A stretch of DNA of 64,000 nt from a virus: the IMG/VR virus record IMGVR_UViG_3300034105_003474, positions 64,001-128,000 of that record. One strand, given 5' to 3'. How positions within the stretch are numbered: position 1 is the first letter of the stretch; every line of letters starts with the position of its first letter. Below are positions 1 to 64,000 of the stretch, one piece after another. The position numbers and the translations under genes are program-made. Below the pieces are notes generated by a model that had not been told where the DNA came from, did not search any database, and saw nothing but the letters and a program-made list of their open reading frames with translations.

Positions 1-2
1 CG

Positions 3-500
3 GCAAGGCATCTCGGGTATTTGGATGGTGAGCCTGATTGCCATATCTTGATGAAACCATCGGGTGTTGACCTTATGCGACCAGCCGATAAAGCGTTTAT
101 TGAGCAAACCGTTGAAAGAATACGACCCGATTTGCTTTTGCTGGGTCCGATCTACAAGTCATTTGTTGATCCCGGTGGCAGGACATCAGAGGCGATTACG
201 GTTGAGATTGCTAAATACTTTGATATGTTGCGCGATTATTACAATTGTGCTCTTTGGTTGGAACATCACGCACCGTTGGGGACATCTTCAACTAGCCGTG
301 ATCTACGCCCATTTGGTTCTGCTGTGTGGTCACGCTGGCCGGAGTTCGGCTTGTCTTTGACACCAGACCCTACTGCTGTTGGTGACTATGTTTATGATGT
401 CCGCCATTTCCGTGGTGCGCGAGATCTGAGAGAGTTTCCAACTAAGATGAGAAGAGGGAAAATCTTCCCGTTTGAAGTTATGGAATTCATGAAGGTTTGA
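3..500 (+). CDS. RecA/AAA_25-type (RepA-like) helicase, C-terminal part (5' truncated)
   Basis: Frame is open from position 3. Motifs LLLLGPIYK, WLEHHAP and RPFGSAVW resemble Walker B and downstream motifs of phage primase-helicases. Confidence 0.65.
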   Translation, partial: ARHLGYLDGEPDCHILMKPSGVDLMRPADKAFIEQTVERIRPDLLLLGPIYKSFVDPGGRTSEAITVEIAKYFDMLRDYYNCALWLEHHAPLGTSSTSRDLRPFGSAVWSRWPEFGLSLTPDPTAVGDYVYDVRHFRGARDLREFPTKMRRGKIFPFEVMEFMKV

Positions 501-501
501 A

Positions 502-1149
502 ATGGCTGAAAAGGGTTTAACTAGAGAGTTTCTTGCTGAACGCGATTTGCGTATTTTCAAGATGAGGCAGGCTGGTATCCCTATAGCCGAAATTGCTAGA
601 CGGTTTGGGATTGGTTCTACGAATGTCTCTCATTCAATCCGTAGGCAGTTGGGTAAGTTGAATCAAGAGGCGTTACTTGCGTACCCTGAAGTTTTACAAA
701 TGGAACTTGAGCGTTTGGACGCTTTGCAGTCCGCAATCTGGCCGATGACACAACACAGAAAACAAAAAATGGATGACGGCACAGAGGTTGCGATTGAGCC
801 CGATATTAAGGCGGTTTCAACGGTTCTTTCCATTATTGATAGGCGTGCGAAGTTGCTTGGTATGGAGCAGACGAACGTGAATGTGCAGATGGATTTGAGG
901 GATGCTTCGCCTTTGCGTGCGGTTCTTGCTGGCGCTCCCGGTGTTCTTGGCGCAGAGAAATTTGATTCCGAGGCAGAGGGTAAGAAACTTCTTGCACTTA
1001 TGGCTGATGCTGGTATTCTTCCGAAGGAGCAGATCAGGGAACTGTTGAATGACTTCCCCGCCCTTGAAGATGGAGACGATATTCAGGATGCAGAAGTTAT
1101 TGAAGAGGATATAAAAGAAGTTATTGAAGAGGATATAAAAGAAGAATAG
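502..1149 (+). CDS. HTH DNA-binding protein, likely terminase small subunit
   Basis: N-terminal HTH (IAEIARRFGIG), then ELERLDAL...IIDRRAKLLG, a pattern typical of actinophage TerS-like proteins. Confidence 0.55.
   Translation: MAEKGLTREFLAERDLRIFKMRQAGIPIAEIARRFGIGSTNVSHSIRRQLGKLNQEALLAYPEVLQMELERLDALQSAIWPMTQHRKQKMDDGTEVAIEPDIKAVSTVLSIIDRRAKLLGMEQTNVNVQMDLRDASPLRAVLAGAPGVLGAEKFDSEAEGKKLLALMADAGILPKEQIRELLNDFPALEDGDDIQDAEVIEEDIKEVIEEDIKEE
1093..1140 (+). repeat. Perfect 24-bp tandem duplication encoding EVIEEDIK x2
   Basis: gaagttattgaagaggatataaaa occurs twice in tandem. Confidence 0.95.
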
Positions 1150-1155
1150 TTTCTT

Positions 1156-1293
1156 TTATTCGTACATCTCTCGTTGTGGCAAACGCAGTTCGTTCTTCAT
1201 TTTCATGAATTTTAGTGCCCAAATTACTGTTATTGCTGGTGCAAGAAGCAAGCAAGCGACTATGGTGGCGAGGTCTTTTTTGTGGTTTTTCAT
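1156..1293 (-). CDS. Small membrane protein, 45 aa (MKNHKKDLATIVACLLLAPAITVIWALK...)
   Basis: Hand-translated ORF with one hydrophobic segment; TACAAT lies 7 nt upstream of the ATG. Confidence 0.5.
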   Translation of the reverse strand: MKNHKKDLATIVACLLLAPAITVIWALKFMKMKNELRLPQREMYE

Positions 1294-1394
1294 AGGCAAT
1301 ATTGTATATCTCCTAAAGAGATGAGTCTTATCTAATCTAACAATGTGATGAAAACTTGCAGTTGATCTCTTTTAGAGATGGCATAATATCTGCC

Positions 1395-1544
1395 ATGATA
1401 ATCTTTCTTTCAATTTCAGTGGCAGTAATTGCTTCCCTGCATACATACCTTATGCGTTCCATTGACTCCTATGACAGGTATGGCGCTCAGCACACACTTC
1501 AGGAATGGCGCGACTTTGAGAGGTCGCATTCAGTATTCCAATAG
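1395..1544 (+). CDS. Small membrane-anchored hypothetical protein
   Basis: Hydrophobic N-terminus; TAATAT lies 5 nt upstream of ATG 1395. Confidence 0.45.
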   Translation: MIIFLSISVAVIASLHTYLMRSIDSYDRYGAQHTLQEWRDFERSHSVFQ

Positions 1545-1577
1545 TCAGTTTTCGTTTTTATTTACCTTGGTGAGACA

Positions 1578-2210
1578 TCACATGTCATCCCTGTAGAAAA
1601 TTTCAAAACCGCAATGCATTATCGCAGATGCAAGAGTCCCAAAATAAACATCTCGTTCAATACTGTTATCTATTGGCTGTGAGTCAATTTTGAGTGATGC
1701 CTTAAGTGCGGCAGGGAACTGAATATCACGCATTACTCTTCCACCGTTGTACCAAAGCGTTTGCCCAAATTCAACTTTTCTGCCTAGTTTTACCTTGTAT
1801 GGGAGTGTCACGAAAATATGGTCGTCTGCTTTTAGGTGGGTGAAAGAGATGCATTCTTCAACGGATGACTCGTTGTCTGCATATAGCGTCGCTAAGTCTT
1901 TTCCTTCAGTATCCGATGGGGACATTGAGCAGTAGCCCTCGGCTGCGAGCGTGTATTCGTCAATACCCCATCCCTGCCTCATGATGACCGATGCTTCTAT
2001 GATTTGTTGAAGGCGTTCGTCTTTAGGTATACCAAATGTGTTTTTGAGTTGGACTATTGTGACTAATTCATTATTCTTCCAACCAAAAATATTAATATTT
2101 AAATCGGAGCCTATTCCGTCTTCGTCTATCAAAGCCAATTTTGCGGTTTTAACTGACTCAGCGCAGAGCGCTATTTTGTCCAAATCGGTTTCGTAAAATC
2201 CTGTGTACAT
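1578..2210 (-). CDS. Hypothetical protein
   Basis: 210-aa ORF with globular composition. Confidence 0.7.
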   Translation of the reverse strand: MYTGFYETDLDKIALCAESVKTAKLALIDEDGIGSDLNINIFGWKNNELVTIVQLKNTFGIPKDERLQQIIEASVIMRQGWGIDEYTLAAEGYCSMSPSDTEGKDLATLYADNESSVEECISFTHLKADDHIFVTLPYKVKLGRKVEFGQTLWYNGGRVMRDIQFPAALKASLKIDSQPIDNSIERDVYFGTLASAIMHCGFEIFYRDDM

Positions 2211-2252
2211 GTTGACCCAACCCTAGTGCATGGCTCACCCCCACAGAATGAA

Positions 2253-2286
2253 GGTTGCATTTTAGGGATTTTCTTTGTACTAAGGT
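2253..2286 (+). promoter_or_regulatory. Candidate promoter: GGTTGCATTTT box plus -10 TAAGGT
   Basis: Same box and spacing recur at 13097-13130 and 46131-46164; the -10 is 7 nt before ATG 2294. Confidence 0.5.
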
Positions 2287-2293
2287 TTTCTGT

Positions 2294-2593
2294 ATGGCAC
2301 AAAAATCAAACAAAAAAGCACCAGTTAAAAAAACAGCATCAAAGAAGTCCCCTGCAAAAAAGAAGGCTCCTGCAAAGAAGCCTGTCTCCAAGAAGGTTTC
2401 TGCCACTGCTGAAAAAAGCAACAAAAATGCTTTGGCTGAAATTAAAATTGACACCGCAAAACCACAGTTCGTAAACGCTGAAAAATTTATGAAGTCATTC
2501 GTGGATGAATCTGCTGTTTTGATTAAGGCAAATAACGTAAAATCTTTGCCTCTTCGCAAGAAAATGCTTGCGTGGTTCAAGATTAGCAAGTAG
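2294..2593 (+). CDS. Lys/Ala/Pro-rich histone H1-like protein
   Basis: KKAPVKKTASKKSPAKKKAPAKKPVSKK repeats. Confidence 0.7.
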   Translation: MAQKSNKKAPVKKTASKKSPAKKKAPAKKPVSKKVSATAEKSNKNALAEIKIDTAKPQFVNAEKFMKSFVDESAVLIKANNVKSLPLRKKMLAWFKISK

Positions 2594-2626
2594 TCTGAAC
2601 CCCATGAGGGGTTTACGAGGGGAAAA

Positions 2627-4003
2627 ATGACAACCGAAGATACGGTGCTGCCGTTTATTATTGATTCAAATATTCTGCTTGGCGATGTTCGTGAGACACT
2701 TGCATCTTTGTCGGATAACAGTATTCACTGTGTTGTTACATCACCTCCGTATTGGGGTCTTCGTGACTATGGAACCGCCACTTGGATTGGTGGTGACCCT
2801 GAGTGCTCACATAAACGAGATAGCAAGTTCAGTGAGAGTTGTTCAACTGGACAAAAACTTCTTGAAGGTGCAATAGGTGACGGCATCTATAAAGTCCAAT
2901 GCCCTCGTTGTGGCGCGATGCGTAAAGATAGTCAACTTGGTTTAGAGCCAACCGTTGATGAATATGTTGAACATATGGTTGAGGTTTTTCGTGAAGTTCG
3001 CAGAGTTTTGCGGGAAGATGGAACTCTTTGGTTGAACCTTGGCGACTCGTATGCGGGCAGTAATGGAAACGGGTGGAAGCAGTCAATCGCTTCCACTAAC
3101 GCTTCAAACGCTGGCGGGGAGAATGAAGATTTCAGGGCGAAGATTGGTCGTGACGATGGCGATCTGAAACCTAAAGATTTAGTCGGTATTCCTTGGCGTG
3201 TCGCCTTTGCTTTGCAGGCAGATGGTTGGTATTTGCGTCAAGACATCATTTGGGCTAAACCTAACCCTATGCCTGAATCTGTTCGTGACAGGTGTACCAA
3301 AGCACACGAATACATGTTTTTGCTAACCAAAAAGTCACATTATTTTTTTGATAGTGAAGCGATAAAAGAACCAGCAAAATATGCTTACGATGATAGGGGA
3401 TCTCGTGCAGACAGCCGTAAAGACGCAGGTATTTCTAACGCTATGCACGGTTCAACAGGAGCCTTTAGAAACAAGAGGTCGGTATGGACGGTAACAACGA
3501 AACCATTCAAGGGAGCGCACTTCGCAACCTTTCCACAGGATCTGATAGAGCCTTGTATCTCCGCTGGTACGAGCGAAATGGGATGTTGTGCTCAATGTGG
3601 GTCTCCTCTGGTGCGTCAAGTGAACCGCAAGAGGATTGCTCGGAACGAGTTGCCAGTGGACGATCCTCGTTACCGACCAAACACCTACGAAGGCGCATAT
3701 GGGGAAATAAACGGCAAGGGCGACGCAGGTTATTCTCAAACCGACACGATCGGGTGGGAAAAGGGCTGTAAGTGTGAAACTGTTGAGACGGTTCCGTGCA
3801 CGGTGCTGGATGTGTTCTTTGGTGCTGGTACTACAGGTGTGGTCGCACAGAAGTTGGGTAGATCATATTTGGGGTGTGAATTGAACCCTGAGTATGCACA
3901 AATAGCGACATTGCGTCTTTCGGATGAAAAGGAAAAATTGAGGGTCGCTGAGGAGATTAATGCAAGCCAGCCTTCACTTTTTGAGGTTACTTCTGAGGCG
4001 TAA
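2627..4003 (+). CDS. DNA N4-cytosine/N6-adenine methyltransferase (beta-class motif order)
   Basis: Catalytic TSPPY near the N-terminus, SAM-binding DVFFGAGTT near the C-terminus, HFATFP; two Cys-rich inserts. Confidence 0.92.
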   Translation: MTTEDTVLPFIIDSNILLGDVRETLASLSDNSIHCVVTSPPYWGLRDYGTATWIGGDPECSHKRDSKFSESCSTGQKLLEGAIGDGIYKVQCPRCGAMRKDSQLGLEPTVDEYVEHMVEVFREVRRVLREDGTLWLNLGDSYAGSNGNGWKQSIASTNASNAGGENEDFRAKIGRDDGDLKPKDLVGIPWRVAFALQADGWYLRQDIIWAKPNPMPESVRDRCTKAHEYMFLLTKKSHYFFDSEAIKEPAKYAYDDRGSRADSRKDAGISNAMHGSTGAFRNKRSVWTVTTKPFKGAHFATFPQDLIEPCISAGTSEMGCCAQCGSPLVRQVNRKRIARNELPVDDPRYRPNTYEGAYGEINGKGDAGYSQTDTIGWEKGCKCETVETVPCTVLDVFFGAGTTGVVAQKLGRSYLGCELNPEYAQIATLRLSDEKEKLRVAEEINASQPSLFEVTSEA

Positions 4004-4066
4004 TAAATGTTGTATTATTTACCTACATAGGTATTCCAGTATTTCTCTTTGACTTGGAGGTCAAAA

Positions 4067-4465
4067 ATGTCAGCATCAGCACCACTTCTTCTCCCAATGA
4101 CGGTTACAGGCGCATGCGCAACAACTTCAACTGTTGTTGTTCGCACTCCTGTCGCAGGTCGTGTCCGTGCAATCACAGTTGCAGTTGGTACTGCTCCTGC
4201 TGGTTCAGCACTTAGCGGAACTGTTCGCAAGGCAACATCCTCGGGAACGGTTGTCGGAACTTGGTCACTTGCAGCCGCCGCCACTTCGGCAGTAGCAACG
4301 ATGTCAACAGTTGATGGTGCGAACGAAATCGCAGAAGATGACTTGTTGCACCTCGTAGTCGCTGCTGTAGGTTCAGGAACTGCTGGTTCAAACTTGACCG
4401 CTCTTCTTCACATTGATCAGTCGGCAGACCAAGATGGTGTGAACGCCCTCTACCCTTATTCCTGA
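4067..4465 (+). CDS. Ala/Thr/Val-rich beta-strand protein, possibly a virion decoration protein
   Basis: GGAGG RBS before ATG 4067; composition is like structural proteins; followed by a terminator. Confidence 0.6.
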   Translation: MSASAPLLLPMTVTGACATTSTVVVRTPVAGRVRAITVAVGTAPAGSALSGTVRKATSSGTVVGTWSLAAAATSAVATMSTVDGANEIAEDDLLHLVVAAVGSGTAGSNLTALLHIDQSADQDGVNALYPYS

Positions 4466-4486
4466 TCTAAAAATTTAAACCCGACA

Positions 4487-4538
4487 AAATATTTAATCCC
4501 CCCACATCCGTGCAGGTCTGTGGGGGGATTAAATATTT
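4487..4538. terminator. Bidirectional terminator, perfect 20-bp stem
   Basis: aaatatttaatccccccaca / tgtggggggattaaatattt between convergent genes. Confidence 0.85.
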
Positions 4539-4549
4539 ATAGACATAAA

Positions 4550-4912
4550 TTATTTACTAAAAGTTATTGCCACCCTGTCGCCAGCAAGGCGCAGGAGATT
4601 AATCGCTTCTTTTTGGCTGTGTGACGAGCACCAGTCCGATATTTCTTTATTCACTATCAGTTCTAGGTATTCGCAGAAGAATCGCGCCCTACCAGTCATG
4701 AATGGCGCAACTCCACACTCCTCTGCTCCTGTTTCTCCTTGTGCAAGGAGTTTTTCTTTACCCCCACAGGCAAGAAGTATTGATCCCCAAATATCCACTT
4801 CCTTTGTATATGGGTCATATGTCGTGTAGTTGGAGAATCCTTGTTCCTCTATTATTTGCGCAGCCTTGTCGTAGACATCGTGAGCGCCAAGTTCTTTTAA
4901 TGTTGGGAACAT
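4550..4912 (-). CDS. Hypothetical protein
   Basis: 120-aa ORF coupled to the upstream gene. Confidence 0.7.
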   Translation of the reverse strand: MFPTLKELGAHDVYDKAAQIIEEQGFSNYTTYDPYTKEVDIWGSILLACGGKEKLLAQGETGAEECGVAPFMTGRARFFCEYLELIVNKEISDWCSSHSQKEAINLLRLAGDRVAITFSK

Positions 4913-5169
4913 TATTCTGTTTCAATTCCGTTCTTATGACAAAGATCGGCGTATGCGTGGTTTGGGCTTCCCCCTATGCCCACTGTCTGCTTGTACTCGT
5001 CGGTGAATAGATCAACGGCATCGCAGTCATCACCTTGAAAATAGTTGAGCATCGCTTCCGTGAACTCATCGCACTCTGGAAAAGCAATCCACTTTCCGCC
5101 CTCATATATCCCGCCGTATCTTGCTTCTCTTATGACGACGGGGTATATGCGAATCGGCTTTTGAGTCAT
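4912..5169 (-). CDS. Hypothetical protein (IREARYGGIYEGGKWIAF)
   Basis: ATG immediately after the nrdJ stop codon. Confidence 0.7.
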   Translation of the reverse strand: MTQKPIRIYPVVIREARYGGIYEGGKWIAFPECDEFTEAMLNYFQGDDCDAVDLFTDEYKQTVGIGGSPNHAYADLCHKNGIETE

Positions 5170-5170
5170 G

Positions 5171-7099
5171 TCATTTGATTGGGCAAGCCCCTGTTGCGCA
5201 GTCATCAAGCGTTAGATCTAGACCTGTTGCCTGACTGAGAGGGATGCTTGTGTCAATTTTCTTTATTAGCGAGCCGTACTGTTCTGATGTGATTTCTTCG
5301 TACGGTGGCAGAGGGAAGTTGTGGTCGGCATGCAAAAGGAATGACACAGATTTCACTCCCGTGTCGTAATTCTTGGATAGCCATTCTTTGATGGATTCAA
5401 GTTCTTCCTTGCGGTAATACACGGTTACGGAAACGGCATTGTCTGCCCATTCGGTTTGCATTTTGCGCACCCACTCAAGTTGCTCCACTGCTGTCATGTT
5501 TTCTGCAAGGATTGCGTTGTCTGGTGATTTGCATGGGAACTCAACTACATAGCGTGTGTGGTCTTCTCTGCCGTCAATACCGATGTCCCAAACAACCTTG
5601 TGTCCTCGTTTGCGGAGACCCTCAACAAGGGCGTCAGACGCTCCAAAACGCACCCTACGGATGTAGAACGGTGCGAATGCTGGATGTATGCCCGGTGTTA
5701 TGCCGGGAAGCAATGAGAGCGTGCCAGATGGTTGAACTGTTGTCAATCGGACAGAACGAGGGTATCCGTTCTCCTTTGAATACTTGACATCAAATTCGTC
5801 AAGATTTCGGTAAGCCTCATCCAGCCAAGAAACCTGTTCTTCTGAAGCCTGCAATACACCCGAGATGCTTTGACCTAGTCGCGCATTCTTGGACACGATC
5901 GCATTGGTTTTGGCATACGGGTAACTGAGCCTTGTGATCTGCTTTTGCACGATATAAAGCAACTCAGATAGTTCTTTGAATTGTTCAATTGAACAGATAT
6001 TTGGGAGGAATATGGTTGAAAGGTTGCACGATTCACCGTCACCCAAACCGATTTCTGCACATGGGTTGAAGCCCTCAATTGTCTTGTCTGCACGCTCCTC
6101 TTTGAGGCGTCCAAACTTCCGTGCAAGCCTGCGGTTAACTAAACCGTACGGTTCACCACCACCCGTATAGCCCTTCCACAGTTCTGGCATGATGTGGTCG
6201 TAGTAGTCAGCGTAGATGCTGTTGTTGCTGTTGGCACGGTAGCCCGGAATTTCCCCTGATGCCCAGTTCTTCGCACGGAGGAACAGAACATCGTCAGGGT
6301 CGCCGATTGCGATCTGTGCTGAACGGCGGGATGAACCCGAAACGACAACACGACCGATGATGTTGCAAATATCTAGGACATCAATTGAGCGAAGTTTTTT
6401 ACCTTCTCGGTTTTGAAGCACCTTGGAAATATCTTCAATTCCATCAATCAGCGCTTGTGGTCCGCTTGCCGTTCCACCAAATGTCTTGAGGGGTGCGCCG
6501 AATTGGCGAATAAGAATCGTTGAATACGAGAACGACTTCCCTGTATCAAAATACGACTTCAGTACGCTGTGTAGGAGTCGCCTCCAACCCTGTCGCGAGT
6601 CAGGGACAATAATGTCCGCATCGTTTGATCGCTCGTGAGTGATTTTTACATTGGTTAGAACCTTTGGAAGGTCATGAATTTTTGCTCGCTCTACAGAGAA
6701 ACCAACTCCGCCACCAAGCATGAGGTGGTCAAAAAGGAATTCAAAATCTTCTACTTTTTCTATGTTTACGAAATAGCAGTTATTCAATGATGCCGCGTTG
6801 AACTGTTTGATGAGCGGGGTTCCGAGTTGCCATAGTGCGCGACCCGAGAATGATCCTCGCAGGTTGAATACATGGTCGTAAAGTTTTTCTGCTTGATCTT
6901 GTGTTAGCGGGGTTCCAATGTCTATTGCTCCGTTTACACAGCGTTGTACTGTTTCTGCCCAAATTTCGTTTCGGTCTAGTTCTTCAATCCTGCGGGAGTA
7001 TGTACGAAGATAGACAACTTCACCCAAACCGCTGAAACCCCATGGTGGTGTTTGCGTCTTGTAGCGGTCAACAAATTCTTGGGTGATTTTTGATGTCAT
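5171..7099 (-). CDS. nrdJ: Class II adenosylcobalamin-dependent ribonucleotide reductase (monomeric RTPR type)
   Basis: LNNC, GGGVG, RRSA, NPCAEI, TTVQPSGT and C-terminal CATGACPIK redox pair. Confidence 0.95.
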   Translation of the reverse strand: MTSKITQEFVDRYKTQTPPWGFSGLGEVVYLRTYSRRIEELDRNEIWAETVQRCVNGAIDIGTPLTQDQAEKLYDHVFNLRGSFSGRALWQLGTPLIKQFNAASLNNCYFVNIEKVEDFEFLFDHLMLGGGVGFSVERAKIHDLPKVLTNVKITHERSNDADIIVPDSRQGWRRLLHSVLKSYFDTGKSFSYSTILIRQFGAPLKTFGGTASGPQALIDGIEDISKVLQNREGKKLRSIDVLDICNIIGRVVVSGSSRRSAQIAIGDPDDVLFLRAKNWASGEIPGYRANSNNSIYADYYDHIMPELWKGYTGGGEPYGLVNRRLARKFGRLKEERADKTIEGFNPCAEIGLGDGESCNLSTIFLPNICSIEQFKELSELLYIVQKQITRLSYPYAKTNAIVSKNARLGQSISGVLQASEEQVSWLDEAYRNLDEFDVKYSKENGYPRSVRLTTVQPSGTLSLLPGITPGIHPAFAPFYIRRVRFGASDALVEGLRKRGHKVVWDIGIDGREDHTRYVVEFPCKSPDNAILAENMTAVEQLEWVRKMQTEWADNAVSVTVYYRKEELESIKEWLSKNYDTGVKSVSFLLHADHNFPLPPYEEITSEQYGSLIKKIDTSIPLSQATGLDLTLDDCATGACPIK

Positions 7100-7172
7100 T
7101 TTGTTCTCTTTCGGTGTAGGTGCAATTTAGGCAGAGAACTATATTACAGCACCAAGGGTTTTAAGTAAAATC

Positions 7173-7466
7173 CTAATTACTAGTAAGGTTATATTTTCGT
7201 GCTTCTTCTAGAGGTATGACTTGACCAACAGCGAATTTCCGTATCTTCGTGAAAACTCCCGGTGATACTTCTTCGGGCATAAAAAAATCTTCTTCAACTC
7301 TGAATGTTTGTTTACCGTCTAAAGAGTTGAACAGTCCAAGACCAAATATTTTTGTTGGTGGTTTATGGTTATCTGGCACACAGTTGCCGCTCGGGTCACC
7401 ACACACTATGCATGCTTCCGTTGACGCCCTCAAGATTTCTATGTCACCATATATGTATTCAGGCAT
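7173..7466 (-). CDS. Hypothetical protein (CxxC)
   Basis: TACACT lies 5 nt upstream of ATG 7466. Confidence 0.65.
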   Translation of the reverse strand: MPEYIYGDIEILRASTEACIVCGDPSGNCVPDNHKPPTKIFGLGLFNSLDGKQTFRVEEDFFMPEEVSPGVFTKIRKFAVGQVIPLEEARKYNLTSN

Positions 7467-7504
7467 AAACAAGTGTATCTCGCCAAAGGCTTGCTGTTCA
7501 CATG

Positions 7505-7532
7505 AAAAAGGAGCGCCTTTCGGCGCTCCTTT
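7505..7532 (-). terminator. Rho-independent terminator
   Basis: aaaggagcgcc-GAAA-ggcgctccttt stem followed by a T-run on the minus strand. Confidence 0.85.
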
Positions 7533-7570
7533 CCTCTATGCGAGGGGGCATAGATCCGTGACCCATTTAA

Positions 7571-7813
7571 TTATTTTTTGGGTGCGAACTTGTTCTCTTG
7601 TTGCAAAACCTTCATTTCTTCCGCAAAAACTGCATCAAACTCGTCCTTGTAGCGGATCTGAAGAACAAAAGATGCACGACGCTTTGCCTCTAGTTTGCGC
7701 TTTGCATCAACCCTACGGGCTTCTGCGCGACGATTGCGTTCCTCTTCGGGTAGTGGCTTCCTGCCTCGGGTAACGCCTAGTTTGTTCTTCATCTGCTCAT
7801 ATGTTGTTGCCAT
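7571..7813 (-). CDS. Basic helical hypothetical protein (RGRKP AT-hook-like)
   Basis: 80-aa ORF with AGGAG RBS and its own terminator. Confidence 0.7.
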   Translation of the reverse strand: MATTYEQMKNKLGVTRGRKPLPEEERNRRAEARRVDAKRKLEAKRRASFVLQIRYKDEFDAVFAEEMKVLQQENKFAPKK

Positions 7814-7979
7814 TGTGGCTCCTATGTGTTGTCTAGTGGGTACTTAATTAATAAGTAGATAATAACTAACCATTTGAGATAAAGCAACCCTAATTTCGTA
7901 AAAATATAGGGTGACATAGCGCATAAATAGGCTTAAATCGGGGGTTGTGGCGGAGACGCTAGAGGACTACACTTACGGT

Positions 7980-8492
7980 ATGGATAATATAAACATACCT
8001 AAAACATCAATAATCACCGAATTACCTACCGTAATGAACCTAAAAGAAGCACAGTTAAATTGCCGTGACTTTGACGCAGTAATTACAGCAGGACCATCTA
8101 GGCGGGAAGTTAGCGCCTTCGGACACCCGATACATAAAGTCGTTGAATTCCACGACACCATGTTTGAGAACAACGGCGGACCATCATACGAAAATGTTGC
8201 AGAACTCATTGAGTTCGGCGTAGGAGTCCCAAAACTCTTGGTTCACTGCCATGCGGGCATTTCTCGTTCTACAGCAACAGCATGGGGAGTGGCAATCGCC
8301 AACGGTCAAGAACCTTTGGAAGCATTCCTGCAACTACAACAAAACCACCCCAACGAAAGCAGTGTTTTTAGTCGCGGATTCAAGAGAACATTCGCCCCCA
8401 ACATCCTCATAGTGAAACACCTTGACAAGTATTTCAACCTAGGTACAACCCTTCTTGAAATCCGACAGAAGCACACAGAGGGTGGCTGGTAA
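7980..8492 (+). CDS. Protein tyrosine/dual-specificity phosphatase family (CX5R)
   Basis: LLVHCHAGISRS P-loop, FHD acid loop, PN motif. Start chosen at ATG 7980, 6 nt after TACACT. Confidence 0.85.
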   Translation: MDNINIPKTSIITELPTVMNLKEAQLNCRDFDAVITAGPSRREVSAFGHPIHKVVEFHDTMFENNGGPSYENVAELIEFGVGVPKLLVHCHAGISRSTATAWGVAIANGQEPLEAFLQLQQNHPNESSVFSRGFKRTFAPNILIVKHLDKYFNLGTTLLEIRQKHTEGGW

Positions 8493-8496
8493 AGAT

Positions 8497-9438
8497 ATGA
8501 AAGTATTTTGGAACAGCGATTACACGAACATTTCCCACGACTTTGACACATCACGCAAATCAAACAACATTGTTGCGCTGATCAAAGAAAACCAAGAAAT
8601 GCCATCACAGTTGAGACTGCATAAAGATATCCCAAATGTAGACATCTGTGATCCTTACACGAAGACCGATGTGGAAGTCACTGAAAGTTTGATCAACTCT
8701 TGGCTAACCAAAAATTATGCTGAAGCGCTGAGGACGAACAACAATAGGCTTCTGTCTGAAAGTCAAGGTTTCAGATGGTGCCCTAACACTTATGCTTTTG
8801 CTCGCGCCCATGCGCACGGGTTGATTGCGTCAGTTGATGAGGTCAAATCGGTTGGCGGCAGGTGTGGAAGTTTGTCTTCAGGTCTCCACCATGCTTCTAT
8901 GGGTTCTGGTGCGGGTTTCTGCACTATCAACGGGATTGCTTTGTCAGCGATCTACGCTCATGGGCAAGGTTTTGAGCCAATCATTCTTGACTTTGATGCC
9001 CACTGTGGCGGTGGAACAATGAACTTTCTGAACAAGTTCAACAACTCGTTGGATCACGAACAGACACCTATTCAGCATATTGATATGTCTACAAATCATT
9101 TTGATTCCTATGAAAGCGACGCAAAGTGGTCTTATCTTAATGTTCGTGGTATCAACGACGATTATCTTGACTGCATTAAAGAAGCACTTGAAATCGCCCG
9201 TCCATTAGTGACTGACAAAACTGTATTCATATACAATGCGGGTATTGACCCAATGGATGCATACGAAATTGATCAAGAAGTGATCAAACAGAGAGAAAAG
9301 TTGGTATCTAATTTCATTGGTGACAGCAAAGCAATATTCGCCCTCGCTGGTGGATACTCAGGTCAAAATACAACACGAGACGATGTGGCAAAAACGCATC
9401 TTTACAATATTTACGGATGGGCATGGAGCCAGAAATAG
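8497..9438 (+). CDS. Zn-dependent histone deacetylase family (HDAC/AcuC-like) protein
   Basis: GLHHA, GFC, DFDAHCGGGT, YNAGID and GGY motifs in canonical order. Confidence 0.88.
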   Translation: MKVFWNSDYTNISHDFDTSRKSNNIVALIKENQEMPSQLRLHKDIPNVDICDPYTKTDVEVTESLINSWLTKNYAEALRTNNNRLLSESQGFRWCPNTYAFARAHAHGLIASVDEVKSVGGRCGSLSSGLHHASMGSGAGFCTINGIALSAIYAHGQGFEPIILDFDAHCGGGTMNFLNKFNNSLDHEQTPIQHIDMSTNHFDSYESDAKWSYLNVRGINDDYLDCIKEALEIARPLVTDKTVFIYNAGIDPMDAYEIDQEVIKQREKLVSNFIGDSKAIFALAGGYSGQNTTRDDVAKTHLYNIYGWAWSQK

Positions 9439-9692
9439 TTCACGGGTTGTACGCAACCTACACAAACATCAAATGCAGATGCACGGAGTGCAAACAAGCC
9501 GCCGCCGAATATATGCGTGCCTACAGAAAAACCAGTGCAGGTAAATCTCAGGCTAAATTTCATCAAATTGTTGCCAACAAACGGTCACAAATTGCTATTC
9601 AATGGGTGAAAAATAACCATCCTCAAGAGTGGGCTAAAATATGTGAGCAAGCATTACATGGCTTGGACAAGAAAAAAAATGGAGACAAATAA
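9417..9692 (+). CDS. Small Zn-binding hypothetical protein (HG..Y...CRCTEC)
   Basis: Cys/His motif common in actinophage small proteins. Confidence 0.65.
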   Translation: MGMEPEIVHGLYATYTNIKCRCTECKQAAAEYMRAYRKTSAGKSQAKFHQIVANKRSQIAIQWVKNNHPQEWAKICEQALHGLDKKKNGDK

Positions 9693-9924
9693 TATGGACT
9701 CAGAATATGATGAGATATTAGAGAAGTTGGAAGGTTTTATAAAAGAAACCGAAAAAAGGATCAAACAACTTGTTTCCGAAATCCAATCCCTAAAACTTGA
9801 GGTACAAGGTCTTGACCGTGGCGTTAAACAGAACCAAATCGCAAACGATCAGATCAAAGGGACATTGGGCTCCACATTAAAGACCTTGGGCGACCACTCT
9901 AAAGGGTTCGGCAAAAATGCTTGA
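9679..9924 (+). CDS. Coiled-coil hypothetical protein
   Basis: Heptad pattern; overlaps both neighbours; start uncertain. Confidence 0.55.
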   Translation: METNNMDSEYDEILEKLEGFIKETEKRIKQLVSEIQSLKLEVQGLDRGVKQNQIANDQIKGTLGSTLKTLGDHSKGFGKNA

Positions 9925-10075
9925 AAAGACATATGTAGCGGAACAAGGATTCAACCATTTAGTTAATAGCGAATTAGAAAAATTGCGCTTAGAGGTAGTG
10001 AATCTAAAGAAACAAATTGAGTATCTAAAAAGTGATTTGCGTTATCTAGAACTGCAAAACATTAAATACTTGTAG
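9917..10075 (+). CDS. Small coiled-coil protein, 52 aa (MLEKTYVAEQGFNHLVNSELEKLRLE...)
   Basis: Hand-translated; overlaps the upstream stop and fills the gap to the convergent gene. Confidence 0.55.
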   Translation: MLEKTYVAEQGFNHLVNSELEKLRLEVVNLKKQIEYLKSDLRYLELQNIKYL

Positions 10076-10078
10076 TTC

Positions 10079-10426
10079 TTATTTTGCCTTCACTACACCA
10101 TCAGGGATAACAGCAAATCGGCATTTCCCTTCAGGGGCAACAGGCAAAGCGATAATTTTGCAAGATGATCCACCTTCATAGAGAACACAATTTGAGCATT
10201 TAACCCCGATTGATGCAACCTCATTTTTTGTTGGTTCGTCGTAACCAGCCCACACTCCAGTGTAGTCCTGATTAAACTTTCCGTACTGTTTAGTGATTTG
10301 TATCAAAGCATCAGCAAGCGCTTTTTCTTCAGGGTGAAGATTCGGCTCCATCGGTTTCGGCATGCTGACGATTCTCATCGGAAGTCGCGCCATCAGCATC
10401 TCTATAATTGATTTTTCGTCGCTCAT
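10079..10426 (-). CDS. Protein with HiPIP-like four-Cys motif
   Basis: CSNCVLY...C...VAPEGKC spacing resembles high-potential iron-sulfur proteins. Confidence 0.55.
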   Translation of the reverse strand: MSDEKSIIEMLMARLPMRIVSMPKPMEPNLHPEEKALADALIQITKQYGKFNQDYTGVWAGYDEPTKNEVASIGVKCSNCVLYEGGSSCKIIALPVAPEGKCRFAVIPDGVVKAK

Positions 10427-10427
10427 T

Positions 10428-10835
10428 TTACTTTGTTTCCTTTTTAAACTCCGCCCAAGTTTTATCCCCAACACCGTAATATTCTCTGGCGTTTCCTGAT
10501 TCAATCATATCAATATTCAGGCATGCTGTTTGAGCGTCATCAATTTTGTCTGATGAATAAATTCTTGCCAAAACACGACCATACTTGTCATTCTTGTCAG
10601 GAATGGTGTTAACAAAAACCCATTTGTGGTTAGTCATCCAATCTTCAACAAACTTTTTTGCTTTAATACCCAACTCTTTTTCCTTCAGATCTTTCGTTCT
10701 TGACTCTGGTGTATTGATCCCATATAGGCGAACACGAATTTTATGATGCACGCTGAAACCAAGATCAACCATAAGGTCAACCGTGTCTCCGTCAACTACT
10801 TTTAGAATTGTTGCTCCATACCAAAATCTTTCCAT
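10428..10835 (-). CDS. Thermonuclease (staphylococcal nuclease) family protein
   Basis: VVDGDT, RVRLYGINTPE, DKYGRVLA. Confidence 0.92.
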   Translation of the reverse strand: MERFWYGATILKVVDGDTVDLMVDLGFSVHHKIRVRLYGINTPESRTKDLKEKELGIKAKKFVEDWMTNHKWVFVNTIPDKNDKYGRVLARIYSSDKIDDAQTACLNIDMIESGNAREYYGVGDKTWAEFKKETK

Positions 10836-10837
10836 GA

Positions 10838-11599
10838 TTAATCCTTTTCTTTGGAGTTCTTGTATCGCTCAAGCATTCGTTTTCCTTTAGCCGCTAACTC
10901 CCTGGCATCATCCGCGTTTTGGGGAACTGGTTCACCCCAAGCCGCTGCCGATAAAGCAAGCCGTGTTGGTTCACCTTTTTCATCTTTCATTGGTCCTGAA
11001 GGATTAGTGAAAAACCTTGTTAGGAATGAACCTTTTCTTCGCATCTTTTCTGGTGTGTCTGCTCTTCCCTTAACACCGGGTTTCAGGTTTGATCCTTCTG
11101 TCCTATTGAAGTGCGCTCTTCCAGCGGCAGTTAAACCACCCTTTGGATCACGCAACGGTTTAGCGGACTTCTCTTTAACGATCGGACCACCAGCAACCCA
11201 TGCGCGACAAGTTCTCTTTGATGCACACTTAAAATCAAACGCTTCGCAATAACCAAGTTCGCCAGCGCTATCAATTGCTTCCCATTCGTCCTGACGATCC
11301 CCACCAGTTACACCTTTATTGATGCAATCTTTCATGGAGGGAGTTTGAATGAAAAGCGAACAGTTGCCACACAATTGTTTTTTTGCTGAACTACTACTTA
11401 CATCCCATTCTTTCGCCAACTTATCCCAATATTCGGTATTGGGTTCAGCGGGATTCAGCGGACCATACATTGCTGTCTTGATCGCTTTGCCACGGTTACT
11501 CAGGTTCGTTGCAATATCCTGAGTCGCTTTAGGGCATTTCTTTTCCGCTTTTACCCGAACATGTATTTGTTGTTCAGCAATGATGTCAGTGAATTTCAT
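10838..11599 (-). CDS. Two-domain head-module protein: Cys-rich domain plus DUF6321-like domain
   Basis: CGNC...GYC...C...RTC, then DPKGGLTAAGR...NLKPGV...RRKGSF. Confidence 0.6.
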   Translation of the reverse strand: MKFTDIIAEQQIHVRVKAEKKCPKATQDIATNLSNRGKAIKTAMYGPLNPAEPNTEYWDKLAKEWDVSSSSAKKQLCGNCSLFIQTPSMKDCINKGVTGGDRQDEWEAIDSAGELGYCEAFDFKCASKRTCRAWVAGGPIVKEKSAKPLRDPKGGLTAAGRAHFNRTEGSNLKPGVKGRADTPEKMRRKGSFLTRFFTNPSGPMKDEKGEPTRLALSAAAWGEPVPQNADDARELAAKGKRMLERYKNSKEKD

Positions 11600-11622
11600 A
11601 TGTTCTCATTATCCCACAAAAC

Positions 11623-11666
11623 ACAAAACCCCCGCCCGAACCTTGCGGTCAGAGCGGGGGTTTTGT
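11623..11666 (-). terminator. Terminator downstream of the major capsid gene
   Basis: 13-bp inverted repeat acaaaacccccgc / gcgggggttttgt. Confidence 0.85.
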
Positions 11667-11680
11667 TAATTACTTAGTGA

Positions 11681-12997
11681 TTACGGTGCTGCTGGAGCGT
11701 TATTGAAGGTAACCTTCACGAACGACTCTGGACGCTTAACTGCAAGAGCCAAACGCTGTTCAGCAAGGATCACAATTGCGTTACGCACGAAGAAGTCTGC
11801 ATGCTGTTCGCTGATGCGAATGCTTGCTGACTCACGGTCGTAAATCTGTGCTCCCGTACCGAATGCTCCGATAAGTGCCTGACCTTCAGTCATTGCAGGG
11901 GTGTCCACAACAGGGATCCTCCACAACTTCTGCTCGCCACCCATTGCAACCGAGACTGCTACGACATAAGCGCCGTTGCCATCCTTGGTCAATTCAATGT
12001 CTTCCCAATCGTTCGGGTGCAATACAACGCCCGATGGCTCGTAGTAAGCCAAGAATGAGAGGGTAGCGGCACGACGGAGTGCGTCTGCCTTGGTGTCGCT
12101 CATACCTGCGGTTGCCGAGTAGAAACCCGACGACCAGTTGTAGGTCTGAATGCCAGTGGTGTTCATGATACCTGTAAGGTTCTCGCCCGTTCCTGAACCG
12201 TTAAGGATCTGTGCATCTTCCTGCAAGCGGAGACCGTACATCAACTCGTTGTCAATGATTGAGCGCAGTTGTGGCTCATCAGCAAGAACATTGCGGTGTG
12301 CGGCTTCCCAGTGAGCCAAGGTGCGAACAGGAGCCTGCTCACCAACGAAGGTGAAAGACGACTGTGGCTTGGCTGCAAATGCGGAACCATTACGCTCAGC
12401 AACAGGTGCCGCGTTGTTGGTGAATCCGGTCATGCGGAAGTATTCAATGATTGCAGCAGTCGTGGTGCGACTTGGGAACAAGTCACGAACACGCTTGGTG
12501 CGCATTGGAGGAACAACAAGGGCATCGCGTTGGATGGTGCCAAACTGTCCTGGGGTACCAGTTGGAAGTCCAGAGTACAAGTCTTTCTGACTGTAAACTT
12601 CACTGCTTGACTTGTATGGTGCTGGCATGTTTGCCGAACCACTTGCCAAAAGGGACTTGAACTCTGCTGAAGCAAGGAATGCCTCACCAATGCTCTTGCG
12701 ACCAAATGACTGTACTACTTGCTGTAGTTCCTGCGAAGCGTAAGCCGAAGCCTGTGCTACTGAGTCCTGTGGTTGTGAAGCCCATTGCTCAGCATCGCGC
12801 ATTGCCTCAAGACCCTCAACGAGTCCCTTGATTTCGCGGATGTCTGCCATGTTCTTGTCAAACGCGGTCTTTTGTTCTGCGGATACTACTACGGTGCCGT
12901 CTTCAATTTTGAAGTTGTCGGCGATGGTCTTGTTTTCTGCCATCTTGGTGCGCATTGCACCTTGAAGTTCAGTTAAACGGCTGTTGTCAAATGACAT
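11681..12997 (-). CDS. Major capsid protein, HK97 fold with N-terminal delta (scaffold) domain
   Basis: Coiled-coil N-terminus, EDAQILNGSGTGENLTGI, LWRIPVV, FVRNAIVILAEQR. AGGAG RBS 8 nt before ATG 12997. Confidence 0.95.
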   Translation of the reverse strand: MSFDNSRLTELQGAMRTKMAENKTIADNFKIEDGTVVVSAEQKTAFDKNMADIREIKGLVEGLEAMRDAEQWASQPQDSVAQASAYASQELQQVVQSFGRKSIGEAFLASAEFKSLLASGSANMPAPYKSSSEVYSQKDLYSGLPTGTPGQFGTIQRDALVVPPMRTKRVRDLFPSRTTTAAIIEYFRMTGFTNNAAPVAERNGSAFAAKPQSSFTFVGEQAPVRTLAHWEAAHRNVLADEPQLRSIIDNELMYGLRLQEDAQILNGSGTGENLTGIMNTTGIQTYNWSSGFYSATAGMSDTKADALRRAATLSFLAYYEPSGVVLHPNDWEDIELTKDGNGAYVVAVSVAMGGEQKLWRIPVVDTPAMTEGQALIGAFGTGAQIYDRESASIRISEQHADFFVRNAIVILAEQRLALAVKRPESFVKVTFNNAPAAP

Positions 12998-13096
12998 GTT
13001 GTTCACTCCTAGTGAATTGGATTTGGTTGGTGATTACTTATGTTTTTATTGCAGACTTCGGTAAGCACCTAGTCCAGTTACTATTACTGTAATACG

Positions 13097-13130
13097 AGAA
13101 TAACATCAAAGTAGTATTAAAAATGCAACC
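13097..13130 (-). promoter_or_regulatory. Candidate capsid-gene promoter: GGTTGCATTTT box plus extended -10 TGtTATTCT
   Basis: Repeated motif with the same spacing as at 2253 and 46131. Confidence 0.55.
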
Positions 13131-14405
13131 CTATAAAATCAGACTATTTGAGTAATGTCGTTTGACCACTTTTGGGCAACATCCTTTGGAATATTTGACT
13201 CCGTATTCGCCTTCTTGGAATCCAACCCACTTTTTGCTCGTTTTACGGTTCCTCCATGGGTGATCCAACGGAAGTAGATCGTTGTCATCAAAGTATTTTA
13301 CATCGGCTGGTTTGTCGGAGTTCAGCAACGCCAAAAACTTGTAGACACGCTTCTTTGCAACATCTTTTGAACCATCTTCCAAGCCTCGTAAGAACACTAT
13401 TTTTAGGTCACGAAGGTTAGTTTTTGCTGTAGGTTTTGCTTTGGCGTTGTTGTTTCTTACTCGTACAGCCAAATCGTTGATATCGCTACTAGTCACGGTT
13501 GGTGGCTTCTTCTTAGGTTTTGGAACACCCTTAAAAGAGAGCACCCCCTCCCCGAATAAAGACTTACCCGGATTTGGGTACTGTGCAGCCTGTTGATTAT
13601 GCAGATTCCGTGCATATGTATCGGCATCTTGTATGTTTGAAAACTTACCTAAATGCTGACCGCTTCTTTGGTAGTGCTTAATGGCTTCTCGGTCGCTTAC
13701 TATTACGCCACTCCCATTAGGTCTTTTGATTACCGTAGGGATGACAACAGCCGTATTCCCTTCGGTGATTGTCATGGAACGAACCGTGCTGATAGACCCG
13801 TCGCGATTTTTCACAACAGGGCGATTATTTAAATCTATATTGCCTTTGGTTATTTCACCCTTTGGTCGTTTCTCCTGTTTAGGTGAAACCCGTGTATCAT
13901 CTGCACCACCCGGTGTGGACGCAACATAGCCGTCACCGTCGCCATCAATTGGTTTATTCCCACTACTGTCAACAGAACCACCAATGGGTGTACCTAAAAC
14001 TTTTTTCCCAAATTTGGAACCTTGTCGTCTTGGGTTGTTCCTAGGGCTGTTATCCCCTCGGATACCTGTTACACGGTTGTAGTCAGACACATTCGTGCAA
14101 GGAAGCCAAACCAGTTTTCCATCCCGTGCCGTATAGCGACGAATACCTATACATCCAAGATTGCGTGCACGGATACGGGCAGACTCAGGGTCACTGAAAG
14201 TATCAGGGTCTGTGGAACGGCTAACAAAGTTAACGAAACCCTTCTGCTCTACAGGTTTTTCTAAAGTCTGCTTTTTGTTCATGCCTTTGATGTACTCGGC
14301 AGGATTTTGATTTTTCACTATTGTAAAGTAATAAAAATCAGCCTTCTCGGCAGGGGAGAAGGTCTGTATCAGAGAGGCTAATTCTCTTGATTCTTTTGGT
14401 GTCAT
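13131..14405 (-). CDS. Multi-domain head-module protein (LGCxG..WLPC module, DGDGDG motif, GNIDLNNRP domain, DNDLLP..HP domain)
   Basis: Shares modules with the adjacent 431-aa protein. Confidence 0.65.
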   Translation of the reverse strand: MTPKESRELASLIQTFSPAEKADFYYFTIVKNQNPAEYIKGMNKKQTLEKPVEQKGFVNFVSRSTDPDTFSDPESARIRARNLGCIGIRRYTARDGKLVWLPCTNVSDYNRVTGIRGDNSPRNNPRRQGSKFGKKVLGTPIGGSVDSSGNKPIDGDGDGYVASTPGGADDTRVSPKQEKRPKGEITKGNIDLNNRPVVKNRDGSISTVRSMTITEGNTAVVIPTVIKRPNGSGVIVSDREAIKHYQRSGQHLGKFSNIQDADTYARNLHNQQAAQYPNPGKSLFGEGVLSFKGVPKPKKKPPTVTSSDINDLAVRVRNNNAKAKPTAKTNLRDLKIVFLRGLEDGSKDVAKKRVYKFLALLNSDKPADVKYFDDNDLLPLDHPWRNRKTSKKWVGFQEGEYGVKYSKGCCPKVVKRHYSNSLIL

Positions 14406-15697
14406 TCTGCACTCTCCTCAACAGCAAGCATTGACCTATCAAGAATAAGAATCACATTTGGCGAAACAGGGGAGCCAGAAACATCAGCAACAAATCCGTT
14501 GGAAACTCTCAAATTCAACCTAGAACCTCTTACCCCTTTAGAGACCAAAACTCTCCCGATATCGTCATCCCCATAAAAGGATGTTATTCCCTTTTTCACT
14601 CTCTCGCGATGTCCTGTTACTTCATCTGCGAAGTCTTCGCGTTCCATCAAAAAATCTGGAGGGATAGCAACTTTTATAACTTCACCTTTTCTTAGATTCC
14701 CCTGATCGTCAAACCCACCTTCGGCATAAACCTCGGCACTTTCTCTGTCTAGTGAGAAATGTATACCGTTACCGTGAGCACCCAATCCTGCAAAATAATC
14801 ACCTTTTCTGAAACCATCTGCCAGATCTTTGGCTTCAACAATAACTTCGTCATTTTCTGTATCAACGATGCTTGCAATCCCGCGATACGCAATAGTCCAT
14901 CCCTTTTTTTCTAGACTTGCCATTTCCAAAGATGAAACAACTTTTGGTAGACCTGTAAATCCCTGCATCTCAGCAATCATTTCCAATTGAATATCAGGCT
15001 TAACATCATTTTTTATTTTACTGAGTCTTTTGTTGTACTCTTTTCCGCCGTCTGATTTTTTGAATTCCTGAGCGTCTTTGCCAAAAAGTTTTCCCAATTG
15101 TTTTGTTATGTCTTTAGCCATTTTATTTTTACTATTCGCGATCGTGCTAGGAGCAACAGGAATATTGTCTTCTCCGTCGGGACCAGTAGTGAACCCGTCG
15201 CTATCGCCGTCAAACTCTGCTACACCACCAATAGGGCGACCTAAAGACTTGCCGGAAAACGAGCCAGTTACAAGCCCACCACCCGGCAAGGTTGCGATAC
15301 CAGAAATAGGTTTCTCGTCAAGGTTCTCCCAACCCCGTTTGGGTGCTTTGTGGTTGCAAACCGCATAATACTTTTTCCCTGCAAGAAGGATCGTTCGGAC
15401 ACCACCACAACCACGAGCCTTAGAAATAGCGACAGCATCAGCACGATTCTCGTAATATGCATCAGACTTTGTTTCTAAACGCTTTGTCCTTTGAACCATT
15501 TTGGGCAACGGCTTCTTCTTTTTGGAAGCACGAACTTTCAGGTATTCGTCTTTACCTTTTTTGATTGCTTCATATTCTTCACGCGAGGCGCAAGGCATCC
15601 AGCCTTTACCGTCTTCGTATACGCCTTGGCATCCAAGCATGCGTGCAACACGAAGAGCCTGATCGCGCGTTGTTTTATTCTTCTCGTCTTCAGACAT
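14402..15697 (-). CDS. Head-module protein with two DUF3721-like repeats and a C-terminal ADP-ribosyltransferase-like domain
   Basis: A..LGC.G...WMPC and A..RGCGG...YAVC repeats; C-terminal IAYRG...GNGIHFS...AEVYA pattern. Confidence 0.55.
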   Translation of the reverse strand: MSEDEKNKTTRDQALRVARMLGCQGVYEDGKGWMPCASREEYEAIKKGKDEYLKVRASKKKKPLPKMVQRTKRLETKSDAYYENRADAVAISKARGCGGVRTILLAGKKYYAVCNHKAPKRGWENLDEKPISGIATLPGGGLVTGSFSGKSLGRPIGGVAEFDGDSDGFTTGPDGEDNIPVAPSTIANSKNKMAKDITKQLGKLFGKDAQEFKKSDGGKEYNKRLSKIKNDVKPDIQLEMIAEMQGFTGLPKVVSSLEMASLEKKGWTIAYRGIASIVDTENDEVIVEAKDLADGFRKGDYFAGLGAHGNGIHFSLDRESAEVYAEGGFDDQGNLRKGEVIKVAIPPDFLMEREDFADEVTGHRERVKKGITSFYGDDDIGRVLVSKGVRGSRLNLRVSNGFVADVSGSPVSPNVILILDRSMLAVEESAE

Positions 15698-15960
15698 TAT
15701 TCTTTTTCTTTTTTAGATATTTTTTCAACCTCTGAAGCATATTCCATAGACATCGCGTACTGATCAAATAGTTCATCTATTTTGTCCGCATTCTCTTTAT
15801 TCATCAGATATGAGACCATTGACTCAAGGTCGCCATCTTTTCCGTTTTCGTTTGCATACCCGTAGGCAATGGCAATAATTTTAGAACGTGTTTCAGGGTT
15901 CTTTACTGTCGTTAGCAGTTGATTTTTGATTGAGTTTTTTTGTTCTGTTGTGAGTTTCAT
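15697..15960 (-). CDS. Small protein, candidate immunity partner of the upstream GNAT-like effector
   Basis: 87 aa, stop/start overlaps with both neighbours. Confidence 0.55.
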   Translation of the reverse strand: MKLTTEQKNSIKNQLLTTVKNPETRSKIIAIAYGYANENGKDGDLESMVSYLMNKENADKIDELFDQYAMSMEYASEVEKISKKEKE

Positions 15961-18755
15961 TACGCCAACCTTGGTGGTTCTACTCGTATTCTAGGGCGAG
16001 CAATTTTTGCTTTCTTGGGAAGTTTCTGACCAATTTTTTGTTCAGCAAAAGATAGCGTTCCACCACCAAATCCAAGATTTGCTTTAAACCATTGTTTCAC
16101 ATATTCCATCTTTTCCCTGTCACCAGTAGGATCATCCAAAGCAAAGATTATGTCTTGATGCTGATACTGCTTACCACCTCTTGCTTGTGCAAGGATTGAT
16201 TTGATTCGCGCATATTCTGCGTCATTATTTATCAATCCGCCAGCACCAAAATCCTCATAAAATTTGAGAGGCGACTGAAGCACTTGTAGGTCTCTATCGG
16301 TCAAACCATAGTTTCTTTTGAATCCAACACGAGCCCAAACATACTGACCATCATCGGCTGCGTTCACATTTGCTTTAGTGACACCTATTTGCTTCAGATA
16401 GAGAAACGCATGTTGGTTATAAATTGTTTGAATATCAGCACCCCTATCAATTTTGCTTGTTACAAACATTGAATTTTGGCTTACGATACCCTGCGACACG
16501 CTTACGCTCCGAGACGAAGTAGCGATTTTTGCTCTTATAACTTCACCATTTGCGTTAATCTCGTCAAACTGAACCTGAACTTGAAACCCATTTTGGGGAG
16601 ACACTGTTGCCGTAGCACGGTAAAGTTTCCCGTTCTTACCTTCAATTCTTTGGTGAGAATAAGCCTGTTTCAAGTACTCTGCCTTTTGCGGAGCAGTGAG
16701 TCTTCCCCATTTTACGGGTGTCATGTCTTCATATGGTGCACCACCGTTTGGGTGCCGTTGCTTAAGATACTTAGCAAGTTTTCCTTGACGACGTTCAATC
16801 GCCTCGTTCACCTGATCATTGATCTTCTTCGCTACATCTTCTGGAAGCGGTCTAGGAATATTTGTTGCATCTGTGTTGAAAACAAAACCTTGTTTCCTTC
16901 TTTCTGATGCTTTCCGTATTTCTGGTCCTAATGCTTCTATCAACTGAATATGACCTTCATATTTTCCAATATCGGATTGCAGTTGAGCAATTTTTTTCAT
17001 TGTTTCAACACGGTTGAATTCTTTTACTTCTGGAGTATTGCCAAGAGGTGAACGCATAAGTCTGAATTCTGCGCTGAGTTGTGTTTCTAATTCCGCAAGT
17101 TTGGTTCGCGCACCTGCAACTCCACCTTGCGGTCTTACATATCCAATATATTTTCTTTTCGCTTCGGTAACTAAAGCCGATACATCAGCATTGGGATTTG
17201 CCCTCAGTAAATCTGCAACTCTTGAAAGTTCTTTTTGGAAGTTTCGTACCGCAAGTTGGCGACCTTCATTTTGGTTAAACAGTGCTTGATCGGCTGCTAA
17301 GCCAAGTTGTCCCAAAAGTTTTGGATCTCGCATTTGAAGTAATACTTCTTCAATAAGATCTTCATCTTCTTTTTTGAATTTCGCCGCTTCCATCTTGGGG
17401 GCAACATGCTTTAGTTCATCTGGCACATCCCTAACATCGCGTCTTGTCGGAGCATTGAAAGGTTCGTCAATTGGGTTTGGCACGCTTGACGGTTTCGGGG
17501 CAGGTGTTTCTCTTCTGTCGGAAGGCAGTTTATTGTGTTTCTCTACTTCTTTCCAAGCATTGATAACGTCATTGAGTTCTTCTTTTAATTCACGCACATT
17601 CATTTGTTCGTTTGCACCAGAAACAACATCAAGGGGACTCAAATCACCCCTATTCTGTGCTTGCTGTATGCGATCAAGTTGTGCTTGATGTATCAAAATA
17701 TTTCTTTTTGCAAGGTTTAGAGCGTTTGACCTTGGGTTCTGATCTGTTTGATTTATATCAGGGAAGTTAATTGGATCGTTTATTATTCTTAAACGTGCGT
17801 TCAATACATCTCTGTTGATTCGTTCAACAAAAGTTTCATCATTTAGCACATTATTCAAGTTCATGTGCCTTATTTTTTTGGGGCGAGCAGCCTCTGCCCT
17901 AACCTCTTCGGAACGAGCGGCATTGTCGCTTTCTCCGCGTGGAGCAGGTCGCGGAACTCGTCTTTGTTCTGATTCGGCATCAAGCATCGCACCAATGTCG
18001 CCTTCGGGTTTCTTTCTAGGGCGACGAGGTTTAACCACCTTTGGTTCTACAACTGGTTTTTCAACAATGTTTTGTGCTTGTTGTCTTGGTGCTTTAGGCT
18101 TGTTTGTTGCTTCAACAACTGCACGACGACGGCGACGAGCAGGTGCTTCACCAGTACGAGGTGCACCGGGTTGTTCAATCTCACGATCCATGCGTCGTTG
18201 TTCTGATTCTCTAACATTTGGCGCACGCCTTCTCTGTGGTGCACGAGGAGCAGGTGGAGTAGGGGTTAACTCTCTTGGAGTGGCAGGTGCATCAACGGAT
18301 GGTTGTCGGGTAACAACAGTTCGCCTACGGGCACCACGAGGACTTGGGGTATCGGAAACTTCTAATCTGTCTGCAACACCACGCAAACCTCGCTCTAGGC
18401 GACCTGCGCCACCGCTTTGAGGATTAAGTCTTGCAAGTATTCGTCGTTCACGACGAGCAATACGACGACCACGGCGAGCATCATCAACATTCTCTAAGCG
18501 TTGACCAATATCTGATATTTGATTAGCGATGCGTCGTGCGACACCCCAACCGCAAGACCGACCAAAGCGATCGGTTATCTGTCCGCCATACCGTGTCCCC
18601 GTTGGACAGCGCCAGCCTCCACGACGGTTGGTGCCGGGTATAGAAAGACTTGGATCCCACATGGCGCGAACAGCCTTGACTTCATAAGCAATAGTTGACG
18701 TGTTCCGTTCGCTAAGAAAAGATTTTGCCTTAAAGTCGGCGATATTCTGAAGCAT
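15960..18755 (-). CDS. Polymorphic head-module protein: conserved RCPxG module plus C-terminal GNAT-like acetyltransferase domain
   Basis: WDPSLSIPGTNRRGGWRCPTGTRYGGQITDRFGRSCGWG; C-terminal DRGADIQ...LKQIGV...VNAADDGQYVWARVGF. Confidence 0.65.
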   Translation of the reverse strand: MLQNIADFKAKSFLSERNTSTIAYEVKAVRAMWDPSLSIPGTNRRGGWRCPTGTRYGGQITDRFGRSCGWGVARRIANQISDIGQRLENVDDARRGRRIARRERRILARLNPQSGGAGRLERGLRGVADRLEVSDTPSPRGARRRTVVTRQPSVDAPATPRELTPTPPAPRAPQRRRAPNVRESEQRRMDREIEQPGAPRTGEAPARRRRRAVVEATNKPKAPRQQAQNIVEKPVVEPKVVKPRRPRKKPEGDIGAMLDAESEQRRVPRPAPRGESDNAARSEEVRAEAARPKKIRHMNLNNVLNDETFVERINRDVLNARLRIINDPINFPDINQTDQNPRSNALNLAKRNILIHQAQLDRIQQAQNRGDLSPLDVVSGANEQMNVRELKEELNDVINAWKEVEKHNKLPSDRRETPAPKPSSVPNPIDEPFNAPTRRDVRDVPDELKHVAPKMEAAKFKKEDEDLIEEVLLQMRDPKLLGQLGLAADQALFNQNEGRQLAVRNFQKELSRVADLLRANPNADVSALVTEAKRKYIGYVRPQGGVAGARTKLAELETQLSAEFRLMRSPLGNTPEVKEFNRVETMKKIAQLQSDIGKYEGHIQLIEALGPEIRKASERRKQGFVFNTDATNIPRPLPEDVAKKINDQVNEAIERRQGKLAKYLKQRHPNGGAPYEDMTPVKWGRLTAPQKAEYLKQAYSHQRIEGKNGKLYRATATVSPQNGFQVQVQFDEINANGEVIRAKIATSSRSVSVSQGIVSQNSMFVTSKIDRGADIQTIYNQHAFLYLKQIGVTKANVNAADDGQYVWARVGFKRNYGLTDRDLQVLQSPLKFYEDFGAGGLINNDAEYARIKSILAQARGGKQYQHQDIIFALDDPTGDREKMEYVKQWFKANLGFGGGTLSFAEQKIGQKLPKKAKIARPRIRVEPPRLA

Positions 18756-18758
18756 GGT

Positions 18759-19076
18759 TTAAGCCTTAAAACTTTTTTTATTTGGAAGAGATTTAATTTG
18801 ATTTTTATACATTTCTTCAGTTACTTGCCCATCAGAACTGTATTGTGCGGACATTGAATTAAGACGGTAAAGAATATATTCCATTCCGCTTCCCTCTAAA
18901 GGGATCTCGTTTCGTGCCGACGATTCTGAAAGAATTTCAATAAGTTGATCAACAAGTTCTTTATCGGAAGCGTGTATTTCTACAAGTCCATCAATATTTT
19001 TTCCAGCGCAAGACCCATTTACCTTGTTTGTAAATGGATCCATGAATTGACCTATAAAAAACTCTTTCATGATCAC
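18759..19076 (-). CDS. Small AT-rich gene, candidate immunity protein
   Basis: 105 aa, overlaps the stop codon of the upstream kinase gene. Confidence 0.55.
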   Translation of the reverse strand: MIMKEFFIGQFMDPFTNKVNGSCAGKNIDGLVEIHASDKELVDQLIEILSESSARNEIPLEGSGMEYILYRLNSMSAQYSSDGQVTEEMYKNQIKSLPNKKSFKA

Positions 19077-21940
19077 CTTTGGTTACTTGGAATTATATTG
19101 ACTATCTCATTTTCGGCGTTGCGAAGGTTTGCAAGACTTCGTACCATGCCATCATAAAGTGCTCCTGCTCGGGCTTTATTTGAGTCAGTCTTACTTACTT
19201 TCTGCAATGCGTCTGTTATGAATTGTTCACGACCGACAGCAAGTGTTTTTTCTGTTTGCACAACAACCTGTCTGTACACTTCTTGAATTCGCGCATAAGT
19301 TTCACGCCTTTGCGCGTCTGACATAGCGGGTAGTGCGGTGCGCATTGTGGCAAGAATGTCCTGATCCATTGAGAAACCCCGTTGGTAACGATCAAACAGC
19401 CCTCCGTGTGCCCTTCCAGCCCAACCCAAGTCCATCGGAACGACATGCGCTAATTTCTTGCCGTCTGGTAATTCCACTACACGACCCATACCGTTGCCTC
19501 CGTGGCGGTCGCTAACACCAAGAATATAGTTGGCTAGAACATTGGACAATCTTTCAGGAAGACCTTTATCTGGAAGAGCGTTCAGGGCTCCTTTGTTGAA
19601 ATCGTACCCACCAGCAGCACCGCCGATTACTGCCCCTTCAGGCACGTCGTTGTGTGCCAGAGGGATCATGATGTAAGGGGTTCCTTTTCGGACTGTTCCA
19701 AGAGGCTTTCGTACATCTGCTTCAAGTTTACCGTCTTGAATTGCTCCGTCTTCCAAGATCCCTACAGCAGCCAAGTAGTTCCATCCAATGAGTTCGCCGA
19801 CATTGTCGGCAGGTTTTGCAGCCTTGAAAACCCATCCCTGATTAGTCGGATTTCCATTTTCATCACGCAAAAAGTAAATTTTAGTTACACCTACAGCGCC
19901 ACCGTTGGGTTGTACTTTTTTGAAACGCTTATTTGTGTCTCGTGGGTCTGATGAAGCGTTTGCCTCTATGGCAATGTGCATGAATTTTGCTGGAACTTTT
20001 TGTATGTCTCCACCATTTTTTATATGGTCAATTGCTTTTTGTTCCGTATTAATTGTTCGGTCTTCTTCGGAAACAAACTTTCCGATAGGGGAGTTCCTTC
20101 TGTCTATCTTTAACTTACCATGAGCATTTTTTGATCTTGCAAACTTACGGAATGGTGATTTCTTTTGTCCTTGAGCCGCTGCTCTTGGTGCAGTAGGTGG
20201 TTTAGGTGTCGTTGGTGAATTGTCTTCTGTCGCTGGGAATTCCCCTGAAGGACCGCCAGCAGCAGCATAAATAAATTCTGCGAAGTTGTTGTAGTCACTT
20301 ACCGTATGGCGACCGCCATAGCCCTGTTCGTAAGAGTTCCCATCTGGTTCGCGTAGAGTAAATTTTGTTAATTTTCCATTACCGTCAAACTCTGGAGTAA
20401 GCGTGTAACCATTTCGTGTCCACATAGTTTTATCTGTGTTAAGAACCCAATTTGAATTTAAATTCAACTTTTCCAAATTGTTCAGTGGTTGATTATTAGG
20501 TGCTTGTCCCTGTTGTTGAGCAGGACGTGCTGGTCTCACAGGTCGCGCTGGTGCTGGCTCTGGAACATCATCGGCGGTTGGTTTGCGTGTAGCGCTACGA
20601 GCGGCACCTGCTGTTGTTGCCTTCTTGCGACGACCACGATTATTCCGTGGGCGACGAGCCTGTGGTGTTGGCGGTTCAAAATCTTGTGGTGCACTACGAC
20701 CGTGAGCATCTTTCCAAGCGTCACGAAGATTAGGTTTGTTGATTGCATACCATTCACGCCGTGTCAGCATTCCTGCGTTTCCACCACCTGCGCGAATCTC
20801 ACGAACACGCTTAGCGTATTCATCGTATTTTCTTAATACATACGGGCTGAAACCTTCGGTTGCACTTGCGTCTGATGCTTCGCGTGCTGTGAGTACATCA
20901 ACGTTTTCTGCTTGTGGTGCAACGCGTGGGCGTGGCTGTGGTCGTCTTTGTCCTGCTGGCGCTGGTCGGCGTGCAGGACGAGGTGTTGACGCAGGCGTTG
21001 GCGCTGTTTCAGGAATAACATCGCGTCTCCTGTTTTGTGGTCTACGAGCCGATGGTGCACCTGCTTCAGGTAGTACATCTTCGCTTCTTTCGCGACCACC
21101 ATTTCCGTTAACAACTCTGTCTAAAACACTTCCGGGTCGCAGGTCATCTGCTATGCGGTTGCCAAGTTCAGCAAAACCAGGACCGCCTCTTCGCTGTCGC
21201 GGTTTAGCACCACCTTCAAGACGATCAGCAATACCGCGCAATCCACCTTCAACGCGACCAGTCTCAGGAACTCCACCAAGCCGTCTAATCATTCGTGCGT
21301 TACGACGGTCAAGGCGACGCTTTCGTTTGTCGTCGTCTCGTTGTTCTAAGCGTTCACCGATGTCGGCGATTTGGTTGGCGATGCGACGCGCTACGCCCCA
21401 ACCGCACGAACGACCAAAACGATCGGTGATCTGTCCGCCATATCGTGTCCCTACAGGGCATCGGAAACCACCACGACGATTCGTGCCGGGAATAGAAAGA
21501 CTCGGATCCCAAATTGCTCGCACACCTTTGATTTCAAAGTTGAAAGATGATTGGGTTTGGTCAGAGATAAATGATGAAGCCTTGAAACTCAGAACATTTT
21601 GGAATTCTTCGTTTGAAAACTCAGAAAGTAAAACCTCAGATATTGAAAGAACAGGAAGGTTTTTGGTTTCTACAATTTCCGGTTTAAGGAATGCAAGGTT
21701 TGCAACCTTTTTCTCTATCGCTGATCCTGATGGGCTTGGACCTTCAATAATTTTTGATGAGTCCATTGTTTGAACTAGTTCAGGTTTTGTTATAGGTGTT
21801 TTGCCATATTCTTGACGGAGAAATGTGGCAACTTCTTTAGCGGCTTCGGTCATTGGCTTGAAGGTGGATCCTTCAGGGGTCGTTGAGACGACCATAAATG
21901 GTGTGTTGTCGCGATTTTTGATAATGAAAACTAGGTTCAT
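19073..21940 (-). CDS. Polymorphic head-module protein: RCPxG module plus C-terminal HipA/PI3K-like kinase
   Basis: GGAVG loop, WVFK, GELIG, DRHGGN, PMD. Confidence 0.75.
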   Translation of the reverse strand: MNLVFIIKNRDNTPFMVVSTTPEGSTFKPMTEAAKEVATFLRQEYGKTPITKPELVQTMDSSKIIEGPSPSGSAIEKKVANLAFLKPEIVETKNLPVLSISEVLLSEFSNEEFQNVLSFKASSFISDQTQSSFNFEIKGVRAIWDPSLSIPGTNRRGGFRCPVGTRYGGQITDRFGRSCGWGVARRIANQIADIGERLEQRDDDKRKRRLDRRNARMIRRLGGVPETGRVEGGLRGIADRLEGGAKPRQRRGGPGFAELGNRIADDLRPGSVLDRVVNGNGGRERSEDVLPEAGAPSARRPQNRRRDVIPETAPTPASTPRPARRPAPAGQRRPQPRPRVAPQAENVDVLTAREASDASATEGFSPYVLRKYDEYAKRVREIRAGGGNAGMLTRREWYAINKPNLRDAWKDAHGRSAPQDFEPPTPQARRPRNNRGRRKKATTAGAARSATRKPTADDVPEPAPARPVRPARPAQQQGQAPNNQPLNNLEKLNLNSNWVLNTDKTMWTRNGYTLTPEFDGNGKLTKFTLREPDGNSYEQGYGGRHTVSDYNNFAEFIYAAAGGPSGEFPATEDNSPTTPKPPTAPRAAAQGQKKSPFRKFARSKNAHGKLKIDRRNSPIGKFVSEEDRTINTEQKAIDHIKNGGDIQKVPAKFMHIAIEANASSDPRDTNKRFKKVQPNGGAVGVTKIYFLRDENGNPTNQGWVFKAAKPADNVGELIGWNYLAAVGILEDGAIQDGKLEADVRKPLGTVRKGTPYIMIPLAHNDVPEGAVIGGAAGGYDFNKGALNALPDKGLPERLSNVLANYILGVSDRHGGNGMGRVVELPDGKKLAHVVPMDLGWAGRAHGGLFDRYQRGFSMDQDILATMRTALPAMSDAQRRETYARIQEVYRQVVVQTEKTLAVGREQFITDALQKVSKTDSNKARAGALYDGMVRSLANLRNAENEIVNIIPSNQR

Positions 21941-22062
21941 TGTTTACTTTCCACATTCGTGAAGATATTCAGCAAGCCATGCAAATCTTGAGGTTGCATT
22001 ATCGCTACCGTAAAATGGTATCACTAAGTGGGTGATATTAATTTTAGGTTGATGTCAATATA

Positions 22063-22359
22063 TTATTTGTTATCTAATTTTTTGTGACCCAAGGCAACTA
22101 GGAAATTATTAATTTTATCCTTATTTGAACCCTTGTACTCAAGTATTTCTGCATGACGGTATGAGTACCCATGCAACATACTCTCAAGGTCAGCCCTATC
22201 CGACGAGCCTTTCTTGACCGCCAAAAAGTGTTCATTGTCCTTTTTGTCTGAATCTTTATCCTTTGAGTAATACTTAATAATCCCTTTATCGTCCTCAACT
22301 ATGACGAGTGGATCCACCTGAACTAGTGGGTCTTTGGAGGTGATGATCGCTGCTCTCAT
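22063..22359 (-). CDS. Small protein, candidate kinase immunity protein (homolog of 26749-27066)
   Basis: MRAAIIT...PLVIVEDDKGI...NEHFL...GYSY. Confidence 0.6.
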   Translation of the reverse strand: MRAAIITSKDPLVQVDPLVIVEDDKGIIKYYSKDKDSDKKDNEHFLAVKKGSSDRADLESMLHGYSYRHAEILEYKGSNKDKINNFLVALGHKKLDNK

Positions 22360-22364
22360 GGTTC

Positions 22365-25037
22365 CTATGATCCTATAATCAAATCAGCAAGTCTGCCGGG
22401 GTCAACATCTGTTATATATTTCATTTTTCTTTGCGGTTTTACGCCAACCCTCAAAAGAGCCTGATCCCCACCCCTAGGGTTAGCGGTTCCATCCCCACCG
22501 GCTTTCAGTACATCTTCAACAACATTCATATACGGGTTTTTACGCTCTGCCTCACGGATGGACTTCTGAACCTCTTCAACGGCTAAGAGTATCTCGCGCC
22601 GACTTATTTGCCTATCTTTGAATTGCTGTCTCAATGTTGCAAGCATCTCGTTTCTTCTACCACCAACATCGTTGCCTAAAAAGCCTCGTAATCCTTCGTC
22701 GTTGCCATCATAATTTTCGTGAGCCCGCCCACCCCAGTTGACATCAAACCCAAGAGAAGGATCAATTGGGACGAACCGCTTCTTACCACTGGAGTCAGTC
22801 GCTACAAAGAAGTTCCCTCCATGGCGGTCTCTGTTGACCATGATGTAGTCCAAAAGTGTCGCTCTAACACGATCGGCAGGTTTTATTTGCGACACGGCTA
22901 CTTGATTTCTTCCGTCTGTCAGCACCCCATCAACGTAGTTCCCTGCGTGTTCATAAACAATAGCCCTACCAGCGCTGTTAGGGGCACCCGGTCCACCTTT
23001 TTGTTTCCCATCCATTCGCACACCACCGACAGGCATGCCAAGTCTACCAGCAAGATTATTGCCGATCACTTCATGAATGTCTTCGTTTTCTGCATGGGCA
23101 CCACTTTGGTATTTTAAGAAAAACTTGTTCCCAGTGATGGCGTCGGTAAACATATGCATATTGTTGGGAATGTTGCCGTTAACACCACCACCAGCATCTG
23201 ATTTAGAGAATCTTGTTGTTGCACCGTGTAGTGCTTCACCCAATAACTCATCAGGGACATCAGCCAAATCTCCACCTTTTTCTAGGTGGTCAATTGCTTG
23301 CTCCTTGGTATCCATACCTTTGTTCCCCAATGGAACGCTTTTCACATCAGGCAAACCGTCTTCACCTAATTTGTTCAGTTTTTCTGGTGCATGACCATCT
23401 TTTGCTTTTGGTGGTGAGACATCCCATCCACCTTCTGGTTCTGGTATGTCTGCTGGTCGTTGTGGTGGTTGCGCTGGTGACTGTACGCGTGGAGCGTTCT
23501 GGTCGTTGACATTATTATTTGGTACAACAACTTGATTTCGTTGCCTAAATTCAATAGCAGCATCAATTTCAGCAAGTCTTAATTCGGCAGCGGAAACTCC
23601 GTCTTTTATTTTTTCTTTTTGTCCCCACATTCGCAATAAATTATCTCTGGCTTCGTCTCTTTCTCGTTCGCTACCATTCTTTTTACTCTGCCAGTCTTCA
23701 AAGGCTCTATCAAATCCTGCTTGAGCCTCTTTGAGAAGTTCTTGATCTCTAATTTTCTTTCCCAAAACTTCTTCTTTGGACATGTTGCGCAAATTATTGT
23801 AAGCGTTCGGCTTGTATCTTTCAATTTCCCCTTCTACTGCTTTGACTAAAGCCTCGTCTCTTTGCTGGTCAAACTCCCTGCGAGGGTTTATGTCTCTTGC
23901 TGGCAGTGGCGGTGGACCTGCTCGTCGTGCAGGTGCTTCAGGTTCAGGCTGTGGCGCTCCTGCTTGTTGCCCAAATATTTGTTGGTTAACAAAATTGCCA
24001 CGAGCATTACGCTTATTGTTGTCATCGTAATACCGACCAAACCTTCTCTCTAGTTCGGCTTTTTCTTCGCCTTCAGGGAAGTCTGGTTTACGCCAATACG
24101 CATCTTCGGGTAATCCGCGAAGATCGCCAAATCGGTTAACAACATTACGGATAGAACGATCGTCCGGTATGCTCCCTCCCAACTCGTCTGCTGTTGGGTT
24201 CCATGCGGGTGGTGGTGGAATTGGTGATGATTGTTCCGCTGGTCGTTCTGGTGGTTTTGGTGCGGGTTTTCTGCGTGGCACCTTTGTCGGTACAGGTTTT
24301 GAACCGTCAACAAAATCTGCTTCAGGTTTTCTTCTAACAGTTCTTTTTGCGCCTTGTTGTGTAGCGTTTCGTCGGCGTCGTCGTGGAGCATTTGGTGCGG
24401 GTGGTTCACCTGTGCGTGGTGCGCCGGGTTGAACTATTTCTCTGTCCATTCTTCGTGCTTCTGATTCACGGAGATTTCCTCTTCTCCGAGGTGCCCGTGC
24501 TGGTTCTCTTGCTGGTTGTTCAGCATCTCCGCCAACAGGGATTCTTGGACGAGCAGGAGGTTCTATGCGTGCAGGATTTTGAACAGCGATTCGTGGACGA
24601 GCAGGAGCGCGTGGAGTAGTTACTGGTTTTCCAGTTGCTCCACCATCTAACGCGTCTGCCAAACCGCGAGCGCCACGCTCAAGTAAGCCGGGTTTATCTT
24701 GACGAGCCAAAAACCGTTGCACACGCGCATTCCGTTTTGCCAAACGAGCATTTCGTTTACGGTCGTCAACATTCTCTAGCCGTTCACCAATATCTGCTAT
24801 CTGGTTTGCGATTCTCCGAGCAACACCCCACCCGCAAGACCGTCCATAACGGTCTGTAATTTGACCGCCGTATCTTGTGCCAACAGGGCAACGCCAACCG
24901 CCACGACGATTCGTGCCCGGAATAGACAAACTTGGATCCCAAAGCGCACGAGCGCCTTTAACATCATAATTAAAAGTACTTGCAGTTTGCTCAGCGAGAA
25001 ACGCGAGCGCCTTGTAATTCACTTCATTCTTGAGCAT
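22365..25037 (-). CDS. Polymorphic head-module protein: RCPxG module plus C-terminal HipA/PI3K-like kinase
   Basis: GGGVNG loop, FFLK, HEVIG, LDYIMVNRDRHGGN, PID. Confidence 0.8.
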   Translation of the reverse strand: MLKNEVNYKALAFLAEQTASTFNYDVKGARALWDPSLSIPGTNRRGGWRCPVGTRYGGQITDRYGRSCGWGVARRIANQIADIGERLENVDDRKRNARLAKRNARVQRFLARQDKPGLLERGARGLADALDGGATGKPVTTPRAPARPRIAVQNPARIEPPARPRIPVGGDAEQPAREPARAPRRRGNLRESEARRMDREIVQPGAPRTGEPPAPNAPRRRRRNATQQGAKRTVRRKPEADFVDGSKPVPTKVPRRKPAPKPPERPAEQSSPIPPPPAWNPTADELGGSIPDDRSIRNVVNRFGDLRGLPEDAYWRKPDFPEGEEKAELERRFGRYYDDNNKRNARGNFVNQQIFGQQAGAPQPEPEAPARRAGPPPLPARDINPRREFDQQRDEALVKAVEGEIERYKPNAYNNLRNMSKEEVLGKKIRDQELLKEAQAGFDRAFEDWQSKKNGSERERDEARDNLLRMWGQKEKIKDGVSAAELRLAEIDAAIEFRQRNQVVVPNNNVNDQNAPRVQSPAQPPQRPADIPEPEGGWDVSPPKAKDGHAPEKLNKLGEDGLPDVKSVPLGNKGMDTKEQAIDHLEKGGDLADVPDELLGEALHGATTRFSKSDAGGGVNGNIPNNMHMFTDAITGNKFFLKYQSGAHAENEDIHEVIGNNLAGRLGMPVGGVRMDGKQKGGPGAPNSAGRAIVYEHAGNYVDGVLTDGRNQVAVSQIKPADRVRATLLDYIMVNRDRHGGNFFVATDSSGKKRFVPIDPSLGFDVNWGGRAHENYDGNDEGLRGFLGNDVGGRRNEMLATLRQQFKDRQISRREILLAVEEVQKSIREAERKNPYMNVVEDVLKAGGDGTANPRGGDQALLRVGVKPQRKMKYITDVDPGRLADLIIGS

Positions 25038-26756
25038 TTATTTTTTCTTCTTTGCGCTGACCAAGTCTGGCTTAATGAAGGTTTCGTACTGCCAACGAGG
25101 TGCTGTTCTTTCAATACCGTCAAGACCTGTGTAAGTAACAAGTTCCAACGGCTTAGGAACATTTCCTGTATCGGTGATAAACTTAAATGCACCTTCTGAG
25201 TTTTTGGCAAAATTCTCAATATTTGAAATAATGTTATCTTTTGTGCTTGATTCTGCAAGAGAGTTAATCATTCGTGGGAACTTGCGCTTCTCGCCAATCG
25301 TAAATGGTCGTGAACGCTCAATACTTACCACTACACCGTTTGGTGCAACAAACGCAATTTTACTCATTGAAGGACCACCCAATAGTGCCAGATCATCTGC
25401 TCCTATATCAGCAGGTAGTTGAATGGCGCGAACCATTGCGCCGTCAACCATGTCAGGGTTCTCGCTAAAAGAACGAAGAACAGATGAAGCAACAACAGGA
25501 CGCAAAACCACTCCGTCTCTGCGGATCATTCTGCCTTCACCTTTTGGTGCGCCTTTAAGCAAGTTGATTGAATCCGATACTGAACGGTTGAATTTATCTT
25601 TTTGGAATGCACCTGTTCGTGGTATCTGTGCCATGCGCTGAATTTGAATTGTTCGCGCTGCTGTCGGTGAACCTTCTAATACTTCGGACAGATTCTCTGC
25701 TCGCGCTTGTGGAAGTTTTGGTGATGCTGTCGGGCGCATTGCTCGCCTTATGAGTTCTAGCGGACCTGGTATTTCAAACAACTGCGCACCACAAGTGGAG
25801 AAACGATTGTCCGTGAAACGACCACCAAATTCAAAACCGGCAGGGCATCGTGCTTGACGCCTGCGATTAGGCTTGAGCCTGCTGAGCGCCCCACCGCCAC
25901 CGCCGGGAATAAGTGCGCCATAAAGTCTTGAGCGAATAGGTGCGCTGAATGGGGATATGTTGCCCGGTGTTACTACAGAACCAACTGCCTGAGCCGCTCT
26001 ACCAAGTCCACTTGAAGAACCAACAAGACCTGCTTTGATTTCCATGTCTTCAGCGTCATCTTTTTCAACACGGTATCCACCGCCACGCTTCTTGTATTCG
26101 CGAACAAGCCAAGCGTTAGCGTAAGCAGAAGGGTATACATTGAATTTCTTTTTTGCTTCGGCTTTTACTCGCGCATAAAGTTCTTTGTCCGTTGGGATAT
26201 TCGCACCTTTTAATGTGGTCTCATCAGATTTGAATGTGGACACATTGATCGGCTTGTTTTCTTCTCGGTTACCCGCTGTTTCTGCACGACGCTTTCTGCG
26301 AACAGCGGAATCAATTTCTTCTGCGGACATTCTCATCGCTGTAGATTTCTTTACACACTTAGGGTATTTACCTGAATCTGCGTCTCCGCGACCACATGAC
26401 TCAAATCCGCCACCTTTTTTCGGGCGTGAAATATCAACCCATTCTTCTTCAAACCATTTCCCTAATCCACCGCGCTTGGATTCATCACCGATAAAGGTTT
26501 CTGCACCTAGTTTTGATGTACGAGACTTTAGGTAAAGTTTTGCTTTAAAGTTTAGAAGAGCCCTACTTCCGTCAAGCGGAGTTTTACGAACATCTGATCC
26601 TTTAGTGAAAAGGAATTTTGTTTTTGCATTATCAGGGTTAAAATAAATTTCCTCACCAGAGACAATATTCGTCCGTTTCATAGCAGTTTTCATACGCATA
26701 GACATACGGAGTTTTCTCGCAAAATACTCAAAGTCTTGGTTGAGATAACTACTCAT
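25038..26756 (-). CDS. Multi-domain head-module protein (GLGKWFEEEWVD domain, DUF5872-like YPSAYA domain, divergent RCPAG module)
   Basis: RVKAEAKKKFNVYPSAYANAWLVREYKKRGG; RCPAGFEFGGRFTDNRFSTCG. Confidence 0.65.
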   Translation of the reverse strand: MSSYLNQDFEYFARKLRMSMRMKTAMKRTNIVSGEEIYFNPDNAKTKFLFTKGSDVRKTPLDGSRALLNFKAKLYLKSRTSKLGAETFIGDESKRGGLGKWFEEEWVDISRPKKGGGFESCGRGDADSGKYPKCVKKSTAMRMSAEEIDSAVRRKRRAETAGNREENKPINVSTFKSDETTLKGANIPTDKELYARVKAEAKKKFNVYPSAYANAWLVREYKKRGGGYRVEKDDAEDMEIKAGLVGSSSGLGRAAQAVGSVVTPGNISPFSAPIRSRLYGALIPGGGGGALSRLKPNRRRQARCPAGFEFGGRFTDNRFSTCGAQLFEIPGPLELIRRAMRPTASPKLPQARAENLSEVLEGSPTAARTIQIQRMAQIPRTGAFQKDKFNRSVSDSINLLKGAPKGEGRMIRRDGVVLRPVVASSVLRSFSENPDMVDGAMVRAIQLPADIGADDLALLGGPSMSKIAFVAPNGVVVSIERSRPFTIGEKRKFPRMINSLAESSTKDNIISNIENFAKNSEGAFKFITDTGNVPKPLELVTYTGLDGIERTAPRWQYETFIKPDLVSAKKKK

Positions 26757-27066
26757 TTTTTGCCGATTCTTTCGGTTCTTCAGGTTCCGCTATTTCTGCG
26801 GGCAAGGTTGTCTTCCACTTTTTAGCCAACTGCCTTAAAAGTGTAATATTTTTTTCATCCAGCACATTAGTACTAACACTATGATACGACATTCCCGAGG
26901 TTGCTTTTTCAATAGTGTCCCTTTGGGACAGAAACAATTCGTTTGTCAAACTTGATGCGAACTTCGGGTCAGGGGCTACCACACCAAAAATGCCGTAATC
27001 CCCCTCAAGAAGAACATATGGGATACCTGAAACATCGGCACTCGGGGTAACTAGGGCGTATCTCAT
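26749..27066 (-). CDS. Small protein, candidate kinase immunity protein (homolog of 22063-22359)
   Basis: MRYALVT...PYVLLEGDYGI...NELFL...GMSY; ATGA overlap with the kinase stop codon. Confidence 0.6.
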   Translation of the reverse strand: MRYALVTPSADVSGIPYVLLEGDYGIFGVVAPDPKFASSLTNELFLSQRDTIEKATSGMSYHSVSTNVLDEKNITLLRQLAKKWKTTLPAEIAEPEEPKESAKNE

Positions 27067-28916
27067 ACAACACTCGCGACTATATCTTCCAACGCTGAGT
27101 CAGCCTTGAGTTTTGGTGGTTTTACAACAAGGTCTGCCAATTGTTTTGGGGTCATTGCTTGCATCTCTCTTAAGCGTGACGACGCCTTTCCGATGTCTGC
27201 CTGCATCTTTTCCATTTCTTTCAACTTTTCGGGAGACATCGCCCATTCTCCTATCAAATTACGATCTTTCAGCATCTCGTCAAGTTGACTCAAGAGACGA
27301 TTTTCCAATGAATCTGCGTCAATTTTCTTTATATCTTGGAGAACTTTTTCAGCATCCTCAACCAGTTTTGCATGCTTCTCAACTGTCCCACCGTGGCGAC
27401 TATTCAGTTCTTGACCAAGATAACCATATTGAAGACCGCCAGCAAACTTTTCTGCTGTTTCGCTGAAATCAAAAACGTTGAGAATAAAACTATGGTCAAT
27501 GGGGACTGCGTCCACACCATCAGAGTTTTCAGCAAAAAGGATGTTTCCGCTATGCCTGTCACCATTAGCCATAGCAATATCCATGATTTGCATATGGAGT
27601 AGTTTGCGACTGTCCACCTTTGCCAATGTTTCAGGGGTGGCAGAGAGTATTTGTCCCTCATATGAGTTGTGAACCAAATCGGTTACTACTCCCATGGCTG
27701 CCTGTGTCGGGGATGCTTGAACAACTCGCAAAGATGAAGATGGATACCCAAAGTCTTCTGTCATGGAAACAGCAAGAACTTCGCTCGCTGGCTCATACCA
27801 TCGGGATGCTCCTCCCTTGGTCAGAGGGGCATTGCTTAACGGGGATTTTTTATCCCAAAGTTGTGTGCGTGAAGCGTATTTAACGCCCAACATTTGACCT
27901 GTAGTTCTATCACGCAAGCGGTTCATTCCAACCACTCCCCCACCAGTGCCAATAAGTTCAAACCTCTTCAGTTCCGCAATGTTCCCATCCTCGTCGTAAA
28001 CATCAATATTTTCTAGGATTGCGTCAAGAACCAGAGTGTCGCTGATTTCGTTCAGTTTCCCGCCATTAGCGATATGTTGTGAAGCCTTTTCACCAGTATC
28101 AATGTTTTTATCCACGCTAGGTAAATCACGGGCAATGTTCCTACCGTTGGCATCAGCAACACCAATTTGTGGGTCAAAGTCTTTAGCCTTGGCAATAGCG
28201 CTGTTGCCTTTCTTGAACCCGCTAGGGGATTTGACCACGGGTGGATCAGCCTTTGGATCGTCTTTTTTATCTTTGCGACGCTTTAATGTCGCTAAGAGGA
28301 AATTCTTTGCATCAACGGTGGCGTCTCGTTTAATCTTCCCCGCTACTGCTTCCAACTGTTCTTTTTTCTTGTCAGATATTTTCCCGCGCCTATGAAGCGA
28401 GTCAGTAGCAAAGTCCAATAGTTGCGCACCGCCAGACTTCAATAAAACCATACCGAAAAGCGTAGATTGTGTCATTGAATCTGAACCATCTGCGTACATG
28501 TAATCCATTGTTTGCAGGGCAATCATCGCCGCTGCTTTTGAACCATTTTTTACTTTTTCAGATTTGAAAATTACCCGAGCGCCATCAATCAATTTTCCAG
28601 CCATGGAAGCCGCCCCGCGTGCTGCTGATTCAGCAGAAGGGGTGAGGCAGTTGGACATCTGCATGTCGGTGAACTGATTTGCGTTAGGTGTACCGGGTGG
28701 GCATCGCAACTTACCCAAAGAATCAACTATCACCCCCGCAGCACGCGCCGCTCTATGACCAACAGAGGTTAACTCTGGTCGGTCTTTTACAGTAGGTCCA
28801 AGGAAACCTTTGAACAGCAAAACATTCTCTTGAACAGCAGCAACAGATTTGCGGTATTCTGCAACTCTCTCGTTTGCGTCAAAAGCGCGAGACGATTTAA
28901 TCATCGCCTCAACCAA
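27063..28916 (-). CDS. Polymorphic head-module protein: divergent RCPPG module plus C-terminal HipA/PI3K-like kinase
   Basis: RCPPGTPNANQFTD..SNC; GGGVVG, GVK, SEVLA, DIAMANGDRHSGN, PIDH. Confidence 0.78.
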   Translation of the reverse strand: MVEAMIKSSRAFDANERVAEYRKSVAAVQENVLLFKGFLGPTVKDRPELTSVGHRAARAAGVIVDSLGKLRCPPGTPNANQFTDMQMSNCLTPSAESAARGAASMAGKLIDGARVIFKSEKVKNGSKAAAMIALQTMDYMYADGSDSMTQSTLFGMVLLKSGGAQLLDFATDSLHRRGKISDKKKEQLEAVAGKIKRDATVDAKNFLLATLKRRKDKKDDPKADPPVVKSPSGFKKGNSAIAKAKDFDPQIGVADANGRNIARDLPSVDKNIDTGEKASQHIANGGKLNEISDTLVLDAILENIDVYDEDGNIAELKRFELIGTGGGVVGMNRLRDRTTGQMLGVKYASRTQLWDKKSPLSNAPLTKGGASRWYEPASEVLAVSMTEDFGYPSSSLRVVQASPTQAAMGVVTDLVHNSYEGQILSATPETLAKVDSRKLLHMQIMDIAMANGDRHSGNILFAENSDGVDAVPIDHSFILNVFDFSETAEKFAGGLQYGYLGQELNSRHGGTVEKHAKLVEDAEKVLQDIKKIDADSLENRLLSQLDEMLKDRNLIGEWAMSPEKLKEMEKMQADIGKASSRLREMQAMTPKQLADLVVKPPKLKADSALEDIVASVV

Positions 28917-29246
28917 CTATTTGTCGCTAGATTCTGACGCTTTGTTAAAGAAAGAAAGTGGAACAACATCATCATCCTCTGCATCTTTTTTCTTAGAAGG
29001 CTTTTTCGTTTCCACTTTGGTTTCTTGTGCATCCTCAACAGGTTCATCAACGCTGATCTCTACTGATGCAGGTGTTTCAACTTCCAACACTGCTTCTTCA
29101 ACGACAACTACTTCCTCTTTGACTTCAACCTCAACAACAGAAATCTGAACTTCAGGCGTCTCAACTACGGGCACTTGTTCTTGTTTTGTGTCAAAAGCAA
29201 GACCAGAAGTGTTCACTGAGTCAAAAGGTTGGTTTTCTTTTTTCAT
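28917..29246 (-). CDS. Acidic low-complexity protein
   Basis: Glu/Val-rich 109-aa ORF tightly packed in the operon. Confidence 0.65.
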   Translation of the reverse strand: MKKENQPFDSVNTSGLAFDTKQEQVPVVETPEVQISVVEVEVKEEVVVVEEAVLEVETPASVEISVDEPVEDAQETKVETKKPSKKKDAEDDDVVPLSFFNKASESSDK

Positions 29247-30724
29247 TAAATGTCGCCAAGACCTGTTTCAATTTCAAGCATTTCAAGTTCCATCAAACTG
29301 CTTAGGAACTCTTTCGCTTCGTCATCCAAAAGAGTCTTTTCTTCCGACCATTCGGCAGGAATCATGTCTTCTTTGTCAAGTTCCATTGCACGCTTCTTGA
29401 TGTGTGCTTTTGCTTTTTCTTTATCTTTTGCGCGACCGTAAGACATGATTGCGTTCTTCAAGTCTTCTTCGTCCTTGATTGGGTATGAGCCGTCTGGCAA
29501 AGCCATTCCGCCCTTAGCCATTTCGTCACGCTCATCTTCGCTGTACATTGCCTTAAGGGCAACATCGGCTACTTCTGCATCAATGTCTGCGGCTTCTTCA
29601 GGATCGTATTCATCAAATCCGAGGATTTCACCGTCAACACCAACATAAACATCGTATGACTTTCCGTCTACGCCTTCAATTTCTACAGCGTAAGCGTCGT
29701 AACCATCAAACATATCTGCGTCTACAGAAACAACTTCGCCTTCAATTGACTTGGTTGCAATATCTGAAGCCTCACTGAACGAGATTACTTTTTGTCCGGG
29801 TACGGTTGCTACTTCACCGATCAAATCTTCATTCAAAAGGTGCCAGCCCATGCACTCGCCTGACGAACCGTCAAAGTAAGCCTCAACTGGCTTTCCATCT
29901 TTGCGTTGAACATCAACAACAAAAACATCAACTTCGTCCGCGTAGCCAGAGTCAAGAACTTTTCCTGCGAACATGCTCTCTGCCATTCCTTCAATTTCAA
30001 GAAGACTTGGCATTGTGTCTTGTTGTTCACATCCACCTGGGCATGATGCACAGATTTCTGAACCACCCGCATAGACGCGACGCTCAATGGCGCAAACAAA
30101 AGCAAGATCGTCGTAGTCAGCAGACTTGACACCCATTGTTTCCATGCGCTTAGCGCGAGCCTTCTTGCGTTGCTCCATCATCTTTTCAATCTCGCTGTAC
30201 ATCTTCTCTTCTTCATCATCAAGATCTTCAGGCATGTCTTCTTCGTCGTCTTCTTCTTCCATATCCACGACTTCAGTAGGCTTCTTTTTCTTTTTTGCAG
30301 GAGCAGGGGTCATTCCCTCTTCCATCATTGCGAGATCTTCTTCCATCTTTGCTCCCTTTTCGTCTGAAGCGGTAACCCACTCAGATTTTTCGGTTGCTAC
30401 TTCTGGTGCTGCGTCAGCAGGTACGGCTTCTTCCGTTTGCGTGACAGCCTTCGCTCCACACTTGCCACAAACTTTTGCGCCGGGCTTGTAGCCACATTCT
30501 GTTAACTCCAAACCTTTGGCGCATTCAATTCCGCCGTCTGCAAGAAGTTTTACTGTTGGTGTTTCGCTAGCCATGTTCGTGGACTCCTTGTAGTGCATTG
30601 TTTTTGCAATACACTTTGTTGGATTAGAGCAAACAGAGCATGGCGTCAAGCGTTTATCGCCTGACATCAGACACTGATATTTTGCTGTTTTTTGTGGTAA
30701 ACCTGTTATTGAAGTATAACCCAT
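29246..30724 (-). CDS. Acidic head-module protein with Cys clusters, PepSY-like repeats and a C-terminal DUF6582-like domain
   Basis: ISFSEASDIA...GEVVSV...YAVEI...YDVYV..DGEIL (PepSY-like); ALPDGSYPI...KRA.EL. Alternative start at 30574 has an AGGAG RBS. Confidence 0.6.
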   Translation of the reverse strand: MGYTSITGLPQKTAKYQCLMSGDKRLTPCSVCSNPTKCIAKTMHYKESTNMASETPTVKLLADGGIECAKGLELTECGYKPGAKVCGKCGAKAVTQTEEAVPADAAPEVATEKSEWVTASDEKGAKMEEDLAMMEEGMTPAPAKKKKKPTEVVDMEEEDDEEDMPEDLDDEEEKMYSEIEKMMEQRKKARAKRMETMGVKSADYDDLAFVCAIERRVYAGGSEICASCPGGCEQQDTMPSLLEIEGMAESMFAGKVLDSGYADEVDVFVVDVQRKDGKPVEAYFDGSSGECMGWHLLNEDLIGEVATVPGQKVISFSEASDIATKSIEGEVVSVDADMFDGYDAYAVEIEGVDGKSYDVYVGVDGEILGFDEYDPEEAADIDAEVADVALKAMYSEDERDEMAKGGMALPDGSYPIKDEEDLKNAIMSYGRAKDKEKAKAHIKKRAMELDKEDMIPAEWSEEKTLLDDEAKEFLSSLMELEMLEIETGLGDI

Positions 30725-30778
30725 ATTAGTGTTTTGTTTTTGTTACAAATGGAACAGTCTTAAAAACCGTTTTTTTAT

Positions 30779-32881
30779 TTACATTGAGTCCATGATGTTG
30801 AGCAACGCATCAAATGCTTCGTCCTCTACACCATCAATCTCAACCATCACTCCGTCCTCGGTGACTTCTGATTTGATTTGATAATAATCCAGAATTGGAT
30901 CCAAAAGTTCTTTGACTTCGTACAGTGATCGTTCAGCAGAAGAAACCATGAGAGTTTCTTTCTCATCCAAGGACAATGACTTAGCCTCAATCTCTGAAGC
31001 CACACCACCTGAACTCAACACTTCCTTGAGAAGGTTGAAAGCGTTCTGTAGTTTTGTCATATTCCGTGAACTGATAACCCGTCCTGCTTTGACTTCAATG
31101 TCTTCATCGGCGTCTTTGCCCATGAGTTCAGCAATAGCCGCCATCAGCATGCCCATCATCTGCTTAGGGTCTTTGCCTCCGCCACCGCAACCACAGTCAT
31201 CATCGTCGTCAGAGTCTTTGTAGTAAGGCATTTCCATAACTCCGCCGTTATCGTCATCGCCTTCCATGACCCAGTTTTTCTTATCTGCCATGTAGTTGAT
31301 GAAGTCAGGCTCATCATTCATGAATTGCTTCAGAGCCTCATAAGCCTTTTCGTTGCCCTCGTCTTCGTTCTCAAACTCAACATCTTCCATTTTCATGGTT
31401 TCTTCTGTTTCATCTGATTCAGCCAAACGGTCAGCCATAGCCTCCATCATTTCGTAACCCTTTTCCTCAGAGTCAAGGAAGTCAAATATTGACTTGATTT
31501 CTTCTTCAGTCATGGTTTCAAGCGATTTGCCGGGCTTGAGTACTCCCCTAAGACGGTTATTGAATTCGTCGTCGTCCCAGTTCAACTTGCGTAGTTTGCC
31601 ACGACAGTTCTTCATGCCCGGATGATGGCATCCTTCGTTCGGCCAGAGACCAGTTGTTTCATGGTGAAGCCAAGCGCAAATATTACTCAACGGGTAAAGT
31701 TCAGGGTGGTTGGCGAGAATCACACGGCAACGGCGGAATCCGCCCGGCTTGCGCATGATTGGGCGCCAGTAGCGGAGCAGTTTTTCAAGGTTTCCACGAC
31801 GAGGACCGTATCCACGGGTACGGGCAGTAACAATTTCTTGAGGAATGATACCGCCAAGTGGGTCAGCCTTTTCAGGTGACTTTGGTTTTACGCCTGCTGG
31901 TACCTGTGGATCTGCATCAAGGTTGTATCGGTCTTCGTACCTGCGCTCAGCGTCAGAACCGCTTGGCTTGTCTCCATCAACATTGATGTAAACAACCTGT
32001 GGCTTGACCCTTGTGGCTTCGCCGATCATAAATTGTCCATCTTCGTAATGATACGAAACGCGCATCGTGATGATGCCTTGACCTTCTACACGGTGGTCAA
32101 ATATCGCGCTATTTGCATCTGATTCACGAATCCGTACTGCGCCACCAAACTTCTTCGCTAATGCAAGTGGGAGGTTGGCTTCACGACTGCGGTTTGGCAT
32201 AGGTGCATCAATTGCGTCATCGTCTTGTTCTGGCTTTGCTTCTACTTGTGGCTTGTTGCGTTGCATATTGCTTGCCATGAAGCGTGCAAGAAGCGAACGA
32301 CCCGCTTCAGTAATGTTGCCATTTTCTTCTCGCATGTAACCTTTTTCGTCGTTGCCTTCAAACGACTTGATGGAAATCGTTCCCGTAAGTTGGTTTGCGC
32401 CATGAAGAACAGGGCTTGCTTCGTATAGTTCTACCTTCTTCAATACGTTTGCTTGGCGCTGTGGGTCAAAATCGGCATCAAGGGTTTTGTAGCCAATTGA
32501 CCACTCTTGCTCTTCTCCGAAGAAAGCAACATCGGCAAAAGCCTGACGACCGCGTTCTGATTTCAGATTGAACTGAACTTTGGCGTATAGACCGCCAATA
32601 CCAGCGGCACGCATCTTCATTGGAAGTCGTGGATCCGATGGTGGAACTTCGTACATTTCAAGAACTTTGCCAATTGGCTCATTCCAGTTGTGACCCCAAA
32701 CAACACGGGGTTTGCGCCTCTTAAGGCTGTCTGTGAAAGCGCCCGGAACGATGATGTCGCCGACACTGTCCTTGTTGCCGATTCCTGCAACGAAACATTC
32801 AACTACGCCTTGCGCTTCGTCAATGTTGAACTGACCTTGTAGCGCCTTGTATTGCTGTGTTTCGGTCATCGTCGTAGACAT
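30779..32881 (-). CDS. HK97-family prohead protease with long C-terminal extension
   Basis: DSVGDII.PGAF, VVWGHNWNEPIG, WSIGY, LYEASPV..GAN; position after the portal gene. Confidence 0.92.
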   Translation of the reverse strand: MSTTMTETQQYKALQGQFNIDEAQGVVECFVAGIGNKDSVGDIIVPGAFTDSLKRRKPRVVWGHNWNEPIGKVLEMYEVPPSDPRLPMKMRAAGIGGLYAKVQFNLKSERGRQAFADVAFFGEEQEWSIGYKTLDADFDPQRQANVLKKVELYEASPVLHGANQLTGTISIKSFEGNDEKGYMREENGNITEAGRSLLARFMASNMQRNKPQVEAKPEQDDDAIDAPMPNRSREANLPLALAKKFGGAVRIRESDANSAIFDHRVEGQGIITMRVSYHYEDGQFMIGEATRVKPQVVYINVDGDKPSGSDAERRYEDRYNLDADPQVPAGVKPKSPEKADPLGGIIPQEIVTARTRGYGPRRGNLEKLLRYWRPIMRKPGGFRRCRVILANHPELYPLSNICAWLHHETTGLWPNEGCHHPGMKNCRGKLRKLNWDDDEFNNRLRGVLKPGKSLETMTEEEIKSIFDFLDSEEKGYEMMEAMADRLAESDETEETMKMEDVEFENEDEGNEKAYEALKQFMNDEPDFINYMADKKNWVMEGDDDNGGVMEMPYYKDSDDDDDCGCGGGGKDPKQMMGMLMAAIAELMGKDADEDIEVKAGRVISSRNMTKLQNAFNLLKEVLSSGGVASEIEAKSLSLDEKETLMVSSAERSLYEVKELLDPILDYYQIKSEVTEDGVMVEIDGVEDEAFDALLNIMDSM

Positions 32882-32977
32882 GGTTCTCCAATTAAAAGTT
32901 GTTTATTAAACAATAAACTATTTGGAGTCCCAAAACGGGAACACTTTAAGTATAACCCCTGTGTTTTACTGAAAATA

Positions 32978-35182
32978 CTATTCAGTGAAACCAAAACGCA
33001 AACGACAACGACAATTGAAAGTCAATGCAGGCGGAGCAACTGGATCACCGGGAAAGCGCAATGCAAGACCATCAACGATGAACCCGTCACCAAACTCAAC
33101 GGTTTTGCCTTCAAGGAATTTATGTGCATTACGCACACGCGAGTCCTTACGGGTGATCCAGGTTTTTGTCATACCAACATTGTTTTCTTTGCCAGCCAAG
33201 AAGACACCGCCGTTGTATGAAGCCTGAGCCTCATGTTCAGCAATATCCCTGCGACGCTTGGAAATTAGTTTCAAGAAAATGGCGATCAAAGCCAAGCGCA
33301 AAAGCACCGAACGCTCTTCTTCATCTTCTTCCATCAGCGCAATGGCTATCGCTGCTGAAATTTCTTCTGCCGTTGTGGTGTTTGCCTGTTGCATACGCTC
33401 TATTTGTTGCTGAGCAAGTTTCTCAACCTCTTGTGGCTCCATCACTACATTGCTACTAGTGCGTGAAGCGACATACTCTTTGGCATCAGTGTAGATAGCC
33501 AAAATGATTGGCTCTAGATCTTCTGCTAGTTGCTTGTCCCAAATCTCGCGATCAAAAATCATGTCAACTGTTAGCACACCGCTAGATATTGACTTGATTC
33601 CTCGTTTGCCAAAAGCCTTCTCCAAAACGACTCGCTGTTGGCGTTCAAAGATTCTCTCAAGGGCACGGTCAAGTATTTCCGTCCATCGCTCTGTGTCTGT
33701 GTCGGCTTTTGTTTCTAGTTCTTGCACAAACTTCAGTTGCATTTCATGCTGAATCTTCTCAAATTCAGATAGTTGCTGATCAGGAGTGAGTGATGCTGTT
33801 TCCGTTGCTTGAGCAGGCATGTCAGGCGCTGGAACTGGTGTTGGTGGTGCAGGAACAGGCATCTCCATCGCACCTTCTTGTGGAGGTAGACCCGGAGGCG
33901 CAGCGTTTGGATCAACACCCGCCATGTCAACTGGCTGTTGTTCTTCGGGCTTAAACGGCTTCTCCGTGTTCGCAATTGGCGTGAGGTTCGGGTTGGAAAG
34001 CAAACTGTCAGCAAGTTCAGAATCAACTTTTTTGCGACCAGTAGCAGTACGGTACTCGTTCAGACTGATTAGACCCTGTTGGAACTCGTCCATCACATAT
34101 CGTTCGCGTTCTTGTTTTGCAAGAATTAGAATTGGAATGTCTTCGGTGTCAAAGTCAACATAGTATTTATCGTCAAGTTCATCAAGTGCTCGCGCCAATG
34201 TGTGAAGGTGTGGAGCCATTGTCTCCATCCAAAAAACACGGAGTTCTTCGGAAGCATTAGAGAAAGTTCTTCCCGAAGCGTTACCGATTACAGATTCAGG
34301 AACACCAAAGGCGGCGAAGATTTCATTTTTCTGAATTTCACGCATCTGTGTGTAAGCCGCATCTCGTGGTGAAGCAGATGTGTCCACATAGTCAACACCA
34401 GCCTCAGAAGCAATCACTGTTGTTGATCCTGTTCGCGAAATGTTGCCACGGAACCTATTCTTCAACTCTTGCTTGTCATCATCTTCCATGTCGCCTCTAA
34501 CAACGAGTAGACCGCCCGGGCGTCCGTCGTTGATGAGATAGTTGCGGTTATAAAGTTTTGACAGGTTCTCTAATTCAATAGCGATACCAGCGGACTCCAT
34601 TGGCGTCATTGACAGATATGGATCAAGTGGATGTGGTCTGCGAATCCAACACACGTCTTCAGGCTTTAGAACAAACTTTGTTCCGTTGCGCATGTCAACT
34701 TCAAAACCTTGCACGAACTTCTTTGAATCAGGAATCGGTGCCGTGTACTGTGGCGGGAGAAGTTGTAGGGCGATTATTTTTCCGTCTCGCGAACGAACTT
34801 TCTCAATGAATACGCCTCTGGTACTCATCAAGAGTTGCGCAGAAATTCGGTACCTGAAAGCAAACGAATTTTCTCCGTCATTTGATTTAGAGTTAAAAAT
34901 CTCTAGTAGAGGCTTGTTGTCTTTGGTTTGCTCGCCTCGCTGGTCGTTGCCTTTGCGAAGTATGACGGGGAGTCGTGCTTGGTTTCCTGCGATTGCATCT
35001 ATGCATCGGAACACCCAAGTAACTTTTTGCATTCCTTCTCGGTATGCACGATCAATGTCCCAACCATCTTTGTATGGTTTCCCAACTCGTCCCATGTCAA
35101 AGGCAATAGGCGCACCGGGGTTAGACATTGCCTTTTCGGCGCTGTTTCTGAGATCTTTATTATTTTCGCTATTCCAAGCCAT
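32978..35182 (-). CDS. Portal protein fused to a C-terminal MuF/SPP1 gp7-like head morphogenesis domain
   Basis: VFRCIDAIA, IFAAFGVP, NEYR portal motifs; KTWITRKDSRVRNAH...FPGDP...NCRC MuF motif. Confidence 0.9.
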   Translation of the reverse strand: MAWNSENNKDLRNSAEKAMSNPGAPIAFDMGRVGKPYKDGWDIDRAYREGMQKVTWVFRCIDAIAGNQARLPVILRKGNDQRGEQTKDNKPLLEIFNSKSNDGENSFAFRYRISAQLLMSTRGVFIEKVRSRDGKIIALQLLPPQYTAPIPDSKKFVQGFEVDMRNGTKFVLKPEDVCWIRRPHPLDPYLSMTPMESAGIAIELENLSKLYNRNYLINDGRPGGLLVVRGDMEDDDKQELKNRFRGNISRTGSTTVIASEAGVDYVDTSASPRDAAYTQMREIQKNEIFAAFGVPESVIGNASGRTFSNASEELRVFWMETMAPHLHTLARALDELDDKYYVDFDTEDIPILILAKQERERYVMDEFQQGLISLNEYRTATGRKKVDSELADSLLSNPNLTPIANTEKPFKPEEQQPVDMAGVDPNAAPPGLPPQEGAMEMPVPAPPTPVPAPDMPAQATETASLTPDQQLSEFEKIQHEMQLKFVQELETKADTDTERWTEILDRALERIFERQQRVVLEKAFGKRGIKSISSGVLTVDMIFDREIWDKQLAEDLEPIILAIYTDAKEYVASRTSSNVVMEPQEVEKLAQQQIERMQQANTTTAEEISAAIAIALMEEDEEERSVLLRLALIAIFLKLISKRRRDIAEHEAQASYNGGVFLAGKENNVGMTKTWITRKDSRVRNAHKFLEGKTVEFGDGFIVDGLALRFPGDPVAPPALTFNCRCRLRFGFTE

Positions 35183-35358
35183 TATTCAGATCCCAACAAG
35201 TAACCATAGATTCCGCAGGTTACTCCGAGGGCGATTAAGCCCGCTGGTAGGAAAATGAGACCCGTACCTATTGAAATTCCTGCGACGAATAAAACCATCA
35301 AACAGTTTGCAAGGTTGCGGCGCGTGAGTAAAGAATGTAATTTTCGTAAAATGTTCAT
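35182..35358 (-). CDS. Small two-helix membrane protein, 58 aa
   Basis: Hand-translated MNILRKLHSLLTRRNLANCLMVLFVAGISIGTGLIFLPAGLIALGVTCGIYGYLLGSE; TAATG overlap with the portal start. Confidence 0.65.
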   Translation of the reverse strand: MNILRKLHSLLTRRNLANCLMVLFVAGISIGTGLIFLPAGLIALGVTCGIYGYLLGSE

Positions 35359-35432
35359 TTAGACCGTCACCTTAGCAAATGAAAGACCTATGCAATACTA
35401 CAGTATGTATCTAACTATTTTTACGAGGACTA

Positions 35433-36737
35433 ATGGCTGACTGGAATAAAATCTACGAGTATCTCCAACCGAAGGAATCTTTGTTCTGTCCTGAAGAGGC
35501 TTCTCTGACTCAAAAAGTTTTTTTGCGTAGTTATGCGTTGGAGGGTCTGTTTGGTGGGGCTGCTGGTGGGGGTAAAAGTAGCGCCTTGCTGATGGCGGCA
35601 TTGCAATATGTTGATGTTCCGAACTACTCTGCGATTCTTTTCCGTCGTACCTACGCCGACTTGGCTTTGCCGGGTGCTTTGATGGATCGTTTCCGTAACT
35701 GGGTTATGTCCTATGAGGATGTCCATTGGAACGCGAACAGTTATGTGGCTACTTTCCCTTCTGGTGCCCGTGTTTCCTTCGGTTATCTCAATAATACGAA
35801 CGATTATTTGAGATATAAGGGTTCGGAGTTTCAGTTCATAGGCATGGATGAGGTCACGGAAATCCGTGAAAGTGACTACAGGTATATGTTCTCCCGTTTG
35901 CGCCGTCCTGCTTCGGGTCCGCTTTCCAAGGTTCCGCTCAGAATGAGATCAGCATCCAACCCAGCCCCTAATTGGGTTAGGCAACGATTTATTGTTGAGG
36001 GTAAAAATGAGCAGAGATTTTTTGTTCCATCATTTTTAACAGATAACCCGGGTATTGACGCTGAGTCATACCGTCAGGCGCTTTCTGTCCTTGACCCTGT
36101 TGAGAGGCGACGCCTTGAGATGGGTGACTGGTGGGCGACCACTCTTGGAACATTGTTTGACAGAACCGACTTCCCAATAATTGACGGCTCAGATGTCCCC
36201 GAAATCACCTCCCAAGCCCGCGCTGTCAGGTATTGGGACTTGGCGGCGACCGAACCACACTCAGGTAATACTGACCCCGACTGGACAGTTGGAACCCTTA
36301 TGTTATTTGACCAAGGGATCTCCTACATCATGGATGTCCGTAAAGTTAGGGCTAAATCAGACAAGGTGGAAACACTGATTTCGCAGACCGCTCAGGAAGA
36401 CGGGAAAACGGTAGCCATACGAATGGAGCAGGAACCGGGCTCCTCGGGGAAAGCACTAATTGACCAATATGCACGATATGTAGTTCCGGGTTGGGACTTG
36501 CAAGGAATCCGCTCATCAGGCGACAAGGAGACAAGGGCAAGACCTTTCGCCGCCGCTGTCGCCAACGGCAATGTCCGTCTCGTAAGAGGGAAGTGGATCA
36601 CAGACTGGTTGGACGAAATATCGTCTTTCCCAGAGGCTTGCACCCATGATGACCAAGTTGACTCCGCTGTCGGTGCTTTCACTTTTTTAACTGGTTTGGG
36701 GTTGCCTCAACGCAAGAGAGCCAGTATCATTGTGTGA
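35433..36737 (+). CDS. terL: Terminase large subunit
   Basis: GGAAGGGKS Walker A, IGMDE Walker B, RYWDLA, HDDQVD nuclease motif. Confidence 0.95.
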   Translation: MADWNKIYEYLQPKESLFCPEEASLTQKVFLRSYALEGLFGGAAGGGKSSALLMAALQYVDVPNYSAILFRRTYADLALPGALMDRFRNWVMSYEDVHWNANSYVATFPSGARVSFGYLNNTNDYLRYKGSEFQFIGMDEVTEIRESDYRYMFSRLRRPASGPLSKVPLRMRSASNPAPNWVRQRFIVEGKNEQRFFVPSFLTDNPGIDAESYRQALSVLDPVERRRLEMGDWWATTLGTLFDRTDFPIIDGSDVPEITSQARAVRYWDLAATEPHSGNTDPDWTVGTLMLFDQGISYIMDVRKVRAKSDKVETLISQTAQEDGKTVAIRMEQEPGSSGKALIDQYARYVVPGWDLQGIRSSGDKETRARPFAAAVANGNVRLVRGKWITDWLDEISSFPEACTHDDQVDSAVGAFTFLTGLGLPQRKRASIIV

Positions 36738-36773
36738 AATAAACATATACCACTATCGCCCAAAAGGGGAAAA

Positions 36774-37025
36774 ATGAAAAAGGCTTTTAAATCGCCAACA
36801 AAAACACAGTTACGGACTGCTACAAACCAAAGCAGAGAATTACTTTCTGAGTGGATTCGCACAACTAGAACTAAACAAAACTTAAGCCAAGAAGGATTAG
36901 CCGAAATTGCTGGTGTTGACCGCAAAACAATTAACCGAATTGAAAACGGTCATTTCTCACCGAGCATTGAAACGCTAGTTCGTATCTCTTTGTCTCTTGA
37001 CTCAAAAATCCCTTCCCTAGTATGA
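36774..37025 (+). CDS. XRE-family HTH regulator
   Basis: LSQEGLAEIAGVDRKTINRIENG. Confidence 0.9.
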   Translation: MKKAFKSPTKTQLRTATNQSRELLSEWIRTTRTKQNLSQEGLAEIAGVDRKTINRIENGHFSPSIETLVRISLSLDSKIPSLV

Positions 37026-37534
37026 CCGAAAACTCTTGGAATAGTTCTGAGCGCTTAGTCGCTCTCACGGAATTTCGTAAGTCAATTATTGCCATCAGCG
37101 ATAAGGCTTTGGAAAACTTGGAGCAAGATGACGAACAACTTTGGTGCGATACATTAGTTTTGCTGCATGCAATTAAAGGTGACATTTCGTCAGTGTTTAC
37201 ACAGTATTCCAACCTGTTTTCCGACAAAATTGATGCTTCCGAACACTCCGCTTCAAACGGGCAAGTGATTGAAAAGAAGTCCGCGTTTGACCGCAAAGGC
37301 TGGAAGCATGAAGATATTGCATCAGAAGTGCTACGCAGGCTAGGAGATCTTTCCGTTGACATGGACACGGGTGAAGTCATTATGACCTCAGAAGAAATAG
37401 CATTGAAACTCTTGGAATATGTACAACCTTCATATTGGAGGGTTAAAGAACTATCCAAACTTGGCATTAACGCAGATCAATATTGCGAAGTTGGAGAACT
37501 AAAAACAAGCATCATCGTACGGAAGGAAAAATAA
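37022..37534 (+). CDS. Hypothetical protein
   Basis: 170-aa ORF in the recombination cluster. Confidence 0.7.
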   Translation: MTENSWNSSERLVALTEFRKSIIAISDKALENLEQDDEQLWCDTLVLLHAIKGDISSVFTQYSNLFSDKIDASEHSASNGQVIEKKSAFDRKGWKHEDIASEVLRRLGDLSVDMDTGEVIMTSEEIALKLLEYVQPSYWRVKELSKLGINADQYCEVGELKTSIIVRKEK

Positions 37535-37535
37535 C

Positions 37536-38240
37536 ATGAGCGAGATTTACCAACAGTTAGCAGAATCTTTCCCGCCAGAGATGGTTCGCAGGTTGAACAA
37601 AGGTGGCACCAACCTGATTTATATTCCAATCAGTGAAGTAATTACGCGAATGAATAAAATCATTGGTGTTGAAAACTGGTCGTTCACTGTTAAGTCTTGG
37701 CAACAACTTGGGACATCTATCGTTGCTCATGTTTCTGTTCAGGCAACAATTGACGGTAAGACAATTACACGCGAAGGCGTTGGCGGACAGAAGATCAAGA
37801 TGTCCAAGCAGGGTGATCCTGTTGACATCGGGGATGAAGTCAAGGGTGCTGTTTCCGATGCCCTCAAAAAGGCTGTTCAAACATTGGGTATTGGCTTATA
37901 TCTTGCCCGTAGCGAAGAGGCTATGGAGATTGAGCAGGCTATTGACGCAAGCGTCTCTGCTTCTCCTGCCCCTCCTGCTCCTGTTGTTTCACCGAAATAT
38001 GCGCAATTCAAATCATTGCTTGAAGCAAGTGAAGAGAATAAAGCAAAGATCAAAACATTTTGGTCAAACTATGGTGGCGGTCGTCCTGTTCCTAAGCCTT
38101 CAGAATTCACTGATGAGGAACTTGACACACTGATCACAGAATTGGTTTCCTACAGTTTTGCGGGTTCAACTCTTGTTGAAGCACCAGCAAAGAAAAAGGA
38201 AAAGGCTCCTGATATGCCACCGCGCAGAGACATTGACTGA
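37536..38240 (+). CDS. Rad52/22-family (Sak-like) single-strand annealing protein
   Basis: YI....VI.RMN.I.G..NWS, KGAVSDALKKA...LGIGLYL. Confidence 0.85.
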   Translation: MSEIYQQLAESFPPEMVRRLNKGGTNLIYIPISEVITRMNKIIGVENWSFTVKSWQQLGTSIVAHVSVQATIDGKTITREGVGGQKIKMSKQGDPVDIGDEVKGAVSDALKKAVQTLGIGLYLARSEEAMEIEQAIDASVSASPAPPAPVVSPKYAQFKSLLEASEENKAKIKTFWSNYGGGRPVPKPSEFTDEELDTLITELVSYSFAGSTLVEAPAKKKEKAPDMPPRRDID

Positions 38241-38241
38241 T

Positions 38242-39006
38242 GTGCTTAACGCTCCTGAATATCTCTCACCGAGTTCAATAGGGACTTTTCATCAGTGTCC
38301 TTTAAAATACAAGTTCTCTCGTATTGATGGACTGAAAGAACCCCCAACAGAACACACAATATTGGGGAACTATGTTCACTCAATTTTGGAAGAGTTTTAC
38401 CGTTTAGACGCAGGTCAAAGAACATTGCTGAACGCAAGAACTTTGTTTCGTTCAATTTGGGATGACTACGCTGAAGATGTAACCAAGATTTATCGTAATG
38501 ATGCTCAAAGCATTAGCGAATTTAGGCTTCGTGCCCGCTACTGCATAGAGAACTTGATGAAGATGGAATCTCCTGAATTAATAGAGTTTGACGGAATTGA
38601 AACCGAACTCAACCATGAGGTCAAAGGTGTAAAGATCAAGGGTTTCATTGACCGTTGGGCTATTGGCGACGGCAAGATAAACATAGGTGACTATAAAACA
38701 GGAAAAGTCCCACAGCCAAGATTCAGGGACGACAAATTTGACCAATTATTAATTTATGCAATAATTTTGTCAGAAATTGAAGACAAGGAAATCGGAACTT
38801 TGGAGTTGCTGTACATTAAGGACAGCGTTAGACTCAAAAAGGATCCGACAAAAGAAGACATTAATAGAATTACAGAAATGTTAGTTGAAACAAGAAATGC
38901 CATAGATGCAAGATGCGAAACTGAAGTTTTTGAAACCAAGGTTGGCGTGTTGTGTGGATGGTGCCACTTTAAACCTATATGTCCTGCATGGAGCAAAAAA
39001 AAATAA
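38242..39006 (+). CDS. PD-(D/E)XK RecB/Cas4-like exonuclease
   Basis: LSPS...QCP, GFIDR, DYKTG, QL..Y, C..C.F...C. Confidence 0.88.
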   Translation: MLNAPEYLSPSSIGTFHQCPLKYKFSRIDGLKEPPTEHTILGNYVHSILEEFYRLDAGQRTLLNARTLFRSIWDDYAEDVTKIYRNDAQSISEFRLRARYCIENLMKMESPELIEFDGIETELNHEVKGVKIKGFIDRWAIGDGKINIGDYKTGKVPQPRFRDDKFDQLLIYAIILSEIEDKEIGTLELLYIKDSVRLKKDPTKEDINRITEMLVETRNAIDARCETEVFETKVGVLCGWCHFKPICPAWSKKK

Positions 39007-39525
39007 ATGAACGATGAAGCATTCGCCCGACTTGTCGCCGAAGATGTAAAAAACAAATCTTCTGATGCACAAAAGAAATATCTAGCACTTCCCGAAAACA
39101 TCAAAAGATGGAAGAGGGCTTTAGAGTATTTGGCATCAAACCTTGATGATCAGATCACACAGATCAACAAATTTGAGGAAAGCAAACTCAAAGAATATGA
39201 GCAATTAGGTGATGAAGGTACAGCAATAATCGCTGAAACATCAGCAAACTTTGGTGCTCGTAAATCAAAAATTGAGCGATTCAATTTCTTTGTTCGGGCA
39301 AAACTTGATGAAGTAAGCCGTATGGATGCTCTTTCGCCTAACGGTGATATGTCTCAAAACACTGACGATTTCTACCGCAGGGCGATACAAAAGTGGTGGT
39401 CGCTGATGGAGGAGTTTGAGATGGAGCCAACGAAAATTGATGAGGCTTTGTATGCCTCTTTGGATGGTCGTTGGGACTTTGAAGGGCTCACTGAAGATAA
39501 CGCATTTGGCGACTTTGAAGATTAA
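39007..39525 (+). CDS. Hypothetical protein
   Basis: 172-aa helical ORF. Confidence 0.7.
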   Translation: MNDEAFARLVAEDVKNKSSDAQKKYLALPENIKRWKRALEYLASNLDDQITQINKFEESKLKEYEQLGDEGTAIIAETSANFGARKSKIERFNFFVRAKLDEVSRMDALSPNGDMSQNTDDFYRRAIQKWWSLMEEFEMEPTKIDEALYASLDGRWDFEGLTEDNAFGDFED

Positions 39526-39534
39526 ACAGCAACA

Positions 39535-40668
39535 GTGACACGGCAACGACTATTTCTTGATACCTCCTGCGTTGACGCGGCGAGGGAAAGATTGCGCCAT
39601 GTTTACGACACCTTTGACACAGTCTGCTACCAGTTCTCTGGTGGCAAGGACAGCACTGCCATTATTCATCTTGCTAAAGAAATACATGAAGAGCGCAATC
39701 TTGGCAAAGTGAAAGTTATTTTCCGAGACGAAGAAATGGTGAGCCCAACCGTTATCAAGTTCGTTGAAAAGGTTCGCAACTATGACTGGGTTGACATGGA
39801 GTGGTACTGCCTGCCATCCGGTCAAGAGATTTGGGTTCTTGGCAGGCGCGAATACGTTTTGCTGTGGTCACCGCAACGGAAAGCAGATGGTCGTCTAGTT
39901 CGTGAGATGCCAGAGTGGGCTATTAGGGCTGAGCATTTTGGTTTGGATCCTTCTAAGCCATGTCCGAACCTTGTTGACTATTACACGATGCAGGGGAAAA
40001 AGGGCAGAACGGCGTTTGTTATGGGTGTTCGCGCCAACGAGTCAATGGTCAGATATAGATCATGTGTACAGAAACTCCACGAAAATTACATTGTTTCTCC
40101 GTTTCTTCTTCAGAAATCTATTCCTCTTAAGTTTGCGAAAGTCATCTATGACTGGACGACTGAAGATGTGATGAAGTTCATTATTGAAGAACACAAAGCA
40201 GAGTATTGTGAATACTATGATTTGGCTGAATTAACTGGAAGTAATAGCCGTGTTGGTATTCCTTTGCACTCTGTTGCGATAAGAAGGATCGGCGATGTTG
40301 TTGCTACTGAGCCAGAGTTCTACGATCAGTTGGTTCGCTGTTTCCCGCAAATTGATGCACAGCGTCGGTATTGGGCTGATTTTGATATTGAGAACCTAAT
40401 ACTTAGTTATGCTTCTTTGGGTTGGGATGGTGTTTCTGATTGCATTGACGATCACATGCTTACTCCCGGTATGCGCTTGGATGCATTGAAGTTTGCTTCG
40501 GCTTTCCGCAAAAAGAGGGTTGTTGATCCTCACGGGTTTCCACTTGAGTATTTGATTAGAACTTTGCTTCTCAACGAATTCCACCAGTCAACGCCTACAC
40601 CTGTCGGACCAAAAACTAGGGCTCATACCATGAGGTTGAAGGCTATTGAGGCTGGCGAGGATTATTAA
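39535..40668 (+). CDS. PAPS-reductase-family PP-loop protein (IbrA-like)
   Basis: FSGGKDS, FRDEE, GVRANES..R, IYDW. Confidence 0.8.
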   Translation: MTRQRLFLDTSCVDAARERLRHVYDTFDTVCYQFSGGKDSTAIIHLAKEIHEERNLGKVKVIFRDEEMVSPTVIKFVEKVRNYDWVDMEWYCLPSGQEIWVLGRREYVLLWSPQRKADGRLVREMPEWAIRAEHFGLDPSKPCPNLVDYYTMQGKKGRTAFVMGVRANESMVRYRSCVQKLHENYIVSPFLLQKSIPLKFAKVIYDWTTEDVMKFIIEEHKAEYCEYYDLAELTGSNSRVGIPLHSVAIRRIGDVVATEPEFYDQLVRCFPQIDAQRRYWADFDIENLILSYASLGWDGVSDCIDDHMLTPGMRLDALKFASAFRKKRVVDPHGFPLEYLIRTLLLNEFHQSTPTPVGPKTRAHTMRLKAIEAGEDY

Positions 40669-40723
40669 ATAATATTTTTATTATCAGTATTTTTATTGAA
40701 TAAAGAAAAGGCGGTTGGTGGGA

Positions 40724-41272
40724 ATGAAAATCACAAATGTGCAGAACAAGATTCTTACGATTCCCAAATGGGGCTCTACAAGCATTCTTAGACCAGAAAA
40801 AATGTTGCTTAAACTTTCCATGCTTGAACATGGGTGGATGCAACCGTTGGTCGTTCGGCTGTCAGACAACATGATAATTGACGGCTATCAACGGTACATG
40901 ATTTCTTTAGACGACGAAAAGTTCATAAAGAAACATGGGAGCATGATACCTGTCATCTTTCATGATGTTGACGAGATTGAAGCAATGGTTTTGCATATTC
41001 GTCTCAACAGGGCTCGTGGTTCAGTTAATTCTTATGGTTTGAGCAAATTGGTTAAACGGGTAGTCGCCTCCAAAAGATATGAGGAAAATGATTTATCTAA
41101 TCTGTTTTTGATGCACGATGACGAAATTGATCTACTCATGTCGGATGGTCTGTTGAAGAAGAAAAATTGGAGCAAATACGAGTATTCTCGTGCTTGGGTT
41201 CCAATTGAGGTAGCAAAACCAGTTGCCGAAGGATCAGTAGTCATTGAGCGACCACCAAACGCAGATCGCTAG
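40724..41272 (+). CDS. ParB/Srx-like protein (IbrB-like)
   Basis: LKLSMLEHGWMQPLVV, IIDGYQR, RLNRARG. Confidence 0.78.
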   Translation: MKITNVQNKILTIPKWGSTSILRPEKMLLKLSMLEHGWMQPLVVRLSDNMIIDGYQRYMISLDDEKFIKKHGSMIPVIFHDVDEIEAMVLHIRLNRARGSVNSYGLSKLVKRVVASKRYEENDLSNLFLMHDDEIDLLMSDGLLKKKNWSKYEYSRAWVPIEVAKPVAEGSVVIERPPNADR

Positions 41273-41291
41273 ATATTGCCCCTTGTAGATA

Positions 41292-41302
41292 TGTGGTAAA
41301 AT
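41292..41302 (+). promoter_or_regulatory. Extended -10 promoter (TGTGGTAAAAT) at the start of the neck/tail operon
   Basis: TGnTAAAAT in an intergenic gap, upstream of an AGGAG RBS. Confidence 0.5.
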
Positions 41303-41331
41303 CCGAGTAGCCCTTTTTAGGAGATACTCTC

Positions 41332-41736
41332 ATGCCACGACCAAGAATGACGGAAGATGTTGAATTCCGTACAGATGTAGACACTGCTGGTGATGTTGTT
41401 CGTCGTGCGCGTTTTGTTAGGCGTCGTCGCCGACAAGGCGGTCGCAATGTGCCGGGGAACGCTCGCTATTATCGCCGTCGTCAGGCACAACTAAACGCCG
41501 CTCGCCGTCAACGACGTGGTGCAGTAGCGGGCGCAGGGAATGCGGCTCGCCGTGGTCGCGCCGCTGAGCGTACTGCGAGGGGAGCAGGTCGCGCAGGTCG
41601 TAATGCAGGAAACTCAAGAGTAGTTACCCCTCGTTCAGCAACCCGTCGTGGTGGAATCCGTGGAGCATTGGCGCGAGTAGCAAGAGCAGCCGCTAACAGG
41701 CTTGAAAGACGCCGTACTCGTCGTCAACAACGATAA
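41332..41736 (+). CDS. Arginine-rich protamine-like protein
   Basis: 41 Arg in 134 aa by hand count, no Lys; AGGAG RBS. Confidence 0.7.
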   Translation: MPRPRMTEDVEFRTDVDTAGDVVRRARFVRRRRRQGGRNVPGNARYYRRRQAQLNAARRQRRGAVAGAGNAARRGRAAERTARGAGRAGRNAGNSRVVTPRSATRRGGIRGALARVARAAANRLERRRTRRQQR

Positions 41737-41749
41737 TCGGAGGTGACCG

Positions 41750-42625
41750 ATGGCTTTAGTGACGGTTTCTGATCTAAAGACTTATATGGATATAAGTTTT
41801 TCTAATAGGCAAGAAGATGCTGCACAATTTGTGATTGATGGTTTGCAGAGCGAACTTGAAACATATCTTCGCCGACCGATAGAGGTTGCGTCATTTACTG
41901 AGGATTATGTCCTTGAATCAGACCATGTTGGTCTTCCTATGGGTTCAACTATTTTTAATGATTTTTATCAGGCTTCAGATGTTGATCCTGTTGGGCTTAT
42001 AACTTACGGAACTCCTCCACCAACGGTTTATTTTAATAATTCTCCTGTGGTTTCTGTGCAGAGAGTAACTCTCACAAACATGTCTGAAAACAATCGTGTT
42101 CTTGGCGAAGCGATCAAAAGGTCTGCTTCTATTACTTCTGTGACGGTGGCTGGAACAACCGTCACTTACACGGCTTCCAACCATGGTTTTACTGTTGGGC
42201 AAAACATTGCGGTGTCTGGTTTGAGCACTTCTGCTTTGAACCTTGTATCAAATATTATTACATCCGTTGCTACTAATACATTCACGGTTACTCAGAGCGG
42301 TCTGACTGCGGGAACATTCAACCAAACTGGCACTGTTGTCGCATCGGGTTTTGATTACACGGTAAGAAAATTCGGAATTGATTTCTATCTTGGTTTTGCA
42401 AATGACAAGATAACCGTCACCTACACTGCTGGTCTTACTGGCGGTGATACCCCAATGTTCAAACTTATGATACTCCGAGCCGCTGCTCGTGAAGTCCAAA
42501 ACATGCATGATGATGTTGTCGGTATCAAAGATTTGGGTGCTCGTGAAGTTGCATTAATGGAAACAGGATTCTTGGAAAAAGAATTGAATGCTGTTAAGCG
42601 TTGGCGCAGAAATAGGATCTCTTAA
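41750..42625 (+). CDS. Head-to-tail adaptor with inserted Thr-rich beta domain
   Basis: LVTVSDLKTYM start, ELETYLRR, VTYTAG; insert ...NHGFTVGQNIAVSG...TFTV. Confidence 0.7.
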   Translation: MALVTVSDLKTYMDISFSNRQEDAAQFVIDGLQSELETYLRRPIEVASFTEDYVLESDHVGLPMGSTIFNDFYQASDVDPVGLITYGTPPPTVYFNNSPVVSVQRVTLTNMSENNRVLGEAIKRSASITSVTVAGTTVTYTASNHGFTVGQNIAVSGLSTSALNLVSNIITSVATNTFTVTQSGLTAGTFNQTGTVVASGFDYTVRKFGIDFYLGFANDKITVTYTAGLTGGDTPMFKLMILRAAAREVQNMHDDVVGIKDLGAREVALMETGFLEKELNAVKRWRRNRIS

Positions 42626-42628
42626 CCC

Positions 42629-43120
42629 ATGGCGTCTGATCTGAAAATCAAAATCACAATTGATGCCAGAGCAGCAATCAAGAGAATGAAAGACATGGAA
42701 AAACGTTCCACGGATTTCAAGCCAGTGTTTAGGTGGGCTAAAAGAGAACTTGGTTTAATGAATGGTCAAAACTTTGCTCAAAACGGTTTGCCTGTTGGAG
42801 GATGGTCACCTTTGAGTCCTAAGTATGCCGCGTGGAAAGCAACGAATTTTCCCGGTAGACCAGACATGGTGAGAAGCGGAAAACTTTTTAATTCTTTGCG
42901 CAATCTTAATGGTGGTGTGAATTCTATTGGTTTGAAGAAGGCAACTTTTGGTACTGATGTTGAATATGCCAAGTTTCATCAATATGGGACAACGAAGATG
43001 CCTAAACGAAAACTTGTTTATGAGCCTGCTGGTTTTGCTGAGCGTGTTGCTTTGCTTGCGGCAAGGCATGTTGCTGATGGCAAGTTGGGTGTTGGGGCTG
43101 GCGATTTGGCGTTTGAGTAA
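42629..43120 (+). CDS. Virion morphogenesis (Mu gpG-like) neck protein
   Basis: WSPLSPKY, SGKL..SL, FGTDVEYAKFHQYGT.KMPKR. Confidence 0.8.
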   Translation: MASDLKIKITIDARAAIKRMKDMEKRSTDFKPVFRWAKRELGLMNGQNFAQNGLPVGGWSPLSPKYAAWKATNFPGRPDMVRSGKLFNSLRNLNGGVNSIGLKKATFGTDVEYAKFHQYGTTKMPKRKLVYEPAGFAERVALLAARHVADGKLGVGAGDLAFE

Positions 43121-43129
43121 GGTGGACTT

Positions 43130-43741
43130 ATGACCGTACCTGTTACTGATTTGATGCATGGCGCACAATGGGCTAAGTACTATGTGAATAGATATTTGAC
43201 TGCTGATCTTCCAAGCAGGATTAATCGTTACCGTTCTGGCTGGAACTTGGATTCCAACGAGTTGCCTACTCCTGAGTTCTTTTTAACTTATGAGCCGATT
43301 GCTTTGGATCACTGGCCGACAATTATCACGGTTTGTATATCTACTTCGCCTTTTGAGAGGATGATGCAGGGCAGTCAGGGTGACCCTCTTTATCGTGTTA
43401 CATACAGTATGCGAACCTATATTTGGGCTAAAACTGAAGGTTCAGAGGCTGTTACATTGTTGCGAGATAGGTTGACAACGGTTCTGCGGTCAGCCCTCAT
43501 GGACAGACCATGTCTCACACAGTACGACAGCGACACCGAAGCCGACATTTATATTGACGAATCCTCGCTCAGGGAAGAATTCTCTGACCTAACCCTCATA
43601 AAAGGTGACCGTGTATTAGCGGGAGCATATTTAGGGTATGATTTAGTACTTAACGAAGTTATTTACCGTGATCAAATTGCGGCAATAACTGGATACGACA
43701 TTGAAAATTACAACATGCGCAGTACAACGGAGACTTTTTAA
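43130..43741 (+). CDS. Probable tail terminator/completion protein
   Basis: Position between neck and sheath genes; size. Confidence 0.5.
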   Translation: MTVPVTDLMHGAQWAKYYVNRYLTADLPSRINRYRSGWNLDSNELPTPEFFLTYEPIALDHWPTIITVCISTSPFERMMQGSQGDPLYRVTYSMRTYIWAKTEGSEAVTLLRDRLTTVLRSALMDRPCLTQYDSDTEADIYIDESSLREEFSDLTLIKGDRVLAGAYLGYDLVLNEVIYRDQIAAITGYDIENYNMRSTTETF

Positions 43742-43744
43742 TCT

Positions 43745-44104
43745 ATGGAACCAATTTACGACATCCAAGGCAAAGCAGGTCTTCTGCGGGTTTGGAATGC
43801 AACTAAAGGTTACCTTGAAGTAACCGAAGAAGGCTACCTGCTTCAGGGAGAAACAAGTGCATGGATTGAGGAAACAGACGCAGTAGTTGACTTGATCAAA
43901 GAAGGACTTCTCGTCGTCGTTGGAGGACAAGAAAGCCCAAGCGTTCAAGAGGCTAGCGAAAATCCAAAAAAAAAGAAGTCATCCACCATCAGCCAATCGC
44001 CTACAGAAGTAGAAGATCTTCCTGCTGTGGATGAGCCAGAAAATAAAAAAGAAGCAGAAGAACCAACCAGTCCAAATAATGATGTTTCTGTTGAGACAGT
44101 TTAA
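43745..44104 (+). CDS. Hypothetical protein with acidic tail
   Basis: 119-aa ORF before the sheath gene. Confidence 0.6.
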   Translation: MEPIYDIQGKAGLLRVWNATKGYLEVTEEGYLLQGETSAWIEETDAVVDLIKEGLLVVVGGQESPSVQEASENPKKKKSSTISQSPTEVEDLPAVDEPENKKEAEEPTSPNNDVSVETV

Positions 44105-44157
44105 TTAATGTATACTCGTTTTACGGAAATTTCTTCAACTCAAATGGAGGGTGCTAG

Positions 44158-45624
44158 ATGCCCGGCGTAACAATTACAACCGCAGTTCGTACAGGTGCAA
44201 CCAATCTTGGAACCGCTCCAGCAGCGAAATTCTTTCTTGTTGGAACATCCGAAAGAGGAGTGAGCACAGCAGCACGAGAAATCACCTCTTTGGCTGATTT
44301 TGAAACCAAGTTTGGTGGTCATGTTTCGGGTTCGTACTCTTGGTACTCAATGAAAACCTTCTTTGAAGAAGGTGGAGTTAGCGCATATTTCGCTCGCGTA
44401 ACAGCCTCCGCTGGTGTTGTAGGAACAAAAGCACTTACCACTTCAACCTCAAGCGGTCCTGGAATCACATTCACCGCTAGTGGTAAGGGTGCTTGGGCTA
44501 ACAGCCTTGCTTTTGTCGCAACGAACAACACAACGACTTTTGATCTACTTGTTGCCTACAACGGAAACACTATTTTCTCAGGAACTGGTTACACAAGCCT
44601 GACGGAGTGCATCACAGCAGTAAACGCAGATGCCACAGCAACACTTTATATGACAGCCTCGCTAACAGCGTCAGCAGTTGCTTCACAACTGTTGGCAACC
44701 GCTGCTGCTACATCGCCGTCAAACGGTGCTGATGGAACTGTTGCAAAGAGTGATGCAATTGCTGCTTTGGACTTCTTCATTGATGACTTCGGATCGGGTG
44801 CTGTAGCGGCACCGGGTTTCGCCACTGGTTCAAGCGACACAGCACTTTACGATGCGCTTCGCACGCATGCTGCGACATACAACCGTATCGCTCTTTGTGG
44901 TTTCGCATCCACCGCAACGCTTGCTCAAGCCCGTTCGGCGTCAACTGGTTACACAGGTCTAAGTTTGCATGAATCCATGGCTTTCTACCACCCGTGGGTA
45001 CAGATCCCTGTTGATTCAGCAACCGTTGATATTCCAGCAGAGGCTTATGTAGCCGCTGTTCGTTCAAAGACACACAACGCTGTTGGTGCTTGGAAGGCTT
45101 ATGCAGGTGTTGCTTCTGAAGCAACGTTCGTTACAGGTCTTGCACTTCCAGTGAGTCGCGCAGAAGCAGATCTGATGGACGCTTCGTATGTGAACCCATT
45201 GCGTTTGATTAACGGTCGTGTCCGCATCTACGGTGCACGCTCGCACTCTACAAACACCACACAGTGGCGTTTCATTACCGCACGAGACACAATCAACTAC
45301 ATCGTTACGCAAGCAAACAACCGTCTTGAGGATCTTGTATTCTCAACCATTGACGGTCGTAGCACGCTTTTCGCAAACATCATCAACTCAATCCAATCAG
45401 TTGTTGAACCAATCCGCATCAACGGTGGCTTCTATGAAGGTTTCGCAACAGACGGTCGCCGTATTGACTACGGTTACACGATCAAGTGCGATGCTTCCAT
45501 CAACCCGTTGACTGCTCTTGAAAACGGAACAGTTTCAGCACGACTGGGTGTTCGCGTCTCAAGTATCGGTGACAAGATTGAAGTAGATCTCATCAAGTCA
45601 AATCTAACAACTGCTTTGGCATAA
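44158..45624 (+). CDS. Tail sheath protein
   Basis: MPGV start, FFEEGG..AY..RV, FYHPWV, VNPLR...RIYGARS, WRFI. Confidence 0.9.
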   Translation: MPGVTITTAVRTGATNLGTAPAAKFFLVGTSERGVSTAAREITSLADFETKFGGHVSGSYSWYSMKTFFEEGGVSAYFARVTASAGVVGTKALTTSTSSGPGITFTASGKGAWANSLAFVATNNTTTFDLLVAYNGNTIFSGTGYTSLTECITAVNADATATLYMTASLTASAVASQLLATAAATSPSNGADGTVAKSDAIAALDFFIDDFGSGAVAAPGFATGSSDTALYDALRTHAATYNRIALCGFASTATLAQARSASTGYTGLSLHESMAFYHPWVQIPVDSATVDIPAEAYVAAVRSKTHNAVGAWKAYAGVASEATFVTGLALPVSRAEADLMDASYVNPLRLINGRVRIYGARSHSTNTTQWRFITARDTINYIVTQANNRLEDLVFSTIDGRSTLFANIINSIQSVVEPIRINGGFYEGFATDGRRIDYGYTIKCDASINPLTALENGTVSARLGVRVSSIGDKIEVDLIKSNLTTALA

Positions 45625-45635
45625 CGGAGGAATAA

Positions 45636-46115
45636 ATGGCTCGTCCAACATTGTTTAAGAATCTCGCTACACAGCGCCAAATCGTTGGCAAGATCACGCC
45701 ATCGGAAGGTACTGTTGGTCTGCCGACTTTCCCTGACTACTTCACACAGATTGCTGGCGGAGAAATCACCGCTTCTGTAGAGAAGGTTTACCACGGTGGC
45801 GACTTGTTCTCCGAGACCCTTTGTGCACCAATGGAAATTGGCGACATCACCCTCACTGGCTATGTGTCAACTGATCAGGCTTTCATGTCAAAGATTCAGC
45901 AATTGCGCCAAGTTGTTGGTCGCGTTCGCTACGACATTGATGTCCATGTTTTTGACTGCGATATTGCTGTACCGGGCTCTGACCGCCAGTACACGAAGGC
46001 TTTGCTTGTAGGTTTGACTGAGCCAGACGGCGATGCAACCTCGGGTACACCAGCGACATTCACACTGACTTTCAGTGTTGCTACTGTCTCTGTTGGTAAC
46101 GCACCAGTCGCCTGA
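45636..46115 (+). CDS. Tail tube protein
   Basis: Follows the sheath gene, 159 aa, DITLT, FTLTFSV. Confidence 0.75.
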   Translation: MARPTLFKNLATQRQIVGKITPSEGTVGLPTFPDYFTQIAGGEITASVEKVYHGGDLFSETLCAPMEIGDITLTGYVSTDQAFMSKIQQLRQVVGRVRYDIDVHVFDCDIAVPGSDRQYTKALLVGLTEPDGDATSGTPATFTLTFSVATVSVGNAPVA

Positions 46116-46130
46116 TACTCCTGATTTAGG

Positions 46131-46164
46131 GGTTGCATTTTTGGGGCTTTAGGCATGTTAGTGT
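46131..46164 (+). promoter_or_regulatory. Candidate promoter: GGTTGCATTTT box plus TGtTAGTGT
   Basis: Third copy of the motif; -10 is 7 nt before ATG 46172. Confidence 0.5.
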
Positions 46165-46171
46165 TTCGCCT

Positions 46172-46714
46172 ATGACCAACATTCAATTCAGTTCAGACGA
46201 CTCTTACCGAGATAATTCAACGGTATCTGCTCGTAGTACAACAGACGACCCAAAGAGCGAAGGCAATGTTTTGGAGAGTTTGAAAAAACTCGTTCAAGAT
46301 AAAGTTCGCCGTGGAGATGTCCACATTGCCATTCCGGAGCGACCGGGTGTGATGATTCGTGTTTCACCAAACATCTCACAAAACCAACTCAAGTCGTGGC
46401 GCAGGAACGCTGGCGAAGAGCGCAAGGGTGGCATGGACACTATGCGTTTCTCAACAAACCTAATCGCCGCTACTACCACGGGTATTTTGGTTAACGATGA
46501 AATCGTTACTGATGACAATGGTATTGAACTTACGTTTGCTTCACCAGAAATTATGGCTATGACAAACACGAATCGCCCACACCCTGATTGTGTTTTGGCT
46601 TTCTTTGGTCTTGAACCACATGTTGAATCAGCCGCCGTGGCAATCATTGAAGCAGCAGGATATGGAGACAATGTGGATGCATTGGACCCTACGAAGAGGT
46701 CTTCCGAGAGTTAA
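46172..46714 (+). CDS. Tail assembly chaperone (G)
   Basis: Between tube and tape measure genes. Confidence 0.7.
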   Translation: MTNIQFSSDDSYRDNSTVSARSTTDDPKSEGNVLESLKKLVQDKVRRGDVHIAIPERPGVMIRVSPNISQNQLKSWRRNAGEERKGGMDTMRFSTNLIAATTTGILVNDEIVTDDNGIELTFASPEIMAMTNTNRPHPDCVLAFFGLEPHVESAAVAIIEAAGYGDNVDALDPTKRSSES

Positions 46715-46887
46715 CGGACGATTACCGCATAACTTTAGCGGCAAGGCTTGGAGACCTCTTTAAAACAGATCCGATTGAACTACTTGATAGCAGCACAGAA
46801 GAATGGATCATACGCCTAGCGTGTGCTAAAGTTATACAGACGGATAGAGAAAAACAGGAAGCAGAACAGCGGAGACAATCCCGCTAA
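46687..46887 (+). CDS. Tail assembly chaperone extension (T), probable -1 frameshift product
   Basis: The -1 frame is open 46651-46887 with no ATG: PYEEVFRELTDDYRITLAARLGDLFKTDP... Confidence 0.6.
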   Translation, partial: PYEEVFRELTDDYRITLAARLGDLFKTDPIELLDSSTEEWIIRLACAKVIQTDREKQEAEQRRQSR

Positions 46888-46933
46888 TTTGCTGGAGCGC
46901 TCATATTCATAACCCTAATACGGAGATGGATGT

Positions 46934-49900
46934 ATGCCAGCCGAACGCGTAGTAATTGATATAGAGGTCAACTCTGACATTGCTACCATTGAGGCTACCC
47001 GTGAAGCACTTGACAGATTAACCAACGCACAGAGACGGTATAACCGTGAGCGTGATCGCGGCGGTTCGGGTGGTGGTGGCGGTGGTTCGGGCGGTGGTTC
47101 AGGAGGTGGCGGTGACGACGGAGGTCGCGGAGGTCGTCGCGGTGGCGGAAGTAGTAGACCGAGAAAAGGTCGTTACGACGGTTTTGGTGGTCAAGTTTTT
47201 GACTTCCGTGGAGACATGGGTAAAGGAATCGCCGCTTACGGGAAATTGTTGGGCTTAGTTAATAAGTTGTCTGCTATTGCTCTTCCCGCCATGATGGCTG
47301 CTTTAGGTGGAATTGCTTTGGCTTTCAAAGCAGGAACCTATTTCATAAACATGTACAAAGCGGCAATGGCGTCATTGGCGTCAGCGGTAGCCGTCGGGTT
47401 TGTTGCCTTAACAACGTTCTTGGCTGCGCAAAAAGAATATGCCGCCGTACAGAACTCTGCTGCATATTTTGAAGGAAACGGTAGTACTAGCGACAGGATG
47501 ATTGCCGCTGGCGAGGCAATGTCAATGTTCACTGATAACACAAAACTCGCTGTTGTTGGTGCGAAGGGCTTGCAGAGCGCTTTTTCAACCTTGAGCAAAG
47601 TTAAACCTGTTACTGGTGAAACAACAGCGGCGTTTGAAGGATTGATGAATATCGTTGTGGGTAGCGGTGGAGATATTGAAAAAGGATCTGGCAAACTTGC
47701 CGAGTTCTTGGCAGCAGTGCAGAAGAAAGGTTCTCTTGCTGGAGGTGCTTCAATAGCCAAAGAACTAGGTCCTGATTTTGAAAAGATTGTCAAAGAGGCT
47801 GGTGCACTTGGCATTAAAACTAGCGACGAGTTTATGAAGGCAGCCGCAGAAGGAAACCTTGGTGAAACTTTTGCTACTAAATATGCCGGAATGTTGGATG
47901 CCATTAACAATACGGTTATGGGTCGTTTCAAGGGTGCTGTTAGTTCAATTAAGAGTTTGTTGACTGACCTTGGTGGACAGTATTTGGGAGAAACTGGTAC
48001 AACGATAACTCGTCTACAAGGAATTATTGAAACTTTTATTGTTCGTCTTGGTTATGTGATGAAAAGTTTTGATACGGAAGGGAAAATGGGTGGGTTCCTT
48101 GACAAAGTAGAAAAAGGAACAAACCAGTTAATTGTTTTGATGACGAAATATCTTGGTGCTACACCAAATATTTTTCAGTTCTTCAATAAAACCATCACAA
48201 GCATAAGAGATGTTTTTGATGGGATGCAGGATTGGATGAGGCAGTTTCGTGAGGCTGGCGAGTTAATCAACGAATATTTCTTCAAACCTATGTTTTCTGC
48301 GTTGGGGCAAAACTTTACAAGAAGCATGACAGATCTTGCTGAAGTGATTGAATCAAACAAAGACAGCATTACTAGTTTTGCAATACAGATCTCTAAAACG
48401 CTTACCGCTATGGGTAAATATGGTGATACTGTCCGCAGGTTGTTTATGGGCGCGATGCCAGTTTTCCAACTGATTTTCAAAATGGTTGAATTATTCTTTA
48501 GGGGTTTAACTGCTTTTGGTAATGCGGCTTTAAAAATTAGTGGTGCATTTCAGAAGTTAGGTCCTTTGGGCAAGTTGGCTGGAGCGCTCGTTAACGTCGC
48601 CGCTCTGTATTCATTGTTTACTCTTGCAACAAGGTTTTTCAAAGTTTTTGGTACCATGTTTGGCAAAAATATGGATAAAAACCGAACAATAAACATGCAG
48701 GCTGGCGTGGTTAATGTGAACGGTGGAATGGGCACAGGTGGAAGACCGCCGTTGTACCCAACTCCTACTGGCGGACCAATAAGACAGCAGGGGCGATTCG
48801 CTAGAGCGGGTCAGGCTATAAGCGGTCACATGGGCGGCGCAGGTGCGATGCTCACTACTGCTGGATTGATGATGGGTGGAAGTTACCTGTCATCAAAGGG
48901 TGATTATGACTCTGCTGGTGGAACTGGGCTTAAAGCCATAGGGAATGCTGCACAGATTGGCGGAGCCGGGTACATGATGTTGGGGCAGGATGGTTTGGCG
49001 AAACTTGGCAGTAAGTCAACGACCATGGGTGCTTCAACTGCTGGTGCGGCAACCCTTGCAGGCGTCGCTGCTATTGCTGCTGGTTCGTATGCTGCGGGTT
49101 CCTATATCGGTGGAAAGTTCAATGACGATTCCGTTAAATCAAGAGGAACATCGGCTTTGGCTGGGGCTGCTTCTGGTGCGGCAATAGGCGCGGTAATTGG
49201 AAACTTTATTCCAATTCCACTCATTGGTGCGGGTATTGGCGCGGCACTAGGAGCGGCTATTGGCGGTGTTACTGGATATATGAAGGCAGGAAAGCAACGC
49301 AAAGAAACTAGAAAAGCGGCGAAAGAACTCACTGAAGGTTATGCGTCAACTGTTGCTGAGGCTATGGAAGGCGGAAACGTTGACGACCTGTTAAAAGCCC
49401 GAGATAAAGCACTTGCTGACAGAAATAAACTCGTCGCCACCAACGCCGACCCAGCCTACGCTGCTAAGGCTGTAGCAAAATATGATAAAGAGTTTGAAGC
49501 ATTAAACACAAAAATTAATAACTACACAGGTAACGCCGCTCTTGCACAGAAAGCGTTTGGTGTAGGAGCAGAACAACTAAACGCAGCGGCAAAAGCAAAA
49601 GGCATCAACATAGAAGACGAGTTGCTGACTTTGCGTGACACCGTCAAGATCTTGGGCGCAGATACGGCAGAGCAAGCAAGGTTGATGAAAGCCGCTTGGG
49701 CAAACATTGGCGCTAGTGCTGTTGGGGCGTCAAGAGACTTTTTCACTCAACAAGAAACCGCCGCTGAAACCTCAAAATTGGTTGACTCTAGCCTGAACAA
49801 ACTTATTACTGGCGGTGCGAATACAGACAATATGAACGCCTACCTGAAGAATCTGCGCGACTTTAGCGTTGCATCATATGGCGATATTGAAGGGTTGACG

Positions 49901-50512
49901 AGTGCTGGAAGGCAAATTGAATTTGACCTGACGGAAGGTGAATTGAAAGGTCTTACTGATAGCCAGAAACAATTCATGCGAGATCAGGCATCGGGTGCAG
50001 GTTTTGGTGGCGTGAATATGTTGAAAAACATTGACATGGATCAAGTGGCTTCACAACTGTCAGGTTATGACGCGCTCTTGAACGCTGGAGGTGGGCTTGG
50101 TAAAACAGGAAAAGGCGAGGATCCAACCCAACTTGATCCTATAAAACTTAGGAAATATCTCGCTAGTCAACTTGAGGATAATCCTGATTTCTTGAGCAAC
50201 TTGATAAATGCTTCACAGGAAACGAATGATGTTTTTGCTCAAAATAAAGTTTCACAAGTTATAAACACTGGTACTAGCACTGGGGCGATGAATCCCGTAC
50301 TTGACGCTGAAGCCCGCCGATGGGCTGGTGCTTATGGCGGAACTGCAGCAGTCGTCCCACCAGCAACGCAACCTATCACCAACAATAACGAGATCACTAC
50401 GAACATTTCTGGTGTTTTGACCGATCAGAAAACAGTTGATCAAATTGAGCGTATTATTGCTAAGGCTGTTCGCGAACAACAAGAGCGTGGTCCTGTGACG
50501 GTGAACTCGTAA
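46934..50512 (+). CDS. Tape measure protein
   Basis: 1192 aa, Ala/Gly-rich helical, hydrophobic GAxxG repeats; position. Confidence 0.88.
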   Translation: MPAERVVIDIEVNSDIATIEATREALDRLTNAQRRYNRERDRGGSGGGGGGSGGGSGGGGDDGGRGGRRGGGSSRPRKGRYDGFGGQVFDFRGDMGKGIAAYGKLLGLVNKLSAIALPAMMAALGGIALAFKAGTYFINMYKAAMASLASAVAVGFVALTTFLAAQKEYAAVQNSAAYFEGNGSTSDRMIAAGEAMSMFTDNTKLAVVGAKGLQSAFSTLSKVKPVTGETTAAFEGLMNIVVGSGGDIEKGSGKLAEFLAAVQKKGSLAGGASIAKELGPDFEKIVKEAGALGIKTSDEFMKAAAEGNLGETFATKYAGMLDAINNTVMGRFKGAVSSIKSLLTDLGGQYLGETGTTITRLQGIIETFIVRLGYVMKSFDTEGKMGGFLDKVEKGTNQLIVLMTKYLGATPNIFQFFNKTITSIRDVFDGMQDWMRQFREAGELINEYFFKPMFSALGQNFTRSMTDLAEVIESNKDSITSFAIQISKTLTAMGKYGDTVRRLFMGAMPVFQLIFKMVELFFRGLTAFGNAALKISGAFQKLGPLGKLAGALVNVAALYSLFTLATRFFKVFGTMFGKNMDKNRTINMQAGVVNVNGGMGTGGRPPLYPTPTGGPIRQQGRFARAGQAISGHMGGAGAMLTTAGLMMGGSYLSSKGDYDSAGGTGLKAIGNAAQIGGAGYMMLGQDGLAKLGSKSTTMGASTAGAATLAGVAAIAAGSYAAGSYIGGKFNDDSVKSRGTSALAGAASGAAIGAVIGNFIPIPLIGAGIGAALGAAIGGVTGYMKAGKQRKETRKAAKELTEGYASTVAEAMEGGNVDDLLKARDKALADRNKLVATNADPAYAAKAVAKYDKEFEALNTKINNYTGNAALAQKAFGVGAEQLNAAAKAKGINIEDELLTLRDTVKILGADTAEQARLMKAAWANIGASAVGASRDFFTQQETAAETSKLVDSSLNKLITGGANTDNMNAYLKNLRDFSVASYGDIEGLTSAGRQIEFDLTEGELKGLTDSQKQFMRDQASGAGFGGVNMLKNIDMDQVASQLSGYDALLNAGGGLGKTGKGEDPTQLDPIKLRKYLASQLEDNPDFLSNLINASQETNDVFAQNKVSQVINTGTSTGAMNPVLDAEARRWAGAYGGTAAVVPPATQPITNNNEITTNISGVLTDQKTVDQIERIIAKAVREQQERGPVTVNS

Positions 50513-51330
50513 TGGCTACCTCGGTGACAGTTTGGGTGCGTCTCAAAGACCCCACACCAGAAGCAGACAGGATGCAATCTGCGATCCCCGGCGCATTGCC
50601 ACTTATCTTGAGGATGCGTTCTTCAGATAGCACAACTGAAGAGGATTTTGTTTTCCCTTATAGTCCAAGAGAAGTGAACATTGGGAAATTATCTGACGAG
50701 ATGGTTCAGATCGCTAGACCCGGAACTACGCCGATTGTTGCTTTCAAATCTCATTCTTTGATGACGGTAGATTTTACTGCCCTAATTGCCCACCCGGGGG
50801 ACGGTCTGATTCAGAGTATAGATAATGAACTTTTTGCTTTGAGGAGAATGGGTTCAAGTAGTGACAAAGTTTTCCAGTTACTTAACTACGATATTTTTAC
50901 AAATTCTCCTTTCAGTTTCAGGAATATGAGTACAGAAAAGTTGCAAGGATTGTTTTTCTCAATCACGGAGATGAGTGTTGAGGTTACACGGCGTAATAAA
51001 GACAACAAAATTACTATGGCTAATGTGAAAATTAGTTTGGTGGAAAACAGAAACCCTAATATTAATCTGACCCTGATTCCCCCGCTTGGCTTTACCCGTC
51101 CCAAAAAAACATGCAAAGATAAGATTTACCGCGATAATCATAAAAAAGAATGCAAAAAAGACAAGACCACCGGAACATGGATATCGGCATCACAAACCTC
51201 GCTTAGATTTGCGAAAGAAAACATAGACGCACAGAAAAACAATATATTCATATGTTGGTCTAAAAGCCAAGGGAAACTTCAATATTATTTAAAGCAGGAC
51301 AGACCCAACCCTTGCAAGCAAACTGGTTAA
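50512..51330 (+). CDS. Baseplate/tail tube initiator-like protein
   Basis: Follows the tape measure gene; FPYSP..V, IARPG..P. Confidence 0.5.
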   Translation: MATSVTVWVRLKDPTPEADRMQSAIPGALPLILRMRSSDSTTEEDFVFPYSPREVNIGKLSDEMVQIARPGTTPIVAFKSHSLMTVDFTALIAHPGDGLIQSIDNELFALRRMGSSSDKVFQLLNYDIFTNSPFSFRNMSTEKLQGLFFSITEMSVEVTRRNKDNKITMANVKISLVENRNPNINLTLIPPLGFTRPKKTCKDKIYRDNHKKECKKDKTTGTWISASQTSLRFAKENIDAQKNNIFICWSKSQGKLQYYLKQDRPNPCKQTG

Positions 51331-51339
51331 CAACAAAAT

Positions 51340-52368
51340 ATGATTTCTGATAAAACGATAGTAATTATTGGCAATGACCAAGCATCTGTTAGGGCTCAGA
51401 TTGCCCAAAGCGTCACCAACATTGGTGTTAGTTATACGGTAGATGGTGCTTCTCAGGTTACCGTTGAACTTGTTGACGAAAAATTGGCTATGTGGAATAA
51501 CAACTATTTTGCTGTTGGCAACCTTGTTGATTTCTTTGATGGGACAATGACGGAGCGTTACATGATTGCTAGTCATGAAATATCTAACGGCGAAGGTGAG
51601 CATTTTAAAATTAAATTGGAATTAAGGACTGAAGCGATTCAGCGGATGAAATTGGACAAAAAACCGCAGGCGCTCAAATCTACAACTGCTTACGAATTTG
51701 CGCAAAAAGTTGCAAAAAAGTTTGGTCTAGGGTTCATGGGTCAGCAACCGACGGGTATTAAAACGACAACAATTAAAGTGAAAACAGAAAAAAACAAGGA
51801 ATCCGTTTACGATGTTTTGGTTCGTTCTGCTAAGGACATTCAGTATCTGTGCTTCGTAATGTATGCCATACCCGAGGGTGGAAAAACTGCTGTACCTACA
51901 CTGTATTACGGTTCTCCTAATTGGCTCATTGGTCGTTGGGGTGTTGAGAAAACCGAGGCGTATACTTTCAAGACCGCTAGTGGTAAAGATGAAGTTCGCC
52001 CACTTTATTACATACCGTTGAAATATCCAAACGACGAAAAAATGAATTTCTTTCTGACCGAAGTTCCTGAAATGCGTAGGTCAATGGATAGCCCCAAGGA
52101 GTCTGAAGGTTCGGCGAGTATTTGGGTGGGGGACAAATATGAGCAAAATGTTGGTAGCGCCTACAATATTAGAGCAGGTATGACGGTGGTCGTCTATGGG
52201 ATTAAAGGTTTTGATACAACTGCCTATCTGATTACTTCTGTTGCGTATCAGTATGGCGTACCTGAACCAGTGAAGATATCTTTTGCTACTCTGGATAAGA
52301 TTTCTCCCGAGGACAAAAAGAAGATTGACCAAAAGGTATCTGAGACGACAGTGATTGGTGGAGGCTAA
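51340..52368 (+). CDS. Baseplate hub protein
   Basis: Position and size; IRAGMTVVVYG...YLITSV. Confidence 0.6.
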   Translation: MISDKTIVIIGNDQASVRAQIAQSVTNIGVSYTVDGASQVTVELVDEKLAMWNNNYFAVGNLVDFFDGTMTERYMIASHEISNGEGEHFKIKLELRTEAIQRMKLDKKPQALKSTTAYEFAQKVAKKFGLGFMGQQPTGIKTTTIKVKTEKNKESVYDVLVRSAKDIQYLCFVMYAIPEGGKTAVPTLYYGSPNWLIGRWGVEKTEAYTFKTASGKDEVRPLYYIPLKYPNDEKMNFFLTEVPEMRRSMDSPKESEGSASIWVGDKYEQNVGSAYNIRAGMTVVVYGIKGFDTTAYLITSVAYQYGVPEPVKISFATLDKISPEDKKKIDQKVSETTVIGGG

Positions 52369-52372
52369 AAGC

Positions 52373-52792
52373 ATGAACATGAGAATTGGCGGCGATTCCA
52401 TAGATGGAATGGACAGGGTGGATTCAGCAGCAGGAGTCAACGCTTCTTTTTCTTCAATACATTTAGGTGTCCTTACAGCAAAAAACGATTCTACGCGGAC
52501 TGGGTTTGTCAAAATAGCGGCATTGAATTCTGATGCCCAACTTGGTCCGTACAAGTTTATGGCTTCATTCACTTTCCCTGTGGCGACACCAGTGAAGCAA
52601 ACCTTGACTGTTTCAAATGGGACAGCAGATCCCGGGGTTTCGGTCGTAACAGGTGTTTCCCTGTCTGCCACAACAACAGACATCTCTGGTGTTTACAGCC
52701 AGACACTCACCTTGCCCGCGATTGGGACACGCGTTCTTGTTGTACTATTGAATGATTCGCTTGATGAAGGTGTGATTGTGGGCTCATTATGA
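52373..52792 (+). CDS. Baseplate spike/gpV-like OB-fold protein
   Basis: LPAIGTRVLVVL...VIVG. Confidence 0.55.
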   Translation: MNMRIGGDSIDGMDRVDSAAGVNASFSSIHLGVLTAKNDSTRTGFVKIAALNSDAQLGPYKFMASFTFPVATPVKQTLTVSNGTADPGVSVVTGVSLSATTTDISGVYSQTLTLPAIGTRVLVVLLNDSLDEGVIVGSL

Positions 52793-53094
52793 ACACTATT
52801 CGTTTGCCGTTGCGGTTTTCACAAACCTCTTTTCAAATGGAAACCATTGAAGATGGGTCGGACGAATATTATGCAACGCTAATTGGGTACGCAATACAGA
52901 TTGAGCCAAATTCCCTACCAATATCAACCTTCTATGGGACGAATGACCCAACTTTTGATCTAAGGCAAACAGGAAAAGTTGGTCAAGAAATTGGTAAATT
53001 AATTCCAGAAATATTAGTAACCGATGTAAATGTTGTTACGGATAATAACGGAACATCTAATTTATCAATCAAATTTGAACGGACAAACAGATAA
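52789..53094 (+). CDS. Baseplate wedge gp25/gpW-like protein
   Basis: LPLRF start, YG..DPTF, 101 aa. Confidence 0.6.
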   Translation: MNTIRLPLRFSQTSFQMETIEDGSDEYYATLIGYAIQIEPNSLPISTFYGTNDPTFDLRQTGKVGQEIGKLIPEILVTDVNVVTDNNGTSNLSIKFERTNR

Positions 53095-54503
53095 TGGCTT
53101 CACCAAACTTTGCTGAATATATTGATCTAACAATCAACAATAAAACAACGGAGACCGTATATAACGACGCCGTTGAATATGCGCAGATTTCCCTACCAGA
53201 GTTCTCCCCACGGGTGGGAACTATTGAAAACGCTTTGCTTGAAGCAATGTCTCACTCAACGGCAAGTTTGATAACCATGATCAATGCTCTTCCTGATGGT
53301 CTTATGGAGGGGTTGCTGAATCTGATGGGTTTCACGAGGATAGAGGCAACCGCGTCAACGGCGACTGTTTTGATTGAACTTTCAATTAACACAGGTGCGA
53401 CTATTGCGTCAGGGACAATCTTTTCTTACGATGTTTACGACTCCAATAATGTTTTGACACAGTACCTGTACGAGACTGTAAACGATTTAACAATTGCCTC
53501 TGGCGCTACTACTGGTTCAGTTTCGGTGATCGCCTCTGACCCCTCGGTGTATCCGGACATACCAGTTCCGTCAAATCTCACTGTTGTTTCTAGCACTCCA
53601 TATATTTTGGATGTGACACTCACGGTTTTGGCAACCGTTGGAACAGACACAGAAACAGACACAGAGTATTTCAATCGCGCCGTAACCTACCTTGGTTCGC
53701 TGAGTAGCGCCATCACCACGGCATCACAATTGACGAATTATATTGCAGTGAATTACCCGACGGTAAGCAGATACAAGGTTTACGACCTTACACAGGCAAA
53801 AGAAAATGACATCGTAAATGCTGTCTTGGCATCAAATGTTGTGACACTAACAACTCGCTACGCGCATGACCTCTCTGTCGGGAACAGTGTCATAGTTTCT
53901 GGTATGGCGACTGCAGCCTATAACGGAACTTACACGATTACTGCCGTTCCAACAACGACTACCTTCAGTTACGCAAAGACAAACAGCAACATAGCCACGG
54001 CAGTAACTACGGTTGGTGCTGTGGTTTTGGCTAGCGGAATGCTTTTAGCAACATCTAATGTTGGTGGCGCTGTGACAATTTCTTTGTGTGACTCCACTGG
54101 AGCGGCTATTAGCGTGGCACAAAAACTTGCAATCAGGACAGATATCCAAAACCGTGTTGTTGCTGGTCTTAACGTTTATATGCACGACATGAATACTTTT
54201 AATGTGGCTGTTTCATGCACGGTTGTGGTTGAACCAAACTATTCAACAACTAGTGTCGGAACTGCCGTTTCTGAAGCAATTGAAGCCTATTTGTCCGTCA
54301 GCGGATGGGATTTCTCTTCAAGTATCAATAATCTTTATCTAACCACAATTGCTTCAAAGGTGATTGGTGTTAAATATGTTTCGGCTTTGGATGTTGACAT
54401 TTCTGGTAGTACAACATTTGCCACAAATAATGGATTGAGCGTTACGGTTCTAGAAAAAGGCGCTATTCCTATTGGCGCTTGCACGACTGTGGCGACAGTT
54501 TAA
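53094..54503 (+). CDS. Baseplate J-like protein with inserted Thr-rich beta domain
   Basis: GTDTETDTEY..R motif, TIASGT, VIGVKYV. Confidence 0.8.
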   Translation: MASPNFAEYIDLTINNKTTETVYNDAVEYAQISLPEFSPRVGTIENALLEAMSHSTASLITMINALPDGLMEGLLNLMGFTRIEATASTATVLIELSINTGATIASGTIFSYDVYDSNNVLTQYLYETVNDLTIASGATTGSVSVIASDPSVYPDIPVPSNLTVVSSTPYILDVTLTVLATVGTDTETDTEYFNRAVTYLGSLSSAITTASQLTNYIAVNYPTVSRYKVYDLTQAKENDIVNAVLASNVVTLTTRYAHDLSVGNSVIVSGMATAAYNGTYTITAVPTTTTFSYAKTNSNIATAVTTVGAVVLASGMLLATSNVGGAVTISLCDSTGAAISVAQKLAIRTDIQNRVVAGLNVYMHDMNTFNVAVSCTVVVEPNYSTTSVGTAVSEAIEAYLSVSGWDFSSSINNLYLTTIASKVIGVKYVSALDVDISGSTTFATNNGLSVTVLEKGAIPIGACTTVATV

Positions 54504-54506
54504 ATC

Positions 54507-55817
54507 ATGGGTACAACCTATAACTTCATTGATGAATCCGAAAGGCTCTTCTTAGAACAAAGCACTTTTGTCGCAACAAATCTTGAAGATTTGTGGACAA
54601 GCAACGGTACTGTTGCAACCGATGCTGCGACGTATCTTGACTCCGATTTTGGTTCCCTTAAACTAACGCCATCAAGCGCTGAGAACTATGTTCGTTTTAA
54701 TTATCATTCGTCTACCGCTTCGGTTCCATCTCAGTACGCCATCACCACCGATGTTGATGGGAACGATTATGTTGAAGCGTTTATGTGGGTTAGACCAACA
54801 AAAAATTGCACTATATATCTACAAACAGTATTGACTGAAGTCTCATTTGCTTCAAACACATCTTCATATAGTTTTGTTGATCCTTTTGTCCGTCATACAG
54901 GGAATGAAGGTTCGCACACTTTGTTTATTGGCGGAACGGATACGCCTACATGGCATCTGGTACGCGCTGTCCCTATTGCTGTACCAGCAACGGGAAGATG
55001 GTCAATAGGTATAAACTTCCGTGTGGTTTTTGCGACATTGACTGATGCACATCTGAATATTGCACGACCAACCCTGCATACATCGCAACGATTCCTATTG
55101 GGTGATTTTTTTACGAGTGTTATAGGAAATATTCCTGAAATTTTTTTAGAGTCCGATTTTGCGAACTACTCAACTAACAATCCAACTTATCCTCTTTCAA
55201 GATTTGTGGATGTGATTACAACTACGGCGGGTGACATTTATGATCAGACAATCTCGTTTGAGTATTTAGATTCTTCCGAGGGTGGTAGCGCAAGCAACTT
55301 GTTCACCTTGAGCAGATTGGTTGATCCTAGGGTTTGTGACAGTGCTTACCTTTCTTGGCTGTCACAGTTTAGAGGTAGACCTGTCCTTATTACATATCAG
55401 CCTTCAACCGAAGGTATTGGTTGGAGTGTTTTTACACTCAATTCATCGCTACTAAGTGGTCTTGACCCGATTACTAATTTACCTGTTGGTATTGACGTTC
55501 TTGGGGGCGATGCAACAAACCTTGGTGGCTTGCCAGCGGGTATTGAGGCTTTTGCCAGATGGCAAGTTGAAACAGGGTATTACGGGCATAATGCTGGAAC
55601 TGTCTCGGCGATGGTGAATGCTATTCAACGAAACCTGACTGGCGACCAAACAGTCAACTATACGCTGTCAACAAATACTATAGCGTTCACTACAAAGCAG
55701 TCTGAAACTTTTGGTTCTGTAGTCGGCGATATTGGTGTATCTAACTCTGTTATTTTGAATTTGATTGAGCCAGCACGACCACTAGGGATGCTTGTCACCC
55801 ACACAATGACTGCGTGA
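54507..55817 (+). CDS. Baseplate wedge/tail protein (gpI-like C-terminus)
   Basis: DP......YLSWLSQF.G, AGT...M, ARPLG. Confidence 0.6.
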   Translation: MGTTYNFIDESERLFLEQSTFVATNLEDLWTSNGTVATDAATYLDSDFGSLKLTPSSAENYVRFNYHSSTASVPSQYAITTDVDGNDYVEAFMWVRPTKNCTIYLQTVLTEVSFASNTSSYSFVDPFVRHTGNEGSHTLFIGGTDTPTWHLVRAVPIAVPATGRWSIGINFRVVFATLTDAHLNIARPTLHTSQRFLLGDFFTSVIGNIPEIFLESDFANYSTNNPTYPLSRFVDVITTTAGDIYDQTISFEYLDSSEGGSASNLFTLSRLVDPRVCDSAYLSWLSQFRGRPVLITYQPSTEGIGWSVFTLNSSLLSGLDPITNLPVGIDVLGGDATNLGGLPAGIEAFARWQVETGYYGHNAGTVSAMVNAIQRNLTGDQTVNYTLSTNTIAFTTKQSETFGSVVGDIGVSNSVILNLIEPARPLGMLVTHTMTA

Positions 55818-55852
55818 TGTAGAATAGTTACACAACTTTAAATGGAGGCTCC

Positions 55853-56113
55853 ATGGAAGAGGAAAATTCTCAAAGTTCTGTGGATAAAGAAATTGAGGAT
55901 CTCCTTCGGGATTCTTTACCTCAAGGTCTTGTAACCAATTTTGTTGTTATTGCAGAAGTGGCTTCCAACTCTCAACAAGAACTCGTACTGTCCATATCGG
56001 ACTCCATGACGCCATGGCTTGCACATGGTATGTTGGAGTTTGCCATGGACATGATGCGTTCAGGAGAATATCAATTCCCTATCACGGAGGAAAACAATGG
56101 ACAAGAATATTAA
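55853..56113 (+). CDS. Hypothetical protein
   Basis: GGAGG RBS; SMTPWLAHGML motif. Confidence 0.65.
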   Translation: MEEENSQSSVDKEIEDLLRDSLPQGLVTNFVVIAEVASNSQQELVLSISDSMTPWLAHGMLEFAMDMMRSGEYQFPITEENNGQEY

Positions 56114-56339
56114 AGCAAACGTCAGTGACCAAGCAGTAAAAGGTGCGCTTTTGGGCGCTATCGGATATGCTGCCAACAAGTACGGTGTATCAGCAGAAAT
56201 CGTTGCTGTAATCATGCCGATCGCTTTGACCGCGCTGGCTTGGGTATCTACAAAAATTGGCGACAAGGGCACAACCGCACTTTTCTCGGTAGTGACTGCT
56301 GTTGTTGAAGCACAGTCAAAAAGCAAGAAAAAGGCATAA
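56097..56339 (+). CDS. Small membrane protein, holin candidate
   Basis: Two hydrophobic segments and a basic C-terminus. Confidence 0.45.
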   Translation: MDKNIKANVSDQAVKGALLGAIGYAANKYGVSAEIVAVIMPIALTALAWVSTKIGDKGTTALFSVVTAVVEAQSKSKKKA

Positions 56340-56419
56340 CTCTTCAAATCCTAAAGATACAAGTGTTGTATTCTTGTAAGGGTAGAGGCTTTTGCGTGCC
56401 CCAATTGGAGTGAGGATTA

Positions 56420-56770
56420 ATGCTTGCAGGTAAATACAACATGGTGTGTGACCAAGGGTCAACCTTTCAGCGCATCATAGAAATCAAGGATGCCGATGGG
56501 GTGGTTTTCCCGTTGACTGGGTATACGGCTCGCATGCAAATCAGGCGAGATATTGATGCCACGTCCACACTTATGGAGTTGACCAACGCGAATGGTCGCA
56601 TAACAATCAATGGGGCTCTTGGGGCGATAACCATGACGCTGACCCCTGACCTGACGGTTGGGTTGACAAAAAGTGGTGTGTACGACTTGGAAATAGTGAA
56701 AACTTCTACTGGCGAGGTTCACAAAGTTTTGCGTGGGGATTTCCGTCTTGAGAAAGAAGTTACCAGATGA
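56420..56770 (+). CDS. Virion Ig-like adaptor protein
   Basis: DQGSTF...LTGYTARMQIR...GVYDLEI. Confidence 0.6.
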   Translation: MLAGKYNMVCDQGSTFQRIIEIKDADGVVFPLTGYTARMQIRRDIDATSTLMELTNANGRITINGALGAITMTLTPDLTVGLTKSGVYDLEIVKTSTGEVHKVLRGDFRLEKEVTR

Positions 56771-57000
56771 CAAACGGTAACTACAACACCGTAGTTGAGG
56801 ATCAACGGAATATTGTCCAAGTAATCCACGAGGAACCCAACTATGTGGTCGTAACTGAGGGTCAGCAGAGCATTGTGGAAATCGTTGACGAGCGATCAAA
56901 CACTGTGGTAGTCACCGTTCCGGGCGTATCTAGTCTGTCCGCAAGAACAAATGTGACTTACGGTGAAGGTGCTCCTTGGACTATTACGGTGACAGTTTAA
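56767..57000 (+). CDS. Small Val-rich virion protein
   Basis: Repeated VV.E...N.V pattern. Confidence 0.55.
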   Translation: MTNGNYNTVVEDQRNIVQVIHEEPNYVVVTEGQQSIVEIVDERSNTVVVTVPGVSSLSARTNVTYGEGAPWTITVTV

Positions 57001-57348
57001 ATGCCGATACAACCATCCGAATACGGAAATACTGGTGACATATATATTGACACCGTTACGGGTGATTTCTATGGTCCGAAAACACTAGAGGGCTGGCCGG
57101 ATACACCGTTTTTTACTGCCTTAACTTCCTCCACGGTAGATATCGCCGTACTCAACGATCGCACTATTTTCACGCAGGGGTCTGCTTCAAGCACTTGGAA
57201 CATCACTCATGCTTTAGGGGGGCGACCTTCAGTGACTGTCGTAGATAGCGCGGGTACAGTCGTTTATGGTGAAGTGCGATATAATAGCAACACAAGTATT
57301 ACCGTTACTTTTTCATCACCCTTTTCTGGTTTTGCTTATTTGACATAA
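57001..57348 (+). CDS. Tail fibre-associated protein
   Basis: GDIYIDT..G..YGPKT; WNITHALG..PSVTVVD. Confidence 0.6.
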   Translation: MPIQPSEYGNTGDIYIDTVTGDFYGPKTLEGWPDTPFFTALTSSTVDIAVLNDRTIFTQGSASSTWNITHALGGRPSVTVVDSAGTVVYGEVRYNSNTSITVTFSSPFSGFAYLT

Positions 57349-57359
57349 GGATTTAAAAC

Positions 57360-58667
57360 ATGGCACAAAAATTTCTAACTAATGTTGACCTTAACCAGAA
57401 CCAATTAATTAACGCCTCGTTTGAGGTTGTGGGCACAGACCCATCAAGCGGCAACTTTGAAGGTCGCTTAATTTACCAGTCCACGACTGACACAATCAAG
57501 GTTTATGCAAACGGTGCTTGGCGTTCACTACCACACACCATTGTTTCGGGTGGTGGCGCAGGTATTGCTGAAGCCCTTACGGTCTCTGAGTCCAACGGCA
57601 CAGTAACTCTTACTCTTAATGTTGCTGACACGGACAGCGCTGGTTTGTTGCCAGCCACATTTTGGCAGATGCTCAATGATGCGACCGATGCCGCAACTGC
57701 AAGCAAACTTGTCAAGCGAGACGCCTCGGGTAACGCAAAAGTTGCTACCCCAACAGATGCCGCACATATTGCCACCAAGGGATATGTTGACTCAGCACGA
57801 CAAGGTCTTGATGTCAAAGCATCAGTAAGGGTTGCTACTACCGCCCCAATCAACCTTGCCACAGATCTTGAGGCTGGCGATGTAATTGACGGTGTAACAC
57901 TTGTTGCTGGTGATCGCGTTCTTGTCAAGAATCAGAGCACTGCTTCTGAAAACGGTATTTATGTTGCTGTTGCTTCTGGTGCAGCCTCCCGTTCTTCGGA
58001 CGCAAACGGAACAGCCGACACAGGTGAACTAACGAGTGGAACATTCACATTCGTTGAAGCAGGAACTGTCAACTTTGATTCTGGTTTTGTTATTTCTACA
58101 GACGGAACAATCACTGTTGGTACAACAGGAATTACTTGGACACAGTTTTCGGGTGCTGGTTCTTTTGAAGCAGGAGATGGACTTTCAAAGAGCGGTACGC
58201 AAGTCAATGTTAATGTCACTGCGAACCGTACTGCAATCACGGCTGACGCGATTGACATTTCAGCCAACTATGTTGGTCAGTCCTCAATCACAACACTTGG
58301 TACGATCACAACAGGTATTTGGAACGGTACAGATGTTGCTGTTGCAGACGGTGGTACTGGTGCAAGCGATGCGGCAAGTGCCAGAACGAACCTTGGTATC
58401 AAAACAACGGCTGGTGCAGTCACAACAACCACCTCAAAACTTGCCCGCGTAGCAAGTCAAGGATGCACGGCTAACGCCTCTGGAACCTCTACGACAACAG
58501 TAACCCACAACTTTGACACGCTTGATGTGAGCGTACAGATTGTTGAAGTCGCTGGCGGAGCAACAGTGTTTGGTGATGTCGTCCGCAACAATGCTGACAC
58601 AGTTACAGTAACGCTTCTTGGCGCAAGTATTCAAGCAAACGATTACAGAATCATAGTAACTGGTTAA
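57360..58667 (+). CDS. Tail fibre protein
   Basis: ATKGYVD, DVKASVRVATT, GDRVLVKNQ...ENGIY, GGTGA..A..ARTNLG. Confidence 0.7.
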   Translation: MAQKFLTNVDLNQNQLINASFEVVGTDPSSGNFEGRLIYQSTTDTIKVYANGAWRSLPHTIVSGGGAGIAEALTVSESNGTVTLTLNVADTDSAGLLPATFWQMLNDATDAATASKLVKRDASGNAKVATPTDAAHIATKGYVDSARQGLDVKASVRVATTAPINLATDLEAGDVIDGVTLVAGDRVLVKNQSTASENGIYVAVASGAASRSSDANGTADTGELTSGTFTFVEAGTVNFDSGFVISTDGTITVGTTGITWTQFSGAGSFEAGDGLSKSGTQVNVNVTANRTAITADAIDISANYVGQSSITTLGTITTGIWNGTDVAVADGGTGASDAASARTNLGIKTTAGAVTTTTSKLARVASQGCTANASGTSTTTVTHNFDTLDVSVQIVEVAGGATVFGDVVRNNADTVTVTLLGASIQANDYRIIVTG

Positions 58668-58726
58668 TACACATAGTTAGCCTTGAGGGGTTGACGAACT
58701 ACACAAAATAGCGATTGAGGTCGCAA

Positions 58727-59278
58727 GTGGCACAAAAATTTGTAACTCCTATTACCATCAAACAGTTGGCGTCTGCTGGCTCAGATGCGCTCACCGTATT
58801 TCTTGACGGCGAAACCTACGGTCGTGTAAAACTTGAAGCAGGCGGTCGCCTTTCTTGGAGTAATGGTGCCGGATCTTACGACACAAATCTTTATCGTGAT
58901 TCCGCAAATGTTCTTGCTACCGACGATGTCCTGAAGGCAATTTCTGGTGTGGTCACACTTGCCGTTAATGGTGTCCCCACTGCAGCCCTTCCTGATGGCG
59001 CTATTGCTGTTGACACTTTAAACAATGCTTTCTATTTCCGTTCCAACTCAACATGGACACAGGTCAGTGGCGGTGGTGCTTCGTTAACCGTTGCTGAAAC
59101 TGCGCCAGCGTCACCCGATCTTGGTGACTTGTGGTTTGAGTCTGACTCTGGTAGAACTTTTGTTTACTATGATTCGCAGTGGGTTGAAATTGGTGGAGGC
59201 GGAGGCGGTGGTGGTGGTAGCACAACCGACGAAGGATCTATCGCTATGGTCGCATCTTGGATGGTTGGGAGTAACTAA
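58727..59278 (+). CDS. Tail fibre-associated protein
   Basis: GTG start after GAGG; AP.SP..GDLWF......FVYYD..WVE. Confidence 0.6.
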   Translation: MAQKFVTPITIKQLASAGSDALTVFLDGETYGRVKLEAGGRLSWSNGAGSYDTNLYRDSANVLATDDVLKAISGVVTLAVNGVPTAALPDGAIAVDTLNNAFYFRSNSTWTQVSGGGASLTVAETAPASPDLGDLWFESDSGRTFVYYDSQWVEIGGGGGGGGGSTTDEGSIAMVASWMVGSN

Positions 59279-59601
59279 TGGGTGTTGAATATTTTAATAA
59301 CAAAACCCCGGCTGCGGGTGTCGCGTTCAACCTGATCGCGGTATCTGCCTCTTATGACTATCTGACTTCAGTTGTTTGCACAAACAAAGGAATGGGCGAC
59401 GCAAAAGTGACCATATACGCCATGACCTCTGGTGGGGCTGAAGCGGACACGATGTACTTTGCTAAAGAACAAGTAGTTCCGGGTAACTCTACATTTGAAA
59501 CAAAAAAACTAACGATTACTGGCACCAAAGCACTGTGGGCACTTTCAGACAACGGAAACGTGTCCTTTGCTTCGGTAGGGCTAAGAACGAGTAGGGTATA
59601 A
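59278..59601 (+). CDS. Virion-associated hypothetical protein
   Basis: Coupled 107-aa beta-rich ORF. Confidence 0.6.
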   Translation: MGVEYFNNKTPAAGVAFNLIAVSASYDYLTSVVCTNKGMGDAKVTIYAMTSGGAEADTMYFAKEQVVPGNSTFETKKLTITGTKALWALSDNGNVSFASVGLRTSRV

Positions 59602-59876
59602 TGGCATCCATGGGATCATCTGATGTTATAATTTTTCAACCTGAAACGGTGTCTGATTTGTATGGGCGCGTTTTCTATGGCTTAAAATATGACCCATCAA
59701 CTGGTTTGGCGGAGATTGAACAAATAGAATCCGGCGAAGTTATCTCTATCCCCACACTGTCGCCCGGTATCACTTATGAAACTAGCGATTATGCGACGTG
59801 GCTTTCATCTACCAAGTATTTGGACTTTACTTGGGAGTCCACTTTATCATCTAATCTTATTATGGAGGTTGCGTAA
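59601..59876 (+). CDS. Virion-associated hypothetical protein
   Basis: Coupled 91-aa ORF. Confidence 0.6.
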   Translation: MASMGSSDVIIFQPETVSDLYGRVFYGLKYDPSTGLAEIEQIESGEVISIPTLSPGITYETSDYATWLSSTKYLDFTWESTLSSNLIMEVA

Positions 59877-62800
59877 TGCCACAATTAATTGACTTAGGTC
59901 GTATTCGTTTTTCATTCTTGGGCGACTACAGTTCAGGAACTACCTACAAAGTCAACGACGTTGTGCGTTATGGCGCAAATTTGTATGTTTACATTAATGC
60001 AAGTGGCACAGCGGGCAATGTTCCGACCAATGCAACATACTGGTCATCTATTCTCAGCGGTTTTGAACACAAGGGAGTTTACAGCAGCGGAACTACCTAC
60101 AAAATAGCGGAAACAGTTACATACAGTGGTTCCATCTACCAAGTAATAACTTCCACCACTGTAGGAAATCTCCCGACAAACGCAACCTATTGGAAATTGA
60201 TTCTTGAAGGCGCTTTCCCCACACAAACAGGTCTAGCAAATAGCATCCTTGAGACAAACGGAACAGTCACTAACTGGACGGCAACCCCAAATCTTGAAGG
60301 TTTGACAGTTTTGGCTGATACGGAACTCAAGGGTGATCTCGTTTCCTCATACAGGCAAGTAAGTGTCACAAACATAGGTAAGTCTGGGAATACGGTCACA
60401 GCCACAACGAGTACACCTCACCTGTTTGACGTAGGCGACACTGTTGTGATCGCTGGTATTTCAGGAGACTTTAACACCTCGTCAACCGTGGCGACTGTGC
60501 CAAGTAGTACAACATTTACGTACAGCATGAGCATGTCGGGAACTATCGCTTCTGCCTCTGTTAGTGGCACTGCTACCGTCTACGGAAACATTTCAACATC
60601 GGGAACAATTACATCAACTGGCAATGTCGTCCTCACTGGTGGATCACTATCTGTTGTCGGCGGGAATACCAGCATGACAGGAACCCTCCTCGTTTCTGGT
60701 GCAACAACCATAAGCAACGATGCGGTTGTCAAGCAAGCGCTAGATGTAGAAGGAGCATTTGAAGTTACTGGTCGTACCCGCGACATTACCCATAGGGCTT
60801 TGTCTGGAACAACAGTTACATTCACAACCAACACACCGCATGCGCTTATTGTTGGGGATGTAGTAACAACATCAGGACTTGTAAACACCGACTACAACTT
60901 TACAAAAACAGTAACAGCCATCCCAACGACCACAACCTTTACAGTTACCGCAACAATTTCTGGTGGAAACGTCGCAACAACCGCCGCATCTGGAACTGTT
61001 GTGGCAAAGAGTTTGGCTACCTTTAGTAGTGCTGACATTACAGAAAACCTAGATGTTGCAGGAAGGGCTATTGTTTCTACTGAGTTCCGCTCAGAAGGAA
61101 TCACCCTTGTAGGTAGTTCTGCCCGTGACCAGTACGACACAAACGGACTAGTCACAAAAACCATTACGACATCGGCACTCACGAGCAACGTTGTTACGAT
61201 AACAACCTCGGCTGCGCACGGTTTCTCACCGTATCAGTTTGTAGAAGTCACCAGCAGTAGAGCCTCTATTAACGGAACTTTTGAGATTGTTGCAGTACCA
61301 ACCTCAACCACTTTCACTTATGCCCTGACTTTGGGCAACCTCGCATCAGCAGCAACAACTGGAACCGTTGAAACGATACCCGGTTTCACAAACCTGATGG
61401 CGTTGTTCACTTCAGACGCAAATGATGACTATTCGCAAGTTGCTGTACAAAACACGGCTGGTGGTGCCAACGTGTCAAGCGACTTCATCGCCTACCCAGA
61501 TAATGGAACTGACTTTTCTGGCTACATTGACATGGGTATTACATCAAGTACTTTTTCCGATCCAGAGTTCACAATTACGGGAGCGAACGACGGCTACATA
61601 TTCATGACAGCCCCAGTGGGCAGCGCTGGAAACGGAAACCTGGTATTAGCGACAGGCGATACAGGGGCAGAAAATAAGATTGTTTTTGCCGCTGGTGGTT
61701 TGAGCACAAACAATACACAAATGGTGATAACACCAGACGAAAACATACATATTGAAATTCCCACGCCGTCAACCTCTTCGTCTACTGGCGCGTTAACGGT
61801 TGTCGGTGGTGTTGGAATTACGGGAGATATGAACATTCAAGGTGATGTTGCCATTCAGGGAACAATCACATTTGGTGGTGGCGGCACAACCGTAGAAACA
61901 TCAAACCTTGCGGTCACTGACCCGATTGTTTTTGTTGGTACCAATAACCAAGCAGACACTGTAGATCTTTCGTTTCTTGGGGAGTACCAGAAATCAGCAA
62001 GCGCAATAGTAAAAACTATTAGCAATAAAGCACTTACATCAAATGTCGCCACGCTCACAACCTCAACAACTCACGGATATGAGGCTGGTGCGGTTGTGGT
62101 CGTCACTGATGTGGACGCAACATTTAATGGTACCTTCAATATTATTGCGGTTCCGACTACGACAACGTTTACTTATGCAAAAACTGCTACAAACGTTGCT
62201 TCTGTGGCGGCTTCTGGTACGGCTACCGTTTCTTCTACTAGGAAGTACTCGGGTTTAAGCAGAGATGCTTCTGATGGCGTATTCAAGTTATTCCATGATG
62301 CCCCAACAAAGCCGACTACGACCGTTGACTTTGCAGGGTCTGGCTTAACATATAGTCCGCTACTCGCAGGCAACATACAGGCAGTCGGAAACATCGTAGC
62401 CAGTGGAACGAGCACCCTTAACGGACTTGTAACCGCGGACAGTTTGACAGTTACAGGAGCAACACAGTTAAACGGAACACTTACTACAAGTCAGAACGTA
62501 AGTATTTCAGGACGCCTTGATGTGCAAGAAATTAGAGAAGACGTACTTGATGGGACAATCACATCTAACGTACTTACCTGTGATTATTCCACAGGAAACA
62601 TTTTCTATATTGCCACTGCACCATCTGCAAACTTTACGGTAAACGTAACGAATGCTCCCACCGATAACGGTAAGTCAATTTCGGTAACTGTAGTTGTTAC
62701 GGAAGGTGCTACTGGGTACATCCCATCCGCATTGCAGGTAGCGGGTGTTGCTCAAACACTCAAATGGGCGAACGGAACTGCTCCAGTCGCAACAAATGGC

Positions 62801-62887
62801 GCTGGCAAGTTTGACATCTTCAACTTCACATTGATTAGAAGGTCTAGTGCTTGGTTGGTGCTTGGTTCTGCTGTTCAAAACTTCTAA
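59876..62887 (+). CDS. Long tail fibre/adhesin with two YSSGTTYK...PTNATYW repeats and four Thr-rich beta domains
   Basis: IDLGRIRF start; repeats visible in the translation. Confidence 0.75.
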   Translation: MPQLIDLGRIRFSFLGDYSSGTTYKVNDVVRYGANLYVYINASGTAGNVPTNATYWSSILSGFEHKGVYSSGTTYKIAETVTYSGSIYQVITSTTVGNLPTNATYWKLILEGAFPTQTGLANSILETNGTVTNWTATPNLEGLTVLADTELKGDLVSSYRQVSVTNIGKSGNTVTATTSTPHLFDVGDTVVIAGISGDFNTSSTVATVPSSTTFTYSMSMSGTIASASVSGTATVYGNISTSGTITSTGNVVLTGGSLSVVGGNTSMTGTLLVSGATTISNDAVVKQALDVEGAFEVTGRTRDITHRALSGTTVTFTTNTPHALIVGDVVTTSGLVNTDYNFTKTVTAIPTTTTFTVTATISGGNVATTAASGTVVAKSLATFSSADITENLDVAGRAIVSTEFRSEGITLVGSSARDQYDTNGLVTKTITTSALTSNVVTITTSAAHGFSPYQFVEVTSSRASINGTFEIVAVPTSTTFTYALTLGNLASAATTGTVETIPGFTNLMALFTSDANDDYSQVAVQNTAGGANVSSDFIAYPDNGTDFSGYIDMGITSSTFSDPEFTITGANDGYIFMTAPVGSAGNGNLVLATGDTGAENKIVFAAGGLSTNNTQMVITPDENIHIEIPTPSTSSSTGALTVVGGVGITGDMNIQGDVAIQGTITFGGGGTTVETSNLAVTDPIVFVGTNNQADTVDLSFLGEYQKSASAIVKTISNKALTSNVATLTTSTTHGYEAGAVVVVTDVDATFNGTFNIIAVPTTTTFTYAKTATNVASVAASGTATVSSTRKYSGLSRDASDGVFKLFHDAPTKPTTTVDFAGSGLTYSPLLAGNIQAVGNIVASGTSTLNGLVTADSLTVTGATQLNGTLTTSQNVSISGRLDVQEIREDVLDGTITSNVLTCDYSTGNIFYIATAPSANFTVNVTNAPTDNGKSISVTVVVTEGATGYIPSALQVAGVAQTLKWANGTAPVATNGAGKFDIFNFTLIRRSSAWLVLGSAVQNF

Positions 62888-62896
62888 GGAGAACTA

Positions 62897-63847
62897 ATGC
62901 CATTTTTTAGTTCAAGACCAACTGCTATTTTTAATGTTAGGGGTTCTGGTCTCAAACCTTGGCTTTACCGTCAGATTTTAACGAAGGGCTACACGGGGTG
63001 CGGCTATAAAGATAGTGTTCCTTGGAGAAATGTTAACTCTCTTAACATGGCTACAGATACGTGCACTAATCTCGGAGACCTTTTTACCGAGACCGCAAAC
63101 TATTGTGCTGGCGGACAAAGCAGAAATGTGGCATTTATGTTCGGCACTGGCGGTGTTGGAGCATTTACTTCTACCAGCGTTTTTAATATGCGTAACGACA
63201 CAACCCATGTGAAAACTTCCGCAATGAATACTGCCTACACTTGCAACGACTCTGGAACAATACAATCACACGACCTAAATGGTTCTGGGCAAACGTGCTA
63301 CATCAATGGAAATATTGGCGGTGCTTTCTACCAAAAATTTAACCTGCAAACAGAACAATACATATCTGCCGTTGCAACAACTTTTGACCAAGGTGGTACT
63401 GGTGCTTCTGGTCATTACGGCGAAAGACACGGATACCTGTGGAACGACTCACAGACAAGAAAGTTTGTTTTCAGTACAGAAACAGAAACAGTTGCCGGTG
63501 CAGCAGGCTTCCACGGTCAGCAAAAAGGTTTTAACTCCAAAGTTGAGACTGGATACGCTGGCAATGAGGGAAGTTACAACGGGGGATACAACTTCCGTAA
63601 GTGGAACTATGCGACAGAATCAAATGTTGGAACAATGGCAAAACCAATTGGAAATTGCGGAGAAGAGAATTTTAGTAACGGGCAAGCCGCTAGTTGGATG
63701 CTAGGGATGTATGACACAGGACAGAACAACAGGGCTTGGAAATTTACTTTTGCTACCGATACCGGCTTTGAAGGTGGCGCATCTATGCAACCCACTGGCG
63801 CTGGTATTGCGGGTAGGTCATCTGGGTTTGGTTATGCACGCGACTAG
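62897..63847 (+). CDS. Kelch-like repeat (beta-propeller) protein, candidate receptor-binding protein
   Basis: Repeats of GY..G ... KF.F.TET. Confidence 0.55.
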   Translation: MPFFSSRPTAIFNVRGSGLKPWLYRQILTKGYTGCGYKDSVPWRNVNSLNMATDTCTNLGDLFTETANYCAGGQSRNVAFMFGTGGVGAFTSTSVFNMRNDTTHVKTSAMNTAYTCNDSGTIQSHDLNGSGQTCYINGNIGGAFYQKFNLQTEQYISAVATTFDQGGTGASGHYGERHGYLWNDSQTRKFVFSTETETVAGAAGFHGQQKGFNSKVETGYAGNEGSYNGGYNFRKWNYATESNVGTMAKPIGNCGEENFSNGQAASWMLGMYDTGQNNRAWKFTFATDTGFEGGASMQPTGAGIAGRSSGFGYARD

Positions 63848-63856
63848 GGGAAACTG

Positions 63857-64000
63857 ATGCCGTTTTTTAGTTCAAGACCAACAGCAATTTTCAATGTCAG
63901 AGGTTCTGGTTTGAAGCCTTGGCTTTACCGTCAAATAGTAACAAAGGGCTACACGGGGTGCGGGTATAAAGATAATGTTCCTTGGAGGAACGTTAACTCA
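63857..64000 (+). CDS. Tandem paralog of 62897-63847 (3' truncated)
   Basis: MPFFSSRPTAIFNVRGSGLKPWLYRQIVTKGYTGCGYKDNVPWRNVNS, 46 of 48 residues identical. Confidence 0.85.
   Translation, partial: MPFFSSRPTAIFNVRGSGLKPWLYRQIVTKGYTGCGYKDNVPWRNVNS

Follow-up and report, generated by a model that had tools for sequence, protein, structure and literature searches.

A polymorphic array of putative effector and inhibitor genes in the head-morphogenesis operon of an apparently lytic, WhiB-encoding myovirus

Described effector systems and their relation to the locus

The MuF polymorphic toxins of temperate phages are encoded in the head/packaging module, just after the portal gene, and combine a conserved N-terminus with a variable C-terminal effector, while a downstream ORF of <150 aa is taken as the immunity gene (Jamet et al. 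2017, PMC5576092). [quoted passage not shown] 2017, PMC5512222). In myoviruses, the Dar proteins of phage P1 (DarA/Hdf/DarB; PMC12810830) as well as Alt, an ART, and the internal proteins of T4 (PMC5512222) are loaded into the head during morphogenesis, where they associate with the DNA and with the inner wall of the capsid, and following release on ejection they act on host proteins or defences. In bacterial polymorphic toxins, finally, the C-terminal domain and the adjacent cognate small gene are replaced together by recombination (Zhang et al. 2012, PMC3482391).

The array described here was found in a 64,000-nucleotide window (the whole stretch of DNA analysed) of the 145-kb genome of an uncultured freshwater myovirus. 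The phage encodes WhiB, and its host is probably actinobacterial; a tyrosine integrase was searched for and not found, and the phage is apparently lytic. The array works like a polymorphic toxin/immunity system, yet is neither a MuF toxin nor a classical polyvalent protein. Its location in the head module, conserved N-termini, variable C-termini and small downstream ORFs are shared with the MuF toxins (PMC5576092). However, in agreement with the first-pass annotation, the carrier is not MuF: the array proteins give no MuF match, and the MuF-like domain of this phage is fused to the portal. Furthermore, the array lies between the protease and capsid genes, comprises four or five full-length tandem genes instead of one, encodes mainly PI3/4K-like kinases as effectors and belongs to an apparently lytic phage, and its module is absent from bacterial genomes. 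The polyvalent proteins have the same repertoire (ART-PolyVal-type ART, kinase and GNAT), but in the window each polypeptide carries one catalytic domain, the domains being spread over genes with a shared carrier. In addition, the array enzymes have dedicated partner genes, whereas polyvalent proteins do not characteristically come with immunity proteins ('immunity protein' occurs 0 times in PMC5512222), and the array kinases are PI3/4K-like, whereas that of the polyvalent proteins is a truncated Ser/Thr/Tyr kinase (PMC5512222).

The P1 Dar proteins, T4 Alt and the T4 internal proteins resemble the proposed role of the array in being head-loaded and ejected. Their genes are not polymorphic cassettes and lack cognate inhibitors, and no sequence relationship between them and the carrier module was detected; of the 52 proteins in the family of the g431 C-terminal ART domain, a domain separate from the module, only one matched DarA_N, and weakly. 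The joint replacement of C-terminal domain and small gene parallels the bacterial polymorphic toxins, although the vehicle would be the virion rather than a secretion system. Likewise, the enzyme folds are common to toxins of HipA- or GNAT-type toxin-antitoxin pairs (TacT, AtaT, KacT), but the partner gene lies downstream in the array, whereas HipB is encoded upstream of HipA. No description of this array was found in the literature searched. The concept nevertheless has more precedent than the first-pass annotation supposed: capsid-delivered ART, kinase and GNAT effectors had been predicted for polyvalent proteins (PMC5512222), and phage MuF toxins had been described (PMC5576092).

Gene order, carrier module and C-terminal enzymes

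Thirteen co-oriented and mostly translationally coupled genes separate the prohead protease gene from the major capsid gene (Table 1), and the array shares its orientation and its coupling with the portal, protease and capsid genes. Most array junctions are either overlaps of 1-8 nt or gaps of ≤5 nt, and the only two larger gaps (s98 to g955, and g424 to the capsid gene) are ~122 nt each. In the protease, which forms the upstream boundary, the S78 domain is found within the N-terminal ~250 aa and is followed by a long C-terminal extension. Two acidic proteins are encoded between the protease and the array: g492, kept in all relatives and a candidate scaffold-like protein, and g109, the position of which is conserved across relatives while its sequence is divergent. 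The descriptive claims of the first-pass annotation (gene layout, Cys motif, shared module, C-terminal domains and small ORFs) all hold, and so does the placement of the array between the protease and capsid genes, with the minor correction that g424, which occupies the low-coordinate end, lacks the RCPxG motif.

Table 1. Array genes and flanking head genes, with positions in the window
Feature	Coordinates	Strand	Basis or remark
Prohead serine protease	30779..32881	-	Pfam Peptidase_S78 6.4e-11; phrog_80 head maturation protease 3e-31
g492, PepSY hit, Cys-rich N-terminus	29246..30724	-	pI 4.3, very acidic
g109, small acidic protein	28917..29246	-	pI 4.2
g617, slot A carrier + PI3/4K-like kinase	27063..28916	-	Pfam PI3_PI4_kinase
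s105a, cognate small partner of g617 kinase	26749..27066	-	Constant pairing with C-terminal cluster 3
g572, non-polymorphic member, DUF5872 region	25038..26756	-	Diverged RCPAG..TD..C motif
g890, module + basic linker + PI3/4K-like kinase	22365..25037	-	Domain and module comparison
s98, cognate partner of g890 kinase	22063..22359	-	Predicted complex
g955, extension + module + basic linker + divergent PI3/4K-like kinase	19073..21940	-	
s105b, cognate partner of g955 kinase	18759..19076	-	Travels with kinase as one cassette
g931, module + basic linker + helical region + putative GNAT-fold domain	15960..18755	-	AF2, Foldseek
s87, cognate partner of GNAT-type C-terminus	15697..15960	-	Pairing with cluster 2
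g431, two DUF3721 Cys motifs + putative ART-fold domain	14402..15697	-	ART-PolyVal type
g424, basic protein	13131..14405	-	Domain match to podovirus ejection proteins
Major capsid protein, HK97-type	11681..13006	-	Pfam Phage_capsid 7.7e-48; downstream array boundary

The motif RCPxG-x(5-9)-TD-x(3-7)-C has exactly five matches in the six-frame translation of the window, all of them in large genes of the array, compared to none in 200 shuffles of the sequence, and it is kept in 158 of 160 orthologs. A module of ~130 aa is common to g890, g955 and g931 (67% identity over 130 aa), visible at the DNA level as three 283-nt direct repeats, and 39 of its positions are invariant among 17 diverse sequences. 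In g890 the module (aa 1-130) is followed by an Arg/Pro-rich basic linker and the kinase (aa ~560-890), while in g955 it is preceded by a 110-aa N-terminal extension. The carrier of g617 consists of the N-terminal ~210 aa, with RCPPG..TD..C, and g572 has neither a small partner gene nor a polymorphic C-terminus. The linkers are long, low-complexity and the least conserved part of the module proteins, which have pI values of 9.6-10.1 as opposed to 4.2-4.3 for g492 and g109. The module belongs to no Pfam family and lacks a solved relative; its only match, to the zinc-ribbon ribosomal protein eL37, is weak (E 0.01). It is borne by 422 metagenome proteins of 788-1484 aa, but among 185,579 species genomes it was matched only twice, weakly and outside phages, and a tblastn search with g890 against 50,697 phage records gave no match and no cultured relative.

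Five large proteins end in enzyme domains, namely three PI3/4K-like kinases, a predicted GNAT-fold domain and a predicted ART-fold domain. The g617 kinase exceeds the Pfam PI3_PI4_kinase cut-off of 27.1 bits (29.3 bits, 1e-06), and K97, E111, D192-R-H-x-x-N197 and D214 of the kinase do not vary among 30 diverse sequences; the catalytic residues of the three kinases are intact. The C-terminal domain of g931 (aa ~700-915, AF2 pLDDT 90.8) is predicted to adopt a GNAT fold. Every Foldseek and VIA match of this domain is a GNAT or p300 acetyltransferase (Z 8-9.6), with the toxins TacT, AtaT and KacT among them. The fold matches are, however, of medium quality (TM 0.2-0.4), and chance arrangements also occur at Z values of 7-9.6. 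Some relatives of the g931 domain are giant proteins, such as P0180 with 4528 aa, eight copies and a kinase. The putative ART-fold domain of g431 (aa ~250-431), missing in the closest relatives, has homologs with ART-PolyVal Pfam matches, and its model resembles one chain of the cyanophage A4 pre-ejectosome structure (Z 6.8, rmsd 4.5, 129 aligned) as well as a protease/MuF-like fusion of an actinophage.

Cassette exchange and the small partner proteins

The array is syntenic, with the same slot order, in 48 related IMG/VR loci, down to 56-60% portal identity. C-termini invariant among relatives, named beforehand as evidence against a polymorphic system, were not observed: 160 module proteins fall into 42 C-terminal clusters, and the orthologs of g617 display at least 11 of them. 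Close relatives have exchanged C-termini together with the small gene downstream, with sharp DNA breakpoints; the same cassettes also occur behind different carriers. The proposed polymorphic-toxin-like logic, with conserved N-terminal carriers, varying C-terminal enzymes and a small partner that follows the C-terminus, is thereby borne out. Most relatives encode g424 and the N-terminal part of g431 as a single fused protein. The window is 93.9% identical to L005, the backbone-closest relative, from 35035 to 20529, where the match ends inside g955, revealing a recombination breakpoint near 20529. Conversely, the stretch 20167-18261 (g955 C-terminus and s105b) has no DNA match in L005 and is 94.7% identical to L011, a relative with a backbone identity of only 75-81%. 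These comparisons indicate that cassettes are exchanged by recombination, for which the repeated modules are available as homology anchors. Partner and C-terminus co-vary with an AMI of 0.83 (null maximum 0.15) and of 0.69-0.84 within slots, reached by 0 of 2000 shuffles; as the shuffles ignore the kinship of loci, the association in part reflects shared descent. Partner superfamilies follow enzyme superfamilies.

Four of the large genes each have an ORF of 87-105 aa directly downstream. The small ORFs are under purifying selection (dN/dS 0.03-0.37; 0.03-0.19 for s105a, always paired with C-terminal cluster 3). The s87 family pairs with 12 of 12 non-identical cluster-2 C-termini and shows a relationship (hhalign 96%) to the family that partners the distant GNAT-like cluster 12, while comparison of the partner families with Pfam gave no match. 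For one pair, modelled from shallow custom alignments (30 and 10 rows), the 98-aa s98 was predicted to occupy the active-site cleft of the g890 kinase with a score of 0.78 as compared to 0.09 for the best control; 58 of 80 solved complexes, but 2 of 110 mismatched pairs, attain the score mark used. At least 59% of contacts agree between runs, the partner pLDDT is at least 81, and the predicted interface covers the Gly-rich loop, K97, D192, H194, N197 and D214. The small partner is thus predicted to bind the active site of the enzyme.

The module proteins could instead be chiefly structural, forming an internal core or DNA-condensing body (cf. T4 internal proteins and the phiKZ inner body) in which the basic linkers are functional and the enzymes accessory. 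A net charge of +30 to +40 over Arg/Pro-rich linkers, a pI of ~10, the paralogous family within the head operon and the non-polymorphic g572 are in line with such a role. Still, the linkers are least conserved whereas the catalytic residues are invariant, and each enzyme is accompanied by its own partner, on which purifying selection acts. Selection thus appears to act on enzyme activity, and a mainly structural function is considered very improbable.

If the enzymes are injected, they may serve as growth-arresting toxins against cells occupied by rival phages or against non-kin hosts, with the small proteins as immunity proteins that shield kin-infected cells from the effectors of superinfecting siblings. 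The cassette logic fits polymorphic toxin systems, growth-arresting toxins that have cognate antitoxins are known among the GNAT and PI3/4K/HipA-like folds (TacT, AtaT and KacT were matched), the predicted position of the partner would block the active site, and diversity within one slot is extreme among close relatives. However, partner genes in a late head operon would be expressed too late to counter effectors arriving at the start of superinfection. Moreover, orphan cassette arrays were not seen, and the lack of an integrase or lysogeny signal and of the module in bacterial genomes is unlike the temperate-phage MuF toxins (PMC5576092). Competition of this kind is consequently regarded as unlikely.

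Packaging and delivery

Residues 158-288 of g424 show 44-56% identity to a domain found in podoviruses, both in a 'DNA transfer protein' and in a 'head protein' adjoining internal virion proteins. As a myovirus needs no ejectosome, this homology is only suggestive. From the operon position, the basic linkers, the domain that g424 shares with podovirus ejection proteins, and the occurrence of ART relatives both in MuF fusions and in a solved pre-ejectosome, we infer that the array proteins are packaged in the virion. Alternatively, the genes might encode unpackaged enzyme/regulator pairs, toxin-antitoxin-like or anti-defence, that act late in the cytoplasm and occupy a permissive site of the head operon, the module being an oligomerisation or nucleic-acid-binding domain that plays no part in capsid loading. 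The weak resemblance of the module to a zinc-ribbon RNA-binding ribosomal protein would agree with this, as would the unrelated cargo, for example lysin B, RNA ligase and an HNH protein, inserted in head modules of related cultured Gordonia myophages. Nevertheless, slot order and carrier are kept over deep divergence while only the C-termini change, which is unexpected for a mere insertion hotspot. Long basic linkers adjoining acidic scaffold-like proteins, a domain common to g424 and ejection proteins, and the presence of ART relatives in a pre-ejectosome as well as in MuF fusions likewise speak against it, leaving an unpackaged role rather doubtful.

With slightly better than even confidence, we favour a polymorphic effector and inhibitor array in the head-morphogenesis operon of a lytic WhiB-encoding myovirus, the products of which are packaged, injected and silenced by cognate partners. 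Each large protein consists of the strongly conserved RCPxG..TD..C carrier, a basic Arg/Pro-rich linker and an exchangeable protein-modifying enzyme, and the cognate downstream protein would bind the active site and silence the enzyme during its synthesis late in infection. Carrier module and basic linker may load the proteins into the prohead, where the acidic scaffold-like protein and subsequently the DNA would be their neighbours. The array products would exit together with the DNA and modify host proteins ahead of any phage gene expression, in takeover or counter-defence, and an arms race with hosts or rival phages may drive the polymorphism. The array would then represent an apparently new route for lytic phages to bring a changeable set of enzymes into the host.

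Gene layout and the carrier module of the array

The minus-strand head operon of the window reads portal, S78 prohead protease (700 aa), g492, g109, g617, s105a, g572, g890, s98, g955, s105b, g931, s87, g431, g424 and HK97-type capsid protein, the large proteins (g) and small downstream ORFs (s) being named by their length in residues. Junctions consist of 1-8 nt overlaps or gaps of no more than 5 nt, with the exception of two gaps of ~122 nt. The motif RCPxG..TD..C was found five times in the six-frame translation, in every case inside the array, and not once in 200 shuffles; it is retained in 158 of 160 orthologs. The 130-aa N-terminal module carrying this motif in g890, g955 and g931 is 67% identical among the three proteins, and is visible at the DNA level as three 283-nt direct repeats. 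The descriptive statements of the first-pass annotation were all correct, as judged from the gene map, the motif count and the repeats. Scanning the array for promoters and terminators gave counts no higher than in shuffled sequence, and a hairpin following the capsid gene is the sole plausible terminator candidate in the protease-to-capsid stretch (see table).

Coordinates of features discussed in the text
Feature	Position	Strand	Remarks
Portal, 734 aa	window 32978-35182	-	aa 486-730 match PHROG head morphogenesis (MuF/SPP1 gp7-type) families
g431/g424 split	window 13131-15697	-	DUF3721 region duplicated, ART added to first half
Terminator-like hairpin, 10-bp stem	window 11622-11647	-	directly downstream of capsid gene
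g253	window 10838-11599	-	gene directly after capsid gene
PAPS reductase (cysH-like)	window 39535-40668	+
Two WhiB-like genes	G000:C1:26501-26692 and 62430-62630		in full record

Searching with the g890 module retrieved 422 metagenomic proteins of 788-1484 aa and 48 IMG/VR loci, across which the module is 52-100% identical with 39 invariant positions. Comparison of its profile with the PDB returned ribosomal protein eL37 as the sole match (E 0.01), a weak hint of a zinc-ribbon-like knuckle. In 185,579 prokaryote species genomes the module was never found in a prophage context; two weak partial matches were rejected as relatives, their neighbours being a DEAD helicase and a chorismate-binding enzyme rather than phage genes. 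The suggestion that the carrier is not MuF was likewise upheld: no array protein has a MuF match in Pfam or PHROGs, and the MuF-type PHROG matches fall on the C-terminal part of the portal. Because this region matches head-morphogenesis families, the portal is a portal/MuF-like fusion, and the usual MuF carrier is present without a toxin domain. In three distant relatives (L021, L034 and L038, e.g. L021:1126-3648), the prohead protease contains an inserted domain with 81-85% identity to the last ~110 aa of g253. A head-associated domain thus moves from gene to gene, sitting either in the protease or in a gene of its own.

Exchange of C-terminal domains and partner genes

Synteny was assessed with a script that called plus-strand ORFs in the related IMG/VR loci and compared them to the window proteins. 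The order of slots (ortholog positions in the array) is identical across all loci compared, including relatives with 56-60% portal identity. Within each slot the N-terminal 100-260 aa are 45-100% identical, and the C-termini fall into many unrelated clusters: 42 among 160 module proteins, with at least 11 in the g617 slot. Variable C-termini behind a conserved N-terminus, as originally proposed, are thus what the related phages display, and invariant C-termini were not observed. As in polymorphic toxins (sensu Zhang 2012), an N-terminal carrier region is common to proteins with differing C-termini.

The identity of the downstream small ORF tracks the C-terminal cluster (AMI 0.83 vs a null maximum of 0.15, 79 non-identical pairs), with within-slot values of 0.69-0.84 that were reached by none of 2000 shuffles. 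Since relatedness of the loci inflates AMI values, direct DNA comparison constitutes the stronger evidence. From the portal onward, the window and locus L005 are 93.9% identical without a break until position 20529 of the window, which lies in g955; across the g955 kinase and s105b similarity is then lost. Conversely, window 20167-18261 is 94.7% identical to locus L011, whose backbone is only 75-81% identical, and window 17442-15202 behaves in the same way. C-terminal domains are exchanged by recombination between close relatives. Cassettes of enzyme and partner gene also occur behind other carriers, as seen for a GNAT-type C-terminus with an s87-type partner following a g955-type N-terminus (L018, L034). 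The exception is g572, which has a conserved C-terminus and no partner gene. The ADP-ribosyltransferase (ART) domain of g431 looks like a recent cassette gain, as the closest relatives lack it and have g431 and g424 as a single gene; such a fused gene, of 377-560 aa, is present in most relatives (L003:19501-20388, L007:19669-20388).

Predicted enzymes and their small partners

One catalytic domain is recognisable per window protein. Among the array kinases, only g617 exceeds the curated cut-off of Pfam PI3_PI4_kinase (29.3 vs 27.1 bits); g890 (17.7-19.2 bits) and g955 (13.7 bits) fall below it, and both also give sub-threshold matches to HipA_2. An alignment of 30 diverse C-termini, drawn from the window and its relatives, shows no variation in the ATP-binding Lys, helix-C Glu, DRHxxN catalytic loop and metal-binding Asp, and on this sequence evidence the C-termini of g617, g890 and g955 very probably are active PI3/4K-like kinases. 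Sixteen short proteins, all unnamed, are stand-alone relatives of the g890 kinase. In the g617 slot, the alternative C-terminus at L008:6600-7949 has a match to Pfam DUF3626 (1.3e-10) and, after it, a weak PASTA match, and several other C-termini in this slot have no recognisable family.

For the last 332 aa of g931 a fold was predicted with pLDDT 90.8. GNAT acyltransferases have a GNAT fold and the acyl-CoA-binding motif Q/R-x-x-G-x-G/A with catalytic residues. Every one of the best 50 Foldseek and VIA matches of the model is a GNAT or p300 acetyltransferase, with TacT, AtaT and KacT among them as toxins, at a Foldseek E of about 1e-3 and middling VIA Z scores of 8.0-9.6 (rmsd 2.5-3.8 over 103-135 residues); the C-terminus of g931 accordingly has a GNAT fold in the predicted structure. 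Invariant in the family are R150, N181, G192, D203, G204, V207, W208 and G212. Similarly, the model of the last 232 aa of g431 (pLDDT 86) retrieved only ARTs of exotoxin A, diphtheria toxin or PARP type among the Foldseek PDB matches listed, through rank 50 (ExoA, E 2.3e-4), and VIA gave a middling Z of 7.4 (rmsd 4.6, 160 aligned). Pfam ART-PolyVal was matched at 3e-4 in 3 of 52 homologs of this C-terminus, and its viral structure matches in BFVD bear the same name. By fold and family-level sequence match, the C-terminus of g431 is a predicted ART-PolyVal-type ADP-ribosyltransferase domain; the invariant Y72-R73-G74, the G-x-G-I-Y/H-F motif and the near-invariant E229 of the family resemble ART motifs. 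When the ART, GNAT and kinase C-termini were compared by sequence with PDB chains, no meaningful match emerged.

The small ORFs s105a, s98, s105b and s87 (following g617, g890, g955 and g931, respectively) show no similarity to each other in pairwise BLASTP, and Pfam returned nothing significant for these four or for g109; a CesT-like match of g109 (E 0.11) and a FapA_N match of s87 (E 0.016) were dismissed as noise. Purifying selection acts on the small ORFs (dN/dS 0.03-0.37). Partner superfamilies track enzyme superfamilies, with hhalign values of 96-97% for partners of related enzymes. Profile comparison of s98 with s105a gave a probability of 66%, and homology of these two is weakly supported at best.

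Complex prediction for the g890 kinase domain and s98, the one pair run, gave a score of 0.78 vs 0.09 for the best control. Of 80 solved complexes 58 attain this mark, as do 2 of 110 mismatched pairs, a calibration that is rough on account of the shallow custom alignments used. At least 59% of the contacts were in common between runs, with a partner pLDDT of at least 81, and the confident predicted interface covers the Gly-rich loop (68-77), K97, D192, H194, N197 and D214, i.e. the catalytic cleft. Kinase residues 159-167 and s98 residues 9-16 also belong to the predicted interface. In combination, the co-variation and the modelled binding support the initial proposal that the small downstream gene is cognate to the C-terminus. 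The small proteins might instead act as packaging chaperones. Their co-variation with the C-terminal enzyme, not with the carrier, together with the placement of s98 in the active site in the model, favours an inhibitor or immunity role; a T3SS-chaperone reading was rejected on the same two observations. Overall, an array of polymorphic enzyme/partner cassettes on a new carrier is well supported, and we hold this reading with considerable confidence.

Lifestyle, packaging and relation to known systems

The window covers bases 64001-128000 of an IMG/VR record that comprises 144,873 bp and is complete by CheckV. Tail sheath and baseplate genes in the window identify the phage as a myovirus; large terminase, ribonucleotide reductase, DNA methyltransferase and PAPS reductase are encoded there as well. 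WhiB serves as a marker of Actinobacteria phages (PMC6802176, PMC10914622), and the two WhiB-like genes and the cysH-like gene match freshwater whiB-/cysH-encoding actinophage groups from lake metagenomes. A search for tyrosine integrases found none in the 145-kb record. The nearest cultured capsid proteins (47-48% identity) are from Brevibacterium and Gordonia myophages. In one of the latter, Gordonia phage ChisanaKitsune (10.5-24 kb of its record), the head module is also enlarged, between portal and protease, with an RNA ligase, a VIP2-like ART toxin, a 970-aa HNH protein and lysin B in the depositors' annotations. A tblastn search of 50,697 GenBank phages with g890 found no match; consequently, neither a cultured relative nor published proteomics exists for this protein.

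Delivery of the array proteins in the virion is plausible, in our estimate neither the better nor the worse bet. The fixed position of the array between protease and capsid gene across deep divergence and the nearly invariant carrier core count in its favour. The module proteins have a pI of 9.6-10.1 and Arg/Pro-rich linkers with a net charge of +30 to +40, and adjoin two very acidic proteins, g492 and g109, an arrangement that recalls basic internal head proteins which replace the scaffold and lie on DNA. Residues 158-288 of g424 are 44-56% identical to a domain of an 830-aa 'DNA transfer protein' of E. coli phage Bas106, at the position of P22 gp16, and also match a 937-aa 'head protein' that Salmonella phage SPN1S encodes beside two 'internal virion proteins' (depositors' names in each case). 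Structural matches of the g431 ART model include one chain of the cyanophage A4 pre-ejectosome, a solved structure (Z 6.8; PMC12002296), and a protease/MuF-like fusion from Microbacterium phage Schubert. Myovirus precedents for packaged head proteins are T4 Alt and P1 Dar, and in P1, pairs of DarA and Hdf lie along the inside of the capsid wall, contact DNA and are no longer present once ejection has taken place (PMC5512222, PMC12810830). Against packaging stand the lack of a cultured relative and a carrier without matching fold or family.

The array is absent from the literature searched, freshwater phage papers included. It resembles polymorphic toxin systems (PMC3482391) in its carrier, C-terminal exchange and downstream cognate gene. 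In such systems the C-terminal domain is toxic to cells without the immunity protein, as those of the array may be. It would also function like MuF toxins (PMC5576092), but differs from them in the defining N-terminal domain (PF04233, PF06152 or relatives), gene position and lifestyle: MuF toxins are encoded by temperate phages or prophages, whereas here a tyrosine integrase is lacking and the module lies outside prophage context in the genomes searched. With polyvalent proteins (PMC5512222) the array has in common its domain repertoire (ART, kinase, GNAT), head/packaging gene context and predicted delivery route. However, polyvalent proteins combine 2-15 effector domains per polypeptide (Iyer 2017), whereas the window distributes single enzymes over an array with a shared carrier and a partner gene per enzyme, and their kinase differs in kind from the PI3/4K-like one. 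The g931 domain does have distant relatives in multi-domain proteins, e.g. in P0180, a metagenomic protein of 4528 aa with eight g931-type GNAT-like domains and a C-terminal PI3/4K-like kinase; P0180 is a polyvalent-style giant assembled from the same parts as the window proteins.

A fuller scheme is offered more tentatively. The RCPxG..TD..C module and polybasic linker would act as a novel capsid-loading signal, allowing a widespread group of lytic freshwater actinophages to inject a mix of kinases, acyltransferase and ART; each enzyme would be kept off until ejection by a cognate inhibitor plugging its active site, and cassettes of enzyme and inhibitor would be shuffled between co-infecting phages. 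If true, this would be the first polymorphic-toxin-type effector repertoire in virulent phages and would reveal a new family of PI3/4K-like kinase inhibitors. To our knowledge, the DNA-entry stage of infection has hardly been explored except in T4, P1 and N4. Provided the array proteins are packaged, abundant freshwater bacteria would receive modular, fast-evolving protein-modifying enzymes from their virulent phages at DNA entry, and the array would provide a new carrier domain for spotting virion cargo in metagenomes, at least 12 new families of small predicted inhibitors of PI3/4K-like kinases and GNAT-type enzymes, and a natural system for the co-evolution and recombination of enzyme/inhibitor pairs. 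The polymorphic-toxin principle would then extend from secretion systems and the MuF proteins of temperate phages to the head operons of lytic phages.

Follow-up and report, generated by a model that had tools for sequence, protein, structure and literature searches.

Conserved modules in the head-building operon

The window analysed here is a 64,000-nucleotide stretch of the 145 kb genome of an uncultured lake phage whose host group is Actinobacteria. An earlier note, made from the letters of the window alone, had described one N-terminal module repeated in three large proteins of 931, 955 and 890 residues, and alignment bore this out. Copy A forms residues 1–100 of the 890-residue protein (24738–25037; gene 22365–25037) and matches the module HMM with an E-value of 1e-61. 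Copy B forms residues 112–210 of the 955-residue protein (21311–21607; gene 19073–21940) and copy C residues 1–100 of the 931-residue protein (18456–18755; gene 15960–18755), both identified by alignment and HMM match. All module genes of the window are on the minus strand within the head-building operon, and every other feature given coordinates below is also on the minus strand.

The three copies share 72–74% pairwise protein identity over 100 residues, and the columns from residue 30 to 88 are nearly all invariant, giving a core of 60 residues. The DNA of the core is 75–78% identical between copies, with differing codons, and the longest stretches of identical nucleotides shared by two copies are 13–17 nt. 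Within the core, pN was 0.07–0.08 compared with a saturated pS of 0.63–0.75, confirming the proposal that purifying selection had preserved the protein while the codons diverged. Gene conversion between the copies was rejected because pS was 0.54–0.93 in every within-locus pair. In the 955-residue protein a conserved N-terminal extension of 111 residues precedes copy B in the same open reading frame; it is also under purifying selection (pN 0.12–0.14, pS about 0.6).

Two divergent versions of the module had also been proposed, and profile comparison (hhalign) established that both carry homologous RCPxG…FTD…C cores. One lies in the middle of the 572-residue protein (gene 25038–26756), where the C-x17-C core runs from R303 to G323 (25788–25850; 95% probability against the module, E 3e-8). 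It is retained in all distinct 572-like orthologues except one, and natural fusions of a 572-like protein with a module protein occur in four protein clusters. A wider search with the C-terminal half of the 572-residue protein returned close relatives only. Gordonia phage ChisanaKitsune, nearest by its capsid among the cultured phages examined, had no match to the profile of the 572-family core. The other is the N-terminal region (28587–28811; 81% probability, E 1e-5 over 42 columns) of a kinase-like protein of 617 residues (gene 27063–28916), in which the core from R71 to C90 (28647–28706) is conserved in the protein's own orthologue family. This protein has a PI3_PI4_kinase match of 29.3 bits, above the Pfam cut-off.

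Within each module protein, the module is followed by an Arg/Pro-rich linker containing a second motif, and then by a variable C-terminal region, the cargo. Motif search placed the second motif, RESE.RRMDREI.QPGAP, at 24405–24470 in the linker of the 890-residue protein and at 18147–18212 in that of the 931-residue protein, the two proteins in which it had originally been noticed. It is present in 151 of 256 family proteins, typically 47–110 residues past the module. Arginine makes up 17–18% of the linker, and module and linker together are strongly basic.

Each module protein of the window has one recognisable cargo, and from profile matches and predicted folds the cargo looks like enzymes. 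The cargo of the 890-residue protein (22365–23300) is PI3/4-kinase- or HipA-like, matching phrog_3162 and, under the curated cut-offs, Pfam PI3_PI4_kinase (E 0.001–0.004) and HipA_2 (E 0.04). The corresponding region of the 955-residue protein (19073–20101) is homologous to it and has a weak PI3_PI4_kinase match of its own (E 0.06). For the cargo of the 931-residue protein (15963–16940), an AF2 model (pLDDT 83.6, pTM 0.76) gave GNAT acetyltransferases as nearly all of its best Foldseek and VIA matches (Z 5.6–7.0). A search for stand-alone versions of this GNAT-like cargo gave seven matches only (44–97% identity); several were on short contigs, so they probably represent pieces or relatives of these same proteins. 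Clustering the C-terminal regions by BLAST was uninformative because single linkage through the common linkers merged almost everything.

Position, architecture and evolution of the module

Gene context was compared across 59 related viral contigs. Wherever the flank suffices, the head block runs from portal-MuF and the protease through an acidic PepSY protein and then the 617-like and 572-like proteins to the module proteins and, last, the HK97 capsid protein. In the window the portal protein is fused to a MuF domain at its residues 641–728 (32978–35182; PF04860, E 1e-49, and PF04233, E 7e-8), Pfam and PHROG searches identified an S78 prohead protease with a C-terminal half that is very acidic by charge count (30779–32881), and the HK97-type major capsid protein is the last gene of the block (11681–13006; Pfam Phage_capsid, E 8e-48). 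The module genes, one to three per locus and encoding proteins of 735–2129 residues, are confined to the interval from protease to capsid in all of the 59 loci with enough flank. They are therefore not a family found mainly outside head modules.

Small genes of 87–105 residues come after four of the large genes. The four families of small partner proteins have no detectable similarity to each other or to the 111-residue extension of the 955-residue protein (E 0.01). The module proteins, the 572-residue protein and the adjoining 424-residue protein carry net charges of +23 to +48, and the protease, the PepSY protein and a 109-residue protein carry net charges of −16 to −59.

Across the family, the module is N-proximal in 256 of the 256 proteins examined and is never C-terminal, while the cargo differs between proteins. 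It need not be strictly terminal: copy B lies behind 111 residues, and in some relatives the module begins about 390 residues in. There is one module per polypeptide regardless of protein length (87–4528 residues) or the number of cargo domains. Lineages with a single protein of about 2100 residues have one module, and those with three proteins of about 900 residues have three. The distant relatives, of 2000–4528 residues, include one with tandem kinase-like regions, and most of their length lacks a recognisable domain.

The module core evolves as slowly as the capsid protein or more slowly (core identity 0.80–0.90 versus 0.72–0.79 for the capsid protein in mid-distance relatives), while the cargo is swapped or cannot be aligned. 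Orthologous module genes of related phages are mosaics in which the C-terminal cargo has been exchanged. In one example, a C-terminus that is 99% identical (pS 0.09) lies behind a module with a pS of 0.56–0.75; another orthologue has the reverse pattern. The earlier note had suggested that the DNA of the module could provide homology for swapping C-terminal tips, and had proposed looking for recombination breakpoints at the module in related genomes. The swaps between related phages are real, but the observed breakpoints fall in the linker or the middle of the proteins (roughly residues 225–665) and not demonstrably in the module. Within one genome, the copies are poor substrates for homologous exchange because they share at most 17 consecutive identical bases and their synonymous sites are saturated. 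The module phylogeny was a quick tree only, with uncertain deep forks.

Predicted fold and possible roles of the module

An AF2 model of moderate quality (pLDDT 71.8, pTM 0.38) suggests that the module folds into a small domain with an N-terminal helix, a short β-sheet and a long basic helix (residues 69–103). In this predicted structure the sheet bears the RCPxG...(F/I)TD...C loop. There are two invariant cysteines, C50 and C68, 17 residues apart.

Searches for relatives, made to see whether the module is a known domain of unrelated function, returned no known domain. It had no Pfam or PHROG match, and Foldseek found nothing in the PDB and only the module's own family in BFVD. VIA-align against 48,161 chains gave Z-scores of at most 3.5, matching single helices only and offering no functional support, and the ESM Atlas gave no usable match. 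Megablast and tblastn searches of 50,697 phage records found no module, and hence no cultured phage carrier, and no relative was found in 185,579 prokaryote genomes. The sole match of a PDB profile search was the zinc-ribbon ribosomal protein eL37, at a non-significant E-value of 0.089, with RCPxG and xCGWG of the module aligned opposite RCPxCG and CxxCGWG. As a zinc ribbon or rubredoxin-like knuckle domain, the module would need four Cys/His ligands in two CxxC-type knuckles; it has just two of these metal ligands, and glycine takes the second-ligand position of each knuckle.

With no match to a known domain and with confinement to the head block, a docking tag remains the best explanation of the module, on the basis of genomic context. 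The most probable account, at slightly better than even confidence, is that the module is a folded domain for capsid loading or docking, carried by effector proteins that would be packaged and ejected. Support comes from the fixed position in the head block, the single N-proximal module, the slowly evolving core, the complementary charges, the fusions with 572-like proteins, the enzyme-like cargo and precedents in other phages. Counted against it are the uncultured source phage and the lack of a cultured carrier, the moderate AF2 model and the absence of a fold match with functional support. The module also departs from a T4 targeting sequence in its length, its degree of conservation and its freedom from the extreme N-terminus, and its basic nature would suit nucleic-acid binding just as well.

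During prohead assembly, each polypeptide would dock through its module on a conserved component inside the prohead, for which the N-terminal region of the capsid protein, the acidic extension of the protease, the acidic PepSY protein, the portal-MuF fusion and the 572-residue protein are candidates. The basic Arg/Pro-rich linker may lie along acidic core proteins and later along the DNA, and the linker motif may be a maturation-cleavage site or a second contact site. Finally, the kinase-like and GNAT-like enzymes of the variable C-terminus would enter the host with the DNA. A stronger form of this proposal is possible, although we lean against it: the module would be an undescribed, self-sufficient tag for capsid loading and ejection, so that any protein bearing it is packed into the head and injected. 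In that case a system of polymorphic effector delivery, with small partner proteins and enzymes that can be swapped, would operate in a lineage of freshwater actinobacterial myophages and would be based on a domain unrelated to MuF or to the leaders of T4 and phiKZ.

The module could instead bind nucleic acid, as a degenerate zinc ribbon with a basic helix whose Arg-rich linker ties the proteins to the phage genome. The proteins would then be DNA-condensing internal proteins, or would be pulled out with the DNA, and would have no tag for docking to a protein partner. Its basic nature and zinc-ribbon-like knuckles would suit this role just as well, eL37 is the only PDB sequence similarity, and five of 40 family proteins match the histone-H1-like HC2 family. 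However, in the assembly of tailed phages proteins enter the prohead ahead of the DNA, and DNA binding alone therefore cannot account for incorporation. The incomplete set of ligands and the non-significance of the eL37 match also weigh against it, and nucleic-acid binding would be compatible with capsid loading rather than exclusive of it. We regard it as an unlikely explanation of the module.

We judge less probable still that the module serves for oligomerisation or as a structural element, with the five RCP-core proteins co-assembling by β-loop and long helix into an inner body or core, like the phiKZ inner bodies or the T7 core, with the enzymes as secondary passengers. The shared core in five proteins, the long predicted helix, the fusions of 572-like and module proteins and conservation at the level of the capsid protein are all consistent with such a structure. 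A copy number that varies from one to three between related phages would be unusual for a structure of fixed stoichiometry, and neither coiled-coil nor core-protein homology was found (Foldseek, VIA-align). Finally, the very strong conservation, the pairing of the module with different enzymes and the small downstream genes, which could encode inhibitors of cytoplasmic enzymes, would also suit a regulatory, localisation or target-binding domain of late host-modifying enzymes. Such a domain would work inside the infected cell once delivered, or would not be packaged at all, and its place in the head operon would be incidental. This is very improbable, as it leaves unexplained the strict protease-to-capsid confinement (in loci with enough flank), the rule of one module per polypeptide and the contrast between exchanged enzymes and a core conserved in step with the capsid protein.

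Phage proteins injected with the DNA govern the first minutes of infection, including host takeover and counter-defence. To our knowledge, little is known of what directs such cargo to the capsid outside T4, the phiKZ-like phages, P1, N4 and the MuF toxins. If the module is a portable address domain, as the capsid-loading interpretation would have it, it would provide a sequence marker for injected effectors in metagenomes and, for phages of Actinobacteria, a starting point for engineered protein delivery. It would also represent a natural case, within some of the most abundant phage-host pairs of fresh water, of a constant tag behind which kinases and acetyltransferases change places.

Comparison with known systems

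The polyvalent proteins of phages and conjugative elements are very large, with two to fifteen effector domains, and are predicted to be injected with DNA (Iyer et al. 2017, PMC5512222). The module family may be similar in having very large proteins among virion genes, its distant relatives reaching 2000–4500 residues and one having tandem kinase-like regions. None of the domains catalogued for polyvalent proteins was detected by Pfam in the module family. The kinases here are PI3/4K- or HipA-like rather than truncated Ser/Thr kinases, and in the window phage the cargo is split over several tagged polypeptides.

A parallel in layout is offered by the MuF polymorphic toxins, which belong to temperate phages (Jamet et al. 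2017, PMC5576092), and by polymorphic toxin systems generally (PMC3482391): a constant N-terminal domain, used for trafficking in those systems, is joined by a linker to a C-terminal enzymatic domain that varies, and the genes stand in the head module with small genes behind and recombinational reassortment of the tips. The exchanged C-terminal domains are represented here by the kinase-like and GNAT-like cargo and the mosaic orthologues. In contrast to those toxins, MuF is here fused to the portal, with no Pfam match to PF04233 on the module proteins, the phages look lytic, and the module is absent from the prokaryote genomes searched.

The paralogous inner-head or ejection proteins gp53/gp54 of SPN3US and gp93-95 of phiKZ have N-terminal propeptides of more than 100 residues that are thought to target the prohead (PMC5694885). 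As in those giant phages, the size of the paralogue family varies between related phages and the N-terminal regions are long. PF12699, the phiKZ/SPN3US inner-head family A, had no Pfam match in the module proteins (E 0.01) or in 40 family representatives. Further differences are the Actinobacteria hosts, the 145 kb genome, the HK97/S78-type rather than T4-like protease and the exchange of enzymatic cargo between phages.

In T4, capsid targeting sequences (CTS) of 10–20 residues are found on the otherwise diverse internal proteins IPI-III and Alt and are cut off by the gp21 protease; the cargo includes host-modifying enzymes and anti-defence proteins (PMC3012670, PMC5694885). The module resembles the CTS as a conserved N-terminal element on otherwise diverse proteins linked to head genes; such proteins are internal to the head and ejected in T4, and would be so here on the capsid-loading interpretation. 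Rather than a short leader, the module is a domain of ~100 residues, about ten times longer, with predicted secondary structure and two invariant cysteines; it is far more conserved and not always terminal. By analogy, and with the same slightly better than even confidence as capsid loading itself, we propose that the module system is a variation on the theme of the T4 CTS, the phiKZ propeptides and the MuF toxins.

A conserved N-terminal module in three head-block proteins

The RCP module, a ∼100-aa two-cysteine unit, occupies aa 1–100 of the 931-aa protein (gene 15960–18755), aa 112–210 of the 955-aa protein (19073–21940) and aa 1–100 of the 890-aa protein (22365–25037), all encoded on the minus strand. 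The earlier note had proposed that these proteins share such a module and that it is under purifying selection, and both proposals were borne out, the copies being old paralogues. The three copies are 72–74% identical overall and, in an alignment, nearly all columns between aa 30 and 88 are invariant. The core DNA is only 75–78% identical, with pN values of 0.07–0.08 against pS values of 0.63–0.75 (Nei–Gojobori counts), which amounts to synonymous saturation. Comparison of the window with mid-distance relatives gives 80–90% identity for the module core, 72–79% for the capsid protein, 54–65% for the protease and 59% for the portal, and the C-terminal parts often cannot be aligned. By this comparison the module evolves like a core assembly component, unlike the enzymes that it carries.

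An AlphaFold2 model built from a 44-sequence alignment was of moderate quality (pLDDT 71.8, pTM 0.38). It places a helix at aa 2–19 and a long one at 69–103, with strands at 32–38, 45–49 and 60–61 surrounding the RCP loop. No related solved fold emerged from Foldseek or VIA-align (best Z 3.5, helices only), a BFVD search returned only the module's own family, and neither Pfam nor PHROGs gave a match. The only sequence lead was the zinc-ribbon ribosomal protein eL37, at an insignificant E of 0.089; this alignment pairs RCPxG with RCPxCG and xCGWG with CxxCGWG. The core may be a zinc ribbon keeping one cysteine per knuckle, and as such it falls outside the four-ligand zinc-ribbon definition.

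The two ‘divergent relatives’ suspected in the 572- and 617-aa proteins (25038–26756 and 27063–28916, minus strand) proved real. An RCPxG-x5-(Q/R)(F/I)TD-x5-C loop with fixed C-x17-C spacing is kept in nearly all 572-aa-protein orthologues, and also in the N-terminal region of those 617-aa orthologues whose N-terminus is on the contig. Profile–profile comparison links both families to the module (95% probability, E 3e-8 for the 572 family; 81%, E 1e-5 for the 617 family). Since the YK... and R..W.D elements upstream of the core are also visible by eye in distant 617-type proteins, an entire module in diverged form probably opens the 617-aa protein. In the 572-aa protein, the front half (aa 96–229) matches phrog_23735 and DUF5872, and it is related to hypothetical proteins from Pelagibacter, Roseobacter and Synechococcus phages; neither the RCP core nor the C-terminal half has relatives in those phages. 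The second motif noted earlier, RESE.RRMDREI.QPGAP, was indeed common to the 931- and 890-aa proteins (aa 182 and aa 190). Of 256 family members, 151 carry it, typically 47–110 aa behind the module, in a linker of 17–18% Arg and 11–15% Pro.

Gene order, source and distribution

The head genes form a single unbroken minus-strand row, from the portal-MuF fusion (32978–35182) to the HK97-type major capsid gene (11681–13006). Between these lie genes for the 700-aa S78 prohead protease (30779–32881), a very acidic 492-aa PepSY protein (29246–30724), a 109-aa protein (28917–29246), the 617-aa protein, a 105-aa protein (26749–27066), the 572- and 890-aa proteins, a 98-aa protein (22063–22359), the 955-aa protein, a second 105-aa protein (18759–19076), the 931-aa protein, an 87-aa protein (15697–15960), and the 431- and 424-aa proteins (14402–15697 and 13131–14405).

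The four small genes (87–105 aa) each follow one large gene (617, 890, 955 and 931 aa); their families are kept in related phages and have no detectable likeness to one another or to Pfam. The basic 431- and 424-aa proteins, whose genes directly precede that for the capsid protein, are without an RCP core. By eye, both open with another short motif containing two cysteines, LGC.G ... W.PC, which may represent a further type of front tag within this operon; Pfam DUF3721 matches the 431-aa protein at aa 10–38 (E 4e-8). The PepSY protein and the C-terminal half of the protease are cysteine-rich, with several CxxC pairs visible by eye in the translations. In distant relatives, a separate gene of 207–223 aa immediately precedes the 572-like gene and matches a portion of the window's protease. 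Long plus-strand ORFs at 20736–21773 (345 aa) and 17815–18420 (201 aa), antisense to the coding regions of the module and the Arg/Pro-rich linker, are in all likelihood artefacts of composition, not genes.

The window comprises bases 64001–128000 of a 144,873-bp record rated complete by IMG/VR. Two whiB genes outside it, at 26501–26692 and 62430–62630 of the whole viral record (G000:C1), both exceed the Pfam cut-off and mark the phage as an actinophage. The window encodes a tail sheath, a baseplate and a large terminase (one gene each), and its capsid protein is 47–48% identical to that of Brevibacterium phage Cantare and Gordonia phages; a tail sheath is present in the Gordonia relative examined, ChisanaKitsune. 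From these genes and capsid relatives, we identify the source as an uncultured myophage of Actinobacteria. The nearest named relative for the proteins is a Rimov-reservoir ‘UFOVP’ phage (PMC6802176). In the nearest cultured capsid relatives, among them ChisanaKitsune (L064, MZ820089.1, record 10744–22410), the additional genes between portal and protease/capsid encode an RNA ligase, a VIP2-like ADP-ribosyltransferase and a 970-aa protein; the RCP module is absent from this region (ChisanaKitsune examined).

A profile from 44 diverse modules, searched against 1.84 billion representative proteins, yielded only 280 clusters at E ≤ 0.001, with no relative in 50,697 phage records or 185,579 prokaryote genomes. 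The module family belongs to one uncultured phage lineage. Across 59 related viral contigs, module genes occupy the same head-block place wherever the flank suffices, in the conserved order portal-MuF, protease, PepSY, 617-like, 572-like, one to three module proteins (735–2129 aa), 431/424-like and capsid gene.

Copy history and cargo exchange

Recent gene conversion among the copies is ruled out by pS values of 0.54–0.93 for every within-locus paralogue pair at all loci. Together with longest exact nucleotide matches of only 13–17 nt among the window's copies, these values leave scant usable homology inside one genome; we infer that synonymous divergence may guard against deletions between direct repeats. 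In a quick tree, close relatives cluster by position into classes A, B and C (modules of the 890-, 955- and 931-aa proteins, respectively), and deeper forks do not separate. The triplication is therefore older than the split of the close relatives.

The earlier note had also suggested tip-swapping recombination at the module. Cargo exchange between phages is upheld by the 955-aa protein. Against its orthologue at related locus L008, pS is 0.01–0.19 across extension and module, and the C-terminus is 24% identical (pS 0.77); against that at L006, module pS is 0.56–0.75 and the kinase region is 99% identical (pS 0.09). Orthologous genes of different phages thus read as clear mosaics in which cargo and front ends reassort. 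A crossover at the module itself is not demonstrable, the transitions lying between about aa 225 and 665, within the linker or the central part.

Cargo, charge and candidate function

The 617-aa protein scores above the Pfam threshold for PI3_PI4_kinase, and the 890- and 955-aa proteins give weaker matches to the PI3_PI4_kinase catalytic-loop region and HipA_2. For the C-terminal 326 aa of the 931-aa protein, a model (pLDDT 83.6) has matches that are nearly all to GNAT acyltransferases, including GCN5, NatD, Hat1 and the TacT/AtaT toxins (Z 5.6–7.0), which with moderate confidence suggests a GNAT-like fold.

We lean towards reading the module as a folded, candidate virion-incorporation domain of ejected effector proteins, the best-supported interpretation. 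An address function predicts one label per polypeptide whatever the cargo load, and this fits the architecture: among 256 proteins of 87–4528 aa, no protein has a second module. The module begins at residue 2–6, ∼110–240 or ∼390, and is C-terminal in none; the starts at ∼390 belong to proteins, in four clusters, in which a 572-like protein and a module protein are naturally fused. Single-protein lineages (∼2100 aa) carry one module, in one case with two kinase-like regions behind it, whereas the window's lineage has three ∼900-aa proteins with one module each. In four metagenomic family proteins (P0235, P0237, P0239 and P0254; 2187–3086 aa), a module protein is fused to a 572-like region that brings an RCP core of its own, giving two RCP cores per chain.

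Net charge is +23 to +48 for the 572-, 890-, 955-, 931- and 424-aa proteins, and −41 for the protease (mostly its C-terminal half), −59 for the PepSY protein and −16 for the 109-aa protein. This pattern would suit basic cargo bound first to an acidic core and afterwards to DNA. The positive charge of the three module proteins is concentrated in module and linker; nucleic-acid binding by the module, which we regard as unlikely, is partly compatible with virion incorporation. That it serves as an inner-body oligomerisation element seems less likely again, and a post-delivery or cytoplasmic role is the least probable.

For a virion-incorporation domain, we propose three functional analogues, all unrelated to the module in sequence: the T4 capsid targeting sequence (PMC3012670), the long propeptides of phiKZ/SPN3US inner-head paralogues (PMC5694885) and the MuF domain of prophage polymorphic toxins (PMC5576092). 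In the last of these MuF is carried on the toxin, whereas here a Phage_Mu_F domain lies at the portal C-terminus (aa 641–728), so that MuF in this phage is on the portal and not on an effector.

Follow-up and report, generated by a model that had tools for sequence, protein, structure and literature searches.

The sequence studied here is a window of 64,000 nt, positions 64,001-128,000 of IMG/VR record IMGVR_UViG_3300034105_003474, and its source is an uncultured phage of about 145 kb that probably infects freshwater actinobacteria. An actinobacterial host is probable because the phage carries two whiB genes and the nearest relatives of its major capsid protein are capsids from actinophages. 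Between the portal-MuF and S78 protease genes on the upstream side and the HK97-type major capsid gene on the downstream side lie three long ORFs, named K1, K2 and K3 (Table 1), all of which end in a paralogous C-terminal domain of about 340 aa.

This placement within a head operon agrees with the initial annotation, which had also called an array of three kinases in such a setting unusual. The latter holds only in a relative sense: the array is syntenic in every related contig that spans the slots, and some family members elsewhere carry two kinase domains within one polypeptide. No match was found among 50,697 GenBank phage records, either by megablast of the 9.8-kb region or by tblastn with K2 and with the K3 kinase domain, and the 64-kb window contains no tRNA genes.

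Table 1. Genes and features of the kinase array and its surroundings (positions in the 64,000-nt window)
Feature	Residues	Nucleotides	Strand	Remarks
HK97-type major capsid protein		11681-13006	-	downstream border of array
931-aa neighbour		15960-18755	-	carrier module as in K1/K2; basic linker (pI 11.7)
s105a, after K1		18759-19076	-	probable ATG at 19070, 2 nt past K1 stop
K1	955 aa	19073-21940	-	ORF
K1 leader	1-112 (112 aa)		-	
K1 carrier module	113-200	21341-21604	-	
K1 basic linker	201-617	20090-21340	-	Pro/Arg-rich; pI 11.0, net +34
K1 kinase domain	618-955	19076-20089	-	
K1 cap	630-649	19994-20053	-	
K1 catalytic loop	D811, R812, H813, N816	19493-19510	-	DRHGGN; metal-binding Asp D837 in PMD
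s98, after K2	98 aa	22063-22359	-	starts 5 nt past K2 stop; conserved partner family
K2	890 aa	22365-25037	-	ORF
K2 carrier module	1-90	24768-25037	-	
K2 basic linker	91-560	23358-24767	-	pI 10.1, net +20
K2 kinase domain	561-890	22368-23357	-	
K2 cap	575-594	23256-23315	-	
K2 catalytic loop	D737, N742	22812-22829	-	DRHGGN; metal-binding Asp D759 in PID; Lys K642, Glu E656
572-aa protein		25038-26756	-	DUF5872; diverged carrier motif (CPAGFEFGGRFTD..C at aa 303)
s105b, after K3	105 aa	26749-27066	-	ATGA overlap with K3 stop; conserved partner family
K3	617 aa (TTG) or 613 aa (ATG at 28904)	27063-28916	-	ORF
K3 diverged carrier motif	72-90	28647-28703	-	CPPGT..FTD..C, within basic helical N-terminal part
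K3 kinase domain	260-617	27066-28139	-	
K3 cap	272-291	28044-28103	-	modelled as confident helix, then GG turn (pLDDT ~95)
K3 catalytic loop	D453, N458	27543-27560	-	DRHSGN; metal-binding Asp D474 in PID; Lys K346, Glu E379
S78 prohead serine protease	700 aa	30779-32881	-	upstream border of array
Portal protein		32978-35182	-	C-terminal MuF domain (PF04233) fused

K1 and K2 share a carrier module of consensus RCPxGT..GGxxTDRFGRxCG, present in K3 in a diverged form, followed by linkers that are probably disordered. The regions neighbouring the kinase domains are extremely basic and of low complexity, with linker pI values of 10-11.7 and net charges from +20 to +34. For K3, the ATG is likelier than the TTG as the start codon, given that its orthologs measure 613-614 aa. 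Neither the carrier nor the N-terminal part of K3, modelled as the first 260 residues of the full-length protein, reaches a confident predicted fold (pLDDT 40-65); for this reason, their roles are a guess. As for the neighbours, the 931-aa protein ends in a non-kinase domain that matches no family, and we do not endorse ART or GNAT labels for this protein or for a 431-aa neighbour, because PDB sequence searches with both gave no match.

Kinase fold and catalytic residues

At the sequence level, the similarity of the three C-terminal domains is beyond chance: K3 as query within its own genome retrieves K2 (E 3.6e-6) and K1 (E 7.2e-5), and a family HMM from which the window sequences were left out recovers K3, K2 and K1 with E-values of 6e-111, 1e-92 and 4e-66, respectively (Z=1e6). 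The only Pfam family matched is PF00454, the PI3K/PI4K family, for which K3 scores 29.3 bits, above the cut-off of 27.1, with K2 (17.7) and K1 (11.8) below it, each match covering only profile positions 135-173 of 241, the catalytic-loop region. The Pfam HipA models (HipA_C and N-terminal) and the Pfam CotH model give no match to K1, K2 or K3 at E<=1, and Pfam detects no MuF domain in them. NCBIfam yields a single, sub-threshold match of K3 to the SCO1664 family, PHROGs a single entry of unknown function, phrog_3162, for K2 and K3, and a PDB sequence search with a three-domain profile chance coiled-coil matches only. A K3 ortholog has already been named automatically in UniProt as a PI3/4-kinase domain protein.

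The AF2 model of the K3 kinase domain (pLDDT 88.8, pTM 0.87) was compared exhaustively with 48,161 PDB chains, and its top matches are kinase-like folds only, in keeping with the kinase assignment made earlier; the structure comparison was made for K3 alone, K1 and K2 being included by homology. The best match is Bacillus CotH (5JD9, 5JDA; Z 14.1-14.3, 243-252 aligned residues, rmsd 4.0-4.7, 12% identity), followed by PI4KII alpha and beta (Z 13.4-14.1, 238-247 aligned, rmsd 4.0-4.5), CtkA (Z 11.9-13.1), Vps34 (Z 12.2), PI4KIII beta (Z 11.4-12.2), HipA (Z 10.6-11.7), actin-fragmin kinase (Z 10.8) and the bacterial lipid kinase MavQ (Z 9.7). In the exhaustive comparison by itself, the Z-scores are 14.1 for CotH (252 aligned residues, rmsd 4.7), 13.6 for PI4KII alpha, 12.2 for Vps34, 11.9 for CtkA and 11.3 for HipA.

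All three ORFs contain a Gly loop (GGAVG, GGGVNG and GGGVVG in K1, K2 and K3), a helix Glu, the DRHxGN loop and a metal-binding Asp in PMD, PID and PID, as the initial annotation had described, with the DRHxGN positions at most 2 nt away from those it gave. The beta-3 Lys is likewise present in each, although that of K1, K706, lies outside the register of K2 and K3, in a G(W/Y)V(F/L)K motif that recurs in 64 of 160 family domains and retains the Lys in 52 of these 64. Across the same 160 domains, the DRHxxN residues are conserved in 158 (D), 157 (R), 138 (H) and 159 (N) cases, the metal-binding Asp in 157 and the helix-C Glu in 151. The pre-kinase cap that had been reported as shared by the three proteins is indeed found in each, yet it is not private to them: judging from these 160 domains (Ala in 136, first Gly in 145, second Gly in 125), it characterises the family of 440 clusters as a whole, its His being retained in 67 domains and replaced by Phe in 43.

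K1, K2 and K3 are thus predicted to be catalytically competent atypical kinases. The sub-threshold Pfam scores of K1 and K2 would fit inactive pseudokinases serving only as structural or internal head proteins, but all catalytic residues are retained in K1-K3 and in 94-99% of the 160 family domains (86% for the loop His), a conservation unexpected for dead enzymes, and we regard this explanation as very improbable indeed.

Of the two halves of the earlier "HipA/PI3K-like" designation, the second fits the PI3K/PI4K-type loop, and the first is the weakest label. HipA and HipT share the kinase-like fold with K3 and pair a kinase with a small cognate protein; however, the HipA loop reads DxHxKN rather than DRHxGN, and HipA has an N-terminal domain and an upstream HTH antitoxin (HipB) or HipS, which K1-K3 do not have, their partner being downstream and unrelated. 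The label is unsupported because there is no Pfam match, the loop differs and the Z-score falls below those of CotH, PI4KII, CtkA and Vps34; membership in HipA-type toxin-antitoxin systems is rejected on the Pfam result, the DRHxGN loop and the lack of an upstream HTH antitoxin.

With PI3K/PI4K (PF00454; human PI4K type II alpha, 4HND and 4PLA; Vps34; PI4KIII beta), K1-K3 have in common the DRHxxN loop, a downstream metal-binding Asp, a Gly-rich loop and a Lys/Glu pair, and K3 shares the bilobal kinase fold (Z 11.4-14.1, aligned from the cap to the C-lobe). They differ in placing the metal-binding Asp in P(I/M)D instead of DFG, in having no helical or C2 accessory domains and in their phage head operon context. 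Helicobacter pylori CtkA, a secreted effector, and Physarum actin-fragmin kinase, two small atypical Ser/Thr kinases, fall into the fold group of K3, with no sequence-level relation to it and with a different N-terminal cap and delivery context.

The fold alone is insufficient to assign a substrate. Phosphatidylinositol is made by the actinobacterial phylum, and K1-K3 might be phosphoinositide (lipid) kinases acting on PI lipids of the actinobacterial membrane or of protist grazers, the latter after a "Trojan horse" model. Consistent with this are PF00454 as sole Pfam family, a GDRHxGNIL catalytic loop of PI3K/PI4K type as read from the sequence, the match to PI4K type II, whose alignment begins at K3 model residue 3 and so includes the cap, and the probable actinobacterial host. 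Nevertheless, CotH, CtkA, actin-fragmin kinase and HipA, compact relatives from bacteria and protists with equally good matches, phosphorylate proteins, MavQ ranks lower and no membrane-binding element is evident, which leaves a lipid substrate quite improbable in our judgement. A "Trojan horse" model has been proposed for ADP-ribosyltransferase toxins of freshwater actinophages (PMC6802176).

The kinase family and its small downstream genes

The kinase domain family comprises 440 metagenomic clusters at 50% identity (E<=1e-3), many of which we infer to be freshwater-derived from the UniProt source of the closest relatives; our literature search turned up no publication that deals with this family in phages. 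In most cases the kinase occupies the C-terminus of a protein of 500-4500 aa, and most of these proteins also carry the CPxGT..C module. Among 22 giant members scanned with Pfam, the only further domains were NUDIX and 2'-5' RNA ligase, in one protein each. The N-terminal parts combine with more than one C-terminus: among 116 proteins sharing the K2 carrier, 82 have the kinase and 33 have the C-terminal domain seen in the 931-aa neighbour; the N-terminal part of K3, too, is joined to other C-termini, such as DUF3626. A distant member of 1954 aa (P0022) again occupies the protease-to-capsid slot, with a 101-aa gene next to it downstream. Another (P0058) has no carrier and its genomic neighbourhood is of replication type, so an association with heads is not inherent in the kinase itself.

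Each kinase gene of the array is followed at once by a small gene. The s105b/s98 group is related to the small genes after distant kinases (hhalign probability 95.4%, P 1.8e-8), four of five distant kinase genes have an ORF of 91-120 aa directly downstream, and after the fifth (P0043) comes a 246-aa ORF that falls within the partner family over its N-terminal ~95 aa. For s105a, no relation to s105b or s98 was detected (P 0.015 and 0.56; group comparison P 0.37), and aligning all five small ORFs of the array revealed no common family. The small partners have no match in Pfam or PHROG and no HTH was found in them; an ESM Atlas feature search with one gave no usable match, and a homolog search returned only orthologs of at least 70% identity.

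The predicted complex of the K3 kinase with s105b weakly supports binding. Its score is 0.37, from disagreeing runs of 0.37, 0.00 and 0.75, against 0.02 for the best control, on a scale where scores of 0.60 or less were obtained for only seven of 80 solved complexes and for both mismatched pairs that passed; the between-run contact agreement is at least 0% and the partner pLDDT at least 74. The pass mark itself was reached by 58 of the 80 solved complexes and by two of 110 mismatched pairs.

Cassette exchange and candidate functions

Related contigs reveal which parts of these proteins vary. N-terminal parts are 70-90% identical overall, and the N-terminal 300 aa in the K1 slot 73-89% identical between contigs, while the K1-slot kinase domains fall into three types with only 23-33% identity between types, the small gene varying accordingly. 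Over contig pairs, which are not phylogenetically independent, kinase similarity correlates with small-gene similarity (Spearman 0.86; alignment score per residue), and N-terminal similarity does not (-0.06). Coupling is loose in the K3 slot, where the window and one related contig (L005) share 75% identity in the kinase and 98% in the small gene; in another (L012), the K3 ortholog is reduced to its carrier part and lacks its small gene. By these alignments, the kinase domain and the ~100-aa downstream gene are swapped together while the N-terminal backbone is conserved, as in an arms-race cassette. The divergence between motifs noted earlier need not mean different substrates, kinase and small gene being swapped jointly.

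Head-operon position alone is no proof of packaging. Cassette exchange within a head operon suggests, without proving, that K1-K3 are capsid-packaged and injected effectors, and we place somewhat better than even confidence in their being capsid-loaded, injected kinases with cognate partners, a scheme for which we infer packaging, ejection, substrate and partner function. The carrier module would load the protein into the procapsid, the basic linker would lie along the packaged DNA, and the protein would exit with the DNA at infection, so that the kinase could phosphorylate host targets ahead of any phage gene expression, in the manner of T4 Alt or MuF-fused toxins. The translationally coupled ~100-aa product would bind its cognate kinase as an inhibitor/immunity protein or as a chaperone, rendering it harmless or keeping it foldable while still in the producing cell, and the exchange of kinase and partner as one cassette would be expected under a host-phage or phage-phage arms race. 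Should the substrate be a lipid after all, capsid-delivered phosphoinositide kinases might act on host-envelope PI at DNA entry or, brought along within infected cells, might rewire the phagosomal phosphoinositides of protist grazers, as Legionella effectors do; we see only a slender chance of this.

Alternatively, the kinases might act during assembly, inside the producing cell or procapsid, without being injected, with head-internal basic proteins, possibly their own linkers or a scaffold, as targets, and with control of DNA condensation or head maturation as outcome. The model for this is CotH, which phosphorylates basic, disordered spore-coat proteins and thereby drives coat assembly. CotH tops the structural matches, is a compact atypical bacterial kinase like the K3 domain and acts in the assembly of a proteinaceous shell; besides, the kinase genes lie between protease and capsid, the usual place of a scaffold gene, and the adjoining regions are highly basic and of low complexity. 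The low identity, the missing Pfam CotH match and an alignment that starts only at model residue 32, the cap having no counterpart in CotH, set the two apart. An assembly role predicts conserved enzymes, yet it is the kinase domains that vary most, with swaps even among close relatives, a co-varying cognate small partner is more typical of effector-immunity pairs, and one family member lies outside any head module. We hold an assembly role to be unlikely.

The same swapping raises the question of whether these are polymorphic toxin-immunity cassettes serving mainly phage-phage competition, in which the injected kinase, instead of serving host takeover, would disable cells or resident phages that have no matching immunity protein. 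A variable domain exchanged on a conserved delivery backbone, with a co-varying small gene downstream, is the defining layout of polymorphic toxins, MuF toxins included (PMC5576092, PMC3482391). Against this, there is no sign of spare silent cassettes in the window, a non-exhaustive look at the genome record found no obvious lysogeny genes near the array, and the immunity gene would lie in a late operon and therefore be expressed too late against a superinfecting phage. A main role in competition between phages thus appears distinctly unlikely.

Relation to known phage systems and significance

Only a few enzymes are known to be injected with phage DNA, such as T4 Alt, the N4 RNA polymerase and, probably, MuF-fused toxins, and to our knowledge no packaged phage kinase has been characterised. 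The injected-effector reading of K1-K3 has its closest analogues in the MuF toxins of temperate phages (Jamet et al. 2017, PMC5576092) and in polymorphic toxins (PMC3482391), which likewise combine a head or packaging module with a conserved N-terminal delivery part, a variable C-terminal enzyme and a small downstream gene. They differ in that the delivery part of K1-K3 is the undescribed RCPxGT..C module and not MuF, which is here fused to the portal, that the warhead is a PI3/4K-like kinase, that three genes stand in a row and that the phage, a large one, is not evidently temperate. Polyvalent phage proteins (Iyer et al. 2017, PMC5512222) are giant and multidomain as well, are predicted to be packaged and injected, and count a kinase among their listed domains, as in K1-K3; compared with that kinase, the K1-K3 domain retains a helical C-lobe and its loop is of the PI3/4K type. 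T4 Alt is a head-packaged ADP-ribosyltransferase, not a kinase, that is injected with the DNA and modifies host proteins, and T7 Gp0.7, a phage kinase, is not packaged and phosphorylates proteins of the host at an early stage of infection (general knowledge and PMC5512222); no homology of K1-K3 to either was detected.

The locus brings together three candidate packaged kinases in a row, a candidate capsid-loading module that is undescribed and strongly conserved, and a conserved family of small partners, an architecture that recurs in hundreds of metagenomic phage clusters. Even if the injection model fails, the family would still be a large, unstudied branch of PI3/4K-like kinases, and a capsid-delivered phosphoinositide kinase, if true, would be the first example of a lipid kinase among phage effectors. 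If the model holds, the carrier module would be a new kind of tag by which cargo is delivered into capsids, and the diversifying kinase-partner pair would mark a host target under arms-race pressure in abundant, hard-to-culture actinobacteria.

Fold and classification of the kinase domains

The C-terminal domains of K1 (955 aa), K2 (890 aa) and K3 (617 or 613 aa), three minus-strand open reading frames, are, by sequence comparison, demonstrably homologous, sharing 22-26% identity over about 340 aligned residues. A K3 query against its own genome retrieved K2 (E 3.6e-6) and K1 (E 7.2e-5), and a family profile built without the window sequences recovered all three at E 4e-66 to 6e-111. The Gly-loop, beta-3 Lys, helix Glu, DRHxGN and P(I/M)D motifs listed in the initial annotation were all found, with coordinates within 2 nt; the beta-3 Lys is present in each domain, but its register in K1 differs from that in K2 and K3, being K706 within GWVFK, a subfamily signature found in 64 of the 160 family domains.

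The K3 domain was modelled with AlphaFold2 (42-sequence alignment; mean pLDDT 88.8, pTM 0.87), and the model returned only protein-kinase-like folds from Foldseek, a VIA-align re-check and an exhaustive VIA-align run over 48,161 PDB representatives, supporting the kinase interpretation already proposed. The top match was Bacillus CotH (Z 14.1-14.3), and the model also aligned with PI4K type II alpha and beta (Z 13.4-14.1), CtkA (Z 11.9-13.1), Vps34 (Z 12.2), PI4KIII beta (Z 11.4-12.2), Fam20 (Z 11.2-11.8), HipA (Z 11.1-11.7) and actin-fragmin kinase (Z 10.8). PI3_PI4_kinase was the sole Pfam family detected, with K3 above the curated cut-off, K2 and K1 below it, and the match spanning the catalytic-loop region only. 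The HipA label given initially is not supported, since no HipA model matched K1-K3 and their DRHxGN loop is of the PI3K/PI4K type, unlike that of HipA. Given the kinase-like fold, the single Pfam family, the loop and the lack of a HipA match, we class K1-K3 as PI3/PI4K-like atypical kinases, a group whose substrate (protein, lipid or small molecule) is not readable from the fold. A UniProt K3 ortholog from an uncultured Caudovirales phage carries the name [quoted passage not shown], and K1- and K2-like proteins are named "uncharacterized"; that K1-K3 are genuine phosphoinositide kinases we consider improbable.

When 1.84 billion representative proteins were searched exhaustively with the profile, 440 kinase-family clusters reached E<=1e-3 and the stricter E<=1e-10 retained 245, the domain being nearly always C-terminal in proteins of 500 to 4500 residues, several of which contain two kinase domains. 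Many contigs of 120-155 kb encode a K3 ortholog, with 70-90% identity. Conservation of the catalytic residues across 160 family domains runs at 94-99% (86% for the loop His) and speaks against K1-K3 being pseudokinases, a very improbable reading. The pre-kinase cap, (I/M)xTxxxAxxH(I/L)xxGG, is also real, forming a confident helix and then a GG turn in the K3 model (pLDDT about 95), but it is family-wide rather than private to this phage, with Ala kept in 136 and the two Gly in 145 and 125 of 160 domains. Structural alignments to PI4K type II, Vps34 and Fam20 begin at model residues 1-3, and those to CotH, CtkA and HipA at residues 24-37; the most apt description of the cap is that of an N-terminal N-lobe extension characteristic of this kinase family.

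Our literature search found no paper discussing members of the K1-K3 family. The metagenome study behind the UniProt ortholog records reports whiB-based host calls and ADP-ribosyltransferase toxins, with kinases absent from its text. Iyer et al. (PMC5512222) described a kinase domain among phage "polyvalent proteins", which lacks a C-lobe and is of a different type from those of K1-K3.

The head-gene locus and its probable host

The virus record comprises 144,873 bp (IMG/VR), of which bases 64001-128000 form the window. Thirteen genes, K1, K2 and K3 among them, separate the prohead protease from the major capsid protein.

Features of the locus and distant kinase genes followed by partner-group genes
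Feature	Coordinates	Strand	Remarks
N6/N4 DNA methylase	2627-4003	+	upstream of structural module
Class II (B12-dependent) ribonucleotide reductase	5171-7099	-	upstream of structural module
HK97-type major capsid protein	11681-13006	-	PF05065 E 8e-48; ~18 kb downstream of protease
Two proteins, 424 and 431 aa	13131-15697	-	short Cys-containing DUF3721-like repeats
Small gene of 931-aa protein	15697-15960		next after 931-aa protein
931-aa protein	15960-18755	-	carrier module and basic linker as in K1/K2; ~630-aa C-terminal part
K1	19073-21940	-	
K2	22365-25037	-	
572-aa protein	25038-26756	-	DUF5872; diverged carrier motif at aa 303
K3	27063-28916	-	
492-aa protein	29246-30724	-	protease-K3 interval; Cys-rich N-terminal motifs, very acidic stretch, PepSY (PF03413)
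S78 prohead protease, 700 aa	30779-32881	-	after portal-MuF
Portal protein-MuF fusion	32978-35182	-	PF04860 E 1e-49, PF04233 E 7e-8
Distant kinase protein, 1954 aa			another protease-to-capsid slot; small gene after it matches partner group
Distant kinase protein, 4528 aa			small gene after it matches partner group
Distant kinase protein, 1162 aa	L019:5729-9492		replication-type neighbourhood; 91-aa partner-family member after it

MuF is C-terminal in the portal polypeptide, an arrangement identical in a distant relative (L016). The protease domain occupies only the first ~250 residues of its protein; the long C-terminal remainder is possibly the scaffold. An acidic 109-aa reading frame follows the PepSY protein. 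As listed, K3 starts at a TTG (28916); the ATG at 28904 is the likelier start because orthologs have 613-614 aa and GAGG lies directly upstream. Pfam detected DUF3721 in the 431-aa protein only, not in the 424-aa one, and the C-terminal half of the former is without a detectable family; no support emerged for an ART-like identity of this protein.

Two whiB genes scoring over the Pfam cut-off (positions 26501-26692 and 62430-62630 of the record, outside the window), together with closest capsid proteins from Brevibacterium and Gordonia phages (47-48% identity), make an actinobacterial host likely, and the 45% G+C and freshwater origin of relatives suggest one among low-GC freshwater actinobacteria. 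Gordonia phage Chidiebere (MN586022.1, 9311-42705) is a cultured actinophage with one of these closest capsids; its portal-protease interval encodes an RNA ligase, a VIP2-like ADP-ribosyltransferase toxin and a 971-aa protein, and is, by analogy, a possible stretch of cargo genes comparable to the K1-K3 array.

A putative carrier module with exchangeable C-termini

A module of ~70 residues around RCPxGTRYGGQITDRFGRSCGWG is nearly identical in K1, K2 and the 931-aa neighbour, occurs in diverged form in K3 and the 572-aa neighbour, and is present in most kinase-family members. It was found in at least 406 clusters (489-1558 aa), of which the 120 best matches listed are 76-100% identical. The C-terminus is a kinase in 82 of 116 carrier proteins and the C-terminal domain of the 931-aa protein in 33, that is, in 33 of the 34 carriers lacking a kinase; this ~630-aa domain had no match in Pfam, PHROG, NCBIfam or PDB sequences. 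The N-terminal third of K3, predicted with low confidence as long helices, is also joined to other C-termini, such as DUF3626. The segment after the module spans 200-470 residues and is Pro/Arg/Ala/Gly-rich, with a pI of 10-11.7 and a net charge of +20 to +34. A conserved module, a basic flexible linker and a variable enzymatic end make up the layout expected of DNA-coloaded capsid cargo, and from this layout and gene position we infer such a role for K1-K3-type proteins. Alternatively, the kinases might, like their top structural match CotH, act in assembly, on basic head-internal proteins, which we judge unlikely.

Putative small partner genes and cassette exchange

Directly behind every kinase gene comes a tightly coupled gene of about 100 codons, with an ATGA overlap after K3 and gaps of 2 nt after K1 and 5 nt after K2. 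The K3 and K2 partners are homologous (hhalign P 4.4e-5), and their group matches the small genes after very distant kinase genes (probability 95.4%, P 1.8e-8); the K1 partner is of another type. The 1162-aa distant kinase has no carrier module, and its neighbours are a DNA methylase, an SNF2 helicase, SSB, WhiB and ThyX, not head genes. In another distant contig, L018, the small kinase partner is fused to a basic tail that is DUF5872-like, recalling the 572-aa protein. Complex prediction weakly supports pairing of the K3 kinase with its partner (score 0.37; runs 0.37, 0.00 and 0.75; best control 0.02), with contact agreement between runs of at least 0% and a partner pLDDT of at least 74; of 80 solved complexes 58 reached the pass mark, as did 2 of 110 mismatches, but scores of 0.60 or less include only 7 of the 80 along with both passing mismatches.

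Nine related IMG/VR contigs are syntenic, and between them each protein keeps 66-100% identity over its first 250-300 residues. The K1 slot holds three kinase types (the window and contig L011; L005 and L012; distantly, L004 and L009), mutually only 23-33% identical, and the downstream small protein switches in step. In the tree, K1 is more distant from the L005/L012 cassette than other family members are, and the K2 slot of L004 carries a different cassette. Coupling is loose at the K3 slot. In L012 (2270-3010) the K3 ortholog is the carrier part alone (246 aa), both kinase domain and partner gene being absent. Over all pairs, which are not independent, kinase and small-protein similarity scores correlate (Spearman 0.86), and N-terminal similarity correlates with neither. 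Paired switching of this kind would also suit toxin-immunity cassettes for phage-phage competition, a reading we hold to be rather improbable.

We favour, at slightly better than even likelihood, K1-K3 as effector kinases that would be loaded into the capsid and ejected together with the DNA; in this reading the producing cell also makes a small cognate binder for each kinase, and the kinase-binder pairs diversify through cassette exchange. The K1-K3 proteins belong with the polymorphic or polyvalent effectors of phage head modules, to which they add an undescribed carrier module, three copies of a PI3/4K-like warhead and a conserved family of putative partners, with packaging, substrate and partner function as the inferred parts of this picture.
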